The notes under the pieces were generated by a model. That model saw only the letters and a list, made by a program, of their open reading frames with translations. It ran no database searches and was not told the origin of the DNA. The translations under genes were made by a program, and so were the position numbers. From positions 310,001 to 374,000 of the forward strand of contig CM074522.1 in the NCBI GenBank assembly GCA_037379345.1: DNA of 64,000 nt, given 5' to 3'. The stretch comes from Perna viridis (Eukaryota). This document shows, one piece after another, positions 1 to 64,000 of the stretch; the first letter of the stretch is position 1; each line of letters opens with the position of its first letter.

Positions 1-1629
1 ATCGCTGAGTGTAAAGGTTATTGACAAAACAAAAACAAATAAAATATTAAGAAATTTTGAATTAATGATTTGTATTGTTTTTTTTTTTTTGTTGTTGAAA
101 TTGTTTACCAGATGCATCGTGTTAACTTACTTTAATGAAGATTATTTTGATCATAAAACAAAACCGGATGCAAGCACATGCTGCTATGTTTATCAAAGCT
201 TGATGAAAGTAATGCAGAAATGGTGTAAAAGTGACCGAGAGGATGCTACAGCTATCAATATGGAGAAAACATTTCAGATTAAACATTTTTCTCTCAGTAA
301 ATTAGTGTTTTGACTCGGTCATTCCATATAATCATTTCAATTTTAGCCAAAATTGTGGATATTATTTATTGCCAAATTGATAGAATTGCTTGTAATTAGG
401 AGGTAAGATAAGGAAGGAACTTAGAAATTATTACACTATAATACCATTAATAAAAGGAATAAATATACACTAGATATAACAAAGAACGACCTTCTTAAAG
501 GTGCCTTAAATGTTTGAAATATTAACCTATATATAACGTACTTAGAAATCTGTGGACTTATTTACGGAAGGGCGTTTAAATCTTTACCATTCCTTTCTTT
601 AAACCGCCATCATGAATAAATTTTCAAAGAATCCCTAGTTTCTAAAAATCCTCTTAAATATTTAAATACACATGGTTAAAGTAAATACGAATAAGATTTT
701 TAAAACAATAAGATGAAAGATTTCCTAAAAAGAAAAAAAAAACAGTACGATGCTATTCACTATTTAAGCAGTCTACAAAATCTGAGTGACAAAACCGTGT
801 GTCATGGATACCAAACTGTATTTCTTGGGCGTCACGTATATCTCTGTAATTCGCAGTTTAAAGTCTTCTTTCAGTCTCTGCACAAGAACAAAAAAACTGA
901 TGCATGTTTCCTTACCTTAATTTATACTATAAAATCCGACCAATTTACTCTCTGAAATAACGCCGTAATGAAGCTAGAAGATGGTGCTTTTTGATTGGTT
1001 AATAAGGCACGTGGTTGCAATATCACGACAACCCCTTGGTTCACTTGACAAATACGGCATATACAAAAGATATACATTATTTATTAATCGGGTAAAGTTG
1101 TAATTTACTACACAGCTGTTACGAGAAAAGCTAATAATAATGTATTTATTAACAACAGAAATATACGTTTGTTTGTCTTAATCGAAAGGCCTACTTAATA
1201 GTTTCATGTAACCCTCAAACAATTTCAGTAAGAGCAAAGCTATGTAGAGATTACTTGCAATTTTGCGATGAAACCAACTGCTGCATGAATAAGCGTTCAG
1301 TAAATTGTCCTGAAGTTGTTATAGCAAACTGAATTTTAGTACAAGTCTGGATTCATGCTTTTCCAGAGCAAAATACCAACTACTGAGTCTTATATAACAA
1401 TAACAGGTTCATAGAAACTAATACAAGAGGTAAAAATGCATAAGGATATAAGAAAAGGGGGGAAATAAAAGTATCCTTTTCGACTTTAGTTTCCAAAATC
1501 GCCCAAAGTCCGTGCAATGAGGTATTTAAGAAAATAGCCAACCGAACGGAAATTTCATGTTTTACCATTATATTTATTACAATGTATCCACAAAATTTCA
1601 AATTCTAATTCAAGTTTTATGTATGAAAC

Positions 1630-1985
1630 AGTGCGCATAATGTGAACTTGAAATGTACCCTCATGTCCTCAGAGTATAAGAAAAGTCTCTGCAACTTGTC
1701 TGGGATCTACACACCACGGATTAAAATGGTAGAGACCAGCAGCTCTCTTTACAATGAACAACTACCACAACACTAGAAGTGTCATCTTTAGGTTGGCAAT
1801 CACTATATCAGAGCGCCGCCTCAAAAAAAGGCTTGTCAAATTTTACAAAATTGTTCACTGCCTCATTGCCATTCCATCTGACGTCCTGGTAACACCGGAC
1901 AGTAAGAAAGAAATTAACATTACTCATTAACATATCAAAATTAATTCACATAAAAAGATACATATCAATGGTCATTTTTGTCAAA
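1630..1985 (+). mobile_element. Decayed CR1-type LINE, C-terminal ORF2 remnant
   Basis: Broken translation AALFTMNNYHNTRSV..GWQSL..ERRLKKRLVKFYKIVHCLIAIPSDVLVTPDS..KDTYQWSF resembles the CR1 post-RT region. Confidence 0.7.
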
Positions 1986-2934
1986 GTCTGAACTTGACTT
2001 GGAGATCGTCAGCGACCAGAATTACGTAACCAAAGTAAACATTTCCAAATATAACTACTAAAATAAAATTCCGCAGGTTATTCTCCTTGCAAAGTCTACG
2101 TAAAGATATCGCTCCGCCGCCGATCATATATATATCTACATGTCAAATAACAGTTTCAGATGGTCATGTGGCACACTCGTGTTCGTAGGGTTAAAGTATA
2201 GTATATACATTTTAAATAAAATGTATTCAATGGATACTTGTACATGTTCCTAAAACCCAAACTACTTTAACTTTTGTAAGTTCTTATCAAATTAACAAAT
2301 AAACAATTTCGCCAAGCAGTGGATGGTAAAAGCAACTAAAAGGTTTATGCAATGTATCGCTTTATATCATATATTTAGAATGAAATATCTTTTTTGTACT
2401 TGCCTTATAGGAGAAATGTTTAAATCCTTTTTTGTACGTCTTGCCTTATATAAGAGAAGTTATATATATCTTCTATGTATAGATACAGATTTTGGCATGC
2501 AATTGCAATATTCAGGATGGAATGTAAAGAAATAGTAATGCAATGTACATGCACAATGTGTTTTATATCCATGCTAATCATAACTGATTATCAATCTTTT
2601 TAGTATACTGTCAAGATATACCAGACACATTTACTTAGACTGCAGATCATTAAGTAAGATGCAGGAGTTTCATGACACAAGAAACTTTAAGACAATTCAA
2701 TTCTAATTCAATAGATTAGAAATTCTATGTCCATGAATGTGCATTGAAAATGTGAAGAATGTCAAGACACCCAAAAATAAATCTTTCCTTGGAGCTGTTT
2801 TATCAGGAACATTCATACATGTATATTGTACTAGGTAAATGTTGAAGGTATTCATTAATTCTTCATATACTTTGTATGTACACAATGATTAAAAAAAATC
2901 AAAACCAGTAATTGGTATCAGTAATTGGTATACT

Positions 2935-3190
2935 TTTAACATTGTTAGTGTAGAAAAGTAGAACAGTAGTCATATTTCTTAACATTGCTAGTGTAGAACA
3001 GCAGAGCAGTAGCCATATTTCTCAACATTGCTAGTGCAGAACAGTAGTCATATTTCTCAACATTGCTAGTGCAGAACAGCAGAACAGTAGTCATATTTCT
3101 CAACATTGCTAGTGCAGAACAGCAGAACAGTAGCCATATTTCTTAACATTGCAAGTATCTAACAGTAGAACAGTAGTCATATTTCTTAGC
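2935..3190. repeat. Minisatellite, ~34-42-bp unit (aacattgctagtgcagaacagcagaacagtagtcatatttctc)
   Basis: About 6 tandem copies. Confidence 0.9.
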
Positions 3191-3499
3191 AAGATTTGCA
3201 GTTTACATGTGAATGTCTGTGATCATGAAATTTACACTGAAAACTACAAAAATACATGTGTGGTTACCCTATGATGGTTACTGGCACATGCAGTACAGTA
3301 TTAATTTAAGATTTCATACAATGATATTTGTATTATAGTACTACATGTATCTAACTTGTTTTTCACTTTTTAATGTGACATTAAGTGCTCATAAATAAAT
3401 CAGCATACAGGGATAGATCCACAGATTTTGAAATGGAGGTCCAGACATCATTACAATTCATCAGGTAACAAAAAAACATAAATGGAAGAAGCACTATAA

Positions 3500-5045
3500 C
3501 AGTATTATAAGCAAGCTTTCCATTTTCTGTATTTAGAAGATATTTGTCTATTGTTCTTTCTTTGCCACTGGGTTATATTAATAAACAGGCCATCAAGTAC
3601 GCTTTCACAATATCGATTACATACGATGTAAAAACATCATCATCTAGAGCGAAAATGTCAGTGAGTTCACATGAATCTCTGTCTCTTCGTATGATCTAAC
3701 CATGTAGCACGGTATCGATATATTCTGGTCCCACAAGAAAACTTTAGGCATATCCTTGTATCAGGTAATTTCATAAGTCTACAGAACAAACGTACAATGT
3801 TAATTTGAGTTCTTTGATATATTGGATACCATGATTCCATGAATCGGTGTTGTAAGACTTTCCCAAAGAAAAGTTCGTACAGCTCGATATTATAGTCTTT
3901 CTAAACAGTCCAAGCGTTTGATTCCCCTAACATCGGATCCGTACTCTACTATAGGAATAACAGTGGAGTCAAATATCTTTGTGTATGTATCGAAGTCCAT
4001 TCCATCCATCGCATAGTATTTTGACACCAGTGCTTCCATCGGAAACTAGTTCGTTTATTGTGACGCTATTTAACCCAAATGTTCGCGCACAATTGGTCAG
4101 AGATATCTTTATTTCGGCATTATTTCAAGAGTCATATAATCAAATTGGAAAGAGTATTTTGATTTTGCAGCTTTTCGTACTTGCATCACTTTCGTTTTGT
4201 CCGTTTTACTTTAAGTCGCCAAGTGTTAGACCACTCCCTTGCACAATAAAGATGGGATTGCAATCCATCGGCTGAGTTTGAGATCAAAACTACTATCCGC
4301 GTAAAGAAGGCAGTCTACAGAGTTTGTTCCAATGTGAATTCCTTTGTCGATGCGATGAATTTCCGATGCGAGGTCATCCGCAAACACTGCAGAAAGGGTA
4401 GGAGCTAAATTTTCAACTTGACGAACACCAGCGTCAACTGAGAACCAGTGGTCCTTTTCACAAAAAATCGTCAGTGTAAAATTAGTCGTAATTTATGATG
4501 TCATAGTAAATCAAAGTATTGTGACGTCATAACTTACGACTAATTTTACTCTTACAATTTTTTGTGAAAATGGCCACTGGTGGTTAGAGATTCATTTGAG
4601 CGTGTCACTGTCTGAATTGTTTTATACGTGCACTTGATCGCCTTGTACATAATTCAATGAATTCTATTCGATAAAAGTTAGTGAAAAAGCAGACTGTGTT
4701 CGACGGAATCGGAGGCTTCTGGAAGTCGGTAAAGCAGAGGTAAGTGTCATTGTTCGTTAGTTTTCGATTTCTGAGAATAGTACACATCCAGACACGAGCG
4801 GAGTTTGTGGAAGCCATTCTATTCCTCACTAGATCTACATAGATTATTTTCCTCGATATTCGAGTAAGCGGGAGTTCAAGACAGTATACGTTTTTGCTGT
4901 TGTCGAAGAAATCAGGATAATACGGCGATATCCTAGGGAGTCTCTATACTCCACCTTTTTAAATAATGGATGAATTATACTTTTGCACCAGTAGTCAGGA
5001 GAGGTTTCATCATTGAAACAGATGTTAAAAAGCTACAATGAAAAT
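3500..5045 (-). mobile_element. Decayed non-LTR retrotransposon reverse transcriptase (clade tentatively RTE-X/Proto2-like)
   Basis: Minus-strand motifs in order: LFNICF..PDYWCKSIIHPLFKK, EE*NGFHK, YLCFTDFQK, WFSVDAGVRQ..LAPTL..FADDL, LLYAD, KTKVM, KIFDSTVIPIVEYGSDV; many stops and frameshifts. Confidence 0.9.
4449..4576. mobile_element. 128-bp near-palindromic MITE (PIF/Harbinger-like) inserted in the LINE RT
   Basis: ~55-bp imperfect TIRs TGGTCCTTTTCACAAAAAA.../...TTTTTTGTGAAAATGGCCA, flanked by CAG and CTG. Confidence 0.85.
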
Positions 5046-5870
5046 GTATACACATGCCCGAAAAAAGAATAATACATCTTCGAAAGTAACTTAATTGTAT
5101 ACATGATGCAGATTGATCACTGATCTGTGTATGAGTGCAATAATCGTGTTTAGAAAGTAAGAAGACTAAAGTTCTGCTCGTTTTTTGTCAGCTTTTTATT
5201 TGTCAGGCATACATCACCGTGGTGAATACACAACTATTTAGCGTTCTATTTTTTTATGACGACCAGGCGGGTACAACTAAAATACTGACAATCTTTCTTT
5301 GTTGTTCGGTTATGTTAATAAACAAGCCCGTACGTCTTAATTATGACCAGGAGAGAGCTTGGGTGGCTTTTATCTTTACAGGATTAGGCGACCCGTGACA
5401 CAGATGTCGACTTGCGGTTGACATGCGGGTGTATAATAATAACCGATAATAACTGAAATATAATTTGATTTCTTTTGTCTTACGGATTTTGAAATTAAAC
5501 ATGGAGAATTTGACACAATACACAGAATAGGTGACCCTAGATGAGTTTAAGGGAGTTTTTTTCTGGTACGGACAATATTTATATAGGTTAAAAGATTTGA
5601 TTATAGCAAAAAAGATTTACAAGAGGTAACTTCAGCACAAAACCCTCATGGCTTATTAAATGAAATCTTAAAAAAAAATAAAAATACACAAATTTGTATT
5701 ATCCTCTGTACTCGCAGTGAGTGGTACACTTGTCAAGAGTAACATTCAGTGAAAAAAAAAAAAAATTTCCATTGTAGCGGAAATGGCCGAATAGTTTCGA
5801 TTAGCATTTCAACCACGCGAATTTTAACTGTGCCCACCCCCCCCCCATCTGATACCCCGGATCCGCCCCT

Positions 5871-7097
5871 GCAAATGGTCCGTTTTCAACGATTGTTTAA
5901 CAAATAAAATTTATTTGGCCGTTTCCGCCTTTTTATAAAGAGTAAAACTTCATAACACCTTAAGAGTCTTCGTACCACGAACGACACTAACACTAGCTCA
6001 TCAGCTAACCAAACCCTGTGGTTTATTTAGATGGGCGCCAAATGTAACGGGAGAGCATGATTTGACTCACGAAATTATACTCGAACGCTAGACCCCTCGG
6101 TGGCAAGCCAGCGACAAATCGATTCGGCTAAAGAATTAATCCTTTAGCCAAGTCAATTAAATGACTATTTGAATTTCACTACCTAGTACAACGCAGGTAG
6201 GCCTTCCTGTCACATAAATATACAAATTCATAACACGGAAACGATAAATCTTAAATTTATACAAATCGAAAGATAGAACATCAACAGATATGAACAATTC
6301 ACCAAAGTTTCATAAAAGTTGGTGAAAGTGTTTTGAGTTATTGTCCGAAAACTTGAAAGACCCCCTTTTTTTAAGTATAATCAAAGCACCGAAGATGCTG
6401 AAACTCGAAAGTCGCTTGGCGTACAACATGCAAGATAGGTTCCCGATGTTTGTTTTTAAGCAATGTGCATGGGCTAAGGTTTGAGAATGTTTTGGTGTTG
6501 AAACCATGTTTCCCTTGCAACCTGCAGAAAAAACAAAACAAAGATGTACACAAATATCGTGAAAATAAGATTATAGCATTTGTTTAAGTTCTTGAGATCT
6601 TAAACTTGAAAAAAGGCAGCTGATGATGTTAATTGTGACGCTTCTTGATAAAATGATTTTCATTATAATACCATTCACGGGGCATAGTTAAAATCCACCA
6701 CCATCCAAAGAGAGATAACTCCAGTTAAATTGTATTGGCTATTATTTATCTTCTTTGAAATTACTTCGCGACCAAGCGCAAAAAATAGTTTGTCGTCTCG
6801 ATTTACCAGTTCGACAATATTTAGCTGAAAATTAACACTTTTGTCATTCTTGTACTTACAATACTCGAAGCCACTGACGTGACTTCCGAGTAAAAAATGA
6901 TTACACGGAAATGATAAATCTGAAATTTATAAAAATCGAAAGGGAGCTTATGTCAATAGATATAGACAATTCACCAAAATTTCATAAAAGTAGGTGAAAT
7001 GTTTCTGAGTTATTGTCCGAAGTGTGGATGAAGGACGGACGGACGGACGGACAATGGTATACCATAATACATCCCCTTTTAGACGGGCGTATAAAAA
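5871..7097 (-). mobile_element. Helentron-associated non-autonomous element (HINE-like) with internal repeats and insertions
   Basis: (GGAC)n microsatellite followed by hairpin ...GACGGGCGTATAAAAA; internal unit duplicated (6220-6350, 6900-7020); reverse-complement match to 39483-39750. Confidence 0.75.
6043..6214 (-). mobile_element. Solo-LTR/TRIM-like 172-bp insert with a tRNA-like segment
   Basis: TGTAACGGG...CCTGTCACA termini; flanks caaa/taaa; GTTCGAGT box on the minus strand. Confidence 0.45.
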
Positions 7098-8360
7098 TAA
7101 ACAGGTTCCAGTAGTTACGTTCCTTAAAAAATTGTGAAATCTATATTTTCATTGAAGATCGAGATCGAAACAGTTTAAATCTAAGAATGTGACTTGAATT
7201 TACTTTATGTAAAAACTTCAATTAAACGAAGAGGTATTTTGATATATTGGTGAAATAAATCAAATAAACCAAATTTTTTTTTTAATTGTGTCACGTACGT
7301 CTCCATTAAGATCGTCACTTCAAACCACTTTTAGAACTGTGAAATAAAGTAGACATTTATTATATCAATATATGTTAATGTAGGATGAAACCGTTATGAG
7401 AAATGACAGAAATATTGTTTCCAAAATTTCAATCGACCAGTATTGACCACTGTGGGAATATTGACAGGGTGTCTTAAAGACCAGTAAAAATCTGGGACGA
7501 TTATAACCGCTCAAACGTTATTTTTGCTTGATTTTGCACGAAATTATATGTACATATAAAAATATTTCTCAACAAGAGGAGGTTTCTGTACTTCCATATC
7601 ACTTGGTTAAAGTACATGTACATGTATATTTTCATGGATTTACATTGTAATATATATTGCGTTTATTAAAGACATTGTTATGATTTTTCCTTGATCTTTT
7701 TTCAGTGGTTATCACTTAGAAGATTCACTAGATGTAGTGAGAAGAAACCAAACGCAAAACGGACCATTTTTGTGCTGGGACACTATTTACGCATGAAGCA
7801 AAGTCAATGATTCTCACTGGAGATCATATTTTTGAAGAAATGCTGATTTGAGTGTAAAGTGACAATAAATTTGAGGACATAAACGTACATAGCCAGGAAT
7901 ACCAAAAGCAACAGTACAAAAGAAGATCCAGAAATACATGTAATAAACAGGCAATATAGCAGACATGCAATGATTATTCTTCAAAATGACTAAGTTATTG
8001 ATCCGATAATTTAGCTTACAATTTGATAACACAAATATTTTTTTTTTTTATAAATGTGAGGTCTTCTTTGACTCAGTGCCTCAGCACTTTGATTTCCAAA
8101 AGTCATCATTTTCTAATATGACGTGCTTCAAAGCTCTTTTGACCACAGCCATGGTAAAAAATGATAAACTCATAATTGACATTTCGTGCAACTCATAGGC
8201 TACGTCTATTAAAACATATGAAGACACTAGTCCCATCAGAATCGAAATAAGTCATGGAAACTCCATTTTATAATTGTTTTACCACGGGCTATCACCCGGT
8301 ATAAAACAATGTGACATAAATGGCCAGCCCGTAGTAATTCAATGGAACATGCCAACGGTC

Positions 8361-8634
8361 ATCTTTCCTCTTTCGTCTACCCTGGACTTGACTTTTTGTG
8401 AGCAACTCGGTGGGTGTTTCTAGAAAAGCAGAGGACGCTTACCCTACCGGTGCACCTGGTCCATGCTCCCAGTTTTTAGGGGAGTCCGAGTTGCTCATTT
8501 ACTTTTGTTACTTTATATATATTATTTTAGTACTTTATGTTCTTTGTTGTGATTGTCTGTTTTGCATGTCTGATCTTTGTCCCTGAATTACATGTGATTT
8601 CCGCTAGAATCTTGGTTCCCTTGACTACTCTTTC
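8361..8634 (+). mobile_element. Penelope-like element 3' end (family A, copy 1)
   Basis: Same sequence as the 3' parts of 18313-18953, 29232-29725, 35506-36070 and 38505-38830. Confidence 0.8.
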
Positions 8635-9091
8635 TAAACAGAAGAGTCATACACAATAGACATATCCAAAGAAAGTCAACTCCAATATTGGTAAAAACAA
8701 ATACCGAGGCGTGAATGATGGGACAATTCAAAATTCTAAAACAGGAGACACAGACGATCTACATACATAATGTAGCAAATAGATATCATATAAAAACTGA
8801 AGAGAAGGAAATCAAGAAGTAACACTAAACAAATTAAAGCACTAACACTATGAACTCCCACAAAAAAACAACAAAAAAAAAAACGACACTGACATCAGGT
8901 TCTTCGGAAGGGTAAAAACGTGCCCAGATTCGTCAGTGGAACTCGTTATTTAGATGTTCTCTGTGCACCTCATTAAATATTAAACCCATGTAAATATTCT
9001 AAACAATATATTTTAAATAAACAAAAATATATTTTTTTAAATATTTTGAAACATAACCATATTACTGTCTTTTTTCAAGTTTTTAATATAT

Positions 9092-9275
9092 AAATTCCCA
9101 ACGATGTTAGAACTGTCAAATTTGCAATGCAAAGTCCAGGCGGTGTTGCCATAGATGTCACAGCGGTACGAGTTCGAGTCCCGCGGAGGGAACGACCAAG
9201 AATTTGCATTGCAAATTTGACAGTTCTAACATCGTTGGGAATTTTTCAGACCTTTCTATATATATATATATATAT
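9092..9275 (+). mobile_element. tRNA-derived SINE fragment with (TA)n tail and an inverted copy of its 3' part
   Basis: B-box GAGTTCGAGTCCC at 9170-9182; 42-bp perfect inverted repeat 9092-9133/9203-9244. Confidence 0.7.
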
Positions 9276-9689
9276 TATAAATTTATCTCCGAAAATGACT
9301 TTATTCCAGCGCATCTGAATACATGTATAATATGTAAAATGTGTATGTTTTTGTAAATGAAACATTTAGCAATGATTGGAACGTTATTGACTATGATGTT
9401 ATCAATAAGGTTTTGTAATCTATGACATATAAAAACACGTCTCTTGAAGGTAATATTTCGGATATGTCATAACCACGTTATTTGAAAAATGAATACGTGT
9501 TCCTACTGTGCATATGGATAATTCTAAAGATCAGATTTAAAAACAGTAACAACAAATACATATTTAAAATTTCTTGATCCTTTGCAAAGTAATCCCGAGA
9601 AATCCATTAATTAGACATATAGTCAACAACTGCGTTCCATACAATATTGTTTTCCACACGTCAGATTTACCTATCATGTAAATATTGAA

Positions 9690-9752
9690 TTGAAGATGTC
9701 GATAGTTTGGATAACTTAGATGTCGAGTTGTGTTTATATTTTGCCTTTAAAT
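9690..9752 (+). other. Candidate first non-coding exon of the TIMP-like gene (5' end uncertain)
   Basis: Donor aaat|GTGAGT at 9753 upstream of the micro-exon. Confidence 0.35.
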
Positions 9753-10132
9753 GTGAGTATTTTGTTATTTACTGTTCATCTGAAATCCAAATATTGTTCA
9801 TGATGTAATGAATGATAAACTCCGAGAATGTTAAGCTACGAAGGATTGTAACGAAAATTAGAGAATGTACGGTGCGCCAAACTAACATATAAATGAATCG
9901 ACTATGAACAGAGCTTTGACATTAGCAAATTGGCTTGTCACATGTATGAACACATTTAAATTCGTCGAATTTTCCGGCAATTACGTCAATCAAGTCATGG
10001 AGATGCAATTTAGCAGTAATACAATCTTATAATTATGGTAGAAATAAAGCTGTTGTAGATAATTTTGAAGGTCAATCAAATAATAACATATTTTGATATT
10101 TTGAAAACTTAACTGTAATTTTAGTTTTCCAG

Positions 10133-10156
10133 GATCTTATCAAATAACACTGAAAG
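10133..10156 (+). other. Candidate 24-nt 5'UTR micro-exon of the TIMP-like gene
   Basis: ttagttttccAG|gatcttatcaaataacactgaaag|GTAAGC; strong splice sites at both ends. Confidence 0.55.
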
Positions 10157-10806
10157 GTAAGCTTCATACTGTGGTAATACTTTATAAGAACTTTATACGT
10201 ATAGGTACATATTGAGCAGTTTAAAAAAGGAAATTAAGACATTTAGAACTACTCACCTCAATATGAGAAAATGATTTGGCGCGGTTCTTTTCATTAAAAC
10301 AAAATATTAGTAGTGAAGTACTAACAGGCAATTTTTTGTCACAGAATTAGAGCACTTGATATACAAGTAAATTTAAATACAATTGTTATAAAAAAATTGC
10401 AAAGGTGATAGAAGTTGGAAACCATAAAACAGTATTCATGTACATGTACTTTTTGTAAAATAGAGATGGAGGATAAGCAAGCTCTTCTATATACATGTAT
10501 ATGTTGCTTAATTACTATTGGTTAAACGTACATGCATATGTTTTATTATAACTTTATTGTACTTGTGGTAACAATCCTACATGTAGAATTTTTTTACCAA
10601 AATAATCAGATTCTTGTCAAGAATTGTTGATACGAGATCAATCTGGTTATAACTTTTATTTACTTATTGATACTGAATGGGAAGAAATTAATTCATGAAG
10701 ACAATAATTAACTGAAAATCAAATGCCAAAAATTATGATCAGTATTGTTCTGTTAAATATCAAGAATGATGTACTGTAGTTTGTTCTAATTTAAGTGTGA
10801 CAGAAT

Positions 10807-10939
10807 ATGCTATTAACTGGAACGTTAGCGTTGCTGGTTCTACTTATCCCAAATGCAGAGTTATGCGAGTGTGATGCGAAAGACAAAGAATGGCTGCAAG
10901 GAAAGCTTGTGCCGAAAAGTCTGTGTACAAGTCCACAGA
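10807..10939 (+). CDS. TIMP-like coding exon 1 (signal peptide + CEC...C)
   Basis: Acceptor tgacAG at 10802-10803, ATG at 10807, donor CAGA|GTAAGT at 10940. Confidence 0.88.
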
Positions 10940-13900
10940 GTAAGTGTACGCTGTAGTCTTTAGAGTAGTTCTATGTCATATAGTTCACAAAGGAAGTCTA
11001 TGAACCCGTCCATCAAGTAAGTTTATATGCTAGTCCACAGAGTAAGTCTATTTTCTTGCCGACTAAGTATTCCTGTAATGGATCCAGAAATTTATAAAAA
11101 AAAAAAAAAAAAAAAAAAAAGGTATATTTATACTGGCTATCCATAGCTCAATTTTCCCCAAATATTGTAGAGAGCCTTCCAACAAAAGGATTCCCAAACC
11201 CTGACACCCCCACTAGTATCTTCCAATGTGTCCACAGAGTATTAGCTCTACTTTACAGAGTGCATATTTTAGTCAATAGTGATCCTGTGTTCTCGTCCTT
11301 GGGTACTTAAATGTGTTGGTCCACTTATTAAATGAAGCTGTGTTCAAGTCCACTGAGTTAGTCAATGCGCTGGCTTACAGAGTAATTCTATGTTCTAGTC
11401 CACAGCATACTCTAGCCCATGGTATTGGACTATGCAAGTAAGCGGATGCTCTTGTCCATAGCGTTAGACTGTGCTCAAGTCCACAGAGTTGCCCTATACT
11501 CTAGTTAGCAGAGTAAGTCAATGTTCTTGTCCACAGAGTAAGTCTACTCCCTAGTCAATAGTCCACAAAGTAAGTCTATGCTCTAGTCCACGGAGTAAGC
11601 CATCTCTCTAGTCCATAGAGTAAGTCTTTGGTCTAGTCCGCAAAGTAAATCTATGCTCTAGTCCACGGAGTAAGCCATCTCTCTAGTCCACAGAGTAAGT
11701 CTTTGGTCTAGTCCACAGATTAAGTAAACGTTCAAGTCAACAGAAAAGTGGATGCTGTAGTCCATACAGTTAAACTATGCTATAGTCCTAGTACATGTAT
11801 TTCACACTAAACTGTTGAATTGTGTATTAGTTTAATTTTATTGATTTTCAATTATAGTAATAGAGGTTGACGTAACAGGAGTTGACGATGGTCCGGAGGA
11901 GATGTTGGACTACAAGGTACAGGTCATCAACGTGTTAAGGGTAAGCATCCGAAAACTAGGAATTCGTGTTGTTTGTCTGTCATTTTGTTAACAAAACATT
12001 ACCCAGTTTATCCGTGATTTGTAGTGATTTTGATAGTAGAGCAAGGATACTTAGTCTAGTTTCTTTATATTTTTAAAATACATATTATGGCGACATTTAT
12101 GGGGCAGAATTCTTTTATGTCGTCGGTTTATTGAGTAAAACTTATCTATCACGTCAGAAATAAGACGTGATGTCTATGACTTCATCAAAGTTTTACCATG
12201 GCTGTAGTCTCAACGCCTTTAAAGGGCGTCATGCATGTATTAGAAATGTATTATAATGTCAAATAAGCTTCTATATGATGGTAAAACATATGTGTTAAGC
12301 CTAAGTTACTATGTTAACTATTGAAATTTTATGGTAATCATCTCGATTTGATTGTTCCATATTAATTATTTTGTTAGATCAAACTTACCGGATTGACAAC
12401 TAGTCGAACTCTCCGCCTGCCGGATTTTACTTGCAATGTACATTTGCATAAAATGAAATTATTTCACTACCATGCATTGATGTTTTTTCTGTCGGCCATT
12501 TTTGGGAAACATTTTTGTACAGTACATAATATGAAATTTTAGAGATTCAGGAAAGAATCAGTTCAATTTAATTCCAAAATGAAAGTTTTTCATAACAGGA
12601 AACAGAAATTAAACAAAACAAACAAATAACCGAAATAAAATATTGTGATTATTGTGGTGTTCATTTGCATTAGTATTTCAAAATGATTGTTCTAGATTCA
12701 CATTCAGCATCTATATTCCTTTGACCTCTCAACTGCCAAAAATACCGACCTTTGGTAACAATTAAACCTACTGGAACTCTTCTATTTCAGGGTAGCTTAA
12801 ATAAGGAACAAAATAAAGGATCTGTGTTGGTTCCCCTTGCTGAACCACCGTGCTATGAGGACTTTATTATGGAGAAAGGACAAAAATATGTACTCGCCGG
12901 TATTGTTATATGTTATTGGACTATTTTTTTCCTGTCTAGTTTTCGATTTATTATATTTTTTTATTCAAAAATACAATAAAAAGTCCACAGTACAAGATAC
13001 TGTTACTGTTGATAATGAAAATTAATTACTGTAATTATCGACAGTCAAATATTGTTACTGCTATTGTTGACAATAAAAATCGTTACTCTGATTGTCGACA
13101 ACAATAATTCGTACTGCTATTGTCGATCGTATATATAGAAATACCACTCATATAAATATTGCAAATTTTATTTTGTTGTTGTGCCTGTCCCAAGTCAGAA
13201 ATTTCTGGCCTCTGTATGTCTTGTTTCGGTTTCACTCTCAGATTACTTTTATGCTGCCGGAGTATATAAGCTCAACTATTTCGTTGCACCTGTGTATAAT
13301 GTTGTTTTATGGCCAGCTGCAGCCTGCCCAATGGTATGAGAGTTTCCTCGTCGTTTGTTGAAGACCCATGGGTAGCATTGAGCTGACATTTTCCATCCTG
13401 GTGGGATTGTTGTTTCTTATATACATTCCCTTTATATTCAATGAGTAACATCTTATCAGCAGCGTTATAACCAAATACTTAGGAAGTTTTAGATTCAGAG
13501 ACAGGAAACCAAATACAGCATCGTTATATTTTTGTCGACAGTAAAAGATCGTTACTGTTTTTGTAGACAGTAAAATATTGTTATACATGTACTGTTTTTG
13601 TCGACAGTACAAGATCGTTACTGTTTTTGTAGACAGTAAAATATTGTTACTGTTTTTGTCAACAGTGAAATATTAAGTTACACGGATTGTACTCTTATTC
13701 AAACTTCAATTTTGTGTTGAAAATTATGGAAATTCATATAGTGGTTCAATTTCTTGTCATTGTACTGTCCTGTCATCAAGGTGTATCTCTAAAGAAACTC
13801 TAGATAAGTTTTATTAATTACATTTTTTTTTATTTTAAGTATTGACAATGAAATCAGTTACATGTTTTGAGTTACTGGCTGACATGTTTTTTTAATTAAA

Positions 13901-14032
13901 CTTTTTTTTCTTTTTCCTTCAGTTGACACAATTGGATCTTATATGGTTTTGAATCATTGTAATTTTGCTGCAGACGTTCGAGATTTGACAAGTATAGAGA
14001 GGACTGCGATCATTAACGGGTGCTACAAATAG
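10807..14032 (+). CDS. TIMP: Spliced gene, join(10807..10939,11858..11940,12791..12899,13923..14032): 144-aa secreted TIMP-like (NTR/TIMP N-domain only) protein
   Basis: GT-AG introns in phases 1,0,1 give a 435-nt open frame: MLLTGTLALLVLLIPNAELCECDAKDKEWLQGKLVPKSLCTSPQIIEVDVTGVDDGPEEMLDYKVQVINVLRGSLNKEQNKGSVLVPLAEPPCYEDFIMEKGQKYVLAVDTIGSYMVLNHCNFAADVRDLTSIERTAIINGCYK*. It has a hydrophobic signal peptide, CxC, six Cys (20,22,40,93,121,142) and motifs IEVDV (VIRAK-like), YKVQV, GQKYVLA, CNF..LT..ER. The symbol denotes the family, not a specific orthologue. Confidence 0.88.
10925..11790. repeat. Degenerate ~25-bp minisatellite (ctagtccacagagtaagtctatgct) overlapping the TIMP exon-1 donor
   Basis: Many tandem copies; interrupted by a polyA-containing MITE-like remnant at ~11073-11228. 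Confidence 0.85.
11858..11940 (+). CDS. TIMP-like coding exon 2
   Basis: ttttcaattatAG| ... AGG|GTAAGC; encodes IIEVDVTGVDDGPEEMLDYKVQVINVLR. Confidence 0.88.
12791..12899 (+). CDS. TIMP-like coding exon 3
   Basis: tctatttcAG| ... GCCG|GTATTG; encodes GSLN...PPCYEDFIMEKGQKYVLA (core of ORF 12752..12979). Confidence 0.85.
12995..13675. repeat. ~28-bp minisatellite (gttactgtttttgtcgacagtaaaatatt) in two blocks
   Basis: Blocks at 12995-13130 and 13520-13675. Confidence 0.75.
13165..13445 (+). mobile_element. Interspersed repeat (family B) interrupting a 28-bp minisatellite in TIMP intron 3
   Basis: 13310-13430 matches the reverse complement of 47960-48075. Confidence 0.65.
13923..14032 (+). 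CDS. TIMP-like coding exon 4 (terminal, stop TAG 14030-14032)
   Basis: Long pyrimidine tract tttttttctttttccttcAG|; encodes VDTIGSYMVLNHCNFAADVRDLTSIERTAIINGCYK*. Confidence 0.87.
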
Positions 14033-14469
14033 AGCAAGTCTGTAATCATTGACGGGTGCTAAAGATAGTGCAGGATTGTTTTATTCAAAATCTTATGACA
14101 TCTGTTTATTGTTTGTATATAAATTGTCATTGTAATGCAAAAAATATTTCACTTCATAAATAATTGACTAATTTTTTTCTTTCTTTTTTTATGTATTATC
14201 TTAATAACAAATCATAATAGAACCTATGGTAGAAAGACAATTGTTGGGTTAACACCACAGATTTTGACATGTCTTATTCATTATTTCATATATTTTAGTT
14301 GCACTTCATAGGTGTTCCCTGTAGGGGTGTGATATAGGGAATGCAATATAGGTCTAGGGTGTGATACATGTAGGGTAATCGATATAGGGTTTAAACAGTT
14401 CTTTATATCAATGACATATATTCACACTAAAATATAACTTTTTGTATATGCATTATATGTAATTGTTTA

Positions 14470-14865
14470 CACCCTATATTGCATACCCTGTATCACACCT
14501 AGATCTATATCGCATACCCTATATCACACCTCCAGACCTATATTCCATATCCTATATCACAACTCTAGACCTACATCGCATACCCTATATCACACCCGTA
14601 GACCTATATCGCATACCCTATATCACACCTCCAGACCTATATCCCATACCCTATATCACACCTCCAGACCTATATCACATACCCTATATCACACCTCCAG
14701 ACCTATGTCCCATACCCTATATCACACCTCCAGACCTATATCCCATACTCTATATCACACCCCTAGACCGATATCGCATACCCTATATCTCACCTCCAGA
14801 CCTATATCCCATACCGTATATGTATATCACACCCGTAGACCTATATCCCATACCCTATATCACGG
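14470..14865. repeat. 33-bp minisatellite (accctatatcacacctccagacctatatcccat)
   Basis: About 12 copies; inverted copies at 14323-14390. Confidence 0.95.
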
Positions 14866-15099
14866 TCTCAGGCTGATACTGCATGGAATACAGATTTCGA
14901 CACGTAATATTCAGTATATATATGCATGTAAAAACGACTATATCGTTTAATATTTGATATATGTGTAAATCTATAAATCAGCCGTATTTATGATGCCGTC
15001 CTCGTCTTATTCCATAGACACTCGGTGTCCTTAAAATAAAGTGATTATAAGTGTATAAACCCAAAGTTGCTATATCACAAAAATGGCTTGTATTGACTT

Positions 15100-15670
15100 A
15101 GGGGTTTGTGACTTGAACCTCTATATGATTTGGAAGCCAGAAAGACGTATTTTCCTAATGCCTGGTCAATTGAACGGATCTCTTTTAAATTGTACCACAA
15201 GTGCCTATACCACCACAGAAAGGCTTGGATTAATTTAGGAAGTTGTGAATTGAACTGTTTAGGAGTAAAAGGGGACCAAAAATAAACATTTTTCTGATGT
15301 TCTGACAATAATTTAACTATATAAGTGAATGAATCATTTTTAAATTGTACCACAAGCTGTCACACCACAACGGAAGACCGGGATCGATTTTGGGGATTGT
15401 GATTTGACAATAGGAATGAGTGGAGCAAAAACTGGACTATAAGTATACAATTTTGTTTCTTTTGTTTAGATAAATTTAAATGAATGAATCTTTTGGAACT
15501 TTTCAAGTGCAATACCACAAAAAAGAAACGGGCATTGAATGTTGAGGTAGTGACTTGGACCATCTTGGGGGAAAAAAAGCGAAGCAACAAACAAACATTT
15601 TCCTGATTTCTGGATAATAACTTGAATAAAAGTGAATGGATCTCTTTAAAATTGTACCACAAAGTGTAAT
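15100..15670. mobile_element. HINE-like repeat remnant with internal repeats
   Basis: Repeated ...aaattgtaccacaa blocks; similar to 52170-52500. Confidence 0.5.
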
Positions 15671-16042
15671 GCCACAAACTAAAAAAAGAACAGATATGGT
15701 GAAACGCAACAAATGCATCAGGGTATAACTTAATCACAAAATAGTAAATACTCAGAGATCACCAAAAGGTCTTAAACAAGTGTAAACAAACAAAGCCATG
15801 AAAGGCCATAAAATTCACTCAATAAAACATCCAATTCTTATTATGTAATACCTCAACATACATATTATAGACAAAATGAGATATCCACTTAAAAACGCTC
15901 ACAGTTACTGAAAGATTAGACAATATTATTATATACTAGTATTAGAAATGATCGGTTACTTCAATTCCAATTTGAATTTGACTTTGAATTTGGAATAGTA
16001 ATGTCAAGTACTAATGATTAATATTTGACGTAGTGCAATATT

Positions 16043-17089
16043 AAACAAAAGGCTCCCAGGAGCCTGAATCGCTCACCTTGTTAAATTTTTGCCTTTTAAG
16101 GGCAATAACTCTAACAAGAAGTTGTCAGACAATTTTGACTCCATTTGATTCATTGGATACATTTGTAAGCCTTATAATAAGGATCATTTCAGCAATTGAA
16201 AGCTATTGGCTAAGACTAACAGATCTGGAGATGTAGGCAAATATCTGCTGTCTGACCCCATTGTTCTATTTTAAAAAACGGCAGTCATATTTTTTTCATT
16301 TCGTTAAGGATACCCTATAAAACAAAAAATGTCAACTTTCATTGAATTCTGTAGAGCAGTTTCTGAGGAGAAGATTTTTTAAAGTAATAACATCATAAGC
16401 AGAAAAAAAAACGTCCAAAAAGGGCAATAAATCCAACATGGGTCAACAAATTTTCACCAAAATTTGACCACAGATAGATCTCTTCATGCTGAATGATTTT
16501 ACCCCAATGTCAGAATTCGGCTAAACCTAACGGTTTTGGAGATAAATGCGAAGAACTACTATCTGACCCATATGTTCTATTTTTAGTAAGGGTGGCCATG
16601 TTTTTCAACGGATCAAAAATCCTCACATCAGTTCTATGCACGATACCCGAAGAAACATTCATACCAAGTTTAGTTCCAATTGGTCAGGTGGTGTCAGAGA
16701 AGATTTTTGAACGAAATAACATTCAAAATAGCAAAAAAAAAACGTCGAAAAAGGACAATAACTCCAACATGGCTTAATAGATTAAAATGAAAATTTGACC
16801 GCAGATAGATCTCACCATGCTAAACGCTTTTACCCAGTCAGAAATTTGCTAAACTTAACGGATTTGGGGATATATGCGAAAAACTACTGTCTGACTCCTA
16901 CTTTTAGTAACGGCGGCCATGTTTTCCGACGGATCAAAAATCCCCATATCAGTTCTATGCACAATACCCCAAGGAACATTCATACCAAGTTTGGTTCAAA
17001 TTGGTCAAGTAGTTTCAGAGGAGAATAGTTGTGAAAAATTGTTAATGACGACGACGGACGCCAAGTGATGGCAATAGGTGAGCTAAAAA
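16043..17089. mobile_element. Helentron-type HINE with ~310-bp internal tandem units
   Basis: AACAA..CGCTCACC at the left end, (GAC)n..GGTGAGCTAAAAA at the right end, ~3 internal repeats. Confidence 0.8.
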
Positions 17090-17299
17090 TGACTTAGTTA
17101 AGTAGGGGTGCAATTTGAGGCAGAAAAATCTTTACTTGTGTAAACAAGGTTCACAGAATAGACAATAATTTGAAAATCGTATCTATATTAAAGACAGTTG
17201 ATAAATCTATCGGATTTTGTTTGAAATGCTGTGCTTTAAAGACAGTATTTCCGTACAAAACTGGTGAGCAACACCATTTTTCATTAAGAACCTGCAAGT

Positions 17300-17790
17300 G
17301 CTATAATATTTTAGTATCAAAACTTTTGTAACGGTGAAAAAAAAACTTTTCTGGAAGTTTGTGATATTAATACACCTGGTTCAAAAGCCTTTCAGTGAGC
17401 AATCTGTTGTGTTCATTAAAATATGATAATACTCTATGACAAATACGAGCAAAACAGACCAGTTCTGAAATGCAAATACCACAGGAGGGTGCTTCAGGAC
17501 ATTACTATCTAGGAATGGAAAATTGACATTAGGAAAATCAAAATCCTTGATCTCTTTTGTCATAATTTTTTGTATGAATGCTACCTTTTTCTAGTGTAAT
17601 ATCTAAATCAAGAAAAGGTGTACGAGCGCTATTGCTGATAGACTTTGTTAACTCTTTGGAGTATATATCTTGAACATACTGTTCGAAGTTTGGATTATTT
17701 ACGGTCTAGATATATAATCAAGGTATCAGAAAGTATCCTTAAATTCTCACAACTGGACATGTTTAGAATGAATTTAAAGAGTCTAGCCAT
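17300..17790 (-). mobile_element. Decayed Penelope-like (Naiad-type, inferred) RT fragment, a second family
   Basis: TF*YLDYI (degenerate YLDD), VNNPNFEQYVQDIYSKEL, PFLDLDI, NYDKRD..FDFPNVNFPFLDSNV. Confidence 0.82.
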
Positions 17791-18312
17791 GAACACTGAT
17801 TGTCACGCATCAGATATGAAAGAGGCACATTGAGTCCCTATTGGAATACAAAGTAAGACTTGGATCGCTTATTTTTTTTTTGGGGGGGGGGCGGGAGGGT
17901 GTTTCAGTTATGCACTATGTTTCAACTTCGACACTTATTAAGGAATGGTGTAGAGTCAGTTATTATGCATAATGCGTCATTTGTTTGTTGTAGTTTCTTA
18001 CATAAATTTACATTCAAAATAGTTGTCACACTTGAACTTTAAGCGAAATTCGCATGCATGAAGTTAATCAGTGTAGTATATTACGAAGTCCCGGAAAGGC
18101 CGGATGCAGACCATTTGAATGGGAGGGTGCCAGCCAATGTTCCTCAGAAAGTGGGGTGCGAGGACATTATTTGCTATTGTTTTTGTCTATTTAATTATTA
18201 AAAAACGTGGTGCTAACCCCTGCCCTCCTGTGATCCGCCACGGTCCTGAATTAATTAAGATGTAATTGATGGGGAGTATGGTGTTGTACTCATTTACACA
18301 TGTGCTAGGTCC

Positions 18313-18953
18313 GACAAACGCGATGACTCTTCATTCATGTCAATTTTCCTTTCATTTGTGGCAACATTCCTTCAACACCTGCATATGAAGTTTTCATGTC
18401 ACAACTCATACGTTATGCCACAGCTTGCCGTAACTACGCAGACTTTTTTTTCGCACTAGACTTCTCACAATTAGCCTCTGTAGCAGGCTTATGTTGCTAC
18501 ATGATTGAAGTCATCACTACAGAAATTGTATGGTCGTCATCATGAACTCGTGGATCGTTGCGGTGTATCCATCTGCACCATGAAAACTGATTTTTTTTCT
18601 GCGTGTCATAGTGATCCTTTCCTCTTTCGTCTACCATGGACTTGACTTTTATGAGCAACTCGGTATTTAAAGCAGAGGACACTTCACCTGCCGGTACACT
18701 TGGTCCATGCTCCCATGCAGTTTTTAGTGCAGTCCGTGTTGCTCATTTACTTTTGTTACTTGGTATGCATTATTTTGGTTTTTTTTTAAATTCTTTGTTG
18801 TATGTGTCAGTTTTTCATGTCAGATCTTTGTCCCTGATTACGTTCAAAACCTTGGTTCAGTGGATTACTCTTTGTAATGAGTTAGAATTAGAGTTACCCT
18901 TCTTGGGGTTGGTTTGCATTTAGAGCTTTAACCTTGGTTCCCTTGATTACTCT
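18313..18953 (+). mobile_element. Penelope-like element, RT C-terminus + 3'UTR (family A, copy 2)
   Basis: DKRDD..VNFPFICGNIPSTPAY..SQLIRYATACRNYADF; terminal segment duplicated near 18850 and 18930. Confidence 0.85.
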
Positions 18954-19084
18954 TACAGAAAATTTCTAACTTGAATAGTTTTACTGATTTTCTTATACTT
19001 CCATGTGGATGTTATAAGAATCAATGAAAAATAAAAAAAAAGAACTTGTAAGCAACAGGTACCAGGTCCGACATGCACATTTCG

Positions 19085-19155
19085 ATACACAATCAGCTGA
19101 TGTTTGACCTCAAGTTAGGTCACGGCATTATCCAATCGGATTTCACGTCACAAAT
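19085..19155 (+). promoter_or_regulatory. Putative promoter of a long + strand gene
   Basis: E-box CAGCTG (~19094), CCAAT (~19132) and CRE-like TCACGTCA (~19143) in a CpG-retaining patch just upstream of a strong donor. Confidence 0.45.
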
Positions 19156-19468
19156 AAAACTTGGTCTAAAAATATCACTTTTTCTTCACCTTCTTGGGAG
19201 TTGGGAATTTTGAATGAGAGTTCAAGCAAGGTCTGTATCGGATAATAGGGGAATATATGATTCTTTATTTTTCTATTTTCACGAATCGATTTCTTTTTCC
19301 ATCGGCGTATTCCACCGTCTTCTTGGTCAACTTCAAAATGACTCATTGCTTAGTTTATTGATTGCCAGTAGCCACCAAAACATGAAAATATTTTGATTGT
19401 TTTTTTTTTAGAAATCAGTGGATGATATTGGGAAATACACAAAGAAGTCTGTTTTCCTCTGGAATTCG
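19150..19468 (+). other. Putative first exon of a long gene that continues beyond the window (product unknown)
   Basis: TTCG|GTAAGT donor at 19469; CpG content drops sharply after ~19.6 kb; start approximate. Confidence 0.55.
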
Positions 19469-21559
19469 GTAAGTTGATGAAGTTTCATTTTAAGGTCCAA
19501 ATATTAAATATGAACCACTGTCTACAATGTTTCGTCCGAATTTCCTCAGGCCTCGCTATTATCCCTTTTAGGATACATGTACAGTGTCTGGAGCTGTTTA
19601 TGATTTGGCCGCCCATACATTGACACAGTCAAATAAGAAAATAGCTCCAGAAACTGAAGCCTTACAATATGTTGACTTTGGATCAGAGGATTTTGCCATC
19701 CATGTACAAAAAATGGATTTTTTTTGTGGTAATGTGGATTAATACACTTCAAATGCTTCAACCTGTTCAAGCAAATTTCCAGTTGAAACCATGCATGTCT
19801 GACCAGATTTGATTTTAGATTCAATTTCCTGCATGGTTATAAGCACATGGGTACCATTATATACATGTAGACAGACGTATACCATATTCAGTACAGAGAT
19901 TTTATTTTTTTAATAGAGTTTCAATCATTCTATGTGATAACACTTTACATATGAAATTGGCAAGAGTTATTTCGGGAATAAAACATTAGCAGGCGTGTTC
20001 ATGTGAACAATTTGAAGAATTCAGTTAGATTCTGGTCTTCTAAATCGTGTTTGCTACCAATTTATTAGTAATTTTTACAAGTATTTTGAATGAGATACAT
20101 GTATCAGACCTAAATGTCAGATACACAATGTATGTGTGATGTCATGTTCCATTTGTTTGTGGAAGACATAATATTTGAAAATCCCAGATATTCTTCCATG
20201 GTCACTATTCCAGGCTGGAAAATCAGTAAATTGTATCTGGGGCTCTAACCCACAGTGGGGTCAACCTTTTGATTTTAAGTCCAGCACCTTAACTATTGTG
20301 CCTTCTTGCCCCTATATGTATATCATGGAAAGCACATGTAGTTTAAATGCAAGTACATGTACATCTTGTATTACATATAATAATGAATAAGATGATACAG
20401 ATTTACATAACAATGAAACATGATAAATAGTCCTGGTAAATAGTAATCTGCAAAATCATCATCCACATTTTCAGTAGAAAGTTACATGTACATGTACCTG
20501 TCAAGTTTTTCTCATTCTCAGACTTTCAGCATGAGGTTAAAGATATGTTGACTGCTTGCTAAATTTATCTGAACAATATTTTGTTCATTAGTAATACTTT
20601 TTGTACTTTGTACATTTTGCACATGTGTGCATTCTTTGGTACATACATGTATGTACATTTTGTACGCGTGTTGGTTTTTTGGTCTATATACATGTACAAT
20701 GTAGATATATGTATGTACTGTTTAAGTGAAAGGTTTTTGTGTTTCCATCAAGCATTGACATTGAATTATGCTGGAGTCTTACAATTCCTAAACTCACCCC
20801 CTAATTCTTAATCCATGTTGACTTGATATTTAAGTCTTCCATTATCGCTTAAGAAGGTCAACTTCAACACAACAATTCCTTGATTACATGTACATGTAAT
20901 TCATAATTTGTTCTTGTCAAAGTTCAGCAGATGTTTAAGGTCCTATACAATATGTATAGTGTTTAGTCACCACTTGGTCATTTAAACATTTTTTGAAGCA
21001 GTTGCATGAGCAATATAAATTTACCACAAAAATATTAACTAAGTTATATAAATAATAAATAATGTCATTCTATTTTTGTATCAGAAATATTCATTCTGAC
21101 CTGAAAACTTGAAAAAAAGATTTGTACAAGGTAAACATTAGTATCTTTGTAAACATGTACATGTAAAGTCATCATAGAACAGGAAATAGTAAGAATGACC
21201 AGTTTTTACATGGTACAATGTATGAGTATTCTTTATATTTCAAAGTTCATTCTAAGGTACATTGTATAACATAAGTAGAAATCCCCCTGTCTGTCTGTCC
21301 ACATATCTTGTTCCTGACAAGTTTTTACATGGTGCAGTACATGTATTTGTATGATTACATGTATTTTCAATGTTACATATACACCTGTACATATATAAAT
21401 GAACAATTGTATGTATTTAATTGAAAATTGTTGCTACTTACACTGTTTTTTTTAATGTTCTATATTGTATTATCTTAAAGTGATTTGGTATTGTCAAATC
21501 AGCTTTTGTTTATGTGTTGTGTTGTTTATTTTTAATTTCTAGTAGATAAAGTTTTTGTG

Positions 21560-21642
21560 TGTGAGGGCCTCAGGGAAGATTAGCTGGTAAACTAACTGTG
21601 TAACCCTCTTGAAATAAGATTTTATTATTATTATTATTATTT
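21560..21642 (+). mobile_element. LINE/SINE 3' terminus with (TTA)n tail
   Basis: Stem-loop-like gaggg...ccctc, then aataag and (tta)n. Confidence 0.45.
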
Positions 21643-23109
21643 AATAGAAAAAATGAACAGATATGGTGAAACACTATCATATCAATAAAAAAGTAAATAC
21701 AGAGATCACCAAAAGGTCTTCAGTAAGTGTAAACTCTGAAAGGCCCTGACAACAAAAGTAAACAGAATAATAACACTTCTTCCACAAAAAGTCAACACAG
21801 ACAGAGTAATGACCAACATCTTTGGACAGGCACATGTAAGGTTGATTTTAAGGTTGATATTTGAGTCATGAATATCAGCTTTTCACAAAAAACATATATA
21901 TAACAATCAAAACATTAAATTTGAAGGCTTTACGTGTTCTTGGGTTTATAAAGAAGTTCACTGCTTTGTGTTATATTTATCATGCAAAAATTTTATATCA
22001 TATTTTACAGTTGAGTGTTCCAATGATAACATGAATATAAATGTAAGAATCAGCATGACAAGGTCATTATATTTTCTATATTGTAAAATCATGAAAGATT
22101 TAATCAAAAATTTAATTTTAAAAACTGTTAATGGCCCATGAATTTATAATTCTTTGTCAGAAAGTAAAATATTAATAGCAAAATTCACCAAGGGAAGTCA
22201 AATGGAACTTGGCCTTGGTATGACCTTTGGCCTTTTCACTTTAACTTAGATACATGTACATCCTATGGAATATCAGAATTATTGTAGTTGAAATCAAGTT
22301 ATTTATTCAATATTAAAATGAATAGTTTCCATATTTCCATAATAACACTTACATCACATAAAAAAATATTTGTACAGGTCAAGAAAGTACTGACCTTAAT
22401 GGGTCAATTCCTTACTGCAGGATGTAGACTTGCATGTACACAGATATTGTTGGTATAGCATGCTGTATCTTAAGTTATTCTCAAATTTTTTTTGAAAGGA
22501 GAGTTTTACTTTGTAACTAATTGAAACAAGTTCAAATTTTTGGAGAAAACACAGATATATAATATTGTGGAATATTAAATAACCGTTTTTGGTAGACATT
22601 GGTGTGATTGCTAAAAGTGCTTTAGCTGGACCTCACCTTAAGGGCCACAACAGGAGGATGTGAAAGTCGATTTGTCTCCCTCAAAAAATAATATGGACAG
22701 AAGCACAGTTGAATTTTGTAGGGCGATCAACAGGTCCATATTATTAATTGTAATTTGACCCAAAGTAACATGAACTATTTGCTATATTATCCCTTTTTCA
22801 TATAGTTTACTCTGGATCATCAGTGTAGAATAAAACACAAACTTAAATTATGAGGTCATGTTCTTAATTTGAAAATGAGAGGTCCATATAGTTTCCTACA
22901 GGTCCATATAAGTTACGACCTTATATGGTCTGACAGTTATATTCCAGAAAGTAAACAAGTAAAACTCTTGAAAATATAATACTGACTCTGTAAATGTATT
23001 AATTTTTGCTGTGTACTAAGCGTGAAAAATAGTACTTGCAAAATTAATTTTTAACACTAAGTACATGTAACACTAATTTTTTTTAAACTGCGAACGTTGA
23101 TACCTGCAA

Positions 23110-23725
23110 TTGTGTCCACTTGACTGAATCCACTAAAATTACAACCCCAAAAATTAATACACTGATATGCCATGAAGACCTCACCATATCTCCTTATTGT
23201 TTAGTTGAGAAAGAGTGACAACACAATCTTCACCAATATAGCATTGTGTGGAAAATTTTAGAAAATGATTGTGAGCCATGTAGCTTTACAAGGTCTTAGA
23301 GATACATGTACATGTATAAAACCTATTAAATTTCAGCTTTTAATCTTAGGGAGCCCTTCATAGAAACTATTTGATCTTTAGTTGTAATGTTTGGCCTGTT
23401 GAAAAGTTAGTCATGTGTCCACTTGACTGAATGATAGAATCTGCTAAAATTAGCAACCTGAAAATTAATACACTGATATGCCACGAAGACCTCACCATGT
23501 GTCCTCATTGTTTAGTTGAGAAAGAGTGACAACACACTCTCCTCCAACACAGCATTGCTTGAAGAATTTAAAAAAAATGATTGTAGGTAGTGTAGCTTTA
23601 CATATATTTATAAGATCTTACACATACATGTATAAAATCTCAGCTTTAAATCTTAAAGAACCCTTCATGGAAATTATTTGATCTTTTGTTGTAAAGACTT
23701 ATGTATGGTCTTTTGAAAAGTAAGT
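23110..23725. repeat. Tandem duplication, ~310-bp unit x2
   Basis: tgtgtccacttgactgaat... begins at ~23111 and ~23414. Confidence 0.85.
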
Positions 23726-26449
23726 AATGAACATCTATTGTACAATGTAGTTCTAAATCTGTCCAGCATTTTAGACATGCAAATATTTCCTTAGCTTCAG
23801 TATTTAAAATGTCTTATACTCCAAAGAAACAGCAAATGTGTAATTGAATTTAAGTACAGATAAGTTAAAAGATGTGAAAATCTCCAACAGAAAATTTCCT
23901 ATCCACCTATTTCTAACTGTTACCAGCTGTTATTTTGTTTATGTAAATTTAGGGTGAGACCAGATATACAAATGTATTTATAACCTGAGAAGTTTGTAAT
24001 TGAATTTGGGTGGTGGTACCCTAAAATAAATGTTTGATGTCACAAATCATACTAAACTTTACATGGATCATGCCAAGCCAGATTAAAAGGTACAACATAT
24101 TCACTTCAGATTGAATCTACTTTAATTATAAAGTTTTTACTAGTTGACTGGGTATGAGGAAGATACTAAAAGTTATTTTCCAGGAGGTACAACTATTGCT
24201 ATAAACTTAATATTCCCTGAATATACATGTATAGTCAGTAAGTATTTTATTATGCCATTTGTATACTGAAAGAGACAACATACTGTATCTCAGGACCAGT
24301 AGTCACACACAGTCATATTTCGTTTTACCTTAAGGAGACAATAGGTACGCAAATCCACCTGCTGATTTGCACCGTTCATGATGTTTCTGAAGTTTGACTG
24401 AAATTTGAAATCTCTGGATTAAGTTTTGAATAACCATCAATGTAGAGAATTTCGAATGGAGTGTTAAAAACGTAGCCAGTCCCGTAAATGCAATGCAAAT
24501 TCAGTGAAATATAATTACAGTTGTGGTTAAATAGTTTCAGGGAGGGCAATAGTTAGGTAACTTTTGACCAGTCAATTGTCTTATGGTGCGTAACTTGTCA
24601 GAACAGTAAATTTATTCACATAAATTTTGTAAAGAAAATGTATACTGAGGTATAATAATATTCTGTACTGTATTCTTTTTCAGACCAACCCCATATCTCA
24701 GTAAAATGAATGATACACATAAAACTCATTCCCATCATTGGACATCTTTACTATTTAGGAATTTACATGTCACATTAATATATAGAGGTTTCTATGGAAT
24801 TTCAGTCCAGAGGCAATGACTTTACTACCTCTTCCCATCCCACCCCTGGTTGTTAATGGTACCACCTTGTCAATGTCAATAGACCTTTTATTTTAGTTTT
24901 AAACACAAGTAAAACTTATCCAATCTTTTTGAAATTTTTACATATTGTTCCTAGGAACATGGGGGAGGGCCCTATAGTTTTTGTAGGTTTTTGCTTCACC
25001 CCATATGGAAATAAGGGGCTGAAAGGGGGAAAATAGGCCTTATTTTTAGAATTGATAGAAAAAGTTAATTGATGACCTAATTTTTATGATTAAGATTTCA
25101 ATCTGTTCCTTTTGAAATTCTTTAAAGGGTAGGCTTATTCTAAACAGTGTTGGAGTTACATGTAAAGGGTACAAAATTCATCCTGGCCTAAAAAAAAATC
25201 AACTTTTTTTATTTTTGGTCCAATTTCAGTTTTTTTTTTCAAATCCATCCCATTATAAAATCTCTGCCTACATTTTTCAATCAGATTTCAGATATCACTT
25301 ACTGTTTCTTGATATAAGGGGTTTAAGGGGCCACACCCAAAAAGTCTACTTTAAATTTAATTTTTGTCCAATTTGGAAAAATTATTTTCTTATTGATTCT
25401 TTATGAAATTCCCTGCCAGCAGTTTACAATCAGATTTCAGATATATCTTTCTGTTTCTAAGTAATAAGGGGTTGAAGGGACACACCCCAAAAAATCAACT
25501 TCTTTATTTATGTTCCAATTTTGAAAAAAAATCTTTTTATTGGATTCATTTTGAAAATCTCAAATAATTCATACAAAAAGCTCAGTTTTCAGCACTTTTC
25601 ATGTGAACAAATTATGAATGAAGTTTGCATTCTGTTCTATTCTGGTAGGGGATTTTGAATTGCCATGCAATACTTTCAGTATGCTTGTTAGATTGTCTTT
25701 GTTAACAGTTCCAGTATTGGATTGTATGAGAATCAATATACCTGTAGTTCCACTAATGAGTGCATAAATTCCCATGGACAATTTGATATATCAGCTGTTA
25801 ACATTTATAGTTGATTTAAGGTAATATTTTACAAGGTAAATGATTTAACTTCCCTTTTTCTGTCACAGAATGAATCATCTCCAGTTATTCATTGGCTAGG
25901 CTGGCCTAACAGAGTATAAATATACCCTATGCAGACCTAAGTTAGGAAGGCCAAATTACGATGTATTATTTAATCATCTGTGGACTAGATAGGGTCAACA
26001 TTTTTATTACTATGTCTAATGTCATGCAAGTACTTTATAGACTAAAAATAGGATTCTAATTGACAATTACATTTTATCCAAGATTAACTTGGACTTTTTA
26101 GACACATGTTTAAAGTAAAGAACTACCTAGTGTGTTTTGTGTGCAGTCAATACCTGCCTCTCTATTTAATCATAATATTCTGGATCTTCTTGGTACAGTA
26201 TGTATAATGTACCCAAGACAAAAATGGGGATTTGACTTGAAGTTTTATGGGCTGACTTAGCTTCAAATTTATGGCTCATCAATATATGTACATGTATTTT
26301 GAAATTGAAATGCAAACACCCATTCTAACTTCCTTGCAATGCTAATCGAAGTATATGGAAATAAATGTGTTCATCTTTTAATGGCATGATATATTGATGT
26401 ATTTTTATCATGTAAAATGGTACTGATTTGACAAACTATCGATGAATGA

Positions 26450-27315
26450 GTTACATGTACAAATGTTACTTCCCTCAAGTCTGTACTGATATATCCCTTT
26501 TCTGATAACATGTACAAATGTTACTTCCCTGGAGTCTATACTGATGTCTCCCTTTTCTGATAACATGTACAAATGTTATTTCTCTCAAGTCTATACTGAT
26601 ATCTCCCTTTTCTGAAAGCATGTACGAATGTACTTCCCTCAAGTCTATACTGATATCTCCCTTTTCTGATAACATGTTCAAATGAACTTCCCTCTAGTTT
26701 ATACTGAGGTCTTCTTCTGATTACATGTACAAATGTTACTTCCCTCGAGTCTATACTGATATCTCCCTTTTCTGAAAGCATGTACGAATGTACTTCCCTC
26801 AAGTCTATACTAATATCTCCCTTTTCTGATAACATGTTCAAATGAACTTCCCTCGAGTTTATACTGAGGTCTTCTTCTGATTACATGTACAAATGTACTT
26901 CCCTCAAGTTTATACTGAGGTCTCCCTATTCTGATAGCATGTACAAATGTGCTTCCCTCGAGTCTATACTGATATCTCCCTTTTCTGATAACATGTACAA
27001 ATGTGCTTCCCTCGAGTCTATACTGATATCTTCCTTCTCTGATAACATGTACAAATGTACTTCCCAATAGTCTATACTGAGGTCTCCTTCTGATAACATG
27101 TACAAATGTACTTCCCTCGAGTTTATACTGATATCTCCCTTTTCTGATAACATGTACAAATGAACTACCCTCAAGTTTATACTGGGGTCTCCTTCTGATT
27201 TCATGTACAAATGTACATGTACTTCCCTCAAGTCTATACTGAGGTCTCCCTCTTCTGATTAAATGTATAAATGTACTTCCCTTGAGTATACTGAGGTCAA
27301 CCTCTTCTGATTTCA
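26450..27315. repeat. ~55-bp minisatellite
   Basis: catgtacaaatgtacttccctcaagtctatactgatatctcccttttctgataa, ~15 copies. Confidence 0.95.
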
Positions 27316-28744
27316 TATGATGGATTCAGAGTAGGATGGAGGACACATTTGTCATTCCCTGGGAATTCAAAAAATATATATGTTTTTGCATGAAATCTTG
27401 ATTTTTTACATATTGTACCCCCTTTTCGCCTAAAATCCTTTATCAAAATAAGAAGAATACTTTTGCAGGGTCATTTAACCCCTAAAATAATTTGATTATA
27501 CTTATTTCCACCTCTAACCTGAAAATCCACGACCTCCATGTACATGTTAACTGAGGCTGTCTATGGTGACCTTGACTGACTTTATTTTTCTCTGTTAGGT
27601 GACATTCTATTGATTTATAAAGAATTACAGATCACACATCAAAACAATTATTATCTTATAATTTATCAAGAATGATGTTTTCGGACCTCATCCTAGTGGT
27701 CACATGCCTTAAAGTTTTACAAATATGAAGGCACTGCATGAGTCATATAAAAATTTGGTTAATGACATATACAATCTAAATACAGAAATTTTCACAAATA
27801 CACAACTCAGTTCATTATTGATTAAAAATGATCTATTATCAATCGACAAAAAAATACTGATCACACAATATGATATTACATATATAAGCTGATGGATTAT
27901 CATACTATGACGCAACCACAGAGGTTACATAGGTAATACCTTGTGGTTTATTTGTAAACACAGGTAAAAGTGCATTCAGGTAATTTTGTTTACATTGGCG
28001 TATGTAGGTGTGTTATCCATGTGTTCATATGCAACAGGTTGCATGTATTGGAATTTTTAGGTCAACATATTTTGTAGGTTTACTTTCGGTGTAGATGGAC
28101 TAGTAGTGGTATTAGGTAACTATTGTTATTTTGGTTCATTTCTTAGGTACCACAGTAGTTAAGAGAATATTTTTTTTTAAATATAATAATTTAAAGTGAT
28201 ATGCTTATTGATTTGATGAATAATTTATGTTAGTCTGGATATGGAGTTATTTATCATTGTTAGCGATCATTGCGGATACAATATCTAATATTTGTGTGAA
28301 AGCTATAAGGAAGTTAAATAACATGTATGAGTATTGATTGTAGTGGTTAACTGCATTCAAAGGCATGTCGGTACTTATTATGGTGAATTATATATAACTC
28401 TTTATTGTCCTTGCCTTTCTTGATTGAAATATTTGTCTCAACCACTGGTAATGATTCCTAAGGAATTTTGACTTCTCATATTGATATATTGATGAAAGAA
28501 TGGGCAGTGCAGAGGTATATTGGATGGAAAAGAGATGGAACAAGAGGTAGGGAGCTGTGAATATAAACTTTGTACATGTTTCCTTAAGTCTAGTCAAAGT
28601 GTGATCAAATATAATTCAAAGAATCATGTTGCTTGTTTCAAATTGATCTTAGATTTTAAAATTCATATCCAAAATGCTCTCAAGTGCTCAAACTGAAATT
28701 CTAGATACAGAATCGTATAGGAATAATACCAGAAATGGATCTGG

Positions 28745-29228
28745 GCTAATCAGAATAGGACAGGAACATTATAAGGGATGGACAGGCTGATCAGAATGGG
28801 ACAGGAACACTATAAGGGATGGACAGGCTGATCAGAAAGGGACAGGAACACTATCAGGGATAAACACGCTGATCAGAATGGTACAGGAACATTAGAAGGG
28901 ATGGACAGGCAGAATGGGACAGGAAGACTATCAGGGATGTGCAGGCTGATCAGAATGGGAGAGGAACACTATCAGTGATGGACAGGCTGATCAGAATGGG
29001 ACAGGAACACTATAAGCATTTGGCATGTTTATTATAATGTGACTTTAAAGGCATCAGGGAGAGCTAATAGAATGAGACATGAATGCTATCTAGGATAGAC
29101 AACCTGTTGAGAATGGGACAGGAATGTTAGATGGGATGGCTAGCAGATCATAATGGGACAAGAACACTATTAGGGATGAACAGGCTGATCAGAATGGGAC
29201 AGGAATACCATCTGGGATGAATGGGTCA
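28745..29228. repeat. 41-bp minisatellite
   Basis: tgatcagaatgggacaggaacactataagggatggacaggc. Confidence 0.9.
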
Positions 29229-29231
29229 ATT

Positions 29232-29725
29232 TAAAGAGTAGTCAAGGGAACCAAGATTCTAGCAGAAATCAAAAGAATGTTATCAAGGGACAAAGACCAG
29301 ACATGGAAAACAAACACACACAACAAAGAACATAAAATAATCCAAATAATACATACAATATAACAAAAGTAAATGAGCAACTTAAACTCCACTAAAAACT
29401 GGGAGCATAGACCAGGTGCGCTAGTAGGGTAAGTGACCTCTGGTTTTCTAGAAACACCCACCGTATTGCTCATAAAAAGTCAAGTCCTGGTTAGACGATA
29501 GAGGAAAGGAAAACTATGACAGGTTGAATAAACCAGTACATGGTGCAGATGGATATGCTGTAACAATCCACATATTCATGATGACAGCCATGAAACTTCT
29601 GTAGTGATGACTAATCATGTAACAACATAACCCTATTCCAGAATAAGGGCAAGATTTGGCATAATGTTTGAGTTGTGATATGAACACTCCATGTGCTGAA
29701 GGAATGTTGCCACAGATTAAAGTTA
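29232..29725 (-). mobile_element. Penelope-like element 3' end (family A, copy 3)
   Basis: Reverse-complement similarity to the other copies; more decayed. Confidence 0.8.
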
Positions 29726-29774
29726 TACATGGTAGGATTTAGCTGATGTTTTGGTCAGTAATAAACTGAGTATA

Positions 29775-30910
29775 CTGGTCACAACCTTCTCTTCACTTTA
29801 TGTCATTGTATTCTTGGTCACTGCCTTCTCTTCACTTCATGTCATTATATTCATGGCCACCATGTTCTCTTTACTTTGTTGTTGTATTCTTGATCACTAC
29901 CTTCTCTTTACTTTATGTCATTGTATTCTTGGTCACCACCTTTTCTTCACTTTATGTCATTGTATTCTTGGTCACCACATTCTCTTGACTTTATGTCATT
30001 GTATTCCTGGTCACCACATTCTCTTCAATTTATATGATTGTATTCTTGGTCACCACATTCTCTTCACTTAATGTTATTGTATTCTTGGTCACCACATTCT
30101 TTTCACTTCATGTCATTGTATTCGTTGTCACCATGTTCTCTTCACTTTATGTTAATGTATTCTTGGTTACCATGTTCTTTTCACTTTATCTCATTGTATT
30201 CGTGGTCACCACATTCTCTTCACTTTATGTTATTGTATTCTTGGTCACCACATTCTTTTCACTTCATGTCATTGTATTCGTTGTCACCATGTTCTCTTCA
30301 CTTTATGTTAATGTATTCTTGGTTACCATGTTCTTTTCACTTTATCTCATTGTATTCGTGGTCACCACATTCTCTTCACTTTATGTTATTGTATTCTTGG
30401 TCACCACATTCTTTTCACTTTATCTCATTGTATTCATGGTCACCACATTCTCTTTACTTTATGTCATTGTATTCTTGGTCACCACATTCTCTTCTTTTTA
30501 TGTTATTGTATTCTTGGTCACCACATTCTTTTCACTTTATGTTATTGTATTCTTGGTCACCACATTCTTTTCACTTTATGTTATTGTATTCATTGTCACC
30601 ATGTTCTGTTCACTTCACTTTATGTTATTGTATTCTTGGTCACCACGTTCTTTTCACTTTATGTTATTGTATTCGTTGTGACCATATTTTCTTCACTTCA
30701 CTTTATGTCATTGTATTCTTGGCCACCACATTCTTTTCACTTTATGTTATTGTAGTCATTGTCACCATATTTTCTTCACTTCACTTTATGTTATTGTATT
30801 CTTGGTCACCACATTCTTTTCACTTTATGTTATTGTATTCGTTGTCACCACATTCTCTTCTATTCACTTTATGTTATTGTATTCGTGGTCACCACATTCT
30901 CTTCACTTTA
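29775..30910. repeat. 39-bp minisatellite
   Basis: ggtcaccacattctcttcactttatgttattgtattctt, ~28 copies. Confidence 0.95.
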
Positions 30911-31184
30911 TTTAATGGTACATCATAGATAACTATTTTTTTTATATAGACTACAAGTTAATTTTCAGAAACTGTTGTTCTTCAAGTATCTTATTAAACA
31001 AGAGTAAAATTGACAAATGAAGCAGCACAAATACATCAGGGAAACCAATCCCTTTTACAAAACACTTTTGTAAGAAAATTCTGTGCCCTAAACATCTCAC
31101 CAATATTTCCGCCACGTCTTTAGAGGACCACTGTTGATAGTGGTTGAAATAAGAAAGTTTTTGAAACTGGTCAGGTAGGCAACA

Positions 31185-32530
31185 TTTACTGAAACAACTA
31201 AGCCCGTACAGTGAAGTTAACTGAAACAGAACTAGCCCGTACAGTGAAGTTTACTGAAACAGAACTAGCCCGTACAGTGAAGTTTACTGAAACAGAACTA
31301 AGCCCATACAGTGAAGTTAACTGAAACAGAACTAGCCCATACAGTGAAGTTTACTGAAACAGAACTAACCCGTACAGTGAAGTGTACTGAAACAGAACTA
31401 AGCCCATACAGTGAAGTTTACTGAAACAGAACTAGCCCGTACAGTGAAGTTTACTGAAACAGAACTAGCCCGTACAGTGAAGTTAACTGAAACAGAACTA
31501 GCCCGTACAGTGAAGTTTACTGAAACAGAACTAGCCTGTACAGTGAAGTTTACTGAAACAGAACTAACCCATACAGTGTAGTTAACTGAAACAGAACTAG
31601 CCCATACAGTGAAGTTTACTGAAACAGAACTAAGCCCATACAGTGAAGTTAACTGAAACAGAACTAACCCGTACAGTGTAGTTAACTGAAACAGAACTAG
31701 CCCGTACAGTGAAGTTTACTGAAACAGAACTAACCTGTACAGTGTAGTTAACTGAAACAGAACTAGCCCGTACAGTGAAGTTTACTGAAACAGAACTAGC
31801 CCGTACAGTGAAGTTTACTGAAACAGAACTAAGCCCATACAGTGAAGTTAACTGAAACAGAACTAGCCCATACAGTGAAGTTAACTGAAACAGAACTAAC
31901 CCGTACAGTGAAGTTTACTGAAACAGAACTAACCCGTACAGTGAAGCCTTTATAGTGAAGTTAACTGAAACAGAACTAGCCTGTACAGTGAAGTTTACTG
32001 AAACAGAACTAACCCGTACAGTGTAGTTAACTGAAACAGAACTAGCCCATACAGTGAAGTTTATTGAAACAGAACTAAGCCCATACAGTGAAGTTAACTG
32101 AAACAGAACTAACCCGTACAGTGTAGTTAACTGAAACAGAACTAGCCTGTACAGTGAAGTTTACTGAAACAGAACTAACCCGTACAGTGTAGTTAACTGA
32201 AACAGAACTAGCCCGTACAGTGAAGTTTACTGAAACAGAACTAACCCGTACAGTGTAGTTAACTGAAACAGAACTAGCCTGTACAGTGAAGTTTACTGAA
32301 ACAGAACTAACCCGTACAGTGTAGTTAACTGAAACAGAACTAAGCCCATACAGTGAAGTTAACTGAAACAGAACTAGCCCATACAGTGAAGTTTACTGAA
32401 ACAGAACTAGCCCGTACAGTGAAGTTTACTGAAACAGAACTAAGCCCATACAGTGAAGTTAACTGAAACAGAACTAACCTGTACAGTGTAGTTAACTGAA
32501 ACAGAACTAACCCGTACAATGAAGTTTACT
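31185..32530. repeat. 33-bp minisatellite
   Basis: tactgaaacagaactagcccgtacagtgaagtt, ~40 copies. Confidence 0.97.
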
Positions 32531-34222
32531 TGCCATTACAATTAATGTATTAAACGAAAAAATGGCACGGAGGACAAGCTCTGTTTGCAATTTGCTCCCT
32601 AGGCCAGTTGGTAATTGCTTATTTTAACACCTACATTAATGTTCATGTTATTTAAAGTTTATATCTTGGTGTTGAATGATTGTTACACCTTTATACACCA
32701 TAGCATTGAACCCTATATTGTTGGCTAATTGTAATTTAATCAGATGTAGATTAAAGAAAGTCACTTTCAGTTAGGTAAGTAAGTCAAAGTATGGTAACTT
32801 TGTCATGTCACCTGACATTCTGGAAATCAGTTGACAAAAAACAGAAACATAATAAATATTTATTAATCGTTTTGATGTATCGAGGTACTGGTTAACAGCC
32901 TATTTACATAAGGTTTATTGTCTATGTATTAAACAAGTTAATGAATGTTCATATAAATCCAACTCCAGGCATTTCATACTGTGATCTCTGAAAGTATTTA
33001 CTATTTTGGATTTAAGTAATAGACTGCTGCATTTGTTGCATTTCACCGTATTCATTTTTTTTCATCTTGTGTGGCATAGCAGTTTGAAACAACCCTAAAT
33101 CAGAACTTTGTTAGCAATTAAAACCAATCTATACTATTTGCTTCCTAATTAGTTTCAGCATAAGAACTGACCTTAATCAAATTGCTCTTTAGTGACATCA
33201 TGATTACTATAATGAGGTCAGGGAAATAAAAATTAGTATATACAAATAACCAGTGGAATTGTGACAGTTATTTACCATTTTTAAATAGTGAGGAATATGC
33301 AACTGCTCACAACTTCTGATCATAGACAAATTTGAATTCTGCAGGGAATGAGTTTCAGAAAACCTGTTCTTTTCGTAATAGTTTTATGTTTAACAAATAG
33401 ATATAAAAGCAGATATTTTTGTTGATGATTGAATTTTGTGTATTTTGTAGATAGTCTGATACATGCAAGAAATATCAACAACCTTAGAACCCCAATAAAA
33501 AATAACGTAATTTGTCTCAGTTTAAAACCATGAAAATTAATCCCCACAAAATCACTCAAAAAAAAAATTCTAAAATCTAAACCCATGAAAATTAATGGTA
33601 CTTCAGAGTATAGAGAATTTCTCTAAGAAAATACACTGTAGTGTAATATCAAACTATTACTTGCCATATATGTTAAGAGTATAAGATTTTGTCCTTTAAT
33701 CTGTTTAATGCTATAATGGTTGACTTTTGACACTTGTGAAATGTAGAAGACATTTTATCAATGGTGCTGTTAAATGAACCATCTATTTTATGAATAACAA
33801 TTAACATGGCCAACTTCAGCTGATTTGGTCACTGTAATTAAAGGGTCATAAAACATTTTAATTTGTCACCTTGTTTGACCTTTTAAGCTCATTAATCTGT
33901 GACTATGTTGACTTGTGAAATACAAAGGAGTTGTATAGTACTCAGTTGAGTTTGTAGCTTTGGTTGTGGGCAGTTTGTCTAGGTTGATTTTATGACATTG
34001 TCTAAGTTTGTATCTCTGCATATTTAATAGTGTCTCTTGTGATTTTAAATATCTTTCTTTGGCTTTAAATAGTCCTAATTACATGTGTTGTAAGTACCTT
34101 ATAAGAATTTAAAGGGTTGGGTGGATTTTTGTTCTCAGAAAGTTAAATTCAAGCTAACTTATTTAAGAATAACAGTTGAGTGATTATTCAGGTATTTCTG
34201 ATTCTGGCTTTTTTATTTTCAG

Positions 34223-34390
34223 GCTGAAAAGTAGTGTTCATTTTATAGACTTAAACCTGACATTTGAGTGTTAACACAATAGACCATAACCTGACATTAC
34301 AGTGTTAACTTAACAGACCAAAGCCTGACATTGCAGTGTTAACACAACAGACCAAAGCCTGACATCAAAGATCTTCATTTCGACAGGAAG
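34223..34390 (+). other. Candidate non-coding internal exon containing a ~35-bp tandem repeat
   Basis: ttttttattttcAG| ... GGAAG|GTAGGA; no convincing reading frame. Confidence 0.35.
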
Positions 34391-35505
34391 GTAGGACTAC
34401 TATTCCATGTATTCATTAAATTATACTGGAAAAACAACAAATAGAATCAAAAATTGATATTACAAGGTATAAGCTTCCAGGTGGAGCCGAATCCCTCCAA
34501 CAGGTCTACTGACTGTCTAAATAATCATAGACTGTTACAGGAGCTATAACATTTTTGTACAATTTTGCTTTTCTATATTATGGGGAAATAAATTAATCTT
34601 TGTATCAAACTGTATTTCTTTGAATGTTTTTTGGGAATCATTCTGTAGTTTCTAGGTAAAATCTGTTTTCCTCTTGACGTCCAGGTCAAATATACACACT
34701 GGCTAGTGGTGTAATTGAACTATCTTTGTCAAGTCATTCAGGTCAAATTGTTGGAAATTGCTAGAAGTTTATTAGTCTGAACTACATTCTCATTGGATGA
34801 TAGATTTTTCCTTTTAAGCTGATTTTAATATTGTTCATACAAACATTTTCATCAATGGCAGATATTTTTTTTCTAAACTGTCACCCTCATTTGCAAATTG
34901 CTGCTTTGGTTATTTGGCGAACAGTTTTATCCAATCACGAGTACTCAACACAGCGCAAAATTGTACAAAGAAATTTTAATGCTGGACTGGAGCTTGTACG
35001 AATAATCCATTTGAAAAGTCTTTCAAATTTAGTTTAAAACAAAAATGGTGCTCCTGTATTTGAGGTATTTCCAGGGTGAACAGGACTCTCATTGCACTTG
35101 GATAAGATTATGTTAATGGATTCTTACTTTCATAATTGAATTTCATTCAGAGTTATTTATCTTTGCACATTTCCTGATACAGCTAATAAGTTTCCAGTGA
35201 TATTGTTTGACTGAAATATTAAGGGCTTTCCATAATGAAAGTTTCACAATTTGTTCAAATTATCCCAAATAAGATAAATTATTTCTCAATAGATAGGTAA
35301 GATACCGGATATAGTGTTTCTGTTAAATATTACACTGATTATCTATTTATTACTTGTCCTTTTTCTAACTGCAAATTCAAGATTTGTAACATTTATATTC
35401 AAATTTCTCAATCTAAAAGAATGACTTATATGTTCCCAATTTAAAGAAGATGGGGTAGTTTTGAAATAAAGCCAACAATATTAATGTATAATGACAAATT
35501 TATTT

Positions 35506-36070
35506 TAAAGAATAATCAAGGGAACCAAGGTTATAGCGGTAATCAAAAGAATGTAATCCAGGTACAAAGACCAGACATGGAAAAGAGACATACACAACAA
35601 AGAACATAAAGTAGCTAACATCATATGTACAAACTAACAAAAGTAAATGAGCAACTCGGACTCCACTAAAAATTGGGAGCATGGACCAGGTGCACCAGTA
35701 GGGTAAGCGTCCTCTGCTTTTCTAGAAACACCCGCCGAGTTGCTCATAAAAAGTCAAGTCCGGGGTAGACAAATGTGGAAAGGAAAACTATGACCCGTTG
35801 AATAAATCAGTTTTCATGGTGCTGATGGATACACCATAATGATCCATGAGTTCATGATGACGACCATAAAACTTCTGTAGTGATGACTTCAATCTTGTAG
35901 CAACATAACCCTGTTCCAGAAGCCTATTTGTTAGAGTTCTAGTGCGATACAAAAAGTCTGCGTAGTTTCGGCAAGCTCTGACATAACATATGAGTTGTAA
36001 TATGAACACTCCATATGCAGAAGCCAAAGGGATGTTGCCACAGATGAAAGGAAAGTTGACAATTCTGAAT
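35506..36070 (-). mobile_element. Penelope-like element, RT C-terminus + 3'UTR (family A, copy 4, best preserved)
   Basis: ORF 35788..36096: IVNFPFICGNIPLASAYGVFILQLICYVRACRNYADFL...QGYVATRLKSSLQKFYGRHHEL. Confidence 0.88.
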
Positions 36071-37859
36071 AAAAGATAGCAGTGTATAACAAACACTTTA
36101 CAACTTCCCTCATATTATATATAGTACTATATAGTTATAATACCCCTACTCGACAAGTGGATGATATATTGGAATTATCAATACCCCACCCAACAAATGG
36201 ATGGTGTATTGGAATCATATTGTCTATCCTGTTATTTATACCTCTGTCTGAAGCCTGGAATTCCTAATTATTTTTCCAAATAGACAGCAGAATTCCGAAT
36301 ATTATTCCAAATTCAGCTTGAAATTTTCATCCAAACCCTTAATTTTGGGCTGAAAATTCATTTTCAGTTTGGAAAAGTCAGAATACTCTATACTTAAGTT
36401 TCCGACCTAAAAGTTTGGAATCTCCTGCTGCGGGTTACCTCCATCTGAATTTCAACATTATTATTTAGGCTTCCAATGGATAAACTGATTTCAGATGGTT
36501 GTGTGGCTTTATTTAGATGCAGCATACATTGTGATTGATTTTGGGTGATCTTCTATATCAGCTTCATGTTTCATGGGACATTGCCATTTTTTAATACACA
36601 AATTTTTGTTCCGAAAATCTCGGCTGCCAATCAGCAATGGATGGAATTATTTCAAAAATTGGTGATGTGACTTTTGAATAGATGGGTAATATGTTTTAAG
36701 CAATTTTGTCATCATTTGATTTTGTCAAGCATGGGTCAAGTAAATGCATTACAATTTGGAAATTTGACTATTTTTGGCAGATCATGGCACTATGATGGCC
36801 CATAATACTCTGTAGAGGACAAGCTATTTTATCAATATTTTTAATTTTTAATATATTGTATCTTATATGTATGCTTCAATTCTTGACTTTCAGTCATTGC
36901 AAACTTTGACTTTTAAATAAAAAACATATTCAGAAAAGTAGTATAGATATTGAACTATATATTTCTCATTGAAGGTCACGACTTACTGATATTCGAATAT
37001 CAGATGACCCCCTGTAATTACTGGCTAATTTTTTGATAGTTCTGATGTTGATGTGTCAAAAATTATAAACATAATAAAACTATAAGTTATCAAATGAACA
37101 GATAAGATTTCTTATCCTAATCAAGTTGGAAATGTCAATTCATGCCTGAAGTGGGCAGAGTAATTAGACCCTATATGACTTCACACAGTGGGGAAAAATT
37201 GTCAATCAGCATGTTTTAGAATCATAGCATTAAGATTATAACAATTGTATATATTGTTTCACATAGCATTTTACACCCATACAAGAAATATAAAACTTAT
37301 GGTATGAAATAACCAATTATCAGATTTAAATGTTTTTATGATTCTTTTGTTGTGTAAAGTGACAAATGGTTGATTATTGTTAGTCAACATTTAGATAACA
37401 GCCAAGATTACTCAATGTTATTTAAATATATCATAGTGATAGCATATAGTTCCAATCAGAAATGATTCCTTGATTTTGGGGCAGAAAATTCTACATATAA
37501 CTGTAGAGGCCAAATTTTATTTGAATATTTAGTTTAATACTCCATAACAAATCTACCCTAGTTATCCTCAATATGGTAATGAAAACTATGATGAAAAAAA
37601 TTCTGGAAATCAGAAAAAAGGGCAACTAGTATTGGGTCTTGCAAAGTAACTAACATAGTGTGAACTGAACTTAATATTTTTTATTATTGATGATACTTGA
37701 TCTGTTATGATTGTTAAATAGTTTTGTGTATACAATTAATGTTAGGATTAAGATCTTTGATTCTAATGCTGCTTGTTAAAGGTTACTCCTTGAAACATGT
37801 GTAAAGAGCATATCATAACTTGCAATATTTACAATTGGTATTTTTTTTTTATGACTGAA

Positions 37860-38075
37860 TGAATTACAGCAACTACAATGATGAAAGTGAAGGGATTAAT
37901 TTTGTCTTGCCTTGAATTACAACAAGTACAATGATGATGTTCAAGGGATACATGTATATTTTGTCTTCCCTTGAGTTACAGCAAGTACAATGATGATGTT
38001 CAAGGGATAGATTTTGTCTTCCCTTGAGATACTGCAAGTACAATGATGATGGTCAAGGAATAGATTTTGTCTTCC
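37860..38075. repeat. ~52-bp tandem repeat x4
   Basis: caagtacaatgatgatgttcaagggatagattttgtcttcccttgag. Confidence 0.85.
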
Positions 38076-38332
38076 TTTGCTTAAATGGTAATAACCTAAA
38101 TAATGCTCACTCTGTTATGAATGAAGATATTTTTGTCTACGGAACAAATGCAGGACATTTGGTTCAAAGTGAAGAAGAAATGTACAGTGGACAGCATTAT
38201 GAACATCAGGCATGGATAAGATGCCTGAGAATATCATATTCATTTTTAGGTTAGATAACTCAGTGCTTATTCTTATTCAGTCAGAATAAACATAAAAACC
38301 TGAATTGCTTTATTATAAGAAGTGTATACCAA

Positions 38333-38435
38333 ACTAACACCATATCCCTACACACTAACACCATATCCCTACACACTAACACCCTATCCCTACACACTAA
38401 CACCATATCCCTACACATTAACACTCCATCCTTAC
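38333..38435. repeat. 21-bp tandem repeat
   Basis: cactaacaccatatccctaca, ~5 copies. Confidence 0.9.
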
Positions 38436-38504
38436 ATTATGTATGATAATTTATACTTGCTATACCAGTCAGCATTGATTTGATCAGATGTTTCTAAGGC
38501 TGGC

Positions 38505-38830
38505 CATATTTCCATCTGAGCCATGAAAACTGATTTGTTCATCGTGTCATAAGTTTTCCTTTCCTCTTGTCTACCCTGGACTTGAGTCTTTATTAGCAAC
38601 TCGGCTGTAGTTTCTAGAAAAGCAGAGGATGCTTACCCTACCAATGCACTTGGTCCATGCTCCCAGTTTTTAGTGGAGTCCGAGTTGCTCATTTGCTTTT
38701 GTTACTTTGTATGTATTATTTTAGTTACTAAATGTCCTTTGTTGTGTGTCTGTTTTCCATGTCTGGTCTATGTCCCTGGATTACATTCTTTTGATTACCG
38801 CTGGAACCTTAGTTCCCTTGATTACTCACT
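38505..38830 (+). mobile_element. Penelope-like element 3' end (family A, copy 5)
   Basis: Shares the 3'UTR and the terminus gttcccttgattactc. Confidence 0.8.
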
Positions 38831-39034
38831 CTGATACTTTGGTTTATCTTACAATGGACTCTTACTAATGAAAAAACAAAGAAAGGTATTGATTACTGCT
38901 TTAAAATCTTGGTCAGCTTTCAAGTTTTTTAATCTACTGAAAATCTCTTAATCAGAATTGTTTCTCCTAACATCCATGCCAACACAATTATGTTTTTGAA
39001 TTAAAAGTAGAAAAAAAATAATGGATACTTACTT

Positions 39035-39432
39035 ATAAGGTTGTACATTGTGTGGACACCATGATCTTATACAATCAGGGTTCATATTAACCAAAAAAGC
39101 TGTACATAGTGTGGAGACCATGATCACATACAATCAGGATTCATATAAACCAAAGAGGTTGTACATAATGTGGACACCATAATCACATACAATCAGAATT
39201 CATATAAACCCAAAAGGTTGTACATAGTGTGGACACCATGATCACATACAATCAGGGTTAATATTAACCCAAAAGGTTATACATAGTGTGGACACTATGA
39301 TCACATACAATCAGGGTTCATATTAACCCAAAAGGTTGTACATAGTGTGGATACCATGATCACATACATTCAGGATTCATATAAACCAAAGAGGTTGTAC
39401 ATTGTGTGGACACCATGATCACATACACTCAG
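39035..39432. repeat. ~60-bp minisatellite
   Basis: aaggttgtacatagtgtggacaccatgatcacatacaatcagggttcatattaaccc, ~6.5 copies. Confidence 0.92.
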
Positions 39433-39482
39433 TGTCCTTGTCCGATTTCCTCTGACCATGCAACCCTAAAGGAGAGGCCCAG

Positions 39483-39750
39483 TTTTTATACATCCGTCTA
39501 AGACGGAACGTATTATTGTATATCATTGTCCATCCGTGGTCAACTCTTCAGACAATAACTCAAAAATACTTTCACCAACTTTTATGAAACTTTGATGAAA
39601 TGTTCATATCTATTGACATATGTTCCCTTTCGATTTTTATAAATTTCAGATATATCGTTTCCATGTTATGAATTTTTATACTTAAGAAATGGCGGAAACA
39701 GCCAAGGAAATTTATTTGTTGAAAAATCATTGAAAACGGACCATTTGTGT
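39483..39750 (+). mobile_element. HINE-like element, same family as 5871-7097
   Basis: TTTTTATACATCCGTC..GACGGAACGTAT hairpin and shared body. Confidence 0.75.
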
Positions 39751-42700
39751 AGCCTTGATAGTGCCTAATTGTTTTCTAAATGATCATATAAATTCATTAA
39801 ATGCATGAGGACAAGTTAAAAGGGCAACAGGTTTATCATGCGCTGAAACTGCAGCTCTTCATTTTATTACGATTTAAAATGTCATCAAAACAGGGTTTCT
39901 CTTTGAAAATGATCAAAACTTAATAAAAAATGTAATTTTTGTAGCAAATATGTTATCAGCAAACAGGAAAATGATTCCAGAACTAGGTAGGTGTGACATG
40001 AACAATTTCAACTGGAAAGTCATTAAAAGTGGTTGAAGGGCGGTACTCCGTGGTACCGCTGAATCTCCAACTTTTTTTATGGCACATTGTTCTGACCCCA
40101 ACCAAACATATCAATATCAAAATAAAAAAAAAAGAGCGGGGTTGCAAGGTCAGAGGAAAGTTGGACTATAAGGCTCCATATATACCGTGTAGACACTGTG
40201 GCCTGATACACTCAGGCTACATATGAATTAATTAGGTTGCATATAGTATCACCATGATGACTATATACTTGTATGCATTTGGACTTAATATTAACCCAGG
40301 GGGTGTGTGTATATTGATGTACATGGGCTGGAAATTGACACTTAATGGATTTAATTAATATATGTACAGGTTAACTACTATCTGACTTTTATAGTTCTCT
40401 GATAGAAACTAAGTACCTATATAGCTCCCAGGACAAAGCTCTAGGCCAATTAGTTAATGTAGCTTCATGAATAATTGAAATGTATTATTAGGTTTTAATG
40501 TTTGACAGTAAGTCGGTCAATGATGAGAATAGGCCGAGTTGCATCATACTGCTTCTTAAAGTGTCATGAATATTGTGGGTTTATTGTTAAAAGTTTTGAG
40601 TGTAGTTAGGGAGGTCTACTCAGTTAGATTGCTTTAAACTAATTGTAGTTCCATACTTCTTGAATATATCTAACTTAGATATCAAATATTTCTTATTAGT
40701 ATTTGGCAAAATGTTTTGGTTTTGCTAAACTTCACATCACGGATTCTGTCCTTTGCAAAATATATTTGGATTCTGAATGAATTTTATTATTTTAATTTTA
40801 TTAATGCCCCCCTTTCCCAAATGCTGAAGAAAAAGAAAAAGTTTTTTCTTCTTCAGAAAATCATTTTTTTAATGATAATTGCAACCTGAACAAAGGCTGC
40901 ATCATAAATTTATTTTGATTGGTTATGCCCTTTGAACTGTCTTCTAACCAGACCACACAGATGTTGGTCTTAATGAATGAAAGTAATTGGCAGAAACTGC
41001 TAATGAAATGAATAATCTCTGGTGAAATCAACATGGTTTTCTGTGTGTAATGTATGTACCATATGGAACAGACATAGCTTGGCATTTGTGGTCAATGATC
41101 TAGGTCATAATCTGGACTGTTTGTTACATGGTATAATGAGACTCAGTTAATGATTAAACAATGCATGTTAAGCCTTTTGTCAATTAACTTTAGAATAAAA
41201 ATTTTGCAGAGAACTTCATTTCCTTGATAGAAGTCATTCTGTAAAGATCTAGCTTCTTTGAGAATAACCAGCAGGTATAGAGAATATAAGTGTTCTGTCA
41301 TTGTCCTTGTTTGATCACTTGTGTTTTTGTGTGGTTTTTGTTGGTGAAATAAATTTCTGTGATTTAGTACTCCAAGTCTAGGCAAATTGCAAATGAGACA
41401 TTATTTTAAGCCCTATGATTAAATTTTAGGTAAATTAGCTTACCATGAAACAGTTAATTTGCAAATTAAATAATAAGTATTCTCAAGTTTTTAATTTTTT
41501 TATGGAGATGAATGCCAAAGAAAAAACCTTTTTTCATGATGGCCTTGACTAGCCAATTCCAAAATAAACGAGGCCAACAAGGGCATGCTCTATGTACTAT
41601 TACTTATTTGTATTCTGAACACATTATCAACCCTGTATCTGTCTCTGCTTATTAGTTTCTTTGAACCTCTGAATTTATAGGTGCAAAACTAAACTAATAC
41701 ATAAAAATGAATTGATTATGACTATTTGAATGACCATTCTATAACTAGTGAAGGTATGTGGTCATTGCTTATAGATAAAATCCTAGGTAATACCTCATAA
41801 AACCCAGGAAATGTAGTGATCACAGGCATGACCTCTAGATGACCTTCAGGGCTGGATCAGGTAAATAAGGTCTTTCAGTGTGGAATTTATGGGCCAATAA
41901 ATTATCCATGATTGGTCTCATTTCAACTCCCCCACTTCAAAAGGAGAAGGAACATTAAGACAGATTAAAGGGTTCCCAGTGAATTTAACTTTAATTTTGT
42001 TAACAGTAAATTATTGAAGGAATTACTGTTATATTTCACATGGTGCACACTAAATAAACTATGTAAGTGTGCACCACAGGCATTTGGGTTATTTTAAATA
42101 GGCAGAAAGAAATATAACTGTCATTCCTTATAATTTTGTGTAAGTATCAAAATTTAAGGAGTAAATCACCAAAAAAGGTTGGTGACATCACAGTTACATT
42201 ACAAAATTTGGTTTATGAGATAATGGACTAATTTTTCAGTCCGATCTGAAAGCATGTTAAATCTGAAATTTAATATTAAAAGATATATACAGATATGTAT
42301 GATTAATGTGCAGGTCTTTTGTTTTTTTTAGGCAGACTGCTTTCTTTCAAACTTAATTTGTGTTCTGTCAATTACATCAATACCCAGAATTTTGATATTT
42401 AAAAACCAGCAATAAAAAAAAACAAAAAAAACAACAATAAAGCAAGAACTTGAAAAGATTTCATAGATTTCATATATAGGGGGTACCTATACATAGCATG
42501 CTGCACTCCAATTGATTATGGGTGTCTTAATTCAAGGTTCAGATGGTCTGGGTTTTAATCAGAAATTAATTTATAAACACTTCAAAATGACCATATTGAT
42601 GTTCATTTCAGGTAGACAGATCCAGGTAAATGTTAGTTACTTTATTGGTATATTCTTTACAAGACCATGTCAATACTATACACTATTGACCAAAGAATCC

Positions 42701-45519
42701 TGGCTTCAACATGTGGAATTCAGGATGTAGACACAAATCTATAAAAAATAATCAGGATTTCTGATATTTGAGCATTATCTTCCTCTCATCTGCATTTACA
42801 CACAGTAGTATGCAGGCAGCAATAATATAAAACATTATACTAGTTCACATGTAGCTATCTTACTTCCTTGTTTGGCATTCTGCTATTTAAGGGTGAGGAC
42901 ACTACAAAAAGGTCAGTCACTAGATTGGTATGAAGATAAACACCTTTTATAACAATACATGGTAATACACAGTAAGAGTTAACACTTTGTATGGTATTTA
43001 ATGTCTGAAATCCATTAGAGGATTGTCAAGTCGGGATTTAAATGTTGCAAAGATTTAGACATAAACCTATAACTAAGCCTGAATCTCCAGAATAAAACCA
43101 GATTTTATTACATAATATACCACATTCACACTGATTTGTATTGTCCACTGTGAACACCCCCTTTTTATCTTCTTTCCTTCAGTATGGTTTTATAAGGTGG
43201 AGAATTGTTGTTATATCATTATGTCAGTCTTATAGATTCATTTGGTGAAGGCAAGACAATTCTATGCAGGCAAATTTTGTTCACATGTAGCTTTACATGA
43301 AATTCGCTTCACATGAACTTGATACAAAAATTTACATGGAATTCAGGTGATGGCTTGATTTCATGTGAATACTCTGTCACAGATTTTATTTGCTCAGTAA
43401 AAATCAGGTGAAAATCATGTAACATTTTCTGAACCTTTTAAAATTCTATGTAACAAGATCAAGGATTCTTTTGGCAATTTTGATGTGAGGAATTTTTCAT
43501 TAAAAAAAATACCATTTCTGAACACCACATACAATAATTATGATCAGTTCATTTCATAACAGCTAAATTGGAGTAAATGTCATTCAATAAAGTTATTAGA
43601 CTGGAGGGGTATTAACTTGCCCTATTATACATCTACCTTTTGTTGACAATAATCATGTTGATAATACAAGTAGTCTGTGATTACAGGGGTGTTTGTTTGT
43701 TAAATGTCCCTACCCAAGGGGCACTTGTTGGACACCCCTATAATTGTTTGGTTGTATCCTGTTAACAGTAGGCTAAGGTTATGGGTCATTAAATATGACA
43801 GAAACAAGATCTGCACAATCAGCTGATTTCAAACATAAACAAAGGATTATAGAGAAGTTGGTGAGTGTTTTTGTTTTAAGTTAGGTTTTGATTTTTAAAG
43901 ATGTTTTAGTATAGCATCTGCAGTACGCTATAGAGGTCATTAAAAATGTAAAAAAATATACACAAGGATTTTAAACAGTATTAGTCTATACATGCATGTT
44001 GTAATTCTCCACATATCATATGAGATAATCATGATTATGTGATAAATATAGTGAATACTTTATGAATACCCATGGCTGTATATATATCACCATGGTTCAA
44101 TATATTATCTTTTGAAATGTTGAAAATGATCTTTTATGTGGCACGCTGTAAGGAGATTTCAGTGTGTAAGAGAGATATGCTTCCAGGTTATCTCTAGTCT
44201 TTTTGGTCGAATATTAATTTTTGGTAGTGGTATGTCTTTACATATATGTCTGGTTTGGTTAAATTATAAGTTAATGCAGCATGACTTTAAGTGTATCCCC
44301 TGCTAACAGTATTTGGTGTATATAGGAATTTGTAACTCACCCAGCTGTTCAGTGTGTTTTGAGGATATTTTATACAAAAGTTACCTTGATGAAGATTGCC
44401 ATTGTTATATGGTACCAGTATTGCATTGCATATCCCTGAGCGGTGTACGTCAAAACATGGAGGCTATTAATATATAGTGCGTTTTCTTTTTGCCTTTCTT
44501 CAAACTAATGTTTTGTCAAAAGATATGAACAATGACTTATAAAATAGAGCAAACATCACACTGTAAGATGACACACTTTTTGTGAAGAAAATTTAACATT
44601 TTCACATAAAAATGTTCCACTGAAAAGGTTGGTTTGATGAGTGCAACACGAAAGTAAAAGAAGAGAAAATGGCTATTTACATTTCAAGACTACTTTTTTG
44701 TATGATCTTCGAGGACTAACCCTACTTTTTTTGCGTGGAATTATTTTTTGACATGTCTTTAGAAATGCTACATAAGTGAAAGTTTTATTTAATTAATTTA
44801 CATATTTAAAAAAAAATCATAAAAATATGCACTTCACTATAGAAGTCTATGGGAAAATTAATACAATACTGAGACCATATGTCTGCAAAGGTAATCCAAT
44901 ATGAGGATTTAATATTCATGTTTAAAATTTGTAAGTGCAACTCCTCCATAACTCAGCATCTTGGATTTTGATGAAATTTCTTGGAAAGTTTGTAGTTGTG
45001 GAAGAAGAAATTGTCTGCAAAGGGTGATAACCCTGTATACAAAACACCTTCACAAATGTCAGGACTCATATATGTAATACGTCCATTAACCAAGGATTTT
45101 TTATGTCAGGTCACTGCATGTGGAAATTATCCAGCTTAAGGAAGTCCCAGTATTCATAGTTTAGTTAGCTATCCCTATTTCTACATTCTATGGAATAAAA
45201 GATATAGCCATATCCTTTGAACTTTAATTTTATTTATTAGATTATGTTAATGAGTAATATTATTTATTAACATAGTTATCTATAGCCTATATCTTTATTC
45301 AAAGAGTATTTGATTGACCTTCAACTACAGTGATCCAGTGACTCTGGGCTGACAGTGTGTTGGCATGCTATAGAAAAACTTGCATAATCTGAGTAATCGA
45401 TATAAATTAAATGTACAACACAAATGCCTCCTGAAACCTTTTTTTAGTTCTTAGTCATGAGTTTCTCTGATGATAATTAATTTCTTGATAGTTCTGTGTT
45501 TTAAATGTTATTAATGTTA

Positions 45520-46075
45520 ATTTTCTCTGCTCCATCTCTGTCCCTTTGGGGCACCTTGCCTCTAGATATATTGAGATTTTCTCTGCTCCATATTTGTCTC
45601 TCCAGATGTTGAGATTTTCTCTATCCCATTTCTGTCCAGGGATGTCAGTAGTATTTTAAGTAGTAGGAGAAAAAGAAAAGGTAGCAGGTAGACTGATGAA
45701 AATTTTGCAAGAGTTGACCCATTTTTGAAAATAAAGTAGCTGTCAAAAGATTGCAAGTAGCCATCCAATTTTGCCAGTTGATGGCATCTATTGACTGCCA
45801 TCCCTGCTGTTCCTCTAGATGTTGAGATTTTCTCTGCTCCATCTCTCTCCCTCTAGATGTCGAAATTTTCTCTGCTCCATCTCTGTCTCTCTAGATATTG
45901 AGAATCTTTGCTCCTTCTCTGTCCCTCTAGATGTTGAGATATTCTTTGATCCATCTATGTCCCTCTAGATGTCGAAATTTTCTCTGCTCCATCTCTGTCC
46001 CTCTAGATGTTGAGATTTTCTCTGGTCCGTCTCTGTCCCTCTAGATGTTGAGATTTTGTCTTCTTATGTGTTTCT
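45520..46075. repeat. 39-bp minisatellite
   Basis: ctctagatgttgagattttctctgctccatctctgtcc. Confidence 0.9.
45637..45806. mobile_element. 170-bp hAT-like MITE inserted in a 39-bp minisatellite
   Basis: TIRs CAGGGATGTCAGT / ACTGCCATCCCTG; flanks ctgtc / ctgtt. Confidence 0.75.
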
Positions 46076-46659
46076 ATTGAGATGTTATCTATTTCCTCTC
46101 TGTCCCTGGGGTCTTTCTCTTCATGGTGGGGTTTGGAATTCTTGCTGTTGTTTCCCTCCCTTCTTTTTTTTATCGCAACAGGACCTTTTGTTTATGGAGG
46201 TTCAAGTTAAATGATCTGGCTAAAAAAAAAAACAACTAGTATTGCTTTACCAGAGAAGAAAGTTTTTATAGTGGGACAAATTTTTTTGCACTCAGGGATT
46301 GGGAAGGAAATTTTAAGAAGGGGCCATTTTCAGGCTTATTTCAAAGATATTCAAAATCTGAAGTGCCACTTGTTAACAAACCATATAGATTTCTTTTATG
46401 TGAAGGGGTCATTTCCTGACAGAAGGGGCAAATGGTTCATGGCCCCTTGCCTTTCCAAACCCTTTCAGTACTGACTCACCAAGTCCAAGGAATATACAAC
46501 ATTTAGACAGTGTAATCAATTAAAACCAAGTCTTACAAATTTTATTTTAGCTAAAATCAATTCATCCAGTAGGTTTTATTAGTCTAAAACCAATCAAATC
46601 ATGTTTAATGTAATGCATTCTGTCAGGTACAGGAATGTGGTCATTTATAATTACAGTAA

Positions 46660-47070
46660 ACCATTTATATAAAGGCTCTGTCTGTCTGACCATCTATCAG
46701 TTCACATTTCTAGTAAGCACAACTCCTCCTGAACCACTGAAGGGATTTTGATGAAACTTTTTAGTAAGGTTGGATATCATATGTAGATGTGCATGAAGCA
46801 ATATAATAACTGTCAAGGGACTCCAAAGGGTGATAATCCAAATAAGGGTTTAACTTGTTAAAGCCTTGTAAGCAGTACTCTTCCTAAACTGCTCAAGGTA
46901 TTTTGATGAAACTTTACAAGAAAGTTTTTCAATATATTTAGATGTGCATGAAGGAATATAGTTACTGTAGAAGGACTGCAAAGGAAGAAGATATTGGTTA
47001 TACATTCAATTGCATTTGAAGATTGGGGGATACTCTCTTTGTGAGCTTGCTAAATGTATGTCTAGTTTAA
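46660..47070 (+). mobile_element. HINE-like remnant with two ~155-bp units
   Basis: (CTGT)n followed by duplicated gtaagca..ctcct..attttgatgaaactt..tagatgtgcatgaag; partial relative near 44930. Confidence 0.55.
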
Positions 47071-47559
47071 TCTTGGTTTACTTTGAAGTTTTTGTGTATC
47101 AAAATTTTTTCTAAGTTTGATTTAGAATAATTGGAAGATATCAGTGAATGAACCAAGAATATGTTTGCCTCTCCCAATCTGGATCAGCTTAAAATTGGAA
47201 AATCAAAAATATATTTGCTATTGAAATTAGTTCACATGGGATTTGCAAAAATAGCAATTCATTAGTTAATAATGTGTACTTTGGAAAAACATCAAAAAAA
47301 CAATACCTAATTATGTAGTAGAGTGGTTTTTGATTACCACTGTTAGTAATTACATCATAGAAGTGACTGGCAGCTTGTAATGTTTAATTTGGCAGAAGTA
47401 ATAATACACTTTGATTAATTGATGCTTTTTTCTGTATTGTTTTGTCTCATTTAAAGTAAAAAGTTGTCCAGTTATAGTAGAATGCAGTTGTGAACTGTAA
47501 CCCTGTGAATTGTTGATGAGTATGGCGAGACATGTCTGAACCTACTATATAACAAGAAT

Positions 47560-47960
47560 AGGTATGGTGTATATATCACACAAGTATGTATGGTGTATAT
47601 ATCACACAAGTATGTATGGTGTATATATCACACAAGTATGAATGGTGTATATATCACACAAGTATGTATGGTGTATATATCACACAAGTATGTATGGTGT
47701 ATATATCACACAAGTATGAATGGTGTATATATCACACAAGTATGTATGGTGTATATATCACACAAGTATGTATGGTGTATATATCACACAAGTATGAATG
47801 GTGTATATATCACACAAGTATGTATGGTGTATATATCACACAAGTATGTATGGTGTGTATATCACACAAGTATGTATGGTGTGTATATCACACAAGTATG
47901 AATGGTGTGTATATAAACACAAGTATGTATGGTGAATATATCACACAAGTATGTATGGTG
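47560..47960. repeat. 26-bp minisatellite
   Basis: gtatgtatggtgtatatatcacacaa, ~15 copies. Confidence 0.96.
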
Positions 47961-48075
47961 AATATGTCAAAGGAACAGCAACTTCACCAGGATGAAAATG
48001 TCAGCCAAAGGCCACCAATTGGTCTTTATTGAACAACAAGAAAATGCCACAGGGCAGGCTGCAGCTTGCCCCATC
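47960..48075 (-). mobile_element. Family B repeat, terminal fragment
   Basis: Reverse complement of 13310-13430. Confidence 0.65.
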
Positions 48076-49653
48076 ATTATACACAGGTACATAACCTGTC
48101 TTATCCAGCCTCATACCACAGGGCAGATTGTAGCTGGCCATCATTATTCACAGGTACATAATCTGTCTTATTCAGCCTTATGCCACAGGGCAGACTGCAG
48201 CTGGCCCTATCATTACACAGGTACAAACTGTAGCTGGCCCTCATTATGCACAGGTTCATAACCTTCTTTTCCCGCCTTCTCTTTATGTTGTTTGCATTCT
48301 AGTTTGAATCTTCATAGATTGAACAACTTCCTAAAGTAAATAAAATATTAGCCAGAAATTAACTCAATTTCAAATCACCATAACCAACACAGAGGTATTT
48401 ACTTATGGGGATTCTCTGTATTTTCTATGACTTTGCTCTATGGATTGTGAATATCTCCATAGTACCTATGTTGAAATTTCATAAAGTTCAGGATTTTAAA
48501 GATCATTTTCATAAAATACAGTGAAAAATATGGATTGTCATCAAATAGTAATAACAGGTCTGCAAATGAGCCTTGTCGAGTTTGTGATGATGTTGAAATT
48601 AACTATAATGCTGGCATGACTAATCCCCTTAGTAGAGGTTAGTTTAACATTTTTTGTTACTCCTTTTCTAAATTCCAAAATAATTCTGAATTTAAATAAG
48701 TTACATAAAGTTTGAATTGACATCATGTTAATACTTGAAGTGACTAACACTTAAACTCATGATTTGTGCACCATTTTGCAGGTGCAGGGTCATAAATCAT
48801 CATAGAAATTAATAGGATAAATGTTATCAATATTTTATCTGTCAAAGGTCAAAATTTGCATAACTTTTCAATAAGTTATCTTCTTAATTCAGCTGTGTAT
48901 TATGATATTATGGAGATAAGTTTTTATTTTGGCACTTTGTTAATCATGAAGTGTTATTCAAGACAAGGAAAGAGAGATTTATTTGATTAAGCTATTATAA
49001 GTACAAAAAGGTCAAGGCTGGTCAGGATACCTACCTCAGAGTGGTTTATTATGATGACAGGTGGCTTGTACTAGTAAAGGTTAACTCAGCAACATGTCCA
49101 GTAGAATATTGACAGATCTACTGAAAAGATTTTTCATTTATTCTGAATGACTCCAGTGAAAGTTTTAAAAAACAGATTTCCATTGAAATACAAATCTCAA
49201 CGAAATGTATGACTACAATTAATTAAACCTGAGAAAAACTCAATCTTCCGAAATGAATTCATTCTATATAATGCTATGTGTAAAAAAACAATATACCAAT
49301 ATTGTAGATGTAATATATGCTTGTTTTCTTAGTAATAACACACATGTCTCTATCTCTATTCACTTCCTTTCAGTTGAAGTATATTTGTTGCTTATTATTG
49401 ACCTTGAATTAGTCAGCTTAATGACCTTGGATTAGTCAGCTGTATAAAAGTCAATCATGAAGTGACTGAGCCAGATTATTCTTTGGAGTTCAATCATTTC
49501 TTTACTTGGAAATTGTGATTGGATTTATCTCCAAGGTGAAAGGGCTTTCAGTATTCTCTATTAAGATTGGAATTATTTTGACCCTGGCATCTGTGTCTGT
49601 ATTATAGATCAGTTGATGGGGGAGAGGGAGCTGCTTTAAATAAAAGGTCCAAA

Positions 49654-50222
49654 ACCTGTATAAAGTATGGTAGCTTGCTTAAAGCACCTGTATAAAGTAT
49701 GGTAGCTTGCTTAAAGCACCTGTGTAAAGTATGGAAGCTTGCTTAAATCACCTGTATAAAGTATGGTAGCTTGCTTAAATCACCTGTGTAAAGTATGGAA
49801 GCTTGCTTAAATCACCAGTATAAAGTATAGTAGCTTGCTTAAAGCACCTGTATAAAGGATGGAAACTTGCTTAAAGCACCTGTGTGTAGTATGGTAGCTT
49901 GCTTAAATTACCTGTATAAATTATGGAAGCTTGCTTAAATCACCTGTATAAAGGTTGGAAGCTTGCTTAAATTCCCAGTATAAAGTATGGAAGCTTGCTA
50001 AAAGCACCTTTATAAATTATGGAAGTTTTCTTAAAGCACCTGTATAAAGTATGGTAGCTTGCTTAAAGCACCTGTATAAAGGTTGGAAGCTTGCTTAAAG
50101 CACCTTTATAAATTATGGAAGTTTTCTTAAAGCACCTGTATAAAGTATGGTAGCTTGCTTAAAGCACCTGTATAAAGGTTGGAAGCCTGCTTAAATCACC
50201 TGTGTAAAGGTTGGAAACTTGC
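49654..50222. repeat. 32-bp minisatellite
   Basis: cacctgtataaagtatggtagcttgcttaaag, ~18 copies. Confidence 0.95.
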
Positions 50223-51324
50223 AGTAGTAAAATGGCTAATAATGGGAGCATCAAAACAAAAAATTTTGTAAAGATTAAATTACCTTGACATTTTTAATTT
50301 TTTTTGAAAACTAAATGTGCCTTCTAACCACTGTATGGAATGTTATTGACATGCAGTAACAATCTGATATTGATGACATTTATATAAGCACAACAATACT
50401 TAGGCCCTTTTAGATTGTCATGACAATGCTGATTGTTGTTCTTTGGCATTTTAAAAAAATTCTTAGAAGATTTCAGAGACTAAGACTGAATAGCCCCGTG
50501 AAATCTTTGTATAGAAAGTCATTGACATAGTAACAGTTTGATTCTGTTTTAGCTGTTATGTAACAGTGTTTATAAAACCATAAAAATAACTTTTATCATT
50601 TATCTGACAAACATGGAGCACAGAGTAAACATCTCTAAAGCTTGACATTACATCAGATTTTACAAATCTAGGAATGTTTAATGGCAATAAACTTCAGACA
50701 TGACAAGATAAGAAAAGTACATGATAAAAAGCAATCTGCTCCAATACTGTATATCCTTCATTGGCAGTAATACTACCAGATTGTAAGTTTCTTGTGAGCT
50801 GCTCTTGTGACTCTTTATATTATTTGTTGTTTGTGTTATTTTTTTCTTTATACATGATGGGAGAAAGTGGACTTTAATGGTACTGTCTTGCAAATATAGA
50901 TTCTCCTTTAAAAATGAATTATTTAAATTATTTCTCCACTTGAGCTGGTAAAATTAAGGTTTTCAGCAAATGGGCTTTAGCAAGCATGCTGAAATCTTAA
51001 TTTTATTATTATAGAGTGGGGAAATAGTCTACATCAAGAATAAGCTGAATGGGAATCAGTTTCTCCCATGAAATCGATAGAAAATGTAGAAAATATAAAA
51101 TGGTCAGAAATCTCTAGCAGAGATTGTATAAGTGGCAGGCGGTTAAAAAAAAATCACATGCATTTTTAATCACTGGGTTAGATTGGTTAAGATGATACCA
51201 TACATTATACTTTCTCTATCAGAATCAGATTGGTGGTAATGGAATAAATGGATTTCAGCATTTATTATGTAGAAGTTACGTCATGTTTCAAAATAATGTA
51301 CATTTCTTTTATTTCTCCTTTCAG

Positions 51325-51490
51325 ATGCAGCATCCTTATTGATTTAAATGGAAAAGAAAATGTTCCTACAGACTCCAATTATTTGCTTGGTTACCATGAT
51401 TTAAGCTCCAATGTGACCCTGGCAGATGGTCTTCAACTTCACAAGAACTCTTAGGGACAAGGCATTGTAGCCTTACTTGTAAAGCTTCAG
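51325..51490 (+). other. Candidate 5'UTR/non-coding exon
   Basis: tttatttctcctttcAG| ... CTTCAG|GTAAGC (very strong sites); stops in all three frames. Confidence 0.55.
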
Positions 51491-53324
51491 GTAAGCTTAT
51501 GGTTTCCTGTTGTTGTTTTTATAATGGGAAAAGATAATTTTCAAAAGATAATAAAAATCTGAAGATTTTACATGATTTTCCCTGATGAAAATGTTACTAA
51601 TTGCAAATTGGAAATTGATTTTGGCTTCAAATGGCCATAGAATAAATGTTGATGTGATTTAGTTGTTATATTTGGATCTGTAGGTGTAAAGTACAAACTA
51701 TCCAAATATTGGTCAGATATTTTTGATTTTATAGGTATATTTCTGGTAGATCCTCTTATATTGTATTGGATTAAGGTTTATTTGTTAGCTGTTTAACCCT
51801 GATAGTCCTTTTTTTTTTGAAATTTTTTATGCATTGTGCATTGTGGTATTTACAAAATAGTGTTCATCCTCCTGTTACTAGAATGTTTTTACTACTGGCC
51901 GATCTTTTAAAAGTATTACATATTGGGGGACCAAACAATGAGGGAATGTATTTACCTTTAATCCAGCTGATTGTTGTAGGAAGGCCAAACAAATTGTGGT
52001 GGAGTAATGGTTTGTTATCACCTAAAGACACTAGTGGTTTTCATGTGGTGGTGAAGTAATGGTTTGTTATCACCTAAAGACACTAGTGGTTTTCATGTGA
52101 TAACTTGATAATTAGTAGGTTGGCAGGTTTATGACAAGGCTCCAAACTACAAAAGGATTTAGGGTTTATATAACCCCAATTGAAAAAAAGGAGGGTATAT
52201 ATCTTTAGTAAGAGCATATGAATGGTATGATATTGTTCCAAAATATACTACTATGGTCATGATCAGACTGGGATAGATTTTGGGGATTAAGACTTTGAAC
52301 ATTTCAGAAATTGGGGACCTAAAGGAGGCCAGAAACATGCACTTTCCTGATGTCCAGACAATGACTTGACTATTAAGTGAATTGATCTCTCTGAAATTGT
52401 ATTCCAACATATAATACCACAAAAGGAAGGCTGTGTCATTGGTTTGGAGGTATTGACTGGAATTATTTAGAAATAAGGGGTCAAAAATTTACCACTTTCA
52501 TTCTGGTCAGATTCTTATCCTGTGTCAAATATCTAAATGTAATCAAAGTTCAAATCTATATCAAGTTTAATTGGTGTGTCTATACCTACTCCAACTGTTT
52601 GCGGATGTATCAAGTTGTCCTTGCAAAGTATTTTATCATCCATATGCTTTAAGATTCTCTGAAAATTAAGGACTTGTTGTTAGCATGTTTTGATATTCTT
52701 AGCATGACAATTGACATAACATGCAACCATTAATTTAGTAATTATTGCTTAGAACTTTTTCTAACATTTGTAGATGGTTATCAAAGGAATAAGTAACTCT
52801 TGAGATATTTCCTCCTAGGAATCCATACACAGCCATGAAATAAAGGCTTGAACCTTCACAGCATTAACCCTTATATACAAAGGAAATATAGATTAATAAT
52901 ACCTATGGTCCTATGATTATAGGAGTTAATTGGAAGCTTGAATAACCAAAGTAAGATCATGAAAGCATAAGATATGATGAGTGGGCAGAACACATTCCTT
53001 CTAAAGTGAAATTATTTAGGGGTAACAGTCTGTATGGTTATTTTTTTGGTAAAAGATCACTATTTTTTTTATCCAATTTATTTGAGCAATGTTTCCCATC
53101 AGTAGGTGTTGGAGGAATCAATGATTAGCTTATTTGCCCATTGTTCTTTTCTTTATTTTAATGCCCCACCCGCCAAAAAATTGCCTAAAAAATGTTTGCA
53201 ATTGCAATTAATCATTACTTAAAAGTTCTTATTCTTTACTTTTCCTTTGCCCCTTTTCTATGGTGATCAAAGTTAATCACTAGAATTATAGGGGACTGCA
53301 GGACCAGGCTCCACAGAACATAAT

Positions 53325-53820
53325 AAGGATCTAAAAACTTGTCTTCTTGACTACATGTCTTAGTTTCCAAATAAGACAGGTTGTAAAAACTTGTCTTCTT
53401 GACTAGCCGTTTTAGTTTCCAAATAAGGCAAGCTCTAAAAATTTTTCTTTTTGGCTAGATGTCTTAGTTTCCAAATAAGGCAAGCTCTAAAAAATTTTCT
53501 TTTTGACTAGACGTCTTAGTTTACAAATAAGGCATGTTCTAAAAAGTTTTCTTTTTGACTAGACGTCTTAGTTTCCAAATAAGGCAAGCTCTAAAAATTT
53601 TTCTTTTTGACTAGCTGTCATAGTTTCTAAACAAGGCATGTTCTAAAAACTTGTCTTGAAAACCTGACTGGCCTGCTTTTCTTTAAAATAAGGCTTACTC
53701 TAAAAACTTGGCTTCCAGTTCTAAATAAGCAAAGCTCTAAAAACTTGTCATTCTGACTTGTCTGTTTCCAAACACAGCTAACTCTAAGAACTTTTCTTCC
53801 AGACTGACCTAATTTGTTCC
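53325..53820. repeat. ~52-bp minisatellite
   Basis: ctaaaaa..ttgactagatgtcttagtttccaaataaggcaagct. Confidence 0.9.
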
Positions 53821-55869
53821 TCAAACATATAATAAAGATACATTATCCAATGAATATTCAGATACTGAATTTCAGTATTTACTGTTTTTAGATTCCAATT
53901 CTATTGGAAGTTGCTAGGAGTTTTGACATTGTAATAAGAATAAAGGTTGACTCTTGCTGCAGGAACTTTTGTATTACAGCAATAACCTGGTACCCTAACA
54001 ACTTTAAATCTTGATAATAGATAAGTCCATTTATTTGAGAACTTGTCCATTCTTGTTGTTAACAGGTATTGAGGTTAATTTCTTGATGTTTTCCCTGGTT
54101 TTGACTTCTCATGTGATTAATTAGTATTATATTTAAACTGGGTAAAAGTGTTTATAGTCAACCTTATCAGATCAGGAGATATTCTGGGTGGTCAGTGGGA
54201 TTAAATTGGCTCAAGTATTTTTCTTTATTGATATGATAAAGTTGTTGTATTTACGTGATAAAGTAATGAAATTTTTGATAGATGTTCATAGAAGTGATGT
54301 TTATATCATTTTGTTTATTTACCAACAAACTCTCTCACCATTCACTGTAGGGATAAAGGAATCATTCTGCTGCAGAACAATAGAAACAACACCAAATGGA
54401 GGAAGTGAAAACAAATTTGTTGCCGATTTGTTAGAAATATTATCCAACTTATGTTTACTGTTAGTCAACATATGACTTGTTTGGACAGAATTTAGTACCG
54501 TAGTGGTCAATATGTGGATTATTTGTTCAGATCATTTGAGCGTTTTGATGAATCAATAAATATTATTAGGTTAATAAGACTATAGGAGAGCTAATTATTA
54601 CTGGAAGGTAACAGTCAATGATCATAGCAAGGATGTAATGTTCTAGAAAGTGTAAGTTATCTACTATAAAACTAATTGCATTTTAAAATTTTACTTGATG
54701 GGTTGTAATGTAAGTATATAGTTGTTTGTTATGAAAAAAATTAATTGATCTTTCAAATTACTTTCTAAATTTAAAAACTATGTAAGTGATCAAGATGATA
54801 AAAGTTTTTAATGTTAGAAAATTATTTCTGTCCGATTTAATTGAAAGAAGAATTGAATTGCTTTTCTTGTTGGTCTTTCTTTTTAATATAATTTGAATGA
54901 AAACTGGATAAGGTAGTTTTATGTTTGGGTTTAAATTTTTGAGAAATATTTATCTCTGGAAACATTAATGAAAAATATGGTATTGGTTTGGAACAGTTAG
55001 CCATTGTTTACATGACTATGCTGTCAGAAGAGTTATAGGATCATTTTGGCAAGTTCTTAGATTTCTTCATTTTCTGTGAAAATCATTGTGCTAGACACAA
55101 ACGGTCAGATACTGCTGATGTTCCTGTATTTTTTGCCAATATTTATATATCTGTATAATTTGTTAATAATACTGAATGCTCTATAGCCTTCTGTGATATT
55201 TGATTATACAGATACCTAAAAACTTTTAACAACTGTTTTTTTTTTTACCATGGTCCATTTATAAGCTTTACTTTTACTACATTTTCATTGAAAGATAATG
55301 ATAATGTATAAGTATGTCATGTATGTACATGGTTTTATTTATATAGATTTTACAGAAAAGTTTCAGTGAGCTAATAAAAACTTAGATTTGACCTTAGTAA
55401 GAGATATATTGAGATCAAGATTTGACATTAGTAAGAGATATATAGAGATCAAAATAATCTCTGCCTCTGTTGTGATGGTTCTACTTACTTTTTATCATTT
55501 AAACCACATTCCTATTCTGCACTTTTCAAAACACCTTTATTTTGTGAAAGTAGTTTAATATTTTGTGGTTTGTTCGAACTGTCAGTTTGTCAAGTTTTAA
55601 ATATGTTTAAAATACATAGAACCTCTAAGCATGTTGTTTGTAAACTTTAATTCATGGTTTAATTGAACCAGAAAAATCATGACAACAGTGAAAATTGTAG
55701 GTTCTTTATGAAACCTAATTATTCCACAGAATGGTGCTAAAGTATAGTGATATGTGAGTGATCCTGGTTTTGTAAAAAATCAAGTACCTAACACCAGACA
55801 GTTAAGAGATATACATACATGTACTTGTATCAATCAAACAGTAAAATGAACTATTTAAAGTCTGTGTTT

Positions 55870-56030
55870 ATTATCAAGTTATTGCAGAGACCTTATGAAG
55901 CCTCCTGGTCCCCTACATTGTATATCAAGTTATTACAGAGACGTTATAAAGCCTCATGGTCCTCTTTATTGTATATCGAGTTATTACAGAGATGTTATAA
56001 AGCCTCCTGGTCCTCTACATTGTATATCAA
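55870..56030. repeat. 54-bp tandem repeat x3
   Basis: tatcaagttattacagaga..ttataaagcctcctggtcctctacattgta. Confidence 0.85.
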
Positions 56031-57087
56031 TTTGCTCATAAAATTAAGATCCTGACATTATCCTCTTTCTACTTGGTTAGATCTATCCCTACTTTGTTGA
56101 TAAATGTTTTAGTTGCTTTACTTTGAGTCAATTAAAAACAGATTTTTATTCAATTTGGCCTTATGTAAAACATTATATTATGGTAGAAATATTGATGAAA
56201 CAGTTTATGATACAGGGTTTTCCATGTAAGGTCAGAAAATCAATGCTTTGTAGCAAGTTAATAGCTTGGAGTACTTTACATGGGATAGGTTATTCGTTAA
56301 TAATTAAAATTTTATCTATTATGTTTTAATAGGAAGGTTTGGAGTTCTATTGTTCGTAGAAATCAATGGTATTCTGTTCTTTTTTGTAATGTTTTTTTAT
56401 TTATTTTGAAGACTTTGATATAGTGCATTCTACTATTCTGCTTATTCATGTAGATGAAAGGTCATAAGTCAAGGTGATATATCTGAGGTGGATTTTTTCT
56501 TAGCTGTAAAATGTATTATCAGTCTAAAATTGATGATTTAGGAATGTTGAGGTTGCCCAGTGTACCACAGCTTGGGTAATTTTGATTTATTGTTGATATT
56601 CAATAAAATATTATATAAATGGTATATGAAGATACCCTGAAAAATTCATATAAACAGAGTCAGTTTTTAAATTGGTAATTTTGACCTACTTTAGAAGGAG
56701 TATCATACATGCATTCCCTATTGGACTGCAAAAAAATATCTTACTTTTATTCCCAAGTTTTCTTTCATTGAAGCAGTTATCATTTTTATTGAGTGAAAAG
56801 AGCTTTTTTCCTACTGATGACAGAATACTTAACATGCCGAACAGTATAATATGTCTGATGTACAATATAATTATTTTAGTTAAAAAAATGTGATTTGTCC
56901 ACAGAAGTCATTACTGAATATTTTCAAGAAAGAAAAGATAACTGTAAATGGGAGATAACACACAAGAAGATATATGTAAAATGTCTTTTGGTCCAACTTT
57001 ATTTTGAGATAATAAAGTAAACTATAAATCAGCTTCTTCTAAGTCTATTTGGCAAAGTATTCGTTACAAATTTAGAAAAAAAAGTTG

Positions 57088-59920
57088 TACTGGACAGACA
57101 CAAAACTCCAACTGATACTGAAGAGACACTAAATTCCAACTGATACTGGACAGACGCTAAATTTCAACTGATACTGGACAGACACTTAATTTCAACTGAT
57201 AATGGACAGACACTAAATTCTAACTGATACTGAACAGACACTTAATTTCAATTGATACTGGACAGACACTTAATATCAACTGATATTGGAGAGACATTTA
57301 ATTACAACTGATACTGGACAGACACTTAAATTCAACTGATAATGGACAGACACTAAATATCAACTGGTACTGGACAGACACTTAATTTCAACTGATACTG
57401 GACAGACACTTAATTTCAGCTGATACTGGACAGACACTAAATTCTAACTGATACTGAACAGACACTTAATTTCAACTGATACTGGACAGACACTTAATAT
57501 CAACTGGTACTGGACAGACACTTAATTTCAACTGATACTGGACAGACACTTAATTTCAACTGATACTGGACAGACACTAAATTCCAACTGATATTGGAGA
57601 GACACTAAATTTCAACTGATACTGGACAGACACTTAATTTCAACTGATACTGGACAAACACTTAATTCTAACTGATACTGGACAGACACTTAATTTCAAC
57701 TGATACTGGACAGACACTAAATTTCAACTGATACAGGACAGACACCTAATTTCAACTGATACTGAACAGACACTTAATTTCAACTGATACTGGACAGACA
57801 CTTAATTTCAACTAATACTGGGCAGACATTAAATTCCAACTGATAATGGACAGACACTAAATTCTAACTAATACTGGACAGACACTAAATTTCAACTGAT
57901 ACTGGACAGACACTTAATTTCAACTGATACCGGACACACATATAATTCCAACTGATACTGGACAGATACTTAATTTCAACTGATACTAGACAGACACTAA
58001 ATTTCAACTGATACAGGACAGACACCTAATTTCAACTGATACTGGACAGACACTTAATTTCAACTGATACTGGACGGACACTTAATTTCAACTAATACTG
58101 GGCAGACATTAAATTCCAACTGATACTGGACAGACACTAAATTTCAACTGATACAGGACAGACACCTAATTTCAACTGATACTGGATGGACACTTAATTT
58201 CAACTACAACTGGACAGACACTTAGTTTCAACTAATACCGGGCAGACATTAAATTCTAACTAATACTGGACAGACACTAAATTTCAACTGATACAGGACA
58301 GACACCTAATTTCAACTGATACTGGATGGACACTTAATTTCAACTAATACTGGACAGACACTTAGTTTCAACTGATACTGGACAGACACTTAATTTCAAC
58401 TGATACTGGACGGACACTTAATTTCAACTGATACTGGACGGACACTTAATTTCAACTGATACTGGACAGACACTTAATTTTAACTGATACTGGACAGACA
58501 CTAAACTTCAACTAATAATGGACAGACACTAAATTCTAACTGATACTGGACAGACACTTAATTTCAACTGATAGTGGACAGACGCTTAATTTCAACTGAT
58601 GCTGGATGGACACTTAATTTCAGCTAATACTGGACAGACATTAAAATCCAACTGATACTGGACAGACACTAAATTTAAACTGATACTGGACACACACTAA
58701 ATTTCAACTAATACCAGACAGACATTAAATTCCAACTGATACTGGAGGGACACTAAATTCCAACTGATACTGGACAGACACTAAATTTCAACTGATACTG
58801 GACAGACATTTAATTGCAACTGATACTGGACAAACACTTAATTCTAACTGATACTGGACAGACACTTAATTTCAACTGATACTGGACAGACACCATATTC
58901 CAACTGATACTGGACAGACAAAAAATTTAATCTGATTCTGAATAGACAACTAATTTCAACTGATACTGGACAGACGTTACATTCTAATTGATACTGCACA
59001 GACACTAAATTGAACTGATACTTGACAGACACTTAATTTCAACTGATAATGGACAGACACTAAATTTCAACTGATAATGGACAGACACTAAATTTCAACT
59101 GATACTGAACAGACACTTAATTTCAACTGATACTGGACAGACCCTAAATTTCAACTGATAATGGACAGACACTAAATTCTAACTAATACTGGACAGACAC
59201 TTAGTTTCAACTGATACTGAACAGACACTTAATTTCAACTGATACCGGACACACATTAAATTCCAACTGATACTGGACAGACACTTAATTTCAACTGATA
59301 CTAGACAGACACTAAATTTCAACTAATACTGGGCAGACATTAAATTCCAACTGATACTGGATGGACACTAAATTCCAACTGATACTGGACAGACACTTAA
59401 TTTCAACTGATACAGGACAGACACATAATTTCAACTGATACTGGATGGACACTTAATTTCAACTAATACTGGACAGACACTTAGTTTCAACTGATACTGG
59501 ACGGACACTTAATTTCAACTGATACTGGACAGACATTAAATTCCAACTGATGCTGGACAGACACTTAATTTTAACTGATACTGGACAGACACTAAACTTC
59601 AACTGATAATGGACAGACACTAAATTCTAACTGATACTGGACAGACACTTAATTTCAACTGATAGTGGACAGACATTAAATTCCAACTGATACTGGACAG
59701 ACACTTAATTCCAACTGATACTGGACACACACTAAATTTCAACTAATACCAGACAGACATTAAATTCCAACTGATACTGGCGGGACATTAAATTCCAACT
59801 GTTACTGGACAGACACTAAATTTCAACTGATACTGGACAGACACTTAAATTCCAACTGATACTGGACAGACACTAAATTTCAACTGATACTGGACAGACA
59901 CTTAAATTCCAACCAATACT
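57088..59920. repeat. 28-bp minisatellite, ~100 copies
   Basis: gatactggacagacacttaatttcaact. Confidence 0.98.
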
Positions 59921-59940
59921 TGAATGTCTTGTAAGAACAG

Positions 59941-59994
59941 CAGTTACATTAATTACTCAGTTACATTAATTACTCAGTTACATTAATTACTCAG
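59941..59994. repeat. 17-bp perfect triple repeat
   Basis: cagttacattaattact x3. Confidence 0.9.
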
Positions 59995-62900
59995 ATTGAA
60001 GTATATTAGAAACTTTAAAATCTGTGGGATGCTTGACAAAAAATGTATACTCAATATAATTATTTTAGAATGGAACCTGAAGTGCAAGTTTCAAGGTTTA
60101 TTTAATGAAGTTTTTATTATAAATTGATTCATGATTCTAATTTTGACACTTATCATTAAAAGGCTTGAGGTACAGACCCAATAAATTGAGTCATAGCTTG
60201 AAAAAATGAATGTCAATATATATATGGCCAATTACACTGAATATTGTACACCGTCCTCTTGAACAGGTCAATGTATTGTTTGGAATTTAAATACTCTCCA
60301 AGTTCTTAAGATGCTCAGAAAGGGTTTTTTTTCACTAGACAATCTTTTCCTTTTTTTAATTTCCATTTTGAATAGTAACAGATGGGAATTTTTAATTGAT
60401 TTTCTGCCGACTTTCTTGGCTACCAAGGTATTCCATGTTTTATCTTTGTCTTAATGTTTATCATAATTGTTTTGTGATTGCATAATCATTCTCCTGATAG
60501 CAGCTAAATGGAGAAATTTGCTCTTTGAAAGCTTAGACTGGATGTTGTATGTTAAACAATTATGTAAATATTACATCAATTAGGATTACTTAGTTTTAGG
60601 AGAGAATTTGCTGGAGTACTGTTATTCTAGACTTCTGATTTTATTAGAGTTTATTCAAGTACTGTTACTTAAGAATTTGAGTATGATAGAGAGCAGTTGT
60701 TTAAAAATTTTAGCCACTCAACATAGACAAAACAAGACTCCCTGTCTGCAAGTAGGAATGATCATATGTCCATATTTACACTGATTAGAAATGTGGTGTT
60801 GATGATGATGACATCATAACTGCCGATCTCTGGTCATGGTCCAGAAGCTTCTATTTACCAATATTTCCACTTGTGGAATTCAACCTTTGCTTCTGCAGAC
60901 ATGAAATGGTATTAATTATCTAGTGTTAATATAAGTTTATGTTTTTCCTTTTGTGTTGGTTAAATTGTTTTCTCTGGTTTCTTTAGGAATTGCGTAAATA
61001 CAAGCCCTAATAGATCAATTAAGTTCCACTGAATGACAGCACAGCCTTTAGAATTATGCAACGAGTCGAACAAGTACATAGCGCTTTCCAAGGGGATATT
61101 GACTTTTCCAGGTCTCCCACATATTACAGTTTGCTATTATTCGCTGTCGGCAATTTTCTCTCTCTTACCCGTCATATTTAATGTTTTACTGTCTGGCAAG
61201 TTTGACTTCTTAATAAGTTAAGACATGTTTTTATCCCAGGATGTAAAGCTATACTTATAGACTAAAATATGAAACTTGTTACATCTTCACTTCAGTCTAG
61301 GAAGTGTTTACAAATATACATATAACAGAGTTCTAAAAATACTGATTCTGAAAAAGTTGGAATAAAGACAGTATATTTTTGGATTTACTGAAATGTAATG
61401 TGTGTTTTGCCAGAAAATGGCTGCATTTTCACCAGAGGAAGGTTAGTAATGTTATAGTTTATACTTCAGTCTCTGTCTGTCTGATATTCTTTTGAACATT
61501 GTCCAGATCACAAAATATCTAATATGAGCAATTATGATCTTTTTAACTTTTGTTTTCCACACTTCAGATTTTTATCAGACATATGTGATACAATATGGCT
61601 GGATGTTTCCATCAGATACTGTTCATGACTAGGAACAGCATTGGACAAACTGTCCTATAAGTGATTAACCTTAAACTTGTTGAAGAGTGCATCTGTCATA
61701 TTTAGAAGGATTATTCCCCTTGGCAACATAAATCAGCTGATTTTATCCTTATTTAATAAAATGATCATATTTTTCCCTGAGGCCAGTTTATGTACATTCA
61801 TATTTATTTGTCAACAAATGAGACAAATTCATTAAATAACTTGCAGTTGGGACTTTATGTAGCACCAATGTACTACTGCTATGGAGAGTTGGCCCACCTG
61901 TTTATGTAGCACCAATGTACTACTGCTATGGAGAGTTGGCCCACTTGTTTATGGATTTTGTAGTGTTGTTTATCCATGTGACTTTGATGTTCTAGCTATA
62001 TGATATTGTAAGTTGTATACAGAGTTTGATAGTTGAGAGGTTGTACAGAGATATTAATTAATTGTAACAGTTTTGAATTGATTATCATAAACATATCAGT
62101 TTCAGGGGATTCTAAAAAAAATTAACATATATGTAAGTATTTTTGCAGGTATTACATTATATGGTAAAAAGAATTAGTAAGTGTTTCTTAGTGTAGAAGA
62201 CCAATTTCCTGGGTTACCTGCATTTGTACTTTTCTTGCTTATTTGTCCTGTGAAAATAGCAAAAATTAGTACACTACAATAGTTATTACGTTCACTGGAT
62301 ACAAACCAACAAACGGCTTGTTAGTTTTACCAACTAAAGTCAGTTAACATATTCTACATTTAAAATTCAATCAATCAAAAGTATGGAAATTCTTACCTTC
62401 TGGTGAGGACTTTCCTTTATGGCTACTGTCAAGTGTAATAACAGGATAGCTGGTCCAAACTAAAGATCTTATACAATGTATTCCAAATGATATGTTACAA
62501 GGCAGCTGGTATTTAACAAGAGGAGGTTTCAGTATACTTGTTCAGGATTTGTACACCAAATGTATAAAGCTATAACTTTACTACAACAGGTTGTCATTTG
62601 TGGCTGGTTGTAAGTACTACATGTACATGTATTTAATCAGAGTTATTTTCACTGTTGTGGTCTCTAACACAAGAATATAACCTCACTGTCTGTGCATGTT
62701 GGTTTGTGGGCACTTATAATCCATTTAGTTTTTGCTGGTGATTCAGGTAGGTAGAGAATAGATTCTATTTCAAGAAAAACTGAATAAAAGTTCATCTACT
62801 TAACTTTTTTTTTCTTTCTTCCTTGTACATGTAGATACAACTTACTAACAAGAGTCTTTTAGATAAGTAGTCTATGGAGAAACCTTCCAAAATACCTTTG

Positions 62901-64000
62901 GCATCTGATCATATTTCATACATACTGGTTATGCCCTTGCCCCTACATGTAAATTGGCCATATAAAGTTTTACCAGTGTCCTTCTGTCCTTCTTTTTATT
63001 AAACAACAAACTTCTTACTTTTTTCCAGGTTCTTTCAAATATTGAACTGAATTTTTTTAAACTTATTTACATTTCCTTAGCATGCATGTTTTTAATATCT
63101 GGTATTGGAACTCTATTTTCCAAAGCAATTTCTATATTATAGTAGATTGTATTGATCTGAGTTCATTTGATCAGCTCTGTGTTTGTTTTGCTGTCTCAGT
63201 AACAGTACTGAATAGGAAACTTTAATACCATGATTTATTAATGGCATAAAGGTTCCATGGACTGAATGTTTTTTCTATAGATTATGGAGGTTGTGGCAGG
63301 GTTGTTTGTGGGTGCTTGGGTACTTACACAATCATATTAGGGTGATTTGTTAATGATTTTACAAACTTTAGAAGAATCCTAGCCTGTGCTTTTAAGTTCA
63401 CACAGCTTAAAGTAAAAAAAAAATAGTTAAAGCTGGACCCAGCTTCTGTACATTAAGTGAAATTTATTTGATTTTATTAGTAAAAATATTACCTACAAAA
63501 TGTGTCATTTAGGCTAGTAATAAAAAAAATTGTGCAATGACTGTTTGATCCCTTCTTGAGGAGATTAAATTTGGGACCTAGAAATTACTTTCTTAATAAA
63601 CATATATTTACATTTTGTTGACTATGCAATTTATGGTTTAGGCTAGACCATGACTCCCATGAAAATTGTCGACATTCAGTCTGTATAACTGTATCTGTTT
63701 TGGTACCTTCTGACAAGTATACTTCACATTCAATAGGCGTATCACTATTGATACCAATATTCAATAGGTGTATCACTATACCAACATTGTTACCCTTTCT
63801 GACAAGTATACATCATGCAGAATCCAGTGACAACAGAAATTTTCTCAACTTTCAATAGGTGTATCACTATATCAGCATTTCCTAATGGAGGAAGTAAGAT
63901 ATGAACGTAAACAATTAGTTATACATTGGTTTCCTTCCTAACAGGAAAACTGACTTTATACTGATATATAACAGGACATAGACCTCTGGTTTACAATTAG

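Follow-up and report, generated by a model that had tools for sequence, protein, structure and literature searches.

The Locus and Its Transcript

The window analysed here is a stretch of 64,000 nucleotides from Perna viridis (assembly GCA_037379345.1, contig CM074522.1, positions 310,001 to 374,000 of the forward strand), and all coordinates are given within it. It contains a small gene with four coding exons, the product of which resembles the N-domain of TIMPs. The following features were identified:

about 9681-9752 (5' end approximate), + strand: 5' UTR exon A, with the GT..AG joints 9752>10125 and 9752>10796
about 10125-10156, + strand: 5' UTR exon B, alternatively included, skipped in 9 reads
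10796-10939, + strand: coding exon 1, with the coding sequence from 10807 (residues 1-44) and a phase-1 donor
10807-10863, + strand: predicted signal peptide, residues 1-19, from hydropathy; cut uncertain, after Ala17 or Leu19
10864-10872, + strand: Cys-Glu-Cys, counterpart of TIMP Cys1-X-Cys3, aligning with the C-x-C of the paralogs
10873-10926, + strand: 17-residue spacer with WLQ, and Cys40, the likely counterpart of Cys13 (from sequence and alignment)
10917-11744, + strand: degenerate, locus-specific 25-bp satellite (TRF 11446-11744, and genome DNA search)
11858-11940, + strand: coding exon 2, phase 1 to 0, with NTR-barrel strands A and B predicted from the profile alignment
12791-12899, + strand: coding exon 3, phase 0 to 1, with Pro91-Pro92-Cys93 at 12845-12853
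13923-14032, + strand: coding exon 4, with Cys121 (13958), Cys142 (14021) and the stop codon TAG at 14030-14032
14033-14164 (end is a lower bound), + strand: 3' UTR, continuous with exon 4 in contigs

A sequence-only reading had proposed the four hidden exons (the first counted from the start codon, 10807-10939), with GT..AG ends and a sum of 435 nucleotides, coding for 144 amino acids and a stop. It had also called for junction reads. These were obtained from seven runs of seven studies, out of 24 runs listed; six of them are contigs whose RNA nature is guessed or unknown, and X21 is a raw stranded RNA run. Every one of the seven runs supports all three coding junctions exactly as proposed. 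For junction 2 a joint is listed in each run, and for junctions 1 and 3 in six runs each; X13 shows these two only as loose ends of 16 and 20 letters. In X21, junctions 1, 2 and 3 are covered by 11, 19 and 17 reads with 9, 13 and 14 start places, and the first mate of these reads always lies on the - strand, which indicates RNA of the + strand. Neither an indel nor a stop is listed for the coding exons in the reads and contigs of the seven runs. The gene is real: it is a spliced and expressed animal gene.

Upstream of the coding region, the joint 9752>10125 was identified in 11 reads and the joint 9752>10796 in 9 reads, with a short side of up to 72 letters. For the downstream joint of exon B, the listing gives 10150>10793 with 5 intervening letters, in 8 reads and in contigs from five runs; it probably represents the GT..AG joint 10156>10796. 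The ATG at 10807 is the first in-frame start, since an in-frame TGA is located at 10798, three codons upstream.

At the other end, contigs extend past the exon 4 stop to 14141 (X1), 14144 (X5) and 14164 (X7). Because the transcripts run through this stop into the 3' UTR, the gene has no C-domain, and the proposal that the product ends after the N-domain agrees with the stop found within exon 4. A further exon supplying a C-domain had been named as what would speak against it; no joint beyond exon 4 is listed in the reads or contigs. No match with E < 0.48 to a C-domain profile was obtained across the window and 20 kb to either side; the profile is insensitive, since 6 of its 11 leave-one-out controls fell below E 0.05. 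Each of the 13 paralog models extends beyond exon 4, via a phase-0 donor, to a C-domain exon.

Three coding variants were seen. Residue 115 is His in the reads of all seven runs (in X13 via a loose end) versus Tyr in the window, residue 144 is Arg in five of the six runs covering the position, and residue 25 is Arg in 17 of 21 X21 reads. All three are non-synonymous, two of them being Lys to Arg, and they are too few for a selection test.

The first unit of the satellite consists of the last 23 nucleotides of exon 1 and the donor GT, and the array adds seven donor-like sites inside intron 1, for which no use is listed in the reads or contigs. A genome DNA search with the satellite, which skips very common words, gave only two matches, both at this locus, the second from 10917. 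An origin of the exon 1 end as an exonised dispersed repeat was rejected, the satellite matching only this locus. A 1-nucleotide frameshift rescued by a satellite donor was not favoured either: the reads contain no indel, and a lost donor would also be needed. This idea had arisen from another frame, where Lys-Ala-Cys is found at canonical spacing after Gln31.

The gene lies on C12, and the synapsin exons are located on C1 at 19.43-19.48 Mb, where two other TIMPs, in opposite orientation, are nested among them; the gene is not the synapsin-nested TIMP of the ancestral locus. Neither the window nor its 20-kb flanks showed a TIMP paralog. A Pfam scan of 37 of the 55 open reading frames of the window, with repeat-derived ones omitted, gave none over the cut-off, and the window contains no tRNA gene.

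The Product and Its Relation to the TIMP N-Domain

The 144-residue product carries six cysteines, as had been read from the sequence, at positions 20, 22, 40, 93, 121 and 142. It is likely to be secreted, judged by a leader with a hydropathy peak of 3.7 at residue 11. The predicted leader is directly followed by C-x-C, and the architecture consists of the leader and a single NTR-like domain, nothing more. Cleavage was assessed by a simple table of the (-3,-1) rule at 12 positions. Only cuts after Cys22 and Ala24 satisfy it, and both would remove paired cysteines; a cut after Ala17 places Pro at -3, and a cut after Leu19 places Leu at -1.

Homology of the product to the TIMP N-domain, and with it a TIMP-derived single-domain gene, is supported by profile, alignment and intron comparisons. 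Against a profile of nine paralogs from the TIMPs of the same genome the product scores 30.3 bits, which was reached by none of 4870 reported shuffles and none of 4886 Cys-fixed shuffles (5000 each; maxima 13.2 and 12.9). Against a profile of eight canonical paralogs it scores 22.9 bits, reached by 0 of 4854 shuffles (maximum 9.8). These scores alone show only membership of the NTR superfamily, because two non-TIMP NTR domains (PF01759) of the genome score 19.1 and 16.8 bits, near the 22.9 of the gene. Such closeness would suit a stand-alone NTR domain of another kind (netrin, sFRP, complement C345C, PCOLCE) or a chance likeness. The same applies to the Pfam results: none of the four exons, scanned singly, matches any family at E<=10, and the gene is absent from the 16 PF00965 matches among 18 genome candidates. 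PF00965 was matched by seven of eight paralog fourth exons.

This explanation is nevertheless hardly credible. The TIMP intron phases 1,0,1, recognised from the start in the gene, recur at matching places in all 13 paralog models, while each of the two PF01759 domains lies in a single open frame (87-97 residues). The C-x-C stands immediately after the leader. By blastp, E < 1e-4 was obtained for only two of 13 paralogs (8e-6 and 1.8e-5), compared with E 3.5 and 18 for the two NTR domains.

The six cysteines align with the N-domain cysteines of the paralogs, for which the TIMP pattern is 1-70, 3-99 and 13-124, although Cys142 may pair in the alignment with either the first or the second cysteine at the end of exon 4. 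By this pattern, disulfides would link 20-93, 22-121 and 40-142. The alternating hydrophobic strands together with the cysteines are compatible with an NTR (OB-type) barrel, and a three-disulfide NTR barrel is predicted to be kept. The columns of exons 3 and 4 map to TIMP-2 residues 58-87 and 93-129 via profiles composed of paralogs in 8 of 9 and 9 of 10 rows, so that these matches are no test of the query alone; the exon 3 alignment was mapped to TIMP-2 and TIMP-3, and the exon 4 alignment to TIMP-1, -2 and -3.

Searches for relatives found none. Their power was limited by the queries, which had to be single exons of 35-51 residues. A word-index search gave one candidate for exon 3 and 28 for exon 1, none of either at E<=10; it is insensitive here, since a canonical paralog exon was also blank (44 candidates). 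The sole phmmer match to exon 4 among 1.84 billion proteins (P0001) was rejected because it is made of tandem repeats and lacks any TIMP match. Two metagenome loci were rejected too, since both are phage-like contigs, densely packed with genes, with a single shared 9-residue word. The ESM Atlas gave no usable match for exons 3 and 4, searches of the own genome with exons 1, 3 and 4 found the gene itself only, and tblastn of the product against the TIMP loci of the genome gave nothing below E 1.6.

Identity to the paralogs is 14-26%, and on the canonical profile the gene scores lowest of 14 sequences (22.9 versus 54.5-69.5 bits for five held-out divergent paralogs). It is also the most diverged of the 14 in the tree, where its branch is the longest (3.32 versus a median of 1.28). 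A decaying duplicate, that is, a transcribed TIMP copy which has lost its last exon and drifts functionless, would account for the long branch, and the blank single-exon searches, the three non-synonymous variants out of three and the poor signal-peptidase site point the same way. It is very improbable, however: splicing is clean in seven runs with no indel or stop listed, two of the three variants are merely Lys to Arg, and the hydrophobic leader persists. That an open frame and six cysteines were kept at 14-26% identity on the longest branch suggests long-term constraint.

The Changed Inhibitory Ridge

The sequence-only reading had described the inhibitory ridge as non-canonical. This holds for four places: Leu before Cys1, Glu at residue 2, a spacer that is eight residues longer and has WLQ instead of HPQ, and a Pro-Pro pair in front of Cys93. 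None of these changes was found in the paralogs compared (first exons of the 10 canonical ones, third exons of 9), although residue 2 is weaker as evidence and the loss of VIRAK, named in the same reading, does not count. None of the 13 paralog models has VIRAK, and its absence is normal outside chordates (PMC4807446, in excerpt), so that the loss is not notable.

The residue preceding Cys1 is indeed Leu, where a small residue is present in 10 of 10 canonical paralogs. Glu at residue 2, where vertebrate TIMPs have Thr or Ser, is plain in the sequence but less unusual than it had seemed, since the paralogs vary here: among the 10 canonical ones Ser occurs in seven and His, Met or Arg in the rest, and another paralog also has Glu. 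The spacer between the counterparts of Cys3 and Cys13 has 17 residues without HPQ, as had been stated, which is eight more than the canonical nine, and WLQ is probably the counterpart of HPQ. Of the first exons of 16 paralogs, 12 have exact HPQ and four an x-x-Q variant; non-canonical ridges were identified in six of the 16. The fourth change had been overlooked: Pro91-Pro92-Cys93 sits where TIMP-2 has Ala-Val-Cys72, and Pro-Pro before the exon 3 cysteine occurs in one of 10 rows, only the query.

The nearest tree row to the gene, with weak support (69/81), is the paralog L026 (C1, about 15.986 Mb). It shares the Cys-Glu-Cys start, a longer spacer, a non-small residue before Cys1 and Cys-Tyr in exon 3. 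However, it is only about 20% identical to the gene, retains both HPQ and a C-domain exon, and no longer has the Cys13/Cys124 pair.

Possible Function

For the function, the favoured reading, given about even confidence, is that of a small, non-inhibitory TIMP-derived binding protein of the extracellular matrix or secretion, in which ordinary MMP inhibition would be lost. The gene would have arisen by duplication of a two-domain TIMP from the expanded family of the genome, and the C-domain would have been lost by way of the stop that closes exon 4. The pairs 20-93, 22-121 and 40-142 would have been retained for the fold while the ridge drifted. The possible Glu-Leu extension, Glu at the S1' residue, the eight extra residues and Pro-Pro may together weaken docking in the MMP cleft. 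By analogy, the partner might be a matrix protein, such as collagen or the byssus or shell matrix.

Several published findings fit a non-inhibitory role. In the excerpts available, a blocked Cys1 amine severely reduced MMP inhibition (PMC3003256), and for single-domain helminth TIMPs an atypical residue 2 was taken as a sign of other functions, AceES-2 being non-inhibitory (PMC3679795). The scallop protein Sbp8-1 is described, again in excerpt, as a byssal TIMP for which inhibition was not seen (PMC5975577), and tensilins stiffen collagenous tissue (PMC4807446, in excerpt). A blocked N-terminus might account for the negative result with Sbp8-1, because the assayed protein is described in that excerpt, as we understand it, as Trx-fused.

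Other observations stand against a non-inhibitory product. The C-x-C lies right after the leader, and a cut after Leu19 (with Ala at -3 and Pro at -5) would free Cys1. Zinc is bound by the amine and carbonyl of Cys1, not by side chains (PMC3003256, in excerpt), N-domains inhibit by themselves (PMC3679795, in excerpt), and TIMP-2 Ser2Asp/Ser4Ala, with an acidic residue 2, still inhibits MMP-1 (PMC9409782). The main competing explanation, which is possible though doubtful, is a metalloprotease inhibitor of narrow range, whose Cys1 would still bind the catalytic zinc while Glu2, the longer loop and perhaps the two-residue extension limit it to a small set of metzincins, be it an ADAM or ADAMTS, a metalloprotease of microbes, or an MMP whose S1' pocket is basic. 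The C-x-C at the predicted mature end, the six cysteines all kept, the activity of the TIMP-2 variant on MMP-1 and the Cys-Glu-Cys of the weakly grouped L026 agree with it. On the other side, no other residue tested at -1 matched the potency of Ala (PMC3003256, in excerpt), and this product would carry Glu-Leu as its extension. In addition, the ridge is changed in both halves, the gene sits on a very long branch, and single-exon searches found no conserved relatives.

A broad MMP inhibitor of the ordinary kind, which like N-TIMP merely lacks the C-domain, is improbable. N-domains that inhibit alone (PMC3679795, in excerpt) and the single-domain TIMPs of nematodes and cnidarians would allow it, as would a residue 2 that varies in invertebrate TIMPs (PMC8467561) and in the paralogs of this genome; it is opposed by four simultaneous ridge changes, absent from the compared canonical paralog exons, and by the lowest canonical-profile score.

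Rather unlikely, but worth stating, is a minimal TIMP retargeted from MMPs to a few metzincins (ADAM/ADAMTS, astacin, microbial), one of a layer of highly diverged, single-domain bivalve TIMPs missed by Pfam censuses; the acidic residue 2, the longer first loop and the possible Glu-Leu extension might shift the specificity. Censuses of mollusc TIMPs are drawn from annotated proteins with matches in Pfam, PANTHER and PROSITE (PMC10755359). The exons of the gene escape a genome-wide PF00965 search, which suggests that such censuses can miss the most diverged TIMPs.

Comparison to Known TIMPs

Single-domain and atypical or non-inhibitory TIMPs are already known in other animals, and the gene adds another variant; its relevance is therefore chiefly to specialists on TIMPs and on the mollusc matrix. 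A literature search, with most subscription journals outside its coverage, gave no single-domain bivalve TIMP with such a ridge. Among the PTIMP/NTR shell proteins of pearl oysters are some short ones, which may have only a single domain.

Among the bivalve atypical or 'pseudo' TIMPs are scallop Sbp8-1, the pseudo-TIMPs of Ma et al., the shell PTIMPs, oyster NTRDCP and Unslp6. Like the gene, they belong to an expanded family, some are N-terminally changed or have no detected inhibition, and links to byssus, shell and immunity are described. Sbp8-1 differs in that it keeps 12 cysteines and has two extra. Molluscan TIMPs have five exons in 132 of 142 sequences (PMC10755359), compared with four coding exons here.

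In nematodes and cnidarians, the single-domain TIMPs of C. elegans, hookworm Ac-TMP-1/2 and AceES-2, Acropora AmTIMPe-g and Hydra HmTIMPa consist, in the excerpts of the sources, of a secreted N-domain only, often with an atypical residue 2 or a missing C-x-C. For Hydra TIMPa, a secondary loss of the C-domain has been proposed, also in excerpt. These TIMPs, likened to the gene by description, belong to other phyla, and the loss was probably independent.

With the N-domain (PF00965) of human TIMP-1, -2 and -3 the gene shares the six-cysteine pattern and the C-x-C after the leader. It differs in having no C-domain with its three further disulfides, in Glu2, in the 17-residue WLQ spacer, in Leu before Cys1, in Pro-Pro before the counterpart of Cys72, and in a last helix that is about four residues shorter. 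In human TIMPs, an extension, an acidic residue 2 and removal of the C-domain have been engineered singly; the gene would combine them and represents a natural experiment on the TIMP ridge.

Gene Structure and Transcript

The TIMP-like gene of Perna viridis consists of four proposed coding exons bounded by GT..AG, with intron phases 1, 0, and 1, which in the window sequence encode a product of 144 residues.

10807-10939, + strand, coding exon 1
11858-11940, + strand, coding exon 2
12791-12899, + strand, coding exon 3
13923-14032, + strand, coding exon 4
9681-10810, 5' UTR of the same gene, two out-of-frame upstream ATGs

The spliced product contains Cys residues at positions 20, 22, 40, 93, 121, and 142. 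For the transcript, 7 of the 24 listed runs were aligned, namely one raw stranded RNA run and the contigs of six more, each from another coded study, whose RNA nature is a guess and not on record. In the raw run, 11 reads support junction 1, 19 support junction 2, and 17 support junction 3; every one has the orientation expected of + strand RNA, and depth over the gene is ~10-20 from 19% of the run. The same three junctions are present in the contigs of the six further runs, one of which has two of them as loose ends only; the listed pieces of a 642-nt contig include exons 1, 3, and 4, the last extending to 14164, and the run of this contig lists all three joints. The hidden four-exon gene proposed in the sequence-only reading was thus borne out in its exons, Cys set, and phases. 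At residues 25, 115, and 144, reads disagree with the window sequence.

No joint leading out of exon 4 was listed among the seven runs and contigs continue through the stop, so that the protein ends after one domain, as the earlier reading had claimed. A C-domain exon was also sought in the genomic sequence, with a blank result from a scan that is insensitive (6 of 11 controls recovered).

Reads revealed two 5' UTR exons upstream of coding exon 1, and the ATG is preceded by an in-frame stop. The second upstream ATG begins a frame of 47 or 17 codons, depending on the isoform, overlapping the main start either way; some runs have 2 nt inserted at 10146, which would alter this frame. At the border of exon 1 and intron 1, a 25-bp satellite was identified at this locus only, its first unit consisting of the 23 nt that close exon 1 together with the donor. 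Most likely, the satellite arose when the end of the exon was duplicated in tandem via a 4-nt microhomology. It leaves seven spare donor-like sites, none of which is in use in the reads.

Homology to TIMPs

Single exons of the gene gave no match in a Pfam search, and a PF00965 search of the genome gave 16 matches from 18 candidates, the window not being among them. The fetched PF00965 loci yielded 16 first exons and 13 four-exon N-domain models, a lower bound for the paralogs. The mature protein scored 30.3 bits on a profile of nine paralogs; on a corrected profile built from eight paralogs with an ordinary protease-binding ridge (canonical paralogs), its score was 22.9 bits. None of the shuffles, plain or Cys-fixed, attained these scores, with maxima of 13.2, 12.9, and 9.8 (5000 run in each case, of which 4870, 4886, and 4854 were reported). 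By themselves, the profile scores demonstrate NTR-type homology only, since two other PF01759 domains of the genome, which we take to be netrin-like or sFRP-like, reached 19.1 and 16.8 bits on the canonical profile. Descent from a TIMP rests on the three introns, matching in place and phase in 13/13 paralog models, on the position of C-x-C right behind the leader, and on blastp, in which two paralogs gave E values of 8e-6 and 1.8e-5 and the two other NTR domains 3.5 and 18; to a non-TIMP origin we give hardly any credence.

With profiles built from the third- and fourth-exon alignments, consisting mostly of paralog rows, human and bovine TIMPs came out at the top in the PDB, and the residue numbering was taken from them. 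Identity to the paralogs is 14-26%, and the protein forms the longest branch, its placement in the tree not being firm.

The Protease-Binding Ridge

Signal peptidase sites generally follow the (-3,-1) rule. Neither of the likely cuts, after Ala17 or after Leu19, satisfies it in simple form; the mature N-terminus may be Glu18 or Cys20. The residue before Cys20 (the Cys1 counterpart) is Leu, versus Ala, Gly, Ser, or Cys in 10/10 canonical paralogs; it is also non-small in 5/6 non-canonical paralogs, five of these six genes belonging to one tandem cluster. In TIMPs, zinc is bound by the amine and carbonyl of Cys1, residue 2 inserts into the S1' pocket, and blocking the amine was reported to reduce MMP inhibition severely (PMC3003256). 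Here, residue 2 is Glu, the Cys3-Cys13 spacer comprises 17 residues (WLQ probably corresponding to HPQ), and the loop before Cys93 carries a Pro-Pro unique among ten aligned third exons (Ala-Val in TIMP-2). With a pI of 4.6, the mature protein is acidic, as are 2/13 paralog N-domains. An ordinary inhibitor on this TIMP-type scaffold seems quite unlikely. From the sequence-only interpretation, the TIMP-derived single domain with an altered ridge was retained; the replacement of VIRAK carries no weight, since the motif occurs in no paralog model and is described as unconserved outside chordates (PMC4807446).

Since both halves of the ridge are rebuilt, the preferred role is binding without inhibition, in matrix or secretions, with chances that we put at about even. 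Such roles were reported for scallop Sbp8-1 (PMC5975577), hookworm AceES-2 (PMC3679795), and holothurian tensilins (PMC4807446). A narrow-range inhibitor is a tentative alternative, because N-TIMP-3 with an N-terminal extension was reported to remain active on ADAM17 and ADAMTS-4/5 (PMC3003256) and MMP-1 to tolerate an acidic residue 2 (PMC9409782). The protein is probably under selection as a secreted, folded domain, because at such divergence it keeps its reading frame open, its leader hydrophobic, and all three Cys pairs; a decaying copy is very unlikely.

Paralogs and Probable Loss of the C-Domain

Two loci elsewhere in the genome are of relevance for the Cys pairs.

G000:C9:39,088,001-39,148,000 (L029-L034), TIMP-like tandem cluster of at least eight genes
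L026:5180-8250 (G000:C1, ~15.986 Mb), two-domain paralog starting Cys-Glu-Cys

Paralogs drop Cys residues pairwise, which supports the predicted disulfide scheme: Cys13 and Cys124 are both lost in L026, and Cys3 with its partner Cys101 in four modelled cluster members that keep Cys1 (at L030:9437, L031:6590, L033:6907, and L034:5790). These four have a Pro-rich start, Glu or Gln before Cys1, and a basic pI of 9.6-10.1; two further cluster copies may be broken. The start of L026, which weakly is the nearest relative, is likely preceded by an extension. By sequence, two paralog exons (L029:2807-2916 and L031:8220-8359) seem to have GC donors.

All 13 paralog models go on beyond exon 4 via a phase-0 donor, while the single-domain protein stops two residues after Cys142, near the position of that donor, so that secondary loss of the C-domain would be the simplest reading. 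At 14010-14070, a duplicate of the coding-sequence end (~35 nt) follows the stop closely and has a stop of its own directly after its Cys codon. A GC-type donor-like word starting 1 nt after the stop of the gene, with no use in reads, may be what remains of the lost exon-4 donor.

The gene is not a synapsin-nested TIMP. Those are two other genes, not one, lying between synapsin exons on the opposite strand at G000:C1:19.43-19.49 Mb (L023-L025, L044-L046); according to a reference title in PMC9409782, this nesting is the ancestral TIMP arrangement.

Other Features of the Window

The window (G000:C12:310001-374000) has ~33% GC (genome, 723 Mb in 46 contigs) and is situated on a 38-Mb contig, 0.3 Mb away from its end; no other recognisable genes were found within the window.

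8360-8635 and 9130-9250, two short dispersed repeats, RNA depth of hundreds to thousands on both strands
26453-59909, many minisatellite arrays, among them one at 31185-32530 with a 33-bp unit and one at 57088-59909 with a 28-bp unit (x101)

A loose end at 9137 is tRNA-like in look, which suggests a SINE; ARAGORN identified no tRNA.

Comparison with Known TIMPs

Single-exon queries found no relatives of the gene, in a weak search in which a canonical control exon was blank as well. Some PTIMPs of pearl oysters are short. Pteriomorph bivalves are reported to contain a large TIMP family with 8-28 canonical copies, pseudo-TIMPs are common in bivalves, and 132/142 molluscan TIMP genes have five exons (PMC10755359). 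Echinoderms also have many TIMPs, including TIMP-like proteins described as lacking C-x-C or HPQ (PMC8467561). The P. viridis protein shares its scaffold with canonical TIMPs. However, it lacks the C-domain, HPQ, the 9-residue spacer, and the usual residue 2, and was for this reason filed as a TIMP-derived single-domain NTR protein rather than a canonical TIMP. Nematodes and cnidarians likewise have known TIMPs with a single domain (PMC4860685, PMC3679795, PMC9409782). With single-domain and atypical TIMPs already known, what is new here is the combination of changes and the depth of divergence.

Follow-up and report, generated by a model that had tools for sequence, protein, structure and literature searches.

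Within the 64-kb window of Perna viridis DNA analyzed here (the whole stretch of 64,000 nt), the first coding intron of a TIMP-like gene harbors a minisatellite of 25-bp units that was very probably duplicated from the older border between the first coding exon and its intron, and that is likely neutral, since splicing from the first donor alone is observed in the RNA. We propose that a local duplication of 19 exonic and 6 intronic nucleotides would have copied the donor, and that slippage or unequal exchange would have expanded the array, with decay of the end units, insertion of an unrelated A-tailed piece and a recent duplication of a three-unit block. The first copy would have left the exon and the reading frame intact. 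The spliceosome would commit to the most upstream working donor, as experiments have shown for human F7 intron 7, keeping the downstream copies silent even where they score higher, and selection would tolerate the array in the same way as the comparable arrays that span about 2% of the donors sampled from this genome.

The host gene and its intronic array

We took advantage of RNA covering positions 4500-14400 of the window from two raw stranded read runs (19% and 24% of each) and two contig sets, representing at most 4 samples from 3 studies. RNA joints were recovered at 9752>10125, 9752>10796, 10156>10796, 10939>11858, 11940>12791 and 12899>13923, and the exons are reported in Table 1. As one or two 5'UTR exons precede the first coding exon, the array-bearing intron is the second or third of the transcript. 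The 5'UTR (9724-10795) is alternative: the exon at 10125-10156 is included or skipped, and both UTR introns are partly retained. A candidate 24-nt micro-exon (10133-10156) joined to an acceptor at 10859 was ruled out, since the RNA has the exon start at 10796 and the ATG at 10807.

Table 1. Positions of the gene, the array and its parts in the window, with the arrays sampled at kinase exon borders
Feature	Position	Strand	Description
5'UTR exon	9724..9752	+	3' end from joints 9752>10125 and 9752>10796; 9724 is the contig start, not a defined 5' end
Optional 5'UTR exon	10125..10156	+	joints 9752>10125 and 10156>10796, of which the second is given as 10150>10793 owing to a 2-nt insertion allele at 10146
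First coding exon	10796..10939	+	ATG 10807; hydrophobic leader; C-x-C 10864-10872; third Cys 10924-10926; from RNA joints, translation and paralog alignment
Array unit 1	10921..10945	+	last 19 exon nt and first 6 intron nt; authentic donor GT at 10940; 21/25 identical to majority unit; donor used by 56 reads
First coding intron	10940..11857	+	918 nt, phase 1; position common to TIMP paralogs
Five proximal decayed in-register units	10946..11072	+	15-21/25 identical to majority unit; decoy GT 11017 (9.6 bits) and 11042 (7.3 bits)
In-frame TAG	10954..10956	+	codon 50; 147 nt from ATG
Non-repeat insert interrupting the array	11073..11219		about 147 nt; A25 run at 11096-11120
Strongly decayed units	11220..11337	+	from sliding comparison with majority unit
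Distal block of clear units	11338..11799	+	holds the three-unit duplication; decoy GT 11570 (9.5 bits)
Second coding exon	11858..11940	+	joints 10939>11858 and 11940>12791
Third coding exon	12791..12899	+	RNA joints, translation
Last exon	13923..14141	+	stop codon 14030-14032; 3' end from contig
Kinase border arrays copied into the adjoining intron	donors L057, L067, L074, L086, L093; acceptors L087, L100, L104		34-68 bp, 2-5 copies

Translation from the ATG predicts a protein of 144 aa with a hydrophobic leader (signal peptide and cleavage judged by eye), a C-x-C motif and six cysteines. The stop codon falls two codons past the sixth cysteine, in the last exon, leaving the protein without the C-terminal TIMP domain. 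The residue preceding Cys1 is a leucine, which makes the mature N-terminus uncertain. Models of paralogs were built from the eight PF00965 (TIMP) matches in the genome; three are complete (four exons), one is without its first exon and one further exon was placed by eye. A profile of four TIMP paralogs scored the spliced protein at 27.2 bits with all six cysteines aligned, against a maximum of 7.0 among shuffles (2000 made, 1869 scored). The locus itself is absent among the eight PF00965 matches, and a Pfam search with its four exons singly matched none (0/4). Judged from its sequence, the gene is predicted to encode a single-domain TIMP-like protein, which may inhibit metalloproteinases.

The accessible text of PMC10755359 describes expanded TIMP genes in pteriomorph bivalves, together with divergent 'pseudo TIMP' genes. 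Like the TIMP genes described there, the window gene has a C-x-C start, six aligned NTR-domain cysteines and three common intron positions. Unlike them, as far as that text describes them, it ends after the sixth cysteine, has an 8-residue longer loop and shows no exon-wise match to the Pfam TIMP model. The loop in question, between Cys2 and Cys3 (within 10864-10926), counts 17 residues vs 9 in the paralogs, a difference of 8 residues or 24 nt. Searches for homologues returned little, and these blanks speak for neither absence nor novelty: none at E <= 1 for the first coding exon among longer proteins, only itself for the second exon in the genome, and no usable match in the Atlas homologue search. 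The sole match of the third exon among representatives, P0001, is a repetitive response-regulator-like protein and was judged spurious. An orthologue to date the array was not found in these searches. Two tandem TIMP genes are located at 19.46-19.48 Mb of G000:C1, the second of which carries a 21/43-bp array whose end lies about 20 nt upstream of that gene's second coding exon.

Exact copies of CCACAGAGTAAGT are found at 10933 (the junction), 11035, 11531 and 11688, confirming those listed in an earlier note on this DNA, and its near-copies are borne out as well: when as many as 2 mismatches are allowed, the window contains 10 matches, with 1.9 expected, and none of 100 shuffles reached 10. 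Every one of these matches falls within 10933-11725. TRF calls only 11446-11744 as a 25-bp array (11.7 copies, 68% matches). In a sliding comparison against the majority unit, the 25-bp register runs from 10921, 19 nt inside the exon, to 11072, and about 25 head-to-tail units of 25 bp are placed over 10921-11799. The same note had taken the junction for the first unit of a ~25-bp array filling most of intron 1; the first unit indeed lies at 10921-10945 and the 25 placed units make up 601 of the 918 intron nt (65%), and the intron is to be counted as the first coding one. GT is retained in 19 of the 24 units downstream of unit 1. Decoy donors in the intron comprise 7 GTAAGT and 3 GTAAGC, with 0 extra sites of either kind in the four other introns of the gene.

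In the distal block, more than 600 nt from the donor, a 75-bp duplication of three units (11576-11650 vs 11651-11725) is 70/75 identical, which suggests a recent change in the array. No second locus carrying the array was found in a DNA search of the genome, a search that skips common words, so that uniqueness is unproven. With the same kind of search, the sole match of the insert (11073-11219) was itself; a 14-nt motif from it recurs twice elsewhere among 108 loci, each time with one mismatch and once inside the window. The insert has a donor-like site of its own at 11122 (8.1 bits).

Use of the copied donors

The joint 10939>11858 is carried by 11 + 45 = 56 reads and is the sole form in both contig sets. 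Depth is zero over 11120-11781 in 4/4 runs, hence no aligned read uses a decoy there, and the ratio of 0 vs 56 reads bounds decoy use beyond 11120 to about 5% of steady-state RNA. These figures are to be read with an alignment that needed at least 95% identity, so that a divergent array allele could be missed, with reads near the A run cut, with joints listed from 3 reads upward (15 weaker joints fall outside the listing) and with RNA prepared without an NMD block. Decoys 11017 and 11042 fall into the same depth bin as the exon and are bounded less tightly; a few reads are possible there. In the contigs, the depth of that bin is accounted for in full with no intron sequence (37,635 vs 37,625 and 30,452 vs 30,443, with a 30-nt overlap assumed for one contig), and in the raw reads its mean is 25.5 and 48 per exon base vs 21 and 44 at position 10880. 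The array intron yielded no contig, though contigs with a depth of 2.2 from intron 3 were retained, vs 239 for the spliced form. None of the 4 runs lists a stop-containing isoform (joints of at least 3 reads, NMD active), which leaves room for low-level use of the two nearest decoys. Junction usage, a check proposed with the earlier note and made here without NMD inhibition, thus came out for the 10939/10940 donor alone at the depth available.

Scored with a matrix of 214 native donors, the authentic donor reaches 7.3 bits, at the 33rd percentile; five decoys tie with it, and those at 11017 and 11570 outscore it. Donor choice appears to be decided by position, not strength. The same scores could be taken to favor regulated unproductive splicing, in which splicing at the nearest decoys, above all 11017, would in certain tissues or conditions carry the TAG into the transcript and target it for decay, so that the array tunes TIMP output. 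This was the proposal of the earlier note, with copy number acting as a dial, and its observation that the TAG is in frame and gives a premature stop from any downstream donor is correct. NMD could moreover hide decoy products, and pseudo-sites are used in human CBS and 6-16 (PMC1557585) and in ABCA7 (PMC13747324), according to the accessible text of these papers. We nevertheless regard regulated unproductive splicing as very unlikely. No decoy joint is listed against the 56 canonical reads, among joints of at least 3 reads; the decoys beyond 11120 have zero depth and the intron is without a contig, as described above. Copy number has grown distally, where the most-upstream rule would not see the change.

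For comparison within the same genome we turned to kinase genes. From 139 matches we retained 60 regions of 9,901 nt around short-open-frame matches, with long single-exon matches and near-duplicates left out. A home-made kinase profile gave 223 matches and, after two on the opposite strand were dropped, 221 exons, for which 214 donors and 220 acceptors were called by motif and not RNA-checked. An in-frame stop follows within 14 nt of 91/214 of these donors and within 77 nt of 188/214. A close in-frame stop after a donor is ordinary, which tells against a special role of the TAG in the window gene. Its position tells against such a role too: codon 50 is inside the start-proximal zone, ~21 to 100 codons depending on the gene, where mammalian NMD is often weak according to the accessible part of PMC12776119, a mammalian definition that may not hold in molluscs. 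If the weakness applies in molluscs, decoy products would be easier to see and the dial would work less well. The decoys are also kept no better than their surroundings, the two GT positions being retained in 20/24 and 21/24 units and the neighboring core in 20-23/24. Selection for or against the decoy GT gave no signal, in a comparison of low power with non-independent units. Finally, 3/3 paralogs are without an array at this donor; paralog introns were another comparison suggested in the earlier note. The dial it had proposed finds no support in these observations.

In its most specific form, splicing at the decoy 77 nt downstream, a site stronger by score than the authentic donor, would occur in some tissue or stress state and lead to the stop at codon 50, with array alleles setting the output of secreted TIMP; we consider this highly improbable. 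If regulated, allele-dependent use of decoys were true, the locus would be an invertebrate counterpart of ABCA7 and a natural splice dial made from a copied junction. As found, it is of little import, being one more donor-spanning minisatellite with normal splicing.

U1 protects nascent RNA against early cleavage. The array might matter without being spliced, its extra U1 sites serving as back-up donors or binding U1 and guarding the growing transcript against premature 3' processing in the vicinity of the A-rich insert. The contrast between ten GTAAGT or GTAAGC sites in the array intron and none extra in the other four would agree with such a role, and pseudo-sites of F7 work when the first site is mutated (PMC1557585, accessible text). 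A back-up donor, however, would include the TAG and give no protein, GT is not retained in excess, and the next intron, which has no array, is just as empty of reads (depth 0-0.07). We hold a role of the unspliced array to be very improbable as well, and a neutral array remains our preferred reading.

Age of the donor relative to the array

The first coding intron is placed 4 codons + 1 nt past the third cysteine, and is found at the same place and phase in 3/3 paralogs for which that exon was found. In the fourth, whose first exon was not found, the next exon reads open from the matching phase. The position of intron 2 (phase 0) matches in 4/4 paralogs and that of intron 3 (phase 1) in 5/5; all coding introns of the window gene (3/3) agree with the TIMP paralogs in place and phase. 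Vertebrate TIMP genes have the first and third of these intron positions as well. The paralogs sit on other chromosomes, and the 3/3 with a first coding exon have no array at this donor. Because the intron occupies the same codon and phase in TIMP paralogs from other chromosomes, the donor is older than the array, which supports the reading that the exon/intron junction seeded the array. Of the two origins considered in the earlier note, seeding by the junction is the one that stands, and supply of the donor by the array does not.

The likeness between exon and array is confined to the exon end. It begins only at 10917-10921; further upstream the exon's score is 15, where the null mean is 15.7, and the last 19 exon nt score 30 as an array unit, higher than any of 1955 random pieces. 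Of the 4 sites at which unit 1 departs from the majority unit, 3 are third codon positions, and the majority unit read in the frame of the exon keeps 5/6 residues (both weak, with small numbers). Small as these numbers are, the pattern would fit an exon constrained by its protein, with copies that drift. We also considered the longer loop as an exonised repeat unit and rejected it: exon 10885-10920 scores 15 against the array, and scores at least this high were obtained by 63% of the random pieces (1958 in all) and by 51% of the shuffles.

An array or inserted repeat that predates the donor and gave rise to both donor and exon end would account for the unit-like exon end and for the 24 nt by which the loop before the third cysteine exceeds that of the paralogs, but such an origin is exceedingly improbable, given that the intron position, the phase and the cysteine encoded by unit 1 are common to paralogs on other chromosomes, that the longer loop has no likeness to the array, that the unit was found nowhere else (in the genome search that skips common words) and that copying went from exon to intron in five kinase cases described below.

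Donor-spanning arrays in this genome and in other animals

The kinase sample contains 143 arrays with a period of at least 10. Donors spanned by such arrays number 5/214 (2.3%, 95% interval 1.0-5.4%; one with only 2.1 copies) and acceptors 3/220 (Table 1). At each of the five donors, the copied exon part encodes kinase-domain residues, which sets the direction from exon to intron. Array density alone predicts 3.1 donor-spanning arrays (P = 0.20), and in a second test at least 2 downstream near-copies were found at 4/211 donors vs 2.0% of 1046 random intron positions. An enrichment of arrays at donors was rejected on both counts. Among 15 donors in four TIMP paralogs, one has an array (37-bp x 4.1, 92% matches) whose unit is unrelated to that of the window; it lies at L015:7358-7506 (G000:C1, about 19,479,357-19,479,505) and its first unit spans the third coding donor. 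The window array exceeds all of these in size: its junction has 10 near-copies, vs at most 4 at 211 kinase donors. It is of the same kind as the sampled kinase and TIMP donor arrays despite its larger size. Extrapolated, the base rate suggests thousands of cases genome-wide, and it argues for tolerance over design.

Similar arrays have been described in other animals, and the comparisons below rest on the accessible text of the papers cited. The closest is the 37-bp VNTR of human F7 intron 7 (Borensztajn et al. 2006, PMC1557585), in which splicing takes place at the most upstream donor alone, even where pseudo-sites are stronger. Once the first site is mutated, these pseudo-sites are functional. 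As in F7, the window array begins with a unit across the exon-intron border, further copies of the donor lie downstream and the most upstream donor alone is seen in use. The F7 array is length-polymorphic and consists of 5-9 near-identical units that include 4 exon nt (PMC1557585), whereas the window array has about 25 decayed units with 19 exon nt and is interrupted by an insert. An invertebrate case with undisturbed splicing is provided by the 'mirage' minisatellites of amphioxus, found in Adh3 and the globins BflGb6 and BflGb9 (PMC3087553). These differ from the window array in phylum, genes and unit size (150-160 bp in the globins, 10-72 bp in Adh3), and length instability was shown there. 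In the window gene we found head-to-tail units, a first unit over the used border, splice signals kept downstream and splicing at the authentic site (in shallow RNA), as in junction-spanning minisatellites of the F7 IVS7 or 'mirage' type.

Other donor-spanning minisatellites, summarised in PMC1557585, occur in human CBS intron 13, interferon-inducible 6-16 intron 2, LMNB2 and PDGF intron 4. The first donor alone is used in LMNB2 and PDGF, as in the window gene. CBS and 6-16 also use the two nearest pseudo-sites, and no such use was seen in the window gene at the available depth. The ~25-bp VNTR of human ABCA7 intron 18 is the published form of the idea of a splice dial set by repeat length: its expansion is linked to aberrant splicing and disease risk, although no correlation between splicing and length could be established in the RNA cohort of that study (PMC13747324). 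The two arrays share the unit length, a position adjoining a donor and intronic donors that give premature stops; unlike in ABCA7, no aberrant product was seen in the RNA of the window gene. By analogy with CBS, 6-16 (PMC1557585) and ABCA7 (PMC13747324), a reading of neutrality calls for some caution, such arrays being apparently not always silent. On this locus, or on such arrays in bivalves, our literature search found no paper, with most subscription papers falling outside the search. Loci with donor arrays offer natural tests of the most-upstream-donor rule in an invertebrate, since stronger decoys lie downstream of a weaker site that is used.

Repeats are also frequent in the remainder of the window. 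At 47562-47969, a 26-bp array (95% matches) has a donor-like site at its start and is similar to the sequence immediately before it, but an exon could not be confirmed at this place. None of the 63 open frames of at least 70 aa in 18-64 kb made a convincing exon of another gene, so the other arrays of the window could not be placed relative to exons. Dense minisatellites extend across 26453-59909, for example 28 bp x 101 (57088-59909), 33 bp (31185-32530) and 39 bp x 29 (29776-30911). Elsewhere in the genome, the kinase search came upon about 20 near-identical single-exon matches arranged in tandem with 2-4 kb spacing at 22.86-22.92 Mb of G000:C6 (L028, L031-L048).

Follow-up and report, generated by a model that had tools for sequence, protein, structure and literature searches.

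The window, a 64-kb stretch of Perna viridis DNA, contains 43 copies of the palindrome TACATGTA, while 3.6 or 5.4 copies are expected from order-2 and order-3 Markov backgrounds, respectively. The copies form 38 runs (P-value ~1e-20 or smaller), and 28 positions fall within 13584-37956. An earlier sequence-only reading had expected the octamer to exceed a Markov background, which is borne out, and had placed it across the window. The word is indeed frequent, but it is not evenly spread: 1-27.3 kb holds 37 positions, 27.4-55.7 kb a single one and the remainder of the window 5. A Pfam scan of 150 of the 748 window open frames (at least 35 aa) returned none above the cut-off. In line with the reading that we favour, copies of TACATGTA are called scars below. 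The features of the window, none of which is assigned to a strand, are the following:

2816..11799: ten more TACATGTA positions, double at 7613 included, in CpG-richer DNA
7613..7626: double TA(CATGTA)2, from the run count
13584..13591: TACATGTA, +8 versus siblings through a non-canonical, compound change of TA into TATACATGTA
14365..14372: TACATGTA, siblings have TATA, +4; non-canonical
14819..14826: TATGTATA, siblings have a single TA in the same register, +6; absent from the earlier reading
19400..27400: scar-dense block with a CpG o/e of 0.18 and 25 positions, 13 of them within 5.7 kb of unique DNA
20483..20496: double TA(CATGTA)2, from the run count
20885..20898: double TA(CATGTA)2, absent from the earlier reading
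23303..23316: double TA(CATGTA)2, alignment versus its duplicate ambiguous
23625..23632: TACATGTA without iteration, belonging to copy 2 of a local duplication (~320 bp)
27214..27221: TACATGTA in a 54-bp array, +6 or +5 versus siblings; scar or slippage
27400..55700: scar-free block with a CpG o/e of 0.16; its unique DNA (18.2 kb) has 0 copies, and the only copy sits in a minisatellite
37949..37956: TACATGTA, clean +6 at TA within a single 53-bp minisatellite unit, flank not duplicated
55816..62951: five more TACATGTA positions, double at 62618 included, from the word count
62618..62631: double TA(CATGTA)2, from the run count

We used repeat copies as alignments to read the empty state of each TACATGTA site. 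Five such cases had been put forward for the window, and 37949 alone is a clean, non-slippage change from TA to TACATGTA, with +6 relative to 3 of 3 siblings and a single G/T difference besides. At 27214 the +6 holds against siblings with AAATGTACTT, but it becomes +5 against those with AAATGTTACTT; the caveat that slippage was possible there is well founded, and slippage fits equally well because of a perfect ATGTAC duplication. The additions of +8 at 13584 (relative to 3 siblings with GTTACTG) and of +4 at 14365 (relative to TGATATAG siblings) are as described, and both need a second step beyond TA to TACATGTA. The double at 23303 has one CATGTA more than 23625 only by eye-anchoring on 13 upstream letters, but MAFFT places gaps elsewhere, and the pair would make a weak case for +6. 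Together with its preceding TA, TATGTATA at 14819 is one transition away from TACATGTA and is a probable decayed scar. The iterated runs at 7613, 20483, 23303 and 62618 are all present, and 20885 is a further double.

In a genome sample of 140 x 10 kb (1.4 Mb), TACATGTA has the highest z-score among 8-mers, with 464 sites and an O/E of 6-7. When identical contexts are collapsed its O/E is still 5.4, and the remaining TA-NNNN-TA words have a median of 0.98. The tandem-repeat loci L046 and L070 are included in the 464 sites and in the 72 covered sites of the indel tally, and are left out of the density, flank and age counts. Approximately 14% of the sites are expected as chance background, and extrapolation from the 1.4 Mb returns an estimated ~200,000 surplus copies genome-wide. 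The words TACATA and TATGTA (+4 products), whose tally the sequence-only reading had proposed, are not enriched in the genome sample (O/E 0.94-1.1, although a small excess could hide in the 6-mer background), and neither are TACAGTA and TACTGTA (Sleeping Beauty-type, +5; O/E 1.05-1.2).

Sites whose homologs lack TACATGTA show a net +6 in 8 cases out of 22, compared to 5 out of 865 and 9 out of 552 in controls. A more sensitive run reduced 7 of 32 informative sites to plain TA versus 2 of 248 controls (P-value 4e-6), which strongly confirms the predicted excess of exact +CATGTA indels at TA. Plain TA is found in 26 of 26 homologs at L103:4688, in 6 of 8 at L164:1797 and in 5 of 9 at L157:9363. 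The other 25 informative sites are not exactly reducible to TA: 9 have a net change of 0, and the rest range from +2 to +14 or are poorly aligned. Reads of four public runs on 7400-26400, mostly high-copy repeats, gave no CATGTA among the 12 indels listed. Long contigs across the dense block show 0-2 gaps each (one record, for example, spans 11 runs with 2 gaps), so most dense-block scars are probably shared, although the best match may be the source sample itself.

Scars increase with the age of the host repeat and decay mainly via transitions. Their density per kb grows as repeat identity falls (0, 0.055, 0.15 and 0.19) and is 0.39 in unique DNA, and repeats more than 92% alike host 0 scars in 92 kb, though young elements exist. 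One-step neighbours of TACATGTA have an O/E of 1.5 for transitions and 1.1 for transversions. Among TACATGTA runs 29 of 428 are double, where approximately 6 would be expected from local density; the remaining TA-NNNN-TA words reach 21 in 12,183. Genome-wide we counted 10,017 doubles and 263 triples, with a steep drop in run length (doubles are ~4% as frequent as singles, and triples 2.6% as frequent as doubles); TA-bounded doubles are 3.6 times as many as the 2,746 in reversed register. Overall, TACATGTA density is 0.40 per kb in unique DNA versus 0.07 per kb in dispersed repeats, and the word is clustered among the sampled loci (chi2 361, 131 df). Neither minisatellite fraction nor repeat fraction correlates with scar density, and CpG o/e shows no significant link with it over 132 loci (rho -0.17, P-value 0.05).

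Transposons that could act as donors are resident in the genome. Tc1-like families, which have DD34E transposases and copies of 96-100% identity (ends TA/CAC and TA/CAG), and pogo-type DDE_1 loci (ends TA/CAGT) terminate in CA...TG, the very letters found added in scars. These elements duplicate TA, as empty homologous sites show a single TA, for example in the flanks of L192, L200 and L128. The Tc1/mariner source proposed from the sequence is therefore in agreement with CA...TG ends and TA duplication, but pogo-type families must be added. Elements are nevertheless few beside the scars: exact element ends amount to 1,208 across three families and plausible TA/CAG pairs to ~6 in 1.46 Mb, and the two longest de novo TA/CAG elements are without a long open frame. 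No very abundant single TA/CA MITE is present among the 30 largest repeat-end clusters listed, which end in TTAA or otherwise. The sequence-only reading had suggested looking for a full CA..TG element at a scar TA, and no occupied allele was found: TA sites both occupied and scarred were 0 in 355 non-occupied homolog alignments, a test of low power with 42 of 156 element ends covered, and tandem duplicates and paralogs yielded no such pair.

Scars and elements also share their flanks. Scar flanks have A at -3 with a frequency of 0.49 versus 0.35 (z 8.3) and are low in T at -1, a pattern that we compared with the Tc1 target consensus CAYATATRTG as given in PMC9635669. Element-end flanks show the scar pattern (r 0.80; 0.75-0.78 for the pogo-type), and control words are flat. 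Element ends occur directly after TACATG in 13 of 906, 2 of 267 (pogo-type, not significant by itself, P-value 0.25) and 2 of 33 cases in three families. When pooled, 17 of 1,206 ends lie inside scars versus 4.3 expected (~4-fold, P-value 3e-6), as anticipated by the earlier suggestion that scars are re-targeted. In Tc1 family A, re-targeting is 0 in 57 ends and C, not G, is enriched at -1.

We propose that the surplus TACATGTA copies are six-letter additions at TA, produced as excision footprints of Tc1- and pogo-type transposons, and we assign to this reading a probability of about 0.8. An element would enter a TA and duplicate it, as the empty homologous sites show for resident families. 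Excision by the transposase would then leave 2 letters per end as non-matching 3' overhangs, as the scar sequence suggests. A 2-nt stagger is reported for the family member ISY100 (PMC2170065), and the cut of the resident transposase would likewise lie 2 nt inward from the 5' ends. Germline end-joining would fill and ligate both overhangs into TA-CA-TG-TA. The scar would become fixed, presumably under near-neutrality, and be eroded by point mutations, consistent with the observed age gradient and transition excess. Scars are hit again, as the 4-fold excess of elements inside them shows, since their TA sites offer the A at -3 and the G at -1 favoured by elements; such re-hits may build up doubles, to which slippage may add. 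The record of insertion-excision cycling envisaged by the sequence-only reading is supported by indels, ends, flanks and re-targeting, while we infer the excision step itself. The footprint reading does not account for the blocky scar density, which counts against it, and so does the rarity of such scars in the nematode germline as reported in PMC4490562. The footprint type itself is already known; we found no paper in the literature that reports a genome-wide TACATGTA footprint record.

Slippage or a chance-seeded (CATGTA)n microsatellite could also make the TACATGTA excess, and it would explain the duplication at 27214, perhaps 23303, the exact case L153:7424 (1 of 7), some longer CATGTA runs genome-wide and the doubles in excess of local density. 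However, the flank offers nothing for slippage to copy at 6 of the 7 exact TA-empty cases and at 37949, run length falls steeply, and runs favour TA at start and end. These observations already contradict slippage as an origin for single scars, and we consider it highly improbable as the origin of the excess. Deamination of methylated CpG could instead turn TACGCGTA-like words into TACATGTA via substitution, as the 9 informative sites with net 0, some with TACACGTA partners, and the CpG-poor densest block would suggest. Against this, the remaining NNCATGNN palindromes are rarer than expected (O/E 0.6-0.8), the link with CpG o/e is not significant, and the unique DNA of a 28-kb CpG-poor block is scar-free. 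Since +6 is impossible by substitution, the +6 cases refute deamination as the main source. We give it hardly any credence in that role, although it may contribute to part of the background.

The palindromic structure of TACATGTA, its prevalence in unique DNA and its clustering would all suit a transcription-factor site under selection, as proposed for Phytophthora motif-1, and the same word is interpreted in this way in that oomycete (PMC3520976). This is nevertheless very unlikely here, because TACATGTA occurs as a single-copy insertion at TA within repeat copies and in transposon-type flanks, rises steadily with repeat age and decays with a transition bias. Selection would also leave the origin of the word unaccounted for, although co-option of some scars is possible. 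Finally, the letters of CA...TG ends could have been added by a route other than regular insertion followed by excision, such as immediate re-excision or abortive integration, or by an extinct or unfound donor family. Such a route would fit with scars exceeding recognisable elements by an estimated factor of at least 50, with the lack of occupied and scarred pairs in a low-power test, with the dominance of +6 over +4 and +5 products and with the scar-free repeats of more than 92% identity despite young elements. Still, it appears unlikely, as resident families already match in ends, target and re-targeting, and a high ratio of scars to elements is expected from long turnover because scars would outlast elements.

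Measurements of cut-and-paste transposition usually rely on the copies that survive, with excisions regarded as invisible. If the scars are footprints, past jumps become countable, datable and mappable, with an estimated 200,000 intact scars versus a few thousand elements, and the germline repair outcome differs from the nematode model. It would also identify a steady supply of 6-bp in-frame insertions and call for caution in motif-finding studies, where a top-ranking palindromic 'binding site' could turn out to be a scar. A broader view, which we advance tentatively and with some doubt, is that in this lineage germline excision breaks are nearly always closed by filling both overhangs, so that nearly every transposon visit would leave a uniform, self-attracting scar. 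The ~200,000 intact scars, which outnumber the surviving elements by a factor in the tens, would then be a datable map of transposase access to germline DNA, scar-rich and scar-free blocks would reflect a chromatin or selection state beyond CpG content, and the same process would lie behind the TACATGTA excess in many genomes, including published transcription-factor motifs.

The closest known system is Tc1 of Caenorhabditis elegans, whose taCATGta excision footprint was described by Eide and Anderson 1988, as cited in PMC3520976. Both systems share the TA target, CA...TG ends, the eight-letter product and flanks resembling CAYATATRTG. The +4 footprints TATGTA and TACATA are reported as 78% of somatic footprints of worm Tc1 (PMC12632400), and worm germline breaks are described as repaired mostly by recombination or polymerase theta, with such scars rare (PMC4490562). 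Unlike in the worm, where TACATGTA is called rare, in Perna viridis enrichment is limited to the +6 form, which is inherited and numbers in the hundred thousands by extrapolation. Sleeping Beauty similarly leaves end letters between two TA via end-joining of 3' overhangs, but its canonical footprints, TACAGTA and TACTGTA (+5), retain three letters of one end (PMC6943129), and those words are near expectation here. The pogo-family Passer and the Tc1-family ZB are also TA-targeting elements, and they are reported to leave mixed products (PMC9976928, PMC7913693). The 0-4 bp left by Passer would take in four-letter CATG-type filling, but these are measurements on plasmids in cultured human cells rather than a fixed genomic record. 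Phytophthora motif-1 is the identical word, very common in non-coding DNA, and PMC3520976 reads it as a transcription-factor site with Irx-type homeodomains as candidates, setting the footprint idea aside without a test in the passage that raises it. In Perna viridis, by comparison, the indel tallies show that TACATGTA originates as an insertion into TA sites.

The eight-letter palindrome TACATGTA (TA-CA-TG-TA) acts like an excision footprint of the Tc1/mariner/pogo (ITm) group, of which it displays five of the seven listed features. The sequence-only reading had described the word as very frequent across the window, and we counted 43 copies compared with 3.6-5.4 expected, grouped into 38 runs, five of which are doubles, TA(CATGTA)2. 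The spread is uneven: 25 positions fall in 19.4-27.4 kb and none in the 18.2 kb of unique DNA of 27.4-55.7 kb (Poisson P = 7e-4). Counted in unique DNA, the adjoining blocks differ sharply (13 scars in 5.7 kb at 19400-27400, none in 18.2 kb at 27400-55700), and both are CpG-poor; CpG drops abruptly near 20 kb.

The assembly comprises 723 Mb in 46 contigs, and the window (G000:C12:310001-374000) is AT-rich (GC about 0.33). Minisatellites abound throughout, with arrays plentiful in its CpG-poor half. Large minisatellites and one frame lie at:

26453-27282, minisatellite, period 54
29776-30911, minisatellite, period 39
31185-32530, minisatellite, period 33
57088-59909, minisatellite, period 28
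35788-36114, minus strand, 108-aa frame with inverted repeat copies on both sides, near 35640 and 38700

The 108-aa frame resembles, and may be, a reverse-transcriptase fragment of a non-LTR retroelement. Frames of at least 100 aa lie mostly within repeats, and no gene could be named from the 150 of 748 open frames (at least 35 aa) compared with Pfam. By eye, a short plus-strand frame with a hydrophobic, signal-peptide-like start ends at GTAAGT (about 10825-10955) and a second exon-like stretch ends at GTAAGC (about 11875-11965, plus strand), both without Pfam match.

Genome-wide, 140 stretches of 10 kb from 15 large contigs contain 464 TACATGTA sites (observed/expected, O/E, 6-7), and the word has the highest z-score of all 8-mers. 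With the window added and two tandem-repeat loci removed, 457 sites compare with 63-64 expected, which extrapolates to an excess of about 199,000 copies. O/E is 5.4 once identical contexts are collapsed, followed among TA-NNNN-TA fillings by CCGG (2.1), CCGC (2.0) and CTAG (1.8). The +4 forms TACATA and TATGTA, which the sequence-only reading had proposed to tally, and the Sleeping Beauty-type TACAGTA and TACTGTA show no enrichment in this sample (O/E 0.94-1.2). Mild enrichment, together with more A at -3, also marks TACCGGTA (O/E 2.1) and TACTAGTA (1.8); inverted-repeat elements with TA|CT ends are present (loci L043, L054 and L244), so other families may leave scars of their own. Scar density is over-dispersed among the sampled loci (chi-squared 361, 131 df), and neither CpG o/e nor GC, minisatellites or repeat fraction tracks it significantly. 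In 136 of these loci the 10-kb values of CpG o/e form two peaks, one near 0.2-0.3 and one near 0.7-0.9, the pattern that mosaic methylation would produce. One locus, L070 (G000:C4:48000001-48010000), is a young tandem array with a period of about 1.67 kb, whose five TACATGTA per unit were copied with the unit.

Repeat copies allow insertions to be read directly. A first all-against-all alignment reached 72 of 507 sites; homologs share the word at 50, of which 30 lie in one young tandem array, and 8 of the 22 non-shared sites show a net +6. Among controls, that change appears at 5 of 865 sites matched in composition and at 9 of 552 TA-NNNN-TA words with other fillings. A second alignment at higher sensitivity took in 1.86 Mb, with 578 motif runs and 2,500 of 14,984 control sites; it reached 114 of the motif runs, of which 32 were informative and 10 showed a net +6. 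The predicted exact exchange of TA for TACATGTA is in excess: at seven sites half or more of the homologs have a bare TA, as do those of 2 of 248 controls (P = 4e-6); the probable decayed scar at 14819 is among these two controls. Three of the seven are polarised by many homologs (26/26, 6/8 and 5/9); the remaining 25 informative sites have net 0 (nine), other lengths or poor alignment. Local slippage would copy letters from the flank, and six of the seven lack a copyable flank. Since the same CATG is added whatever the flank, its letters would originate outside the site.

Individual cases from the sequence-only reading fared unevenly. The insertion at 37949 is a clean +6 relative to three siblings in its repeat array, and those at 13584 (+8) and 14365 (+4, siblings reading TATA) were recovered. 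At 27214 the +6 stands (alternatively +5), qualified by being also a perfect duplication, and the extra unit at 23303 relative to 23625 depends on alignment anchoring. We added the +6 case at 14819, one transition away from TACATGTA.

Flanks also bear on the origin of the scars. Across 856 half-sites, A reaches 0.49 at -3 (background 0.35), G 0.27 (0.18) and T 0.21 (0.33) at -1, and C 0.20 at -4; control-word flanks are flat. The profile of 98 element ends correlates with that of the scars at r = 0.80, A reaching 0.69 in position -3 and T 0.18 in position -1, and 39 pogo-type ends have G at -1 as in scars (r = 0.75-0.78); Tc1 family A has C where scars have G. PMC9635669 gives the Tc1 target consensus as CAYATATRTG. 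The scar's own CATG|TA offers C at -4, A at -3 and G at -1, and re-targeting of scars is borne out by pooled whole-genome pattern counts: 17 of 1,206 ends directly follow TACATG, compared with 4.3 expected. By family the counts are 13/906, 2/267 (pogo-type, not significant alone) and 3/35 (2/33 with one duplicate collapsed). Doubles account for 29 of 428 TACATGTA runs versus 21 of 12,183 for other words, and the whole genome holds 10,017 doubles and 263 triples. Slippage may add to the doubles, yet it predicts no register, and runs bounded by TA outnumber the reversed pattern 3.6-fold.

Candidate donors are resident. The genome has at least 89 HTH_Tnp_Tc3_2, 113 DDE_3 and 118 DDE_1 matches. 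The best 30 of the HTH_Tnp_Tc3_2 matches include three Tc1-like families that end in TA|CAC or TA|CAG; two of these have intact 346-347 aa frames, DD34E spacing and copies 96-100% alike. About a third of 30 DDE_1 loci have TA|CAGT ends within the stretch examined, and scanning 1.46 Mb de novo gave about 6 TA|CAG inverted-repeat pairs that look plausible. Empty homologous sites carry one TA. At L200 (G000:C7:13096242-13099520), a shorter family A copy sits at a TA inside another family A copy, a site empty in other copies. A further DDE_1 locus is:

G000:C12:8261321-8268637 (L227 and L234), an open frame of 1,676 aa that DDE_1 matches twice and that may be a pogo-type gene, domesticated or fused

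L234 has nine TACATGTA within 3.5 kb.

Scars per kb rise as repeat best-match identity falls, from 0 (92-100%) through 0.055 (86-92%) and 0.15 (80-86%) to 0.19 (below 80%), and reach 0.39 outside repeats. Words one mismatch away from TACATGTA also exceed expectation, more by transition (O/E 1.5) than by transversion (1.1), and their combined surplus comes to about 0.8 of that of the exact word. This suggests a mean scar age near 0.1 substitutions per site; at that age the average scar would predate the two young Tc1 families, so most scars must have another source. Long contigs of four sequencing runs have 0-2 gaps over the dense block, so most scars there are common to those contigs. No TA was both occupied and scarred in 355 alignments, a low-power comparison reaching 42 of 156 element ends.

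According to PMC6943129, Tc1/mariner transposases cut the non-transferred strand a few letters in from the element's end, and 2-4 terminal letters stay behind after end-joining; for ISY100 a 2-nt stagger was mapped (PMC2170065). Excision of this kind would leave two CA overhangs; unable to pair, both would be filled, giving TA-CA-TG-TA. The footprint type is already known. Genome-wide TACATGTA footprints are not reported among the literature matches listed, a set that lacks most subscription journals. Our analysis adds that candidate donor families live in the genome that bears the scars, that their flanks match, that re-targeting can be counted across the whole genome and that scar density follows repeat age. 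As quoted in PMC3520976, citing Eide and Anderson, TA-CA-TG-TA is a rare product in Caenorhabditis elegans; in that worm 78% of somatic footprints are +4 (PMC12632400), and most germline breaks are repaired through recombination or by polymerase theta (PMC4490562). Footprints of 0-4 bp are given for Passer (PMC9976928) and of 0-3 bp for ZB (PMC7913693). The spectrum in P. viridis differs from those of nematode Tc1 and of Sleeping Beauty.
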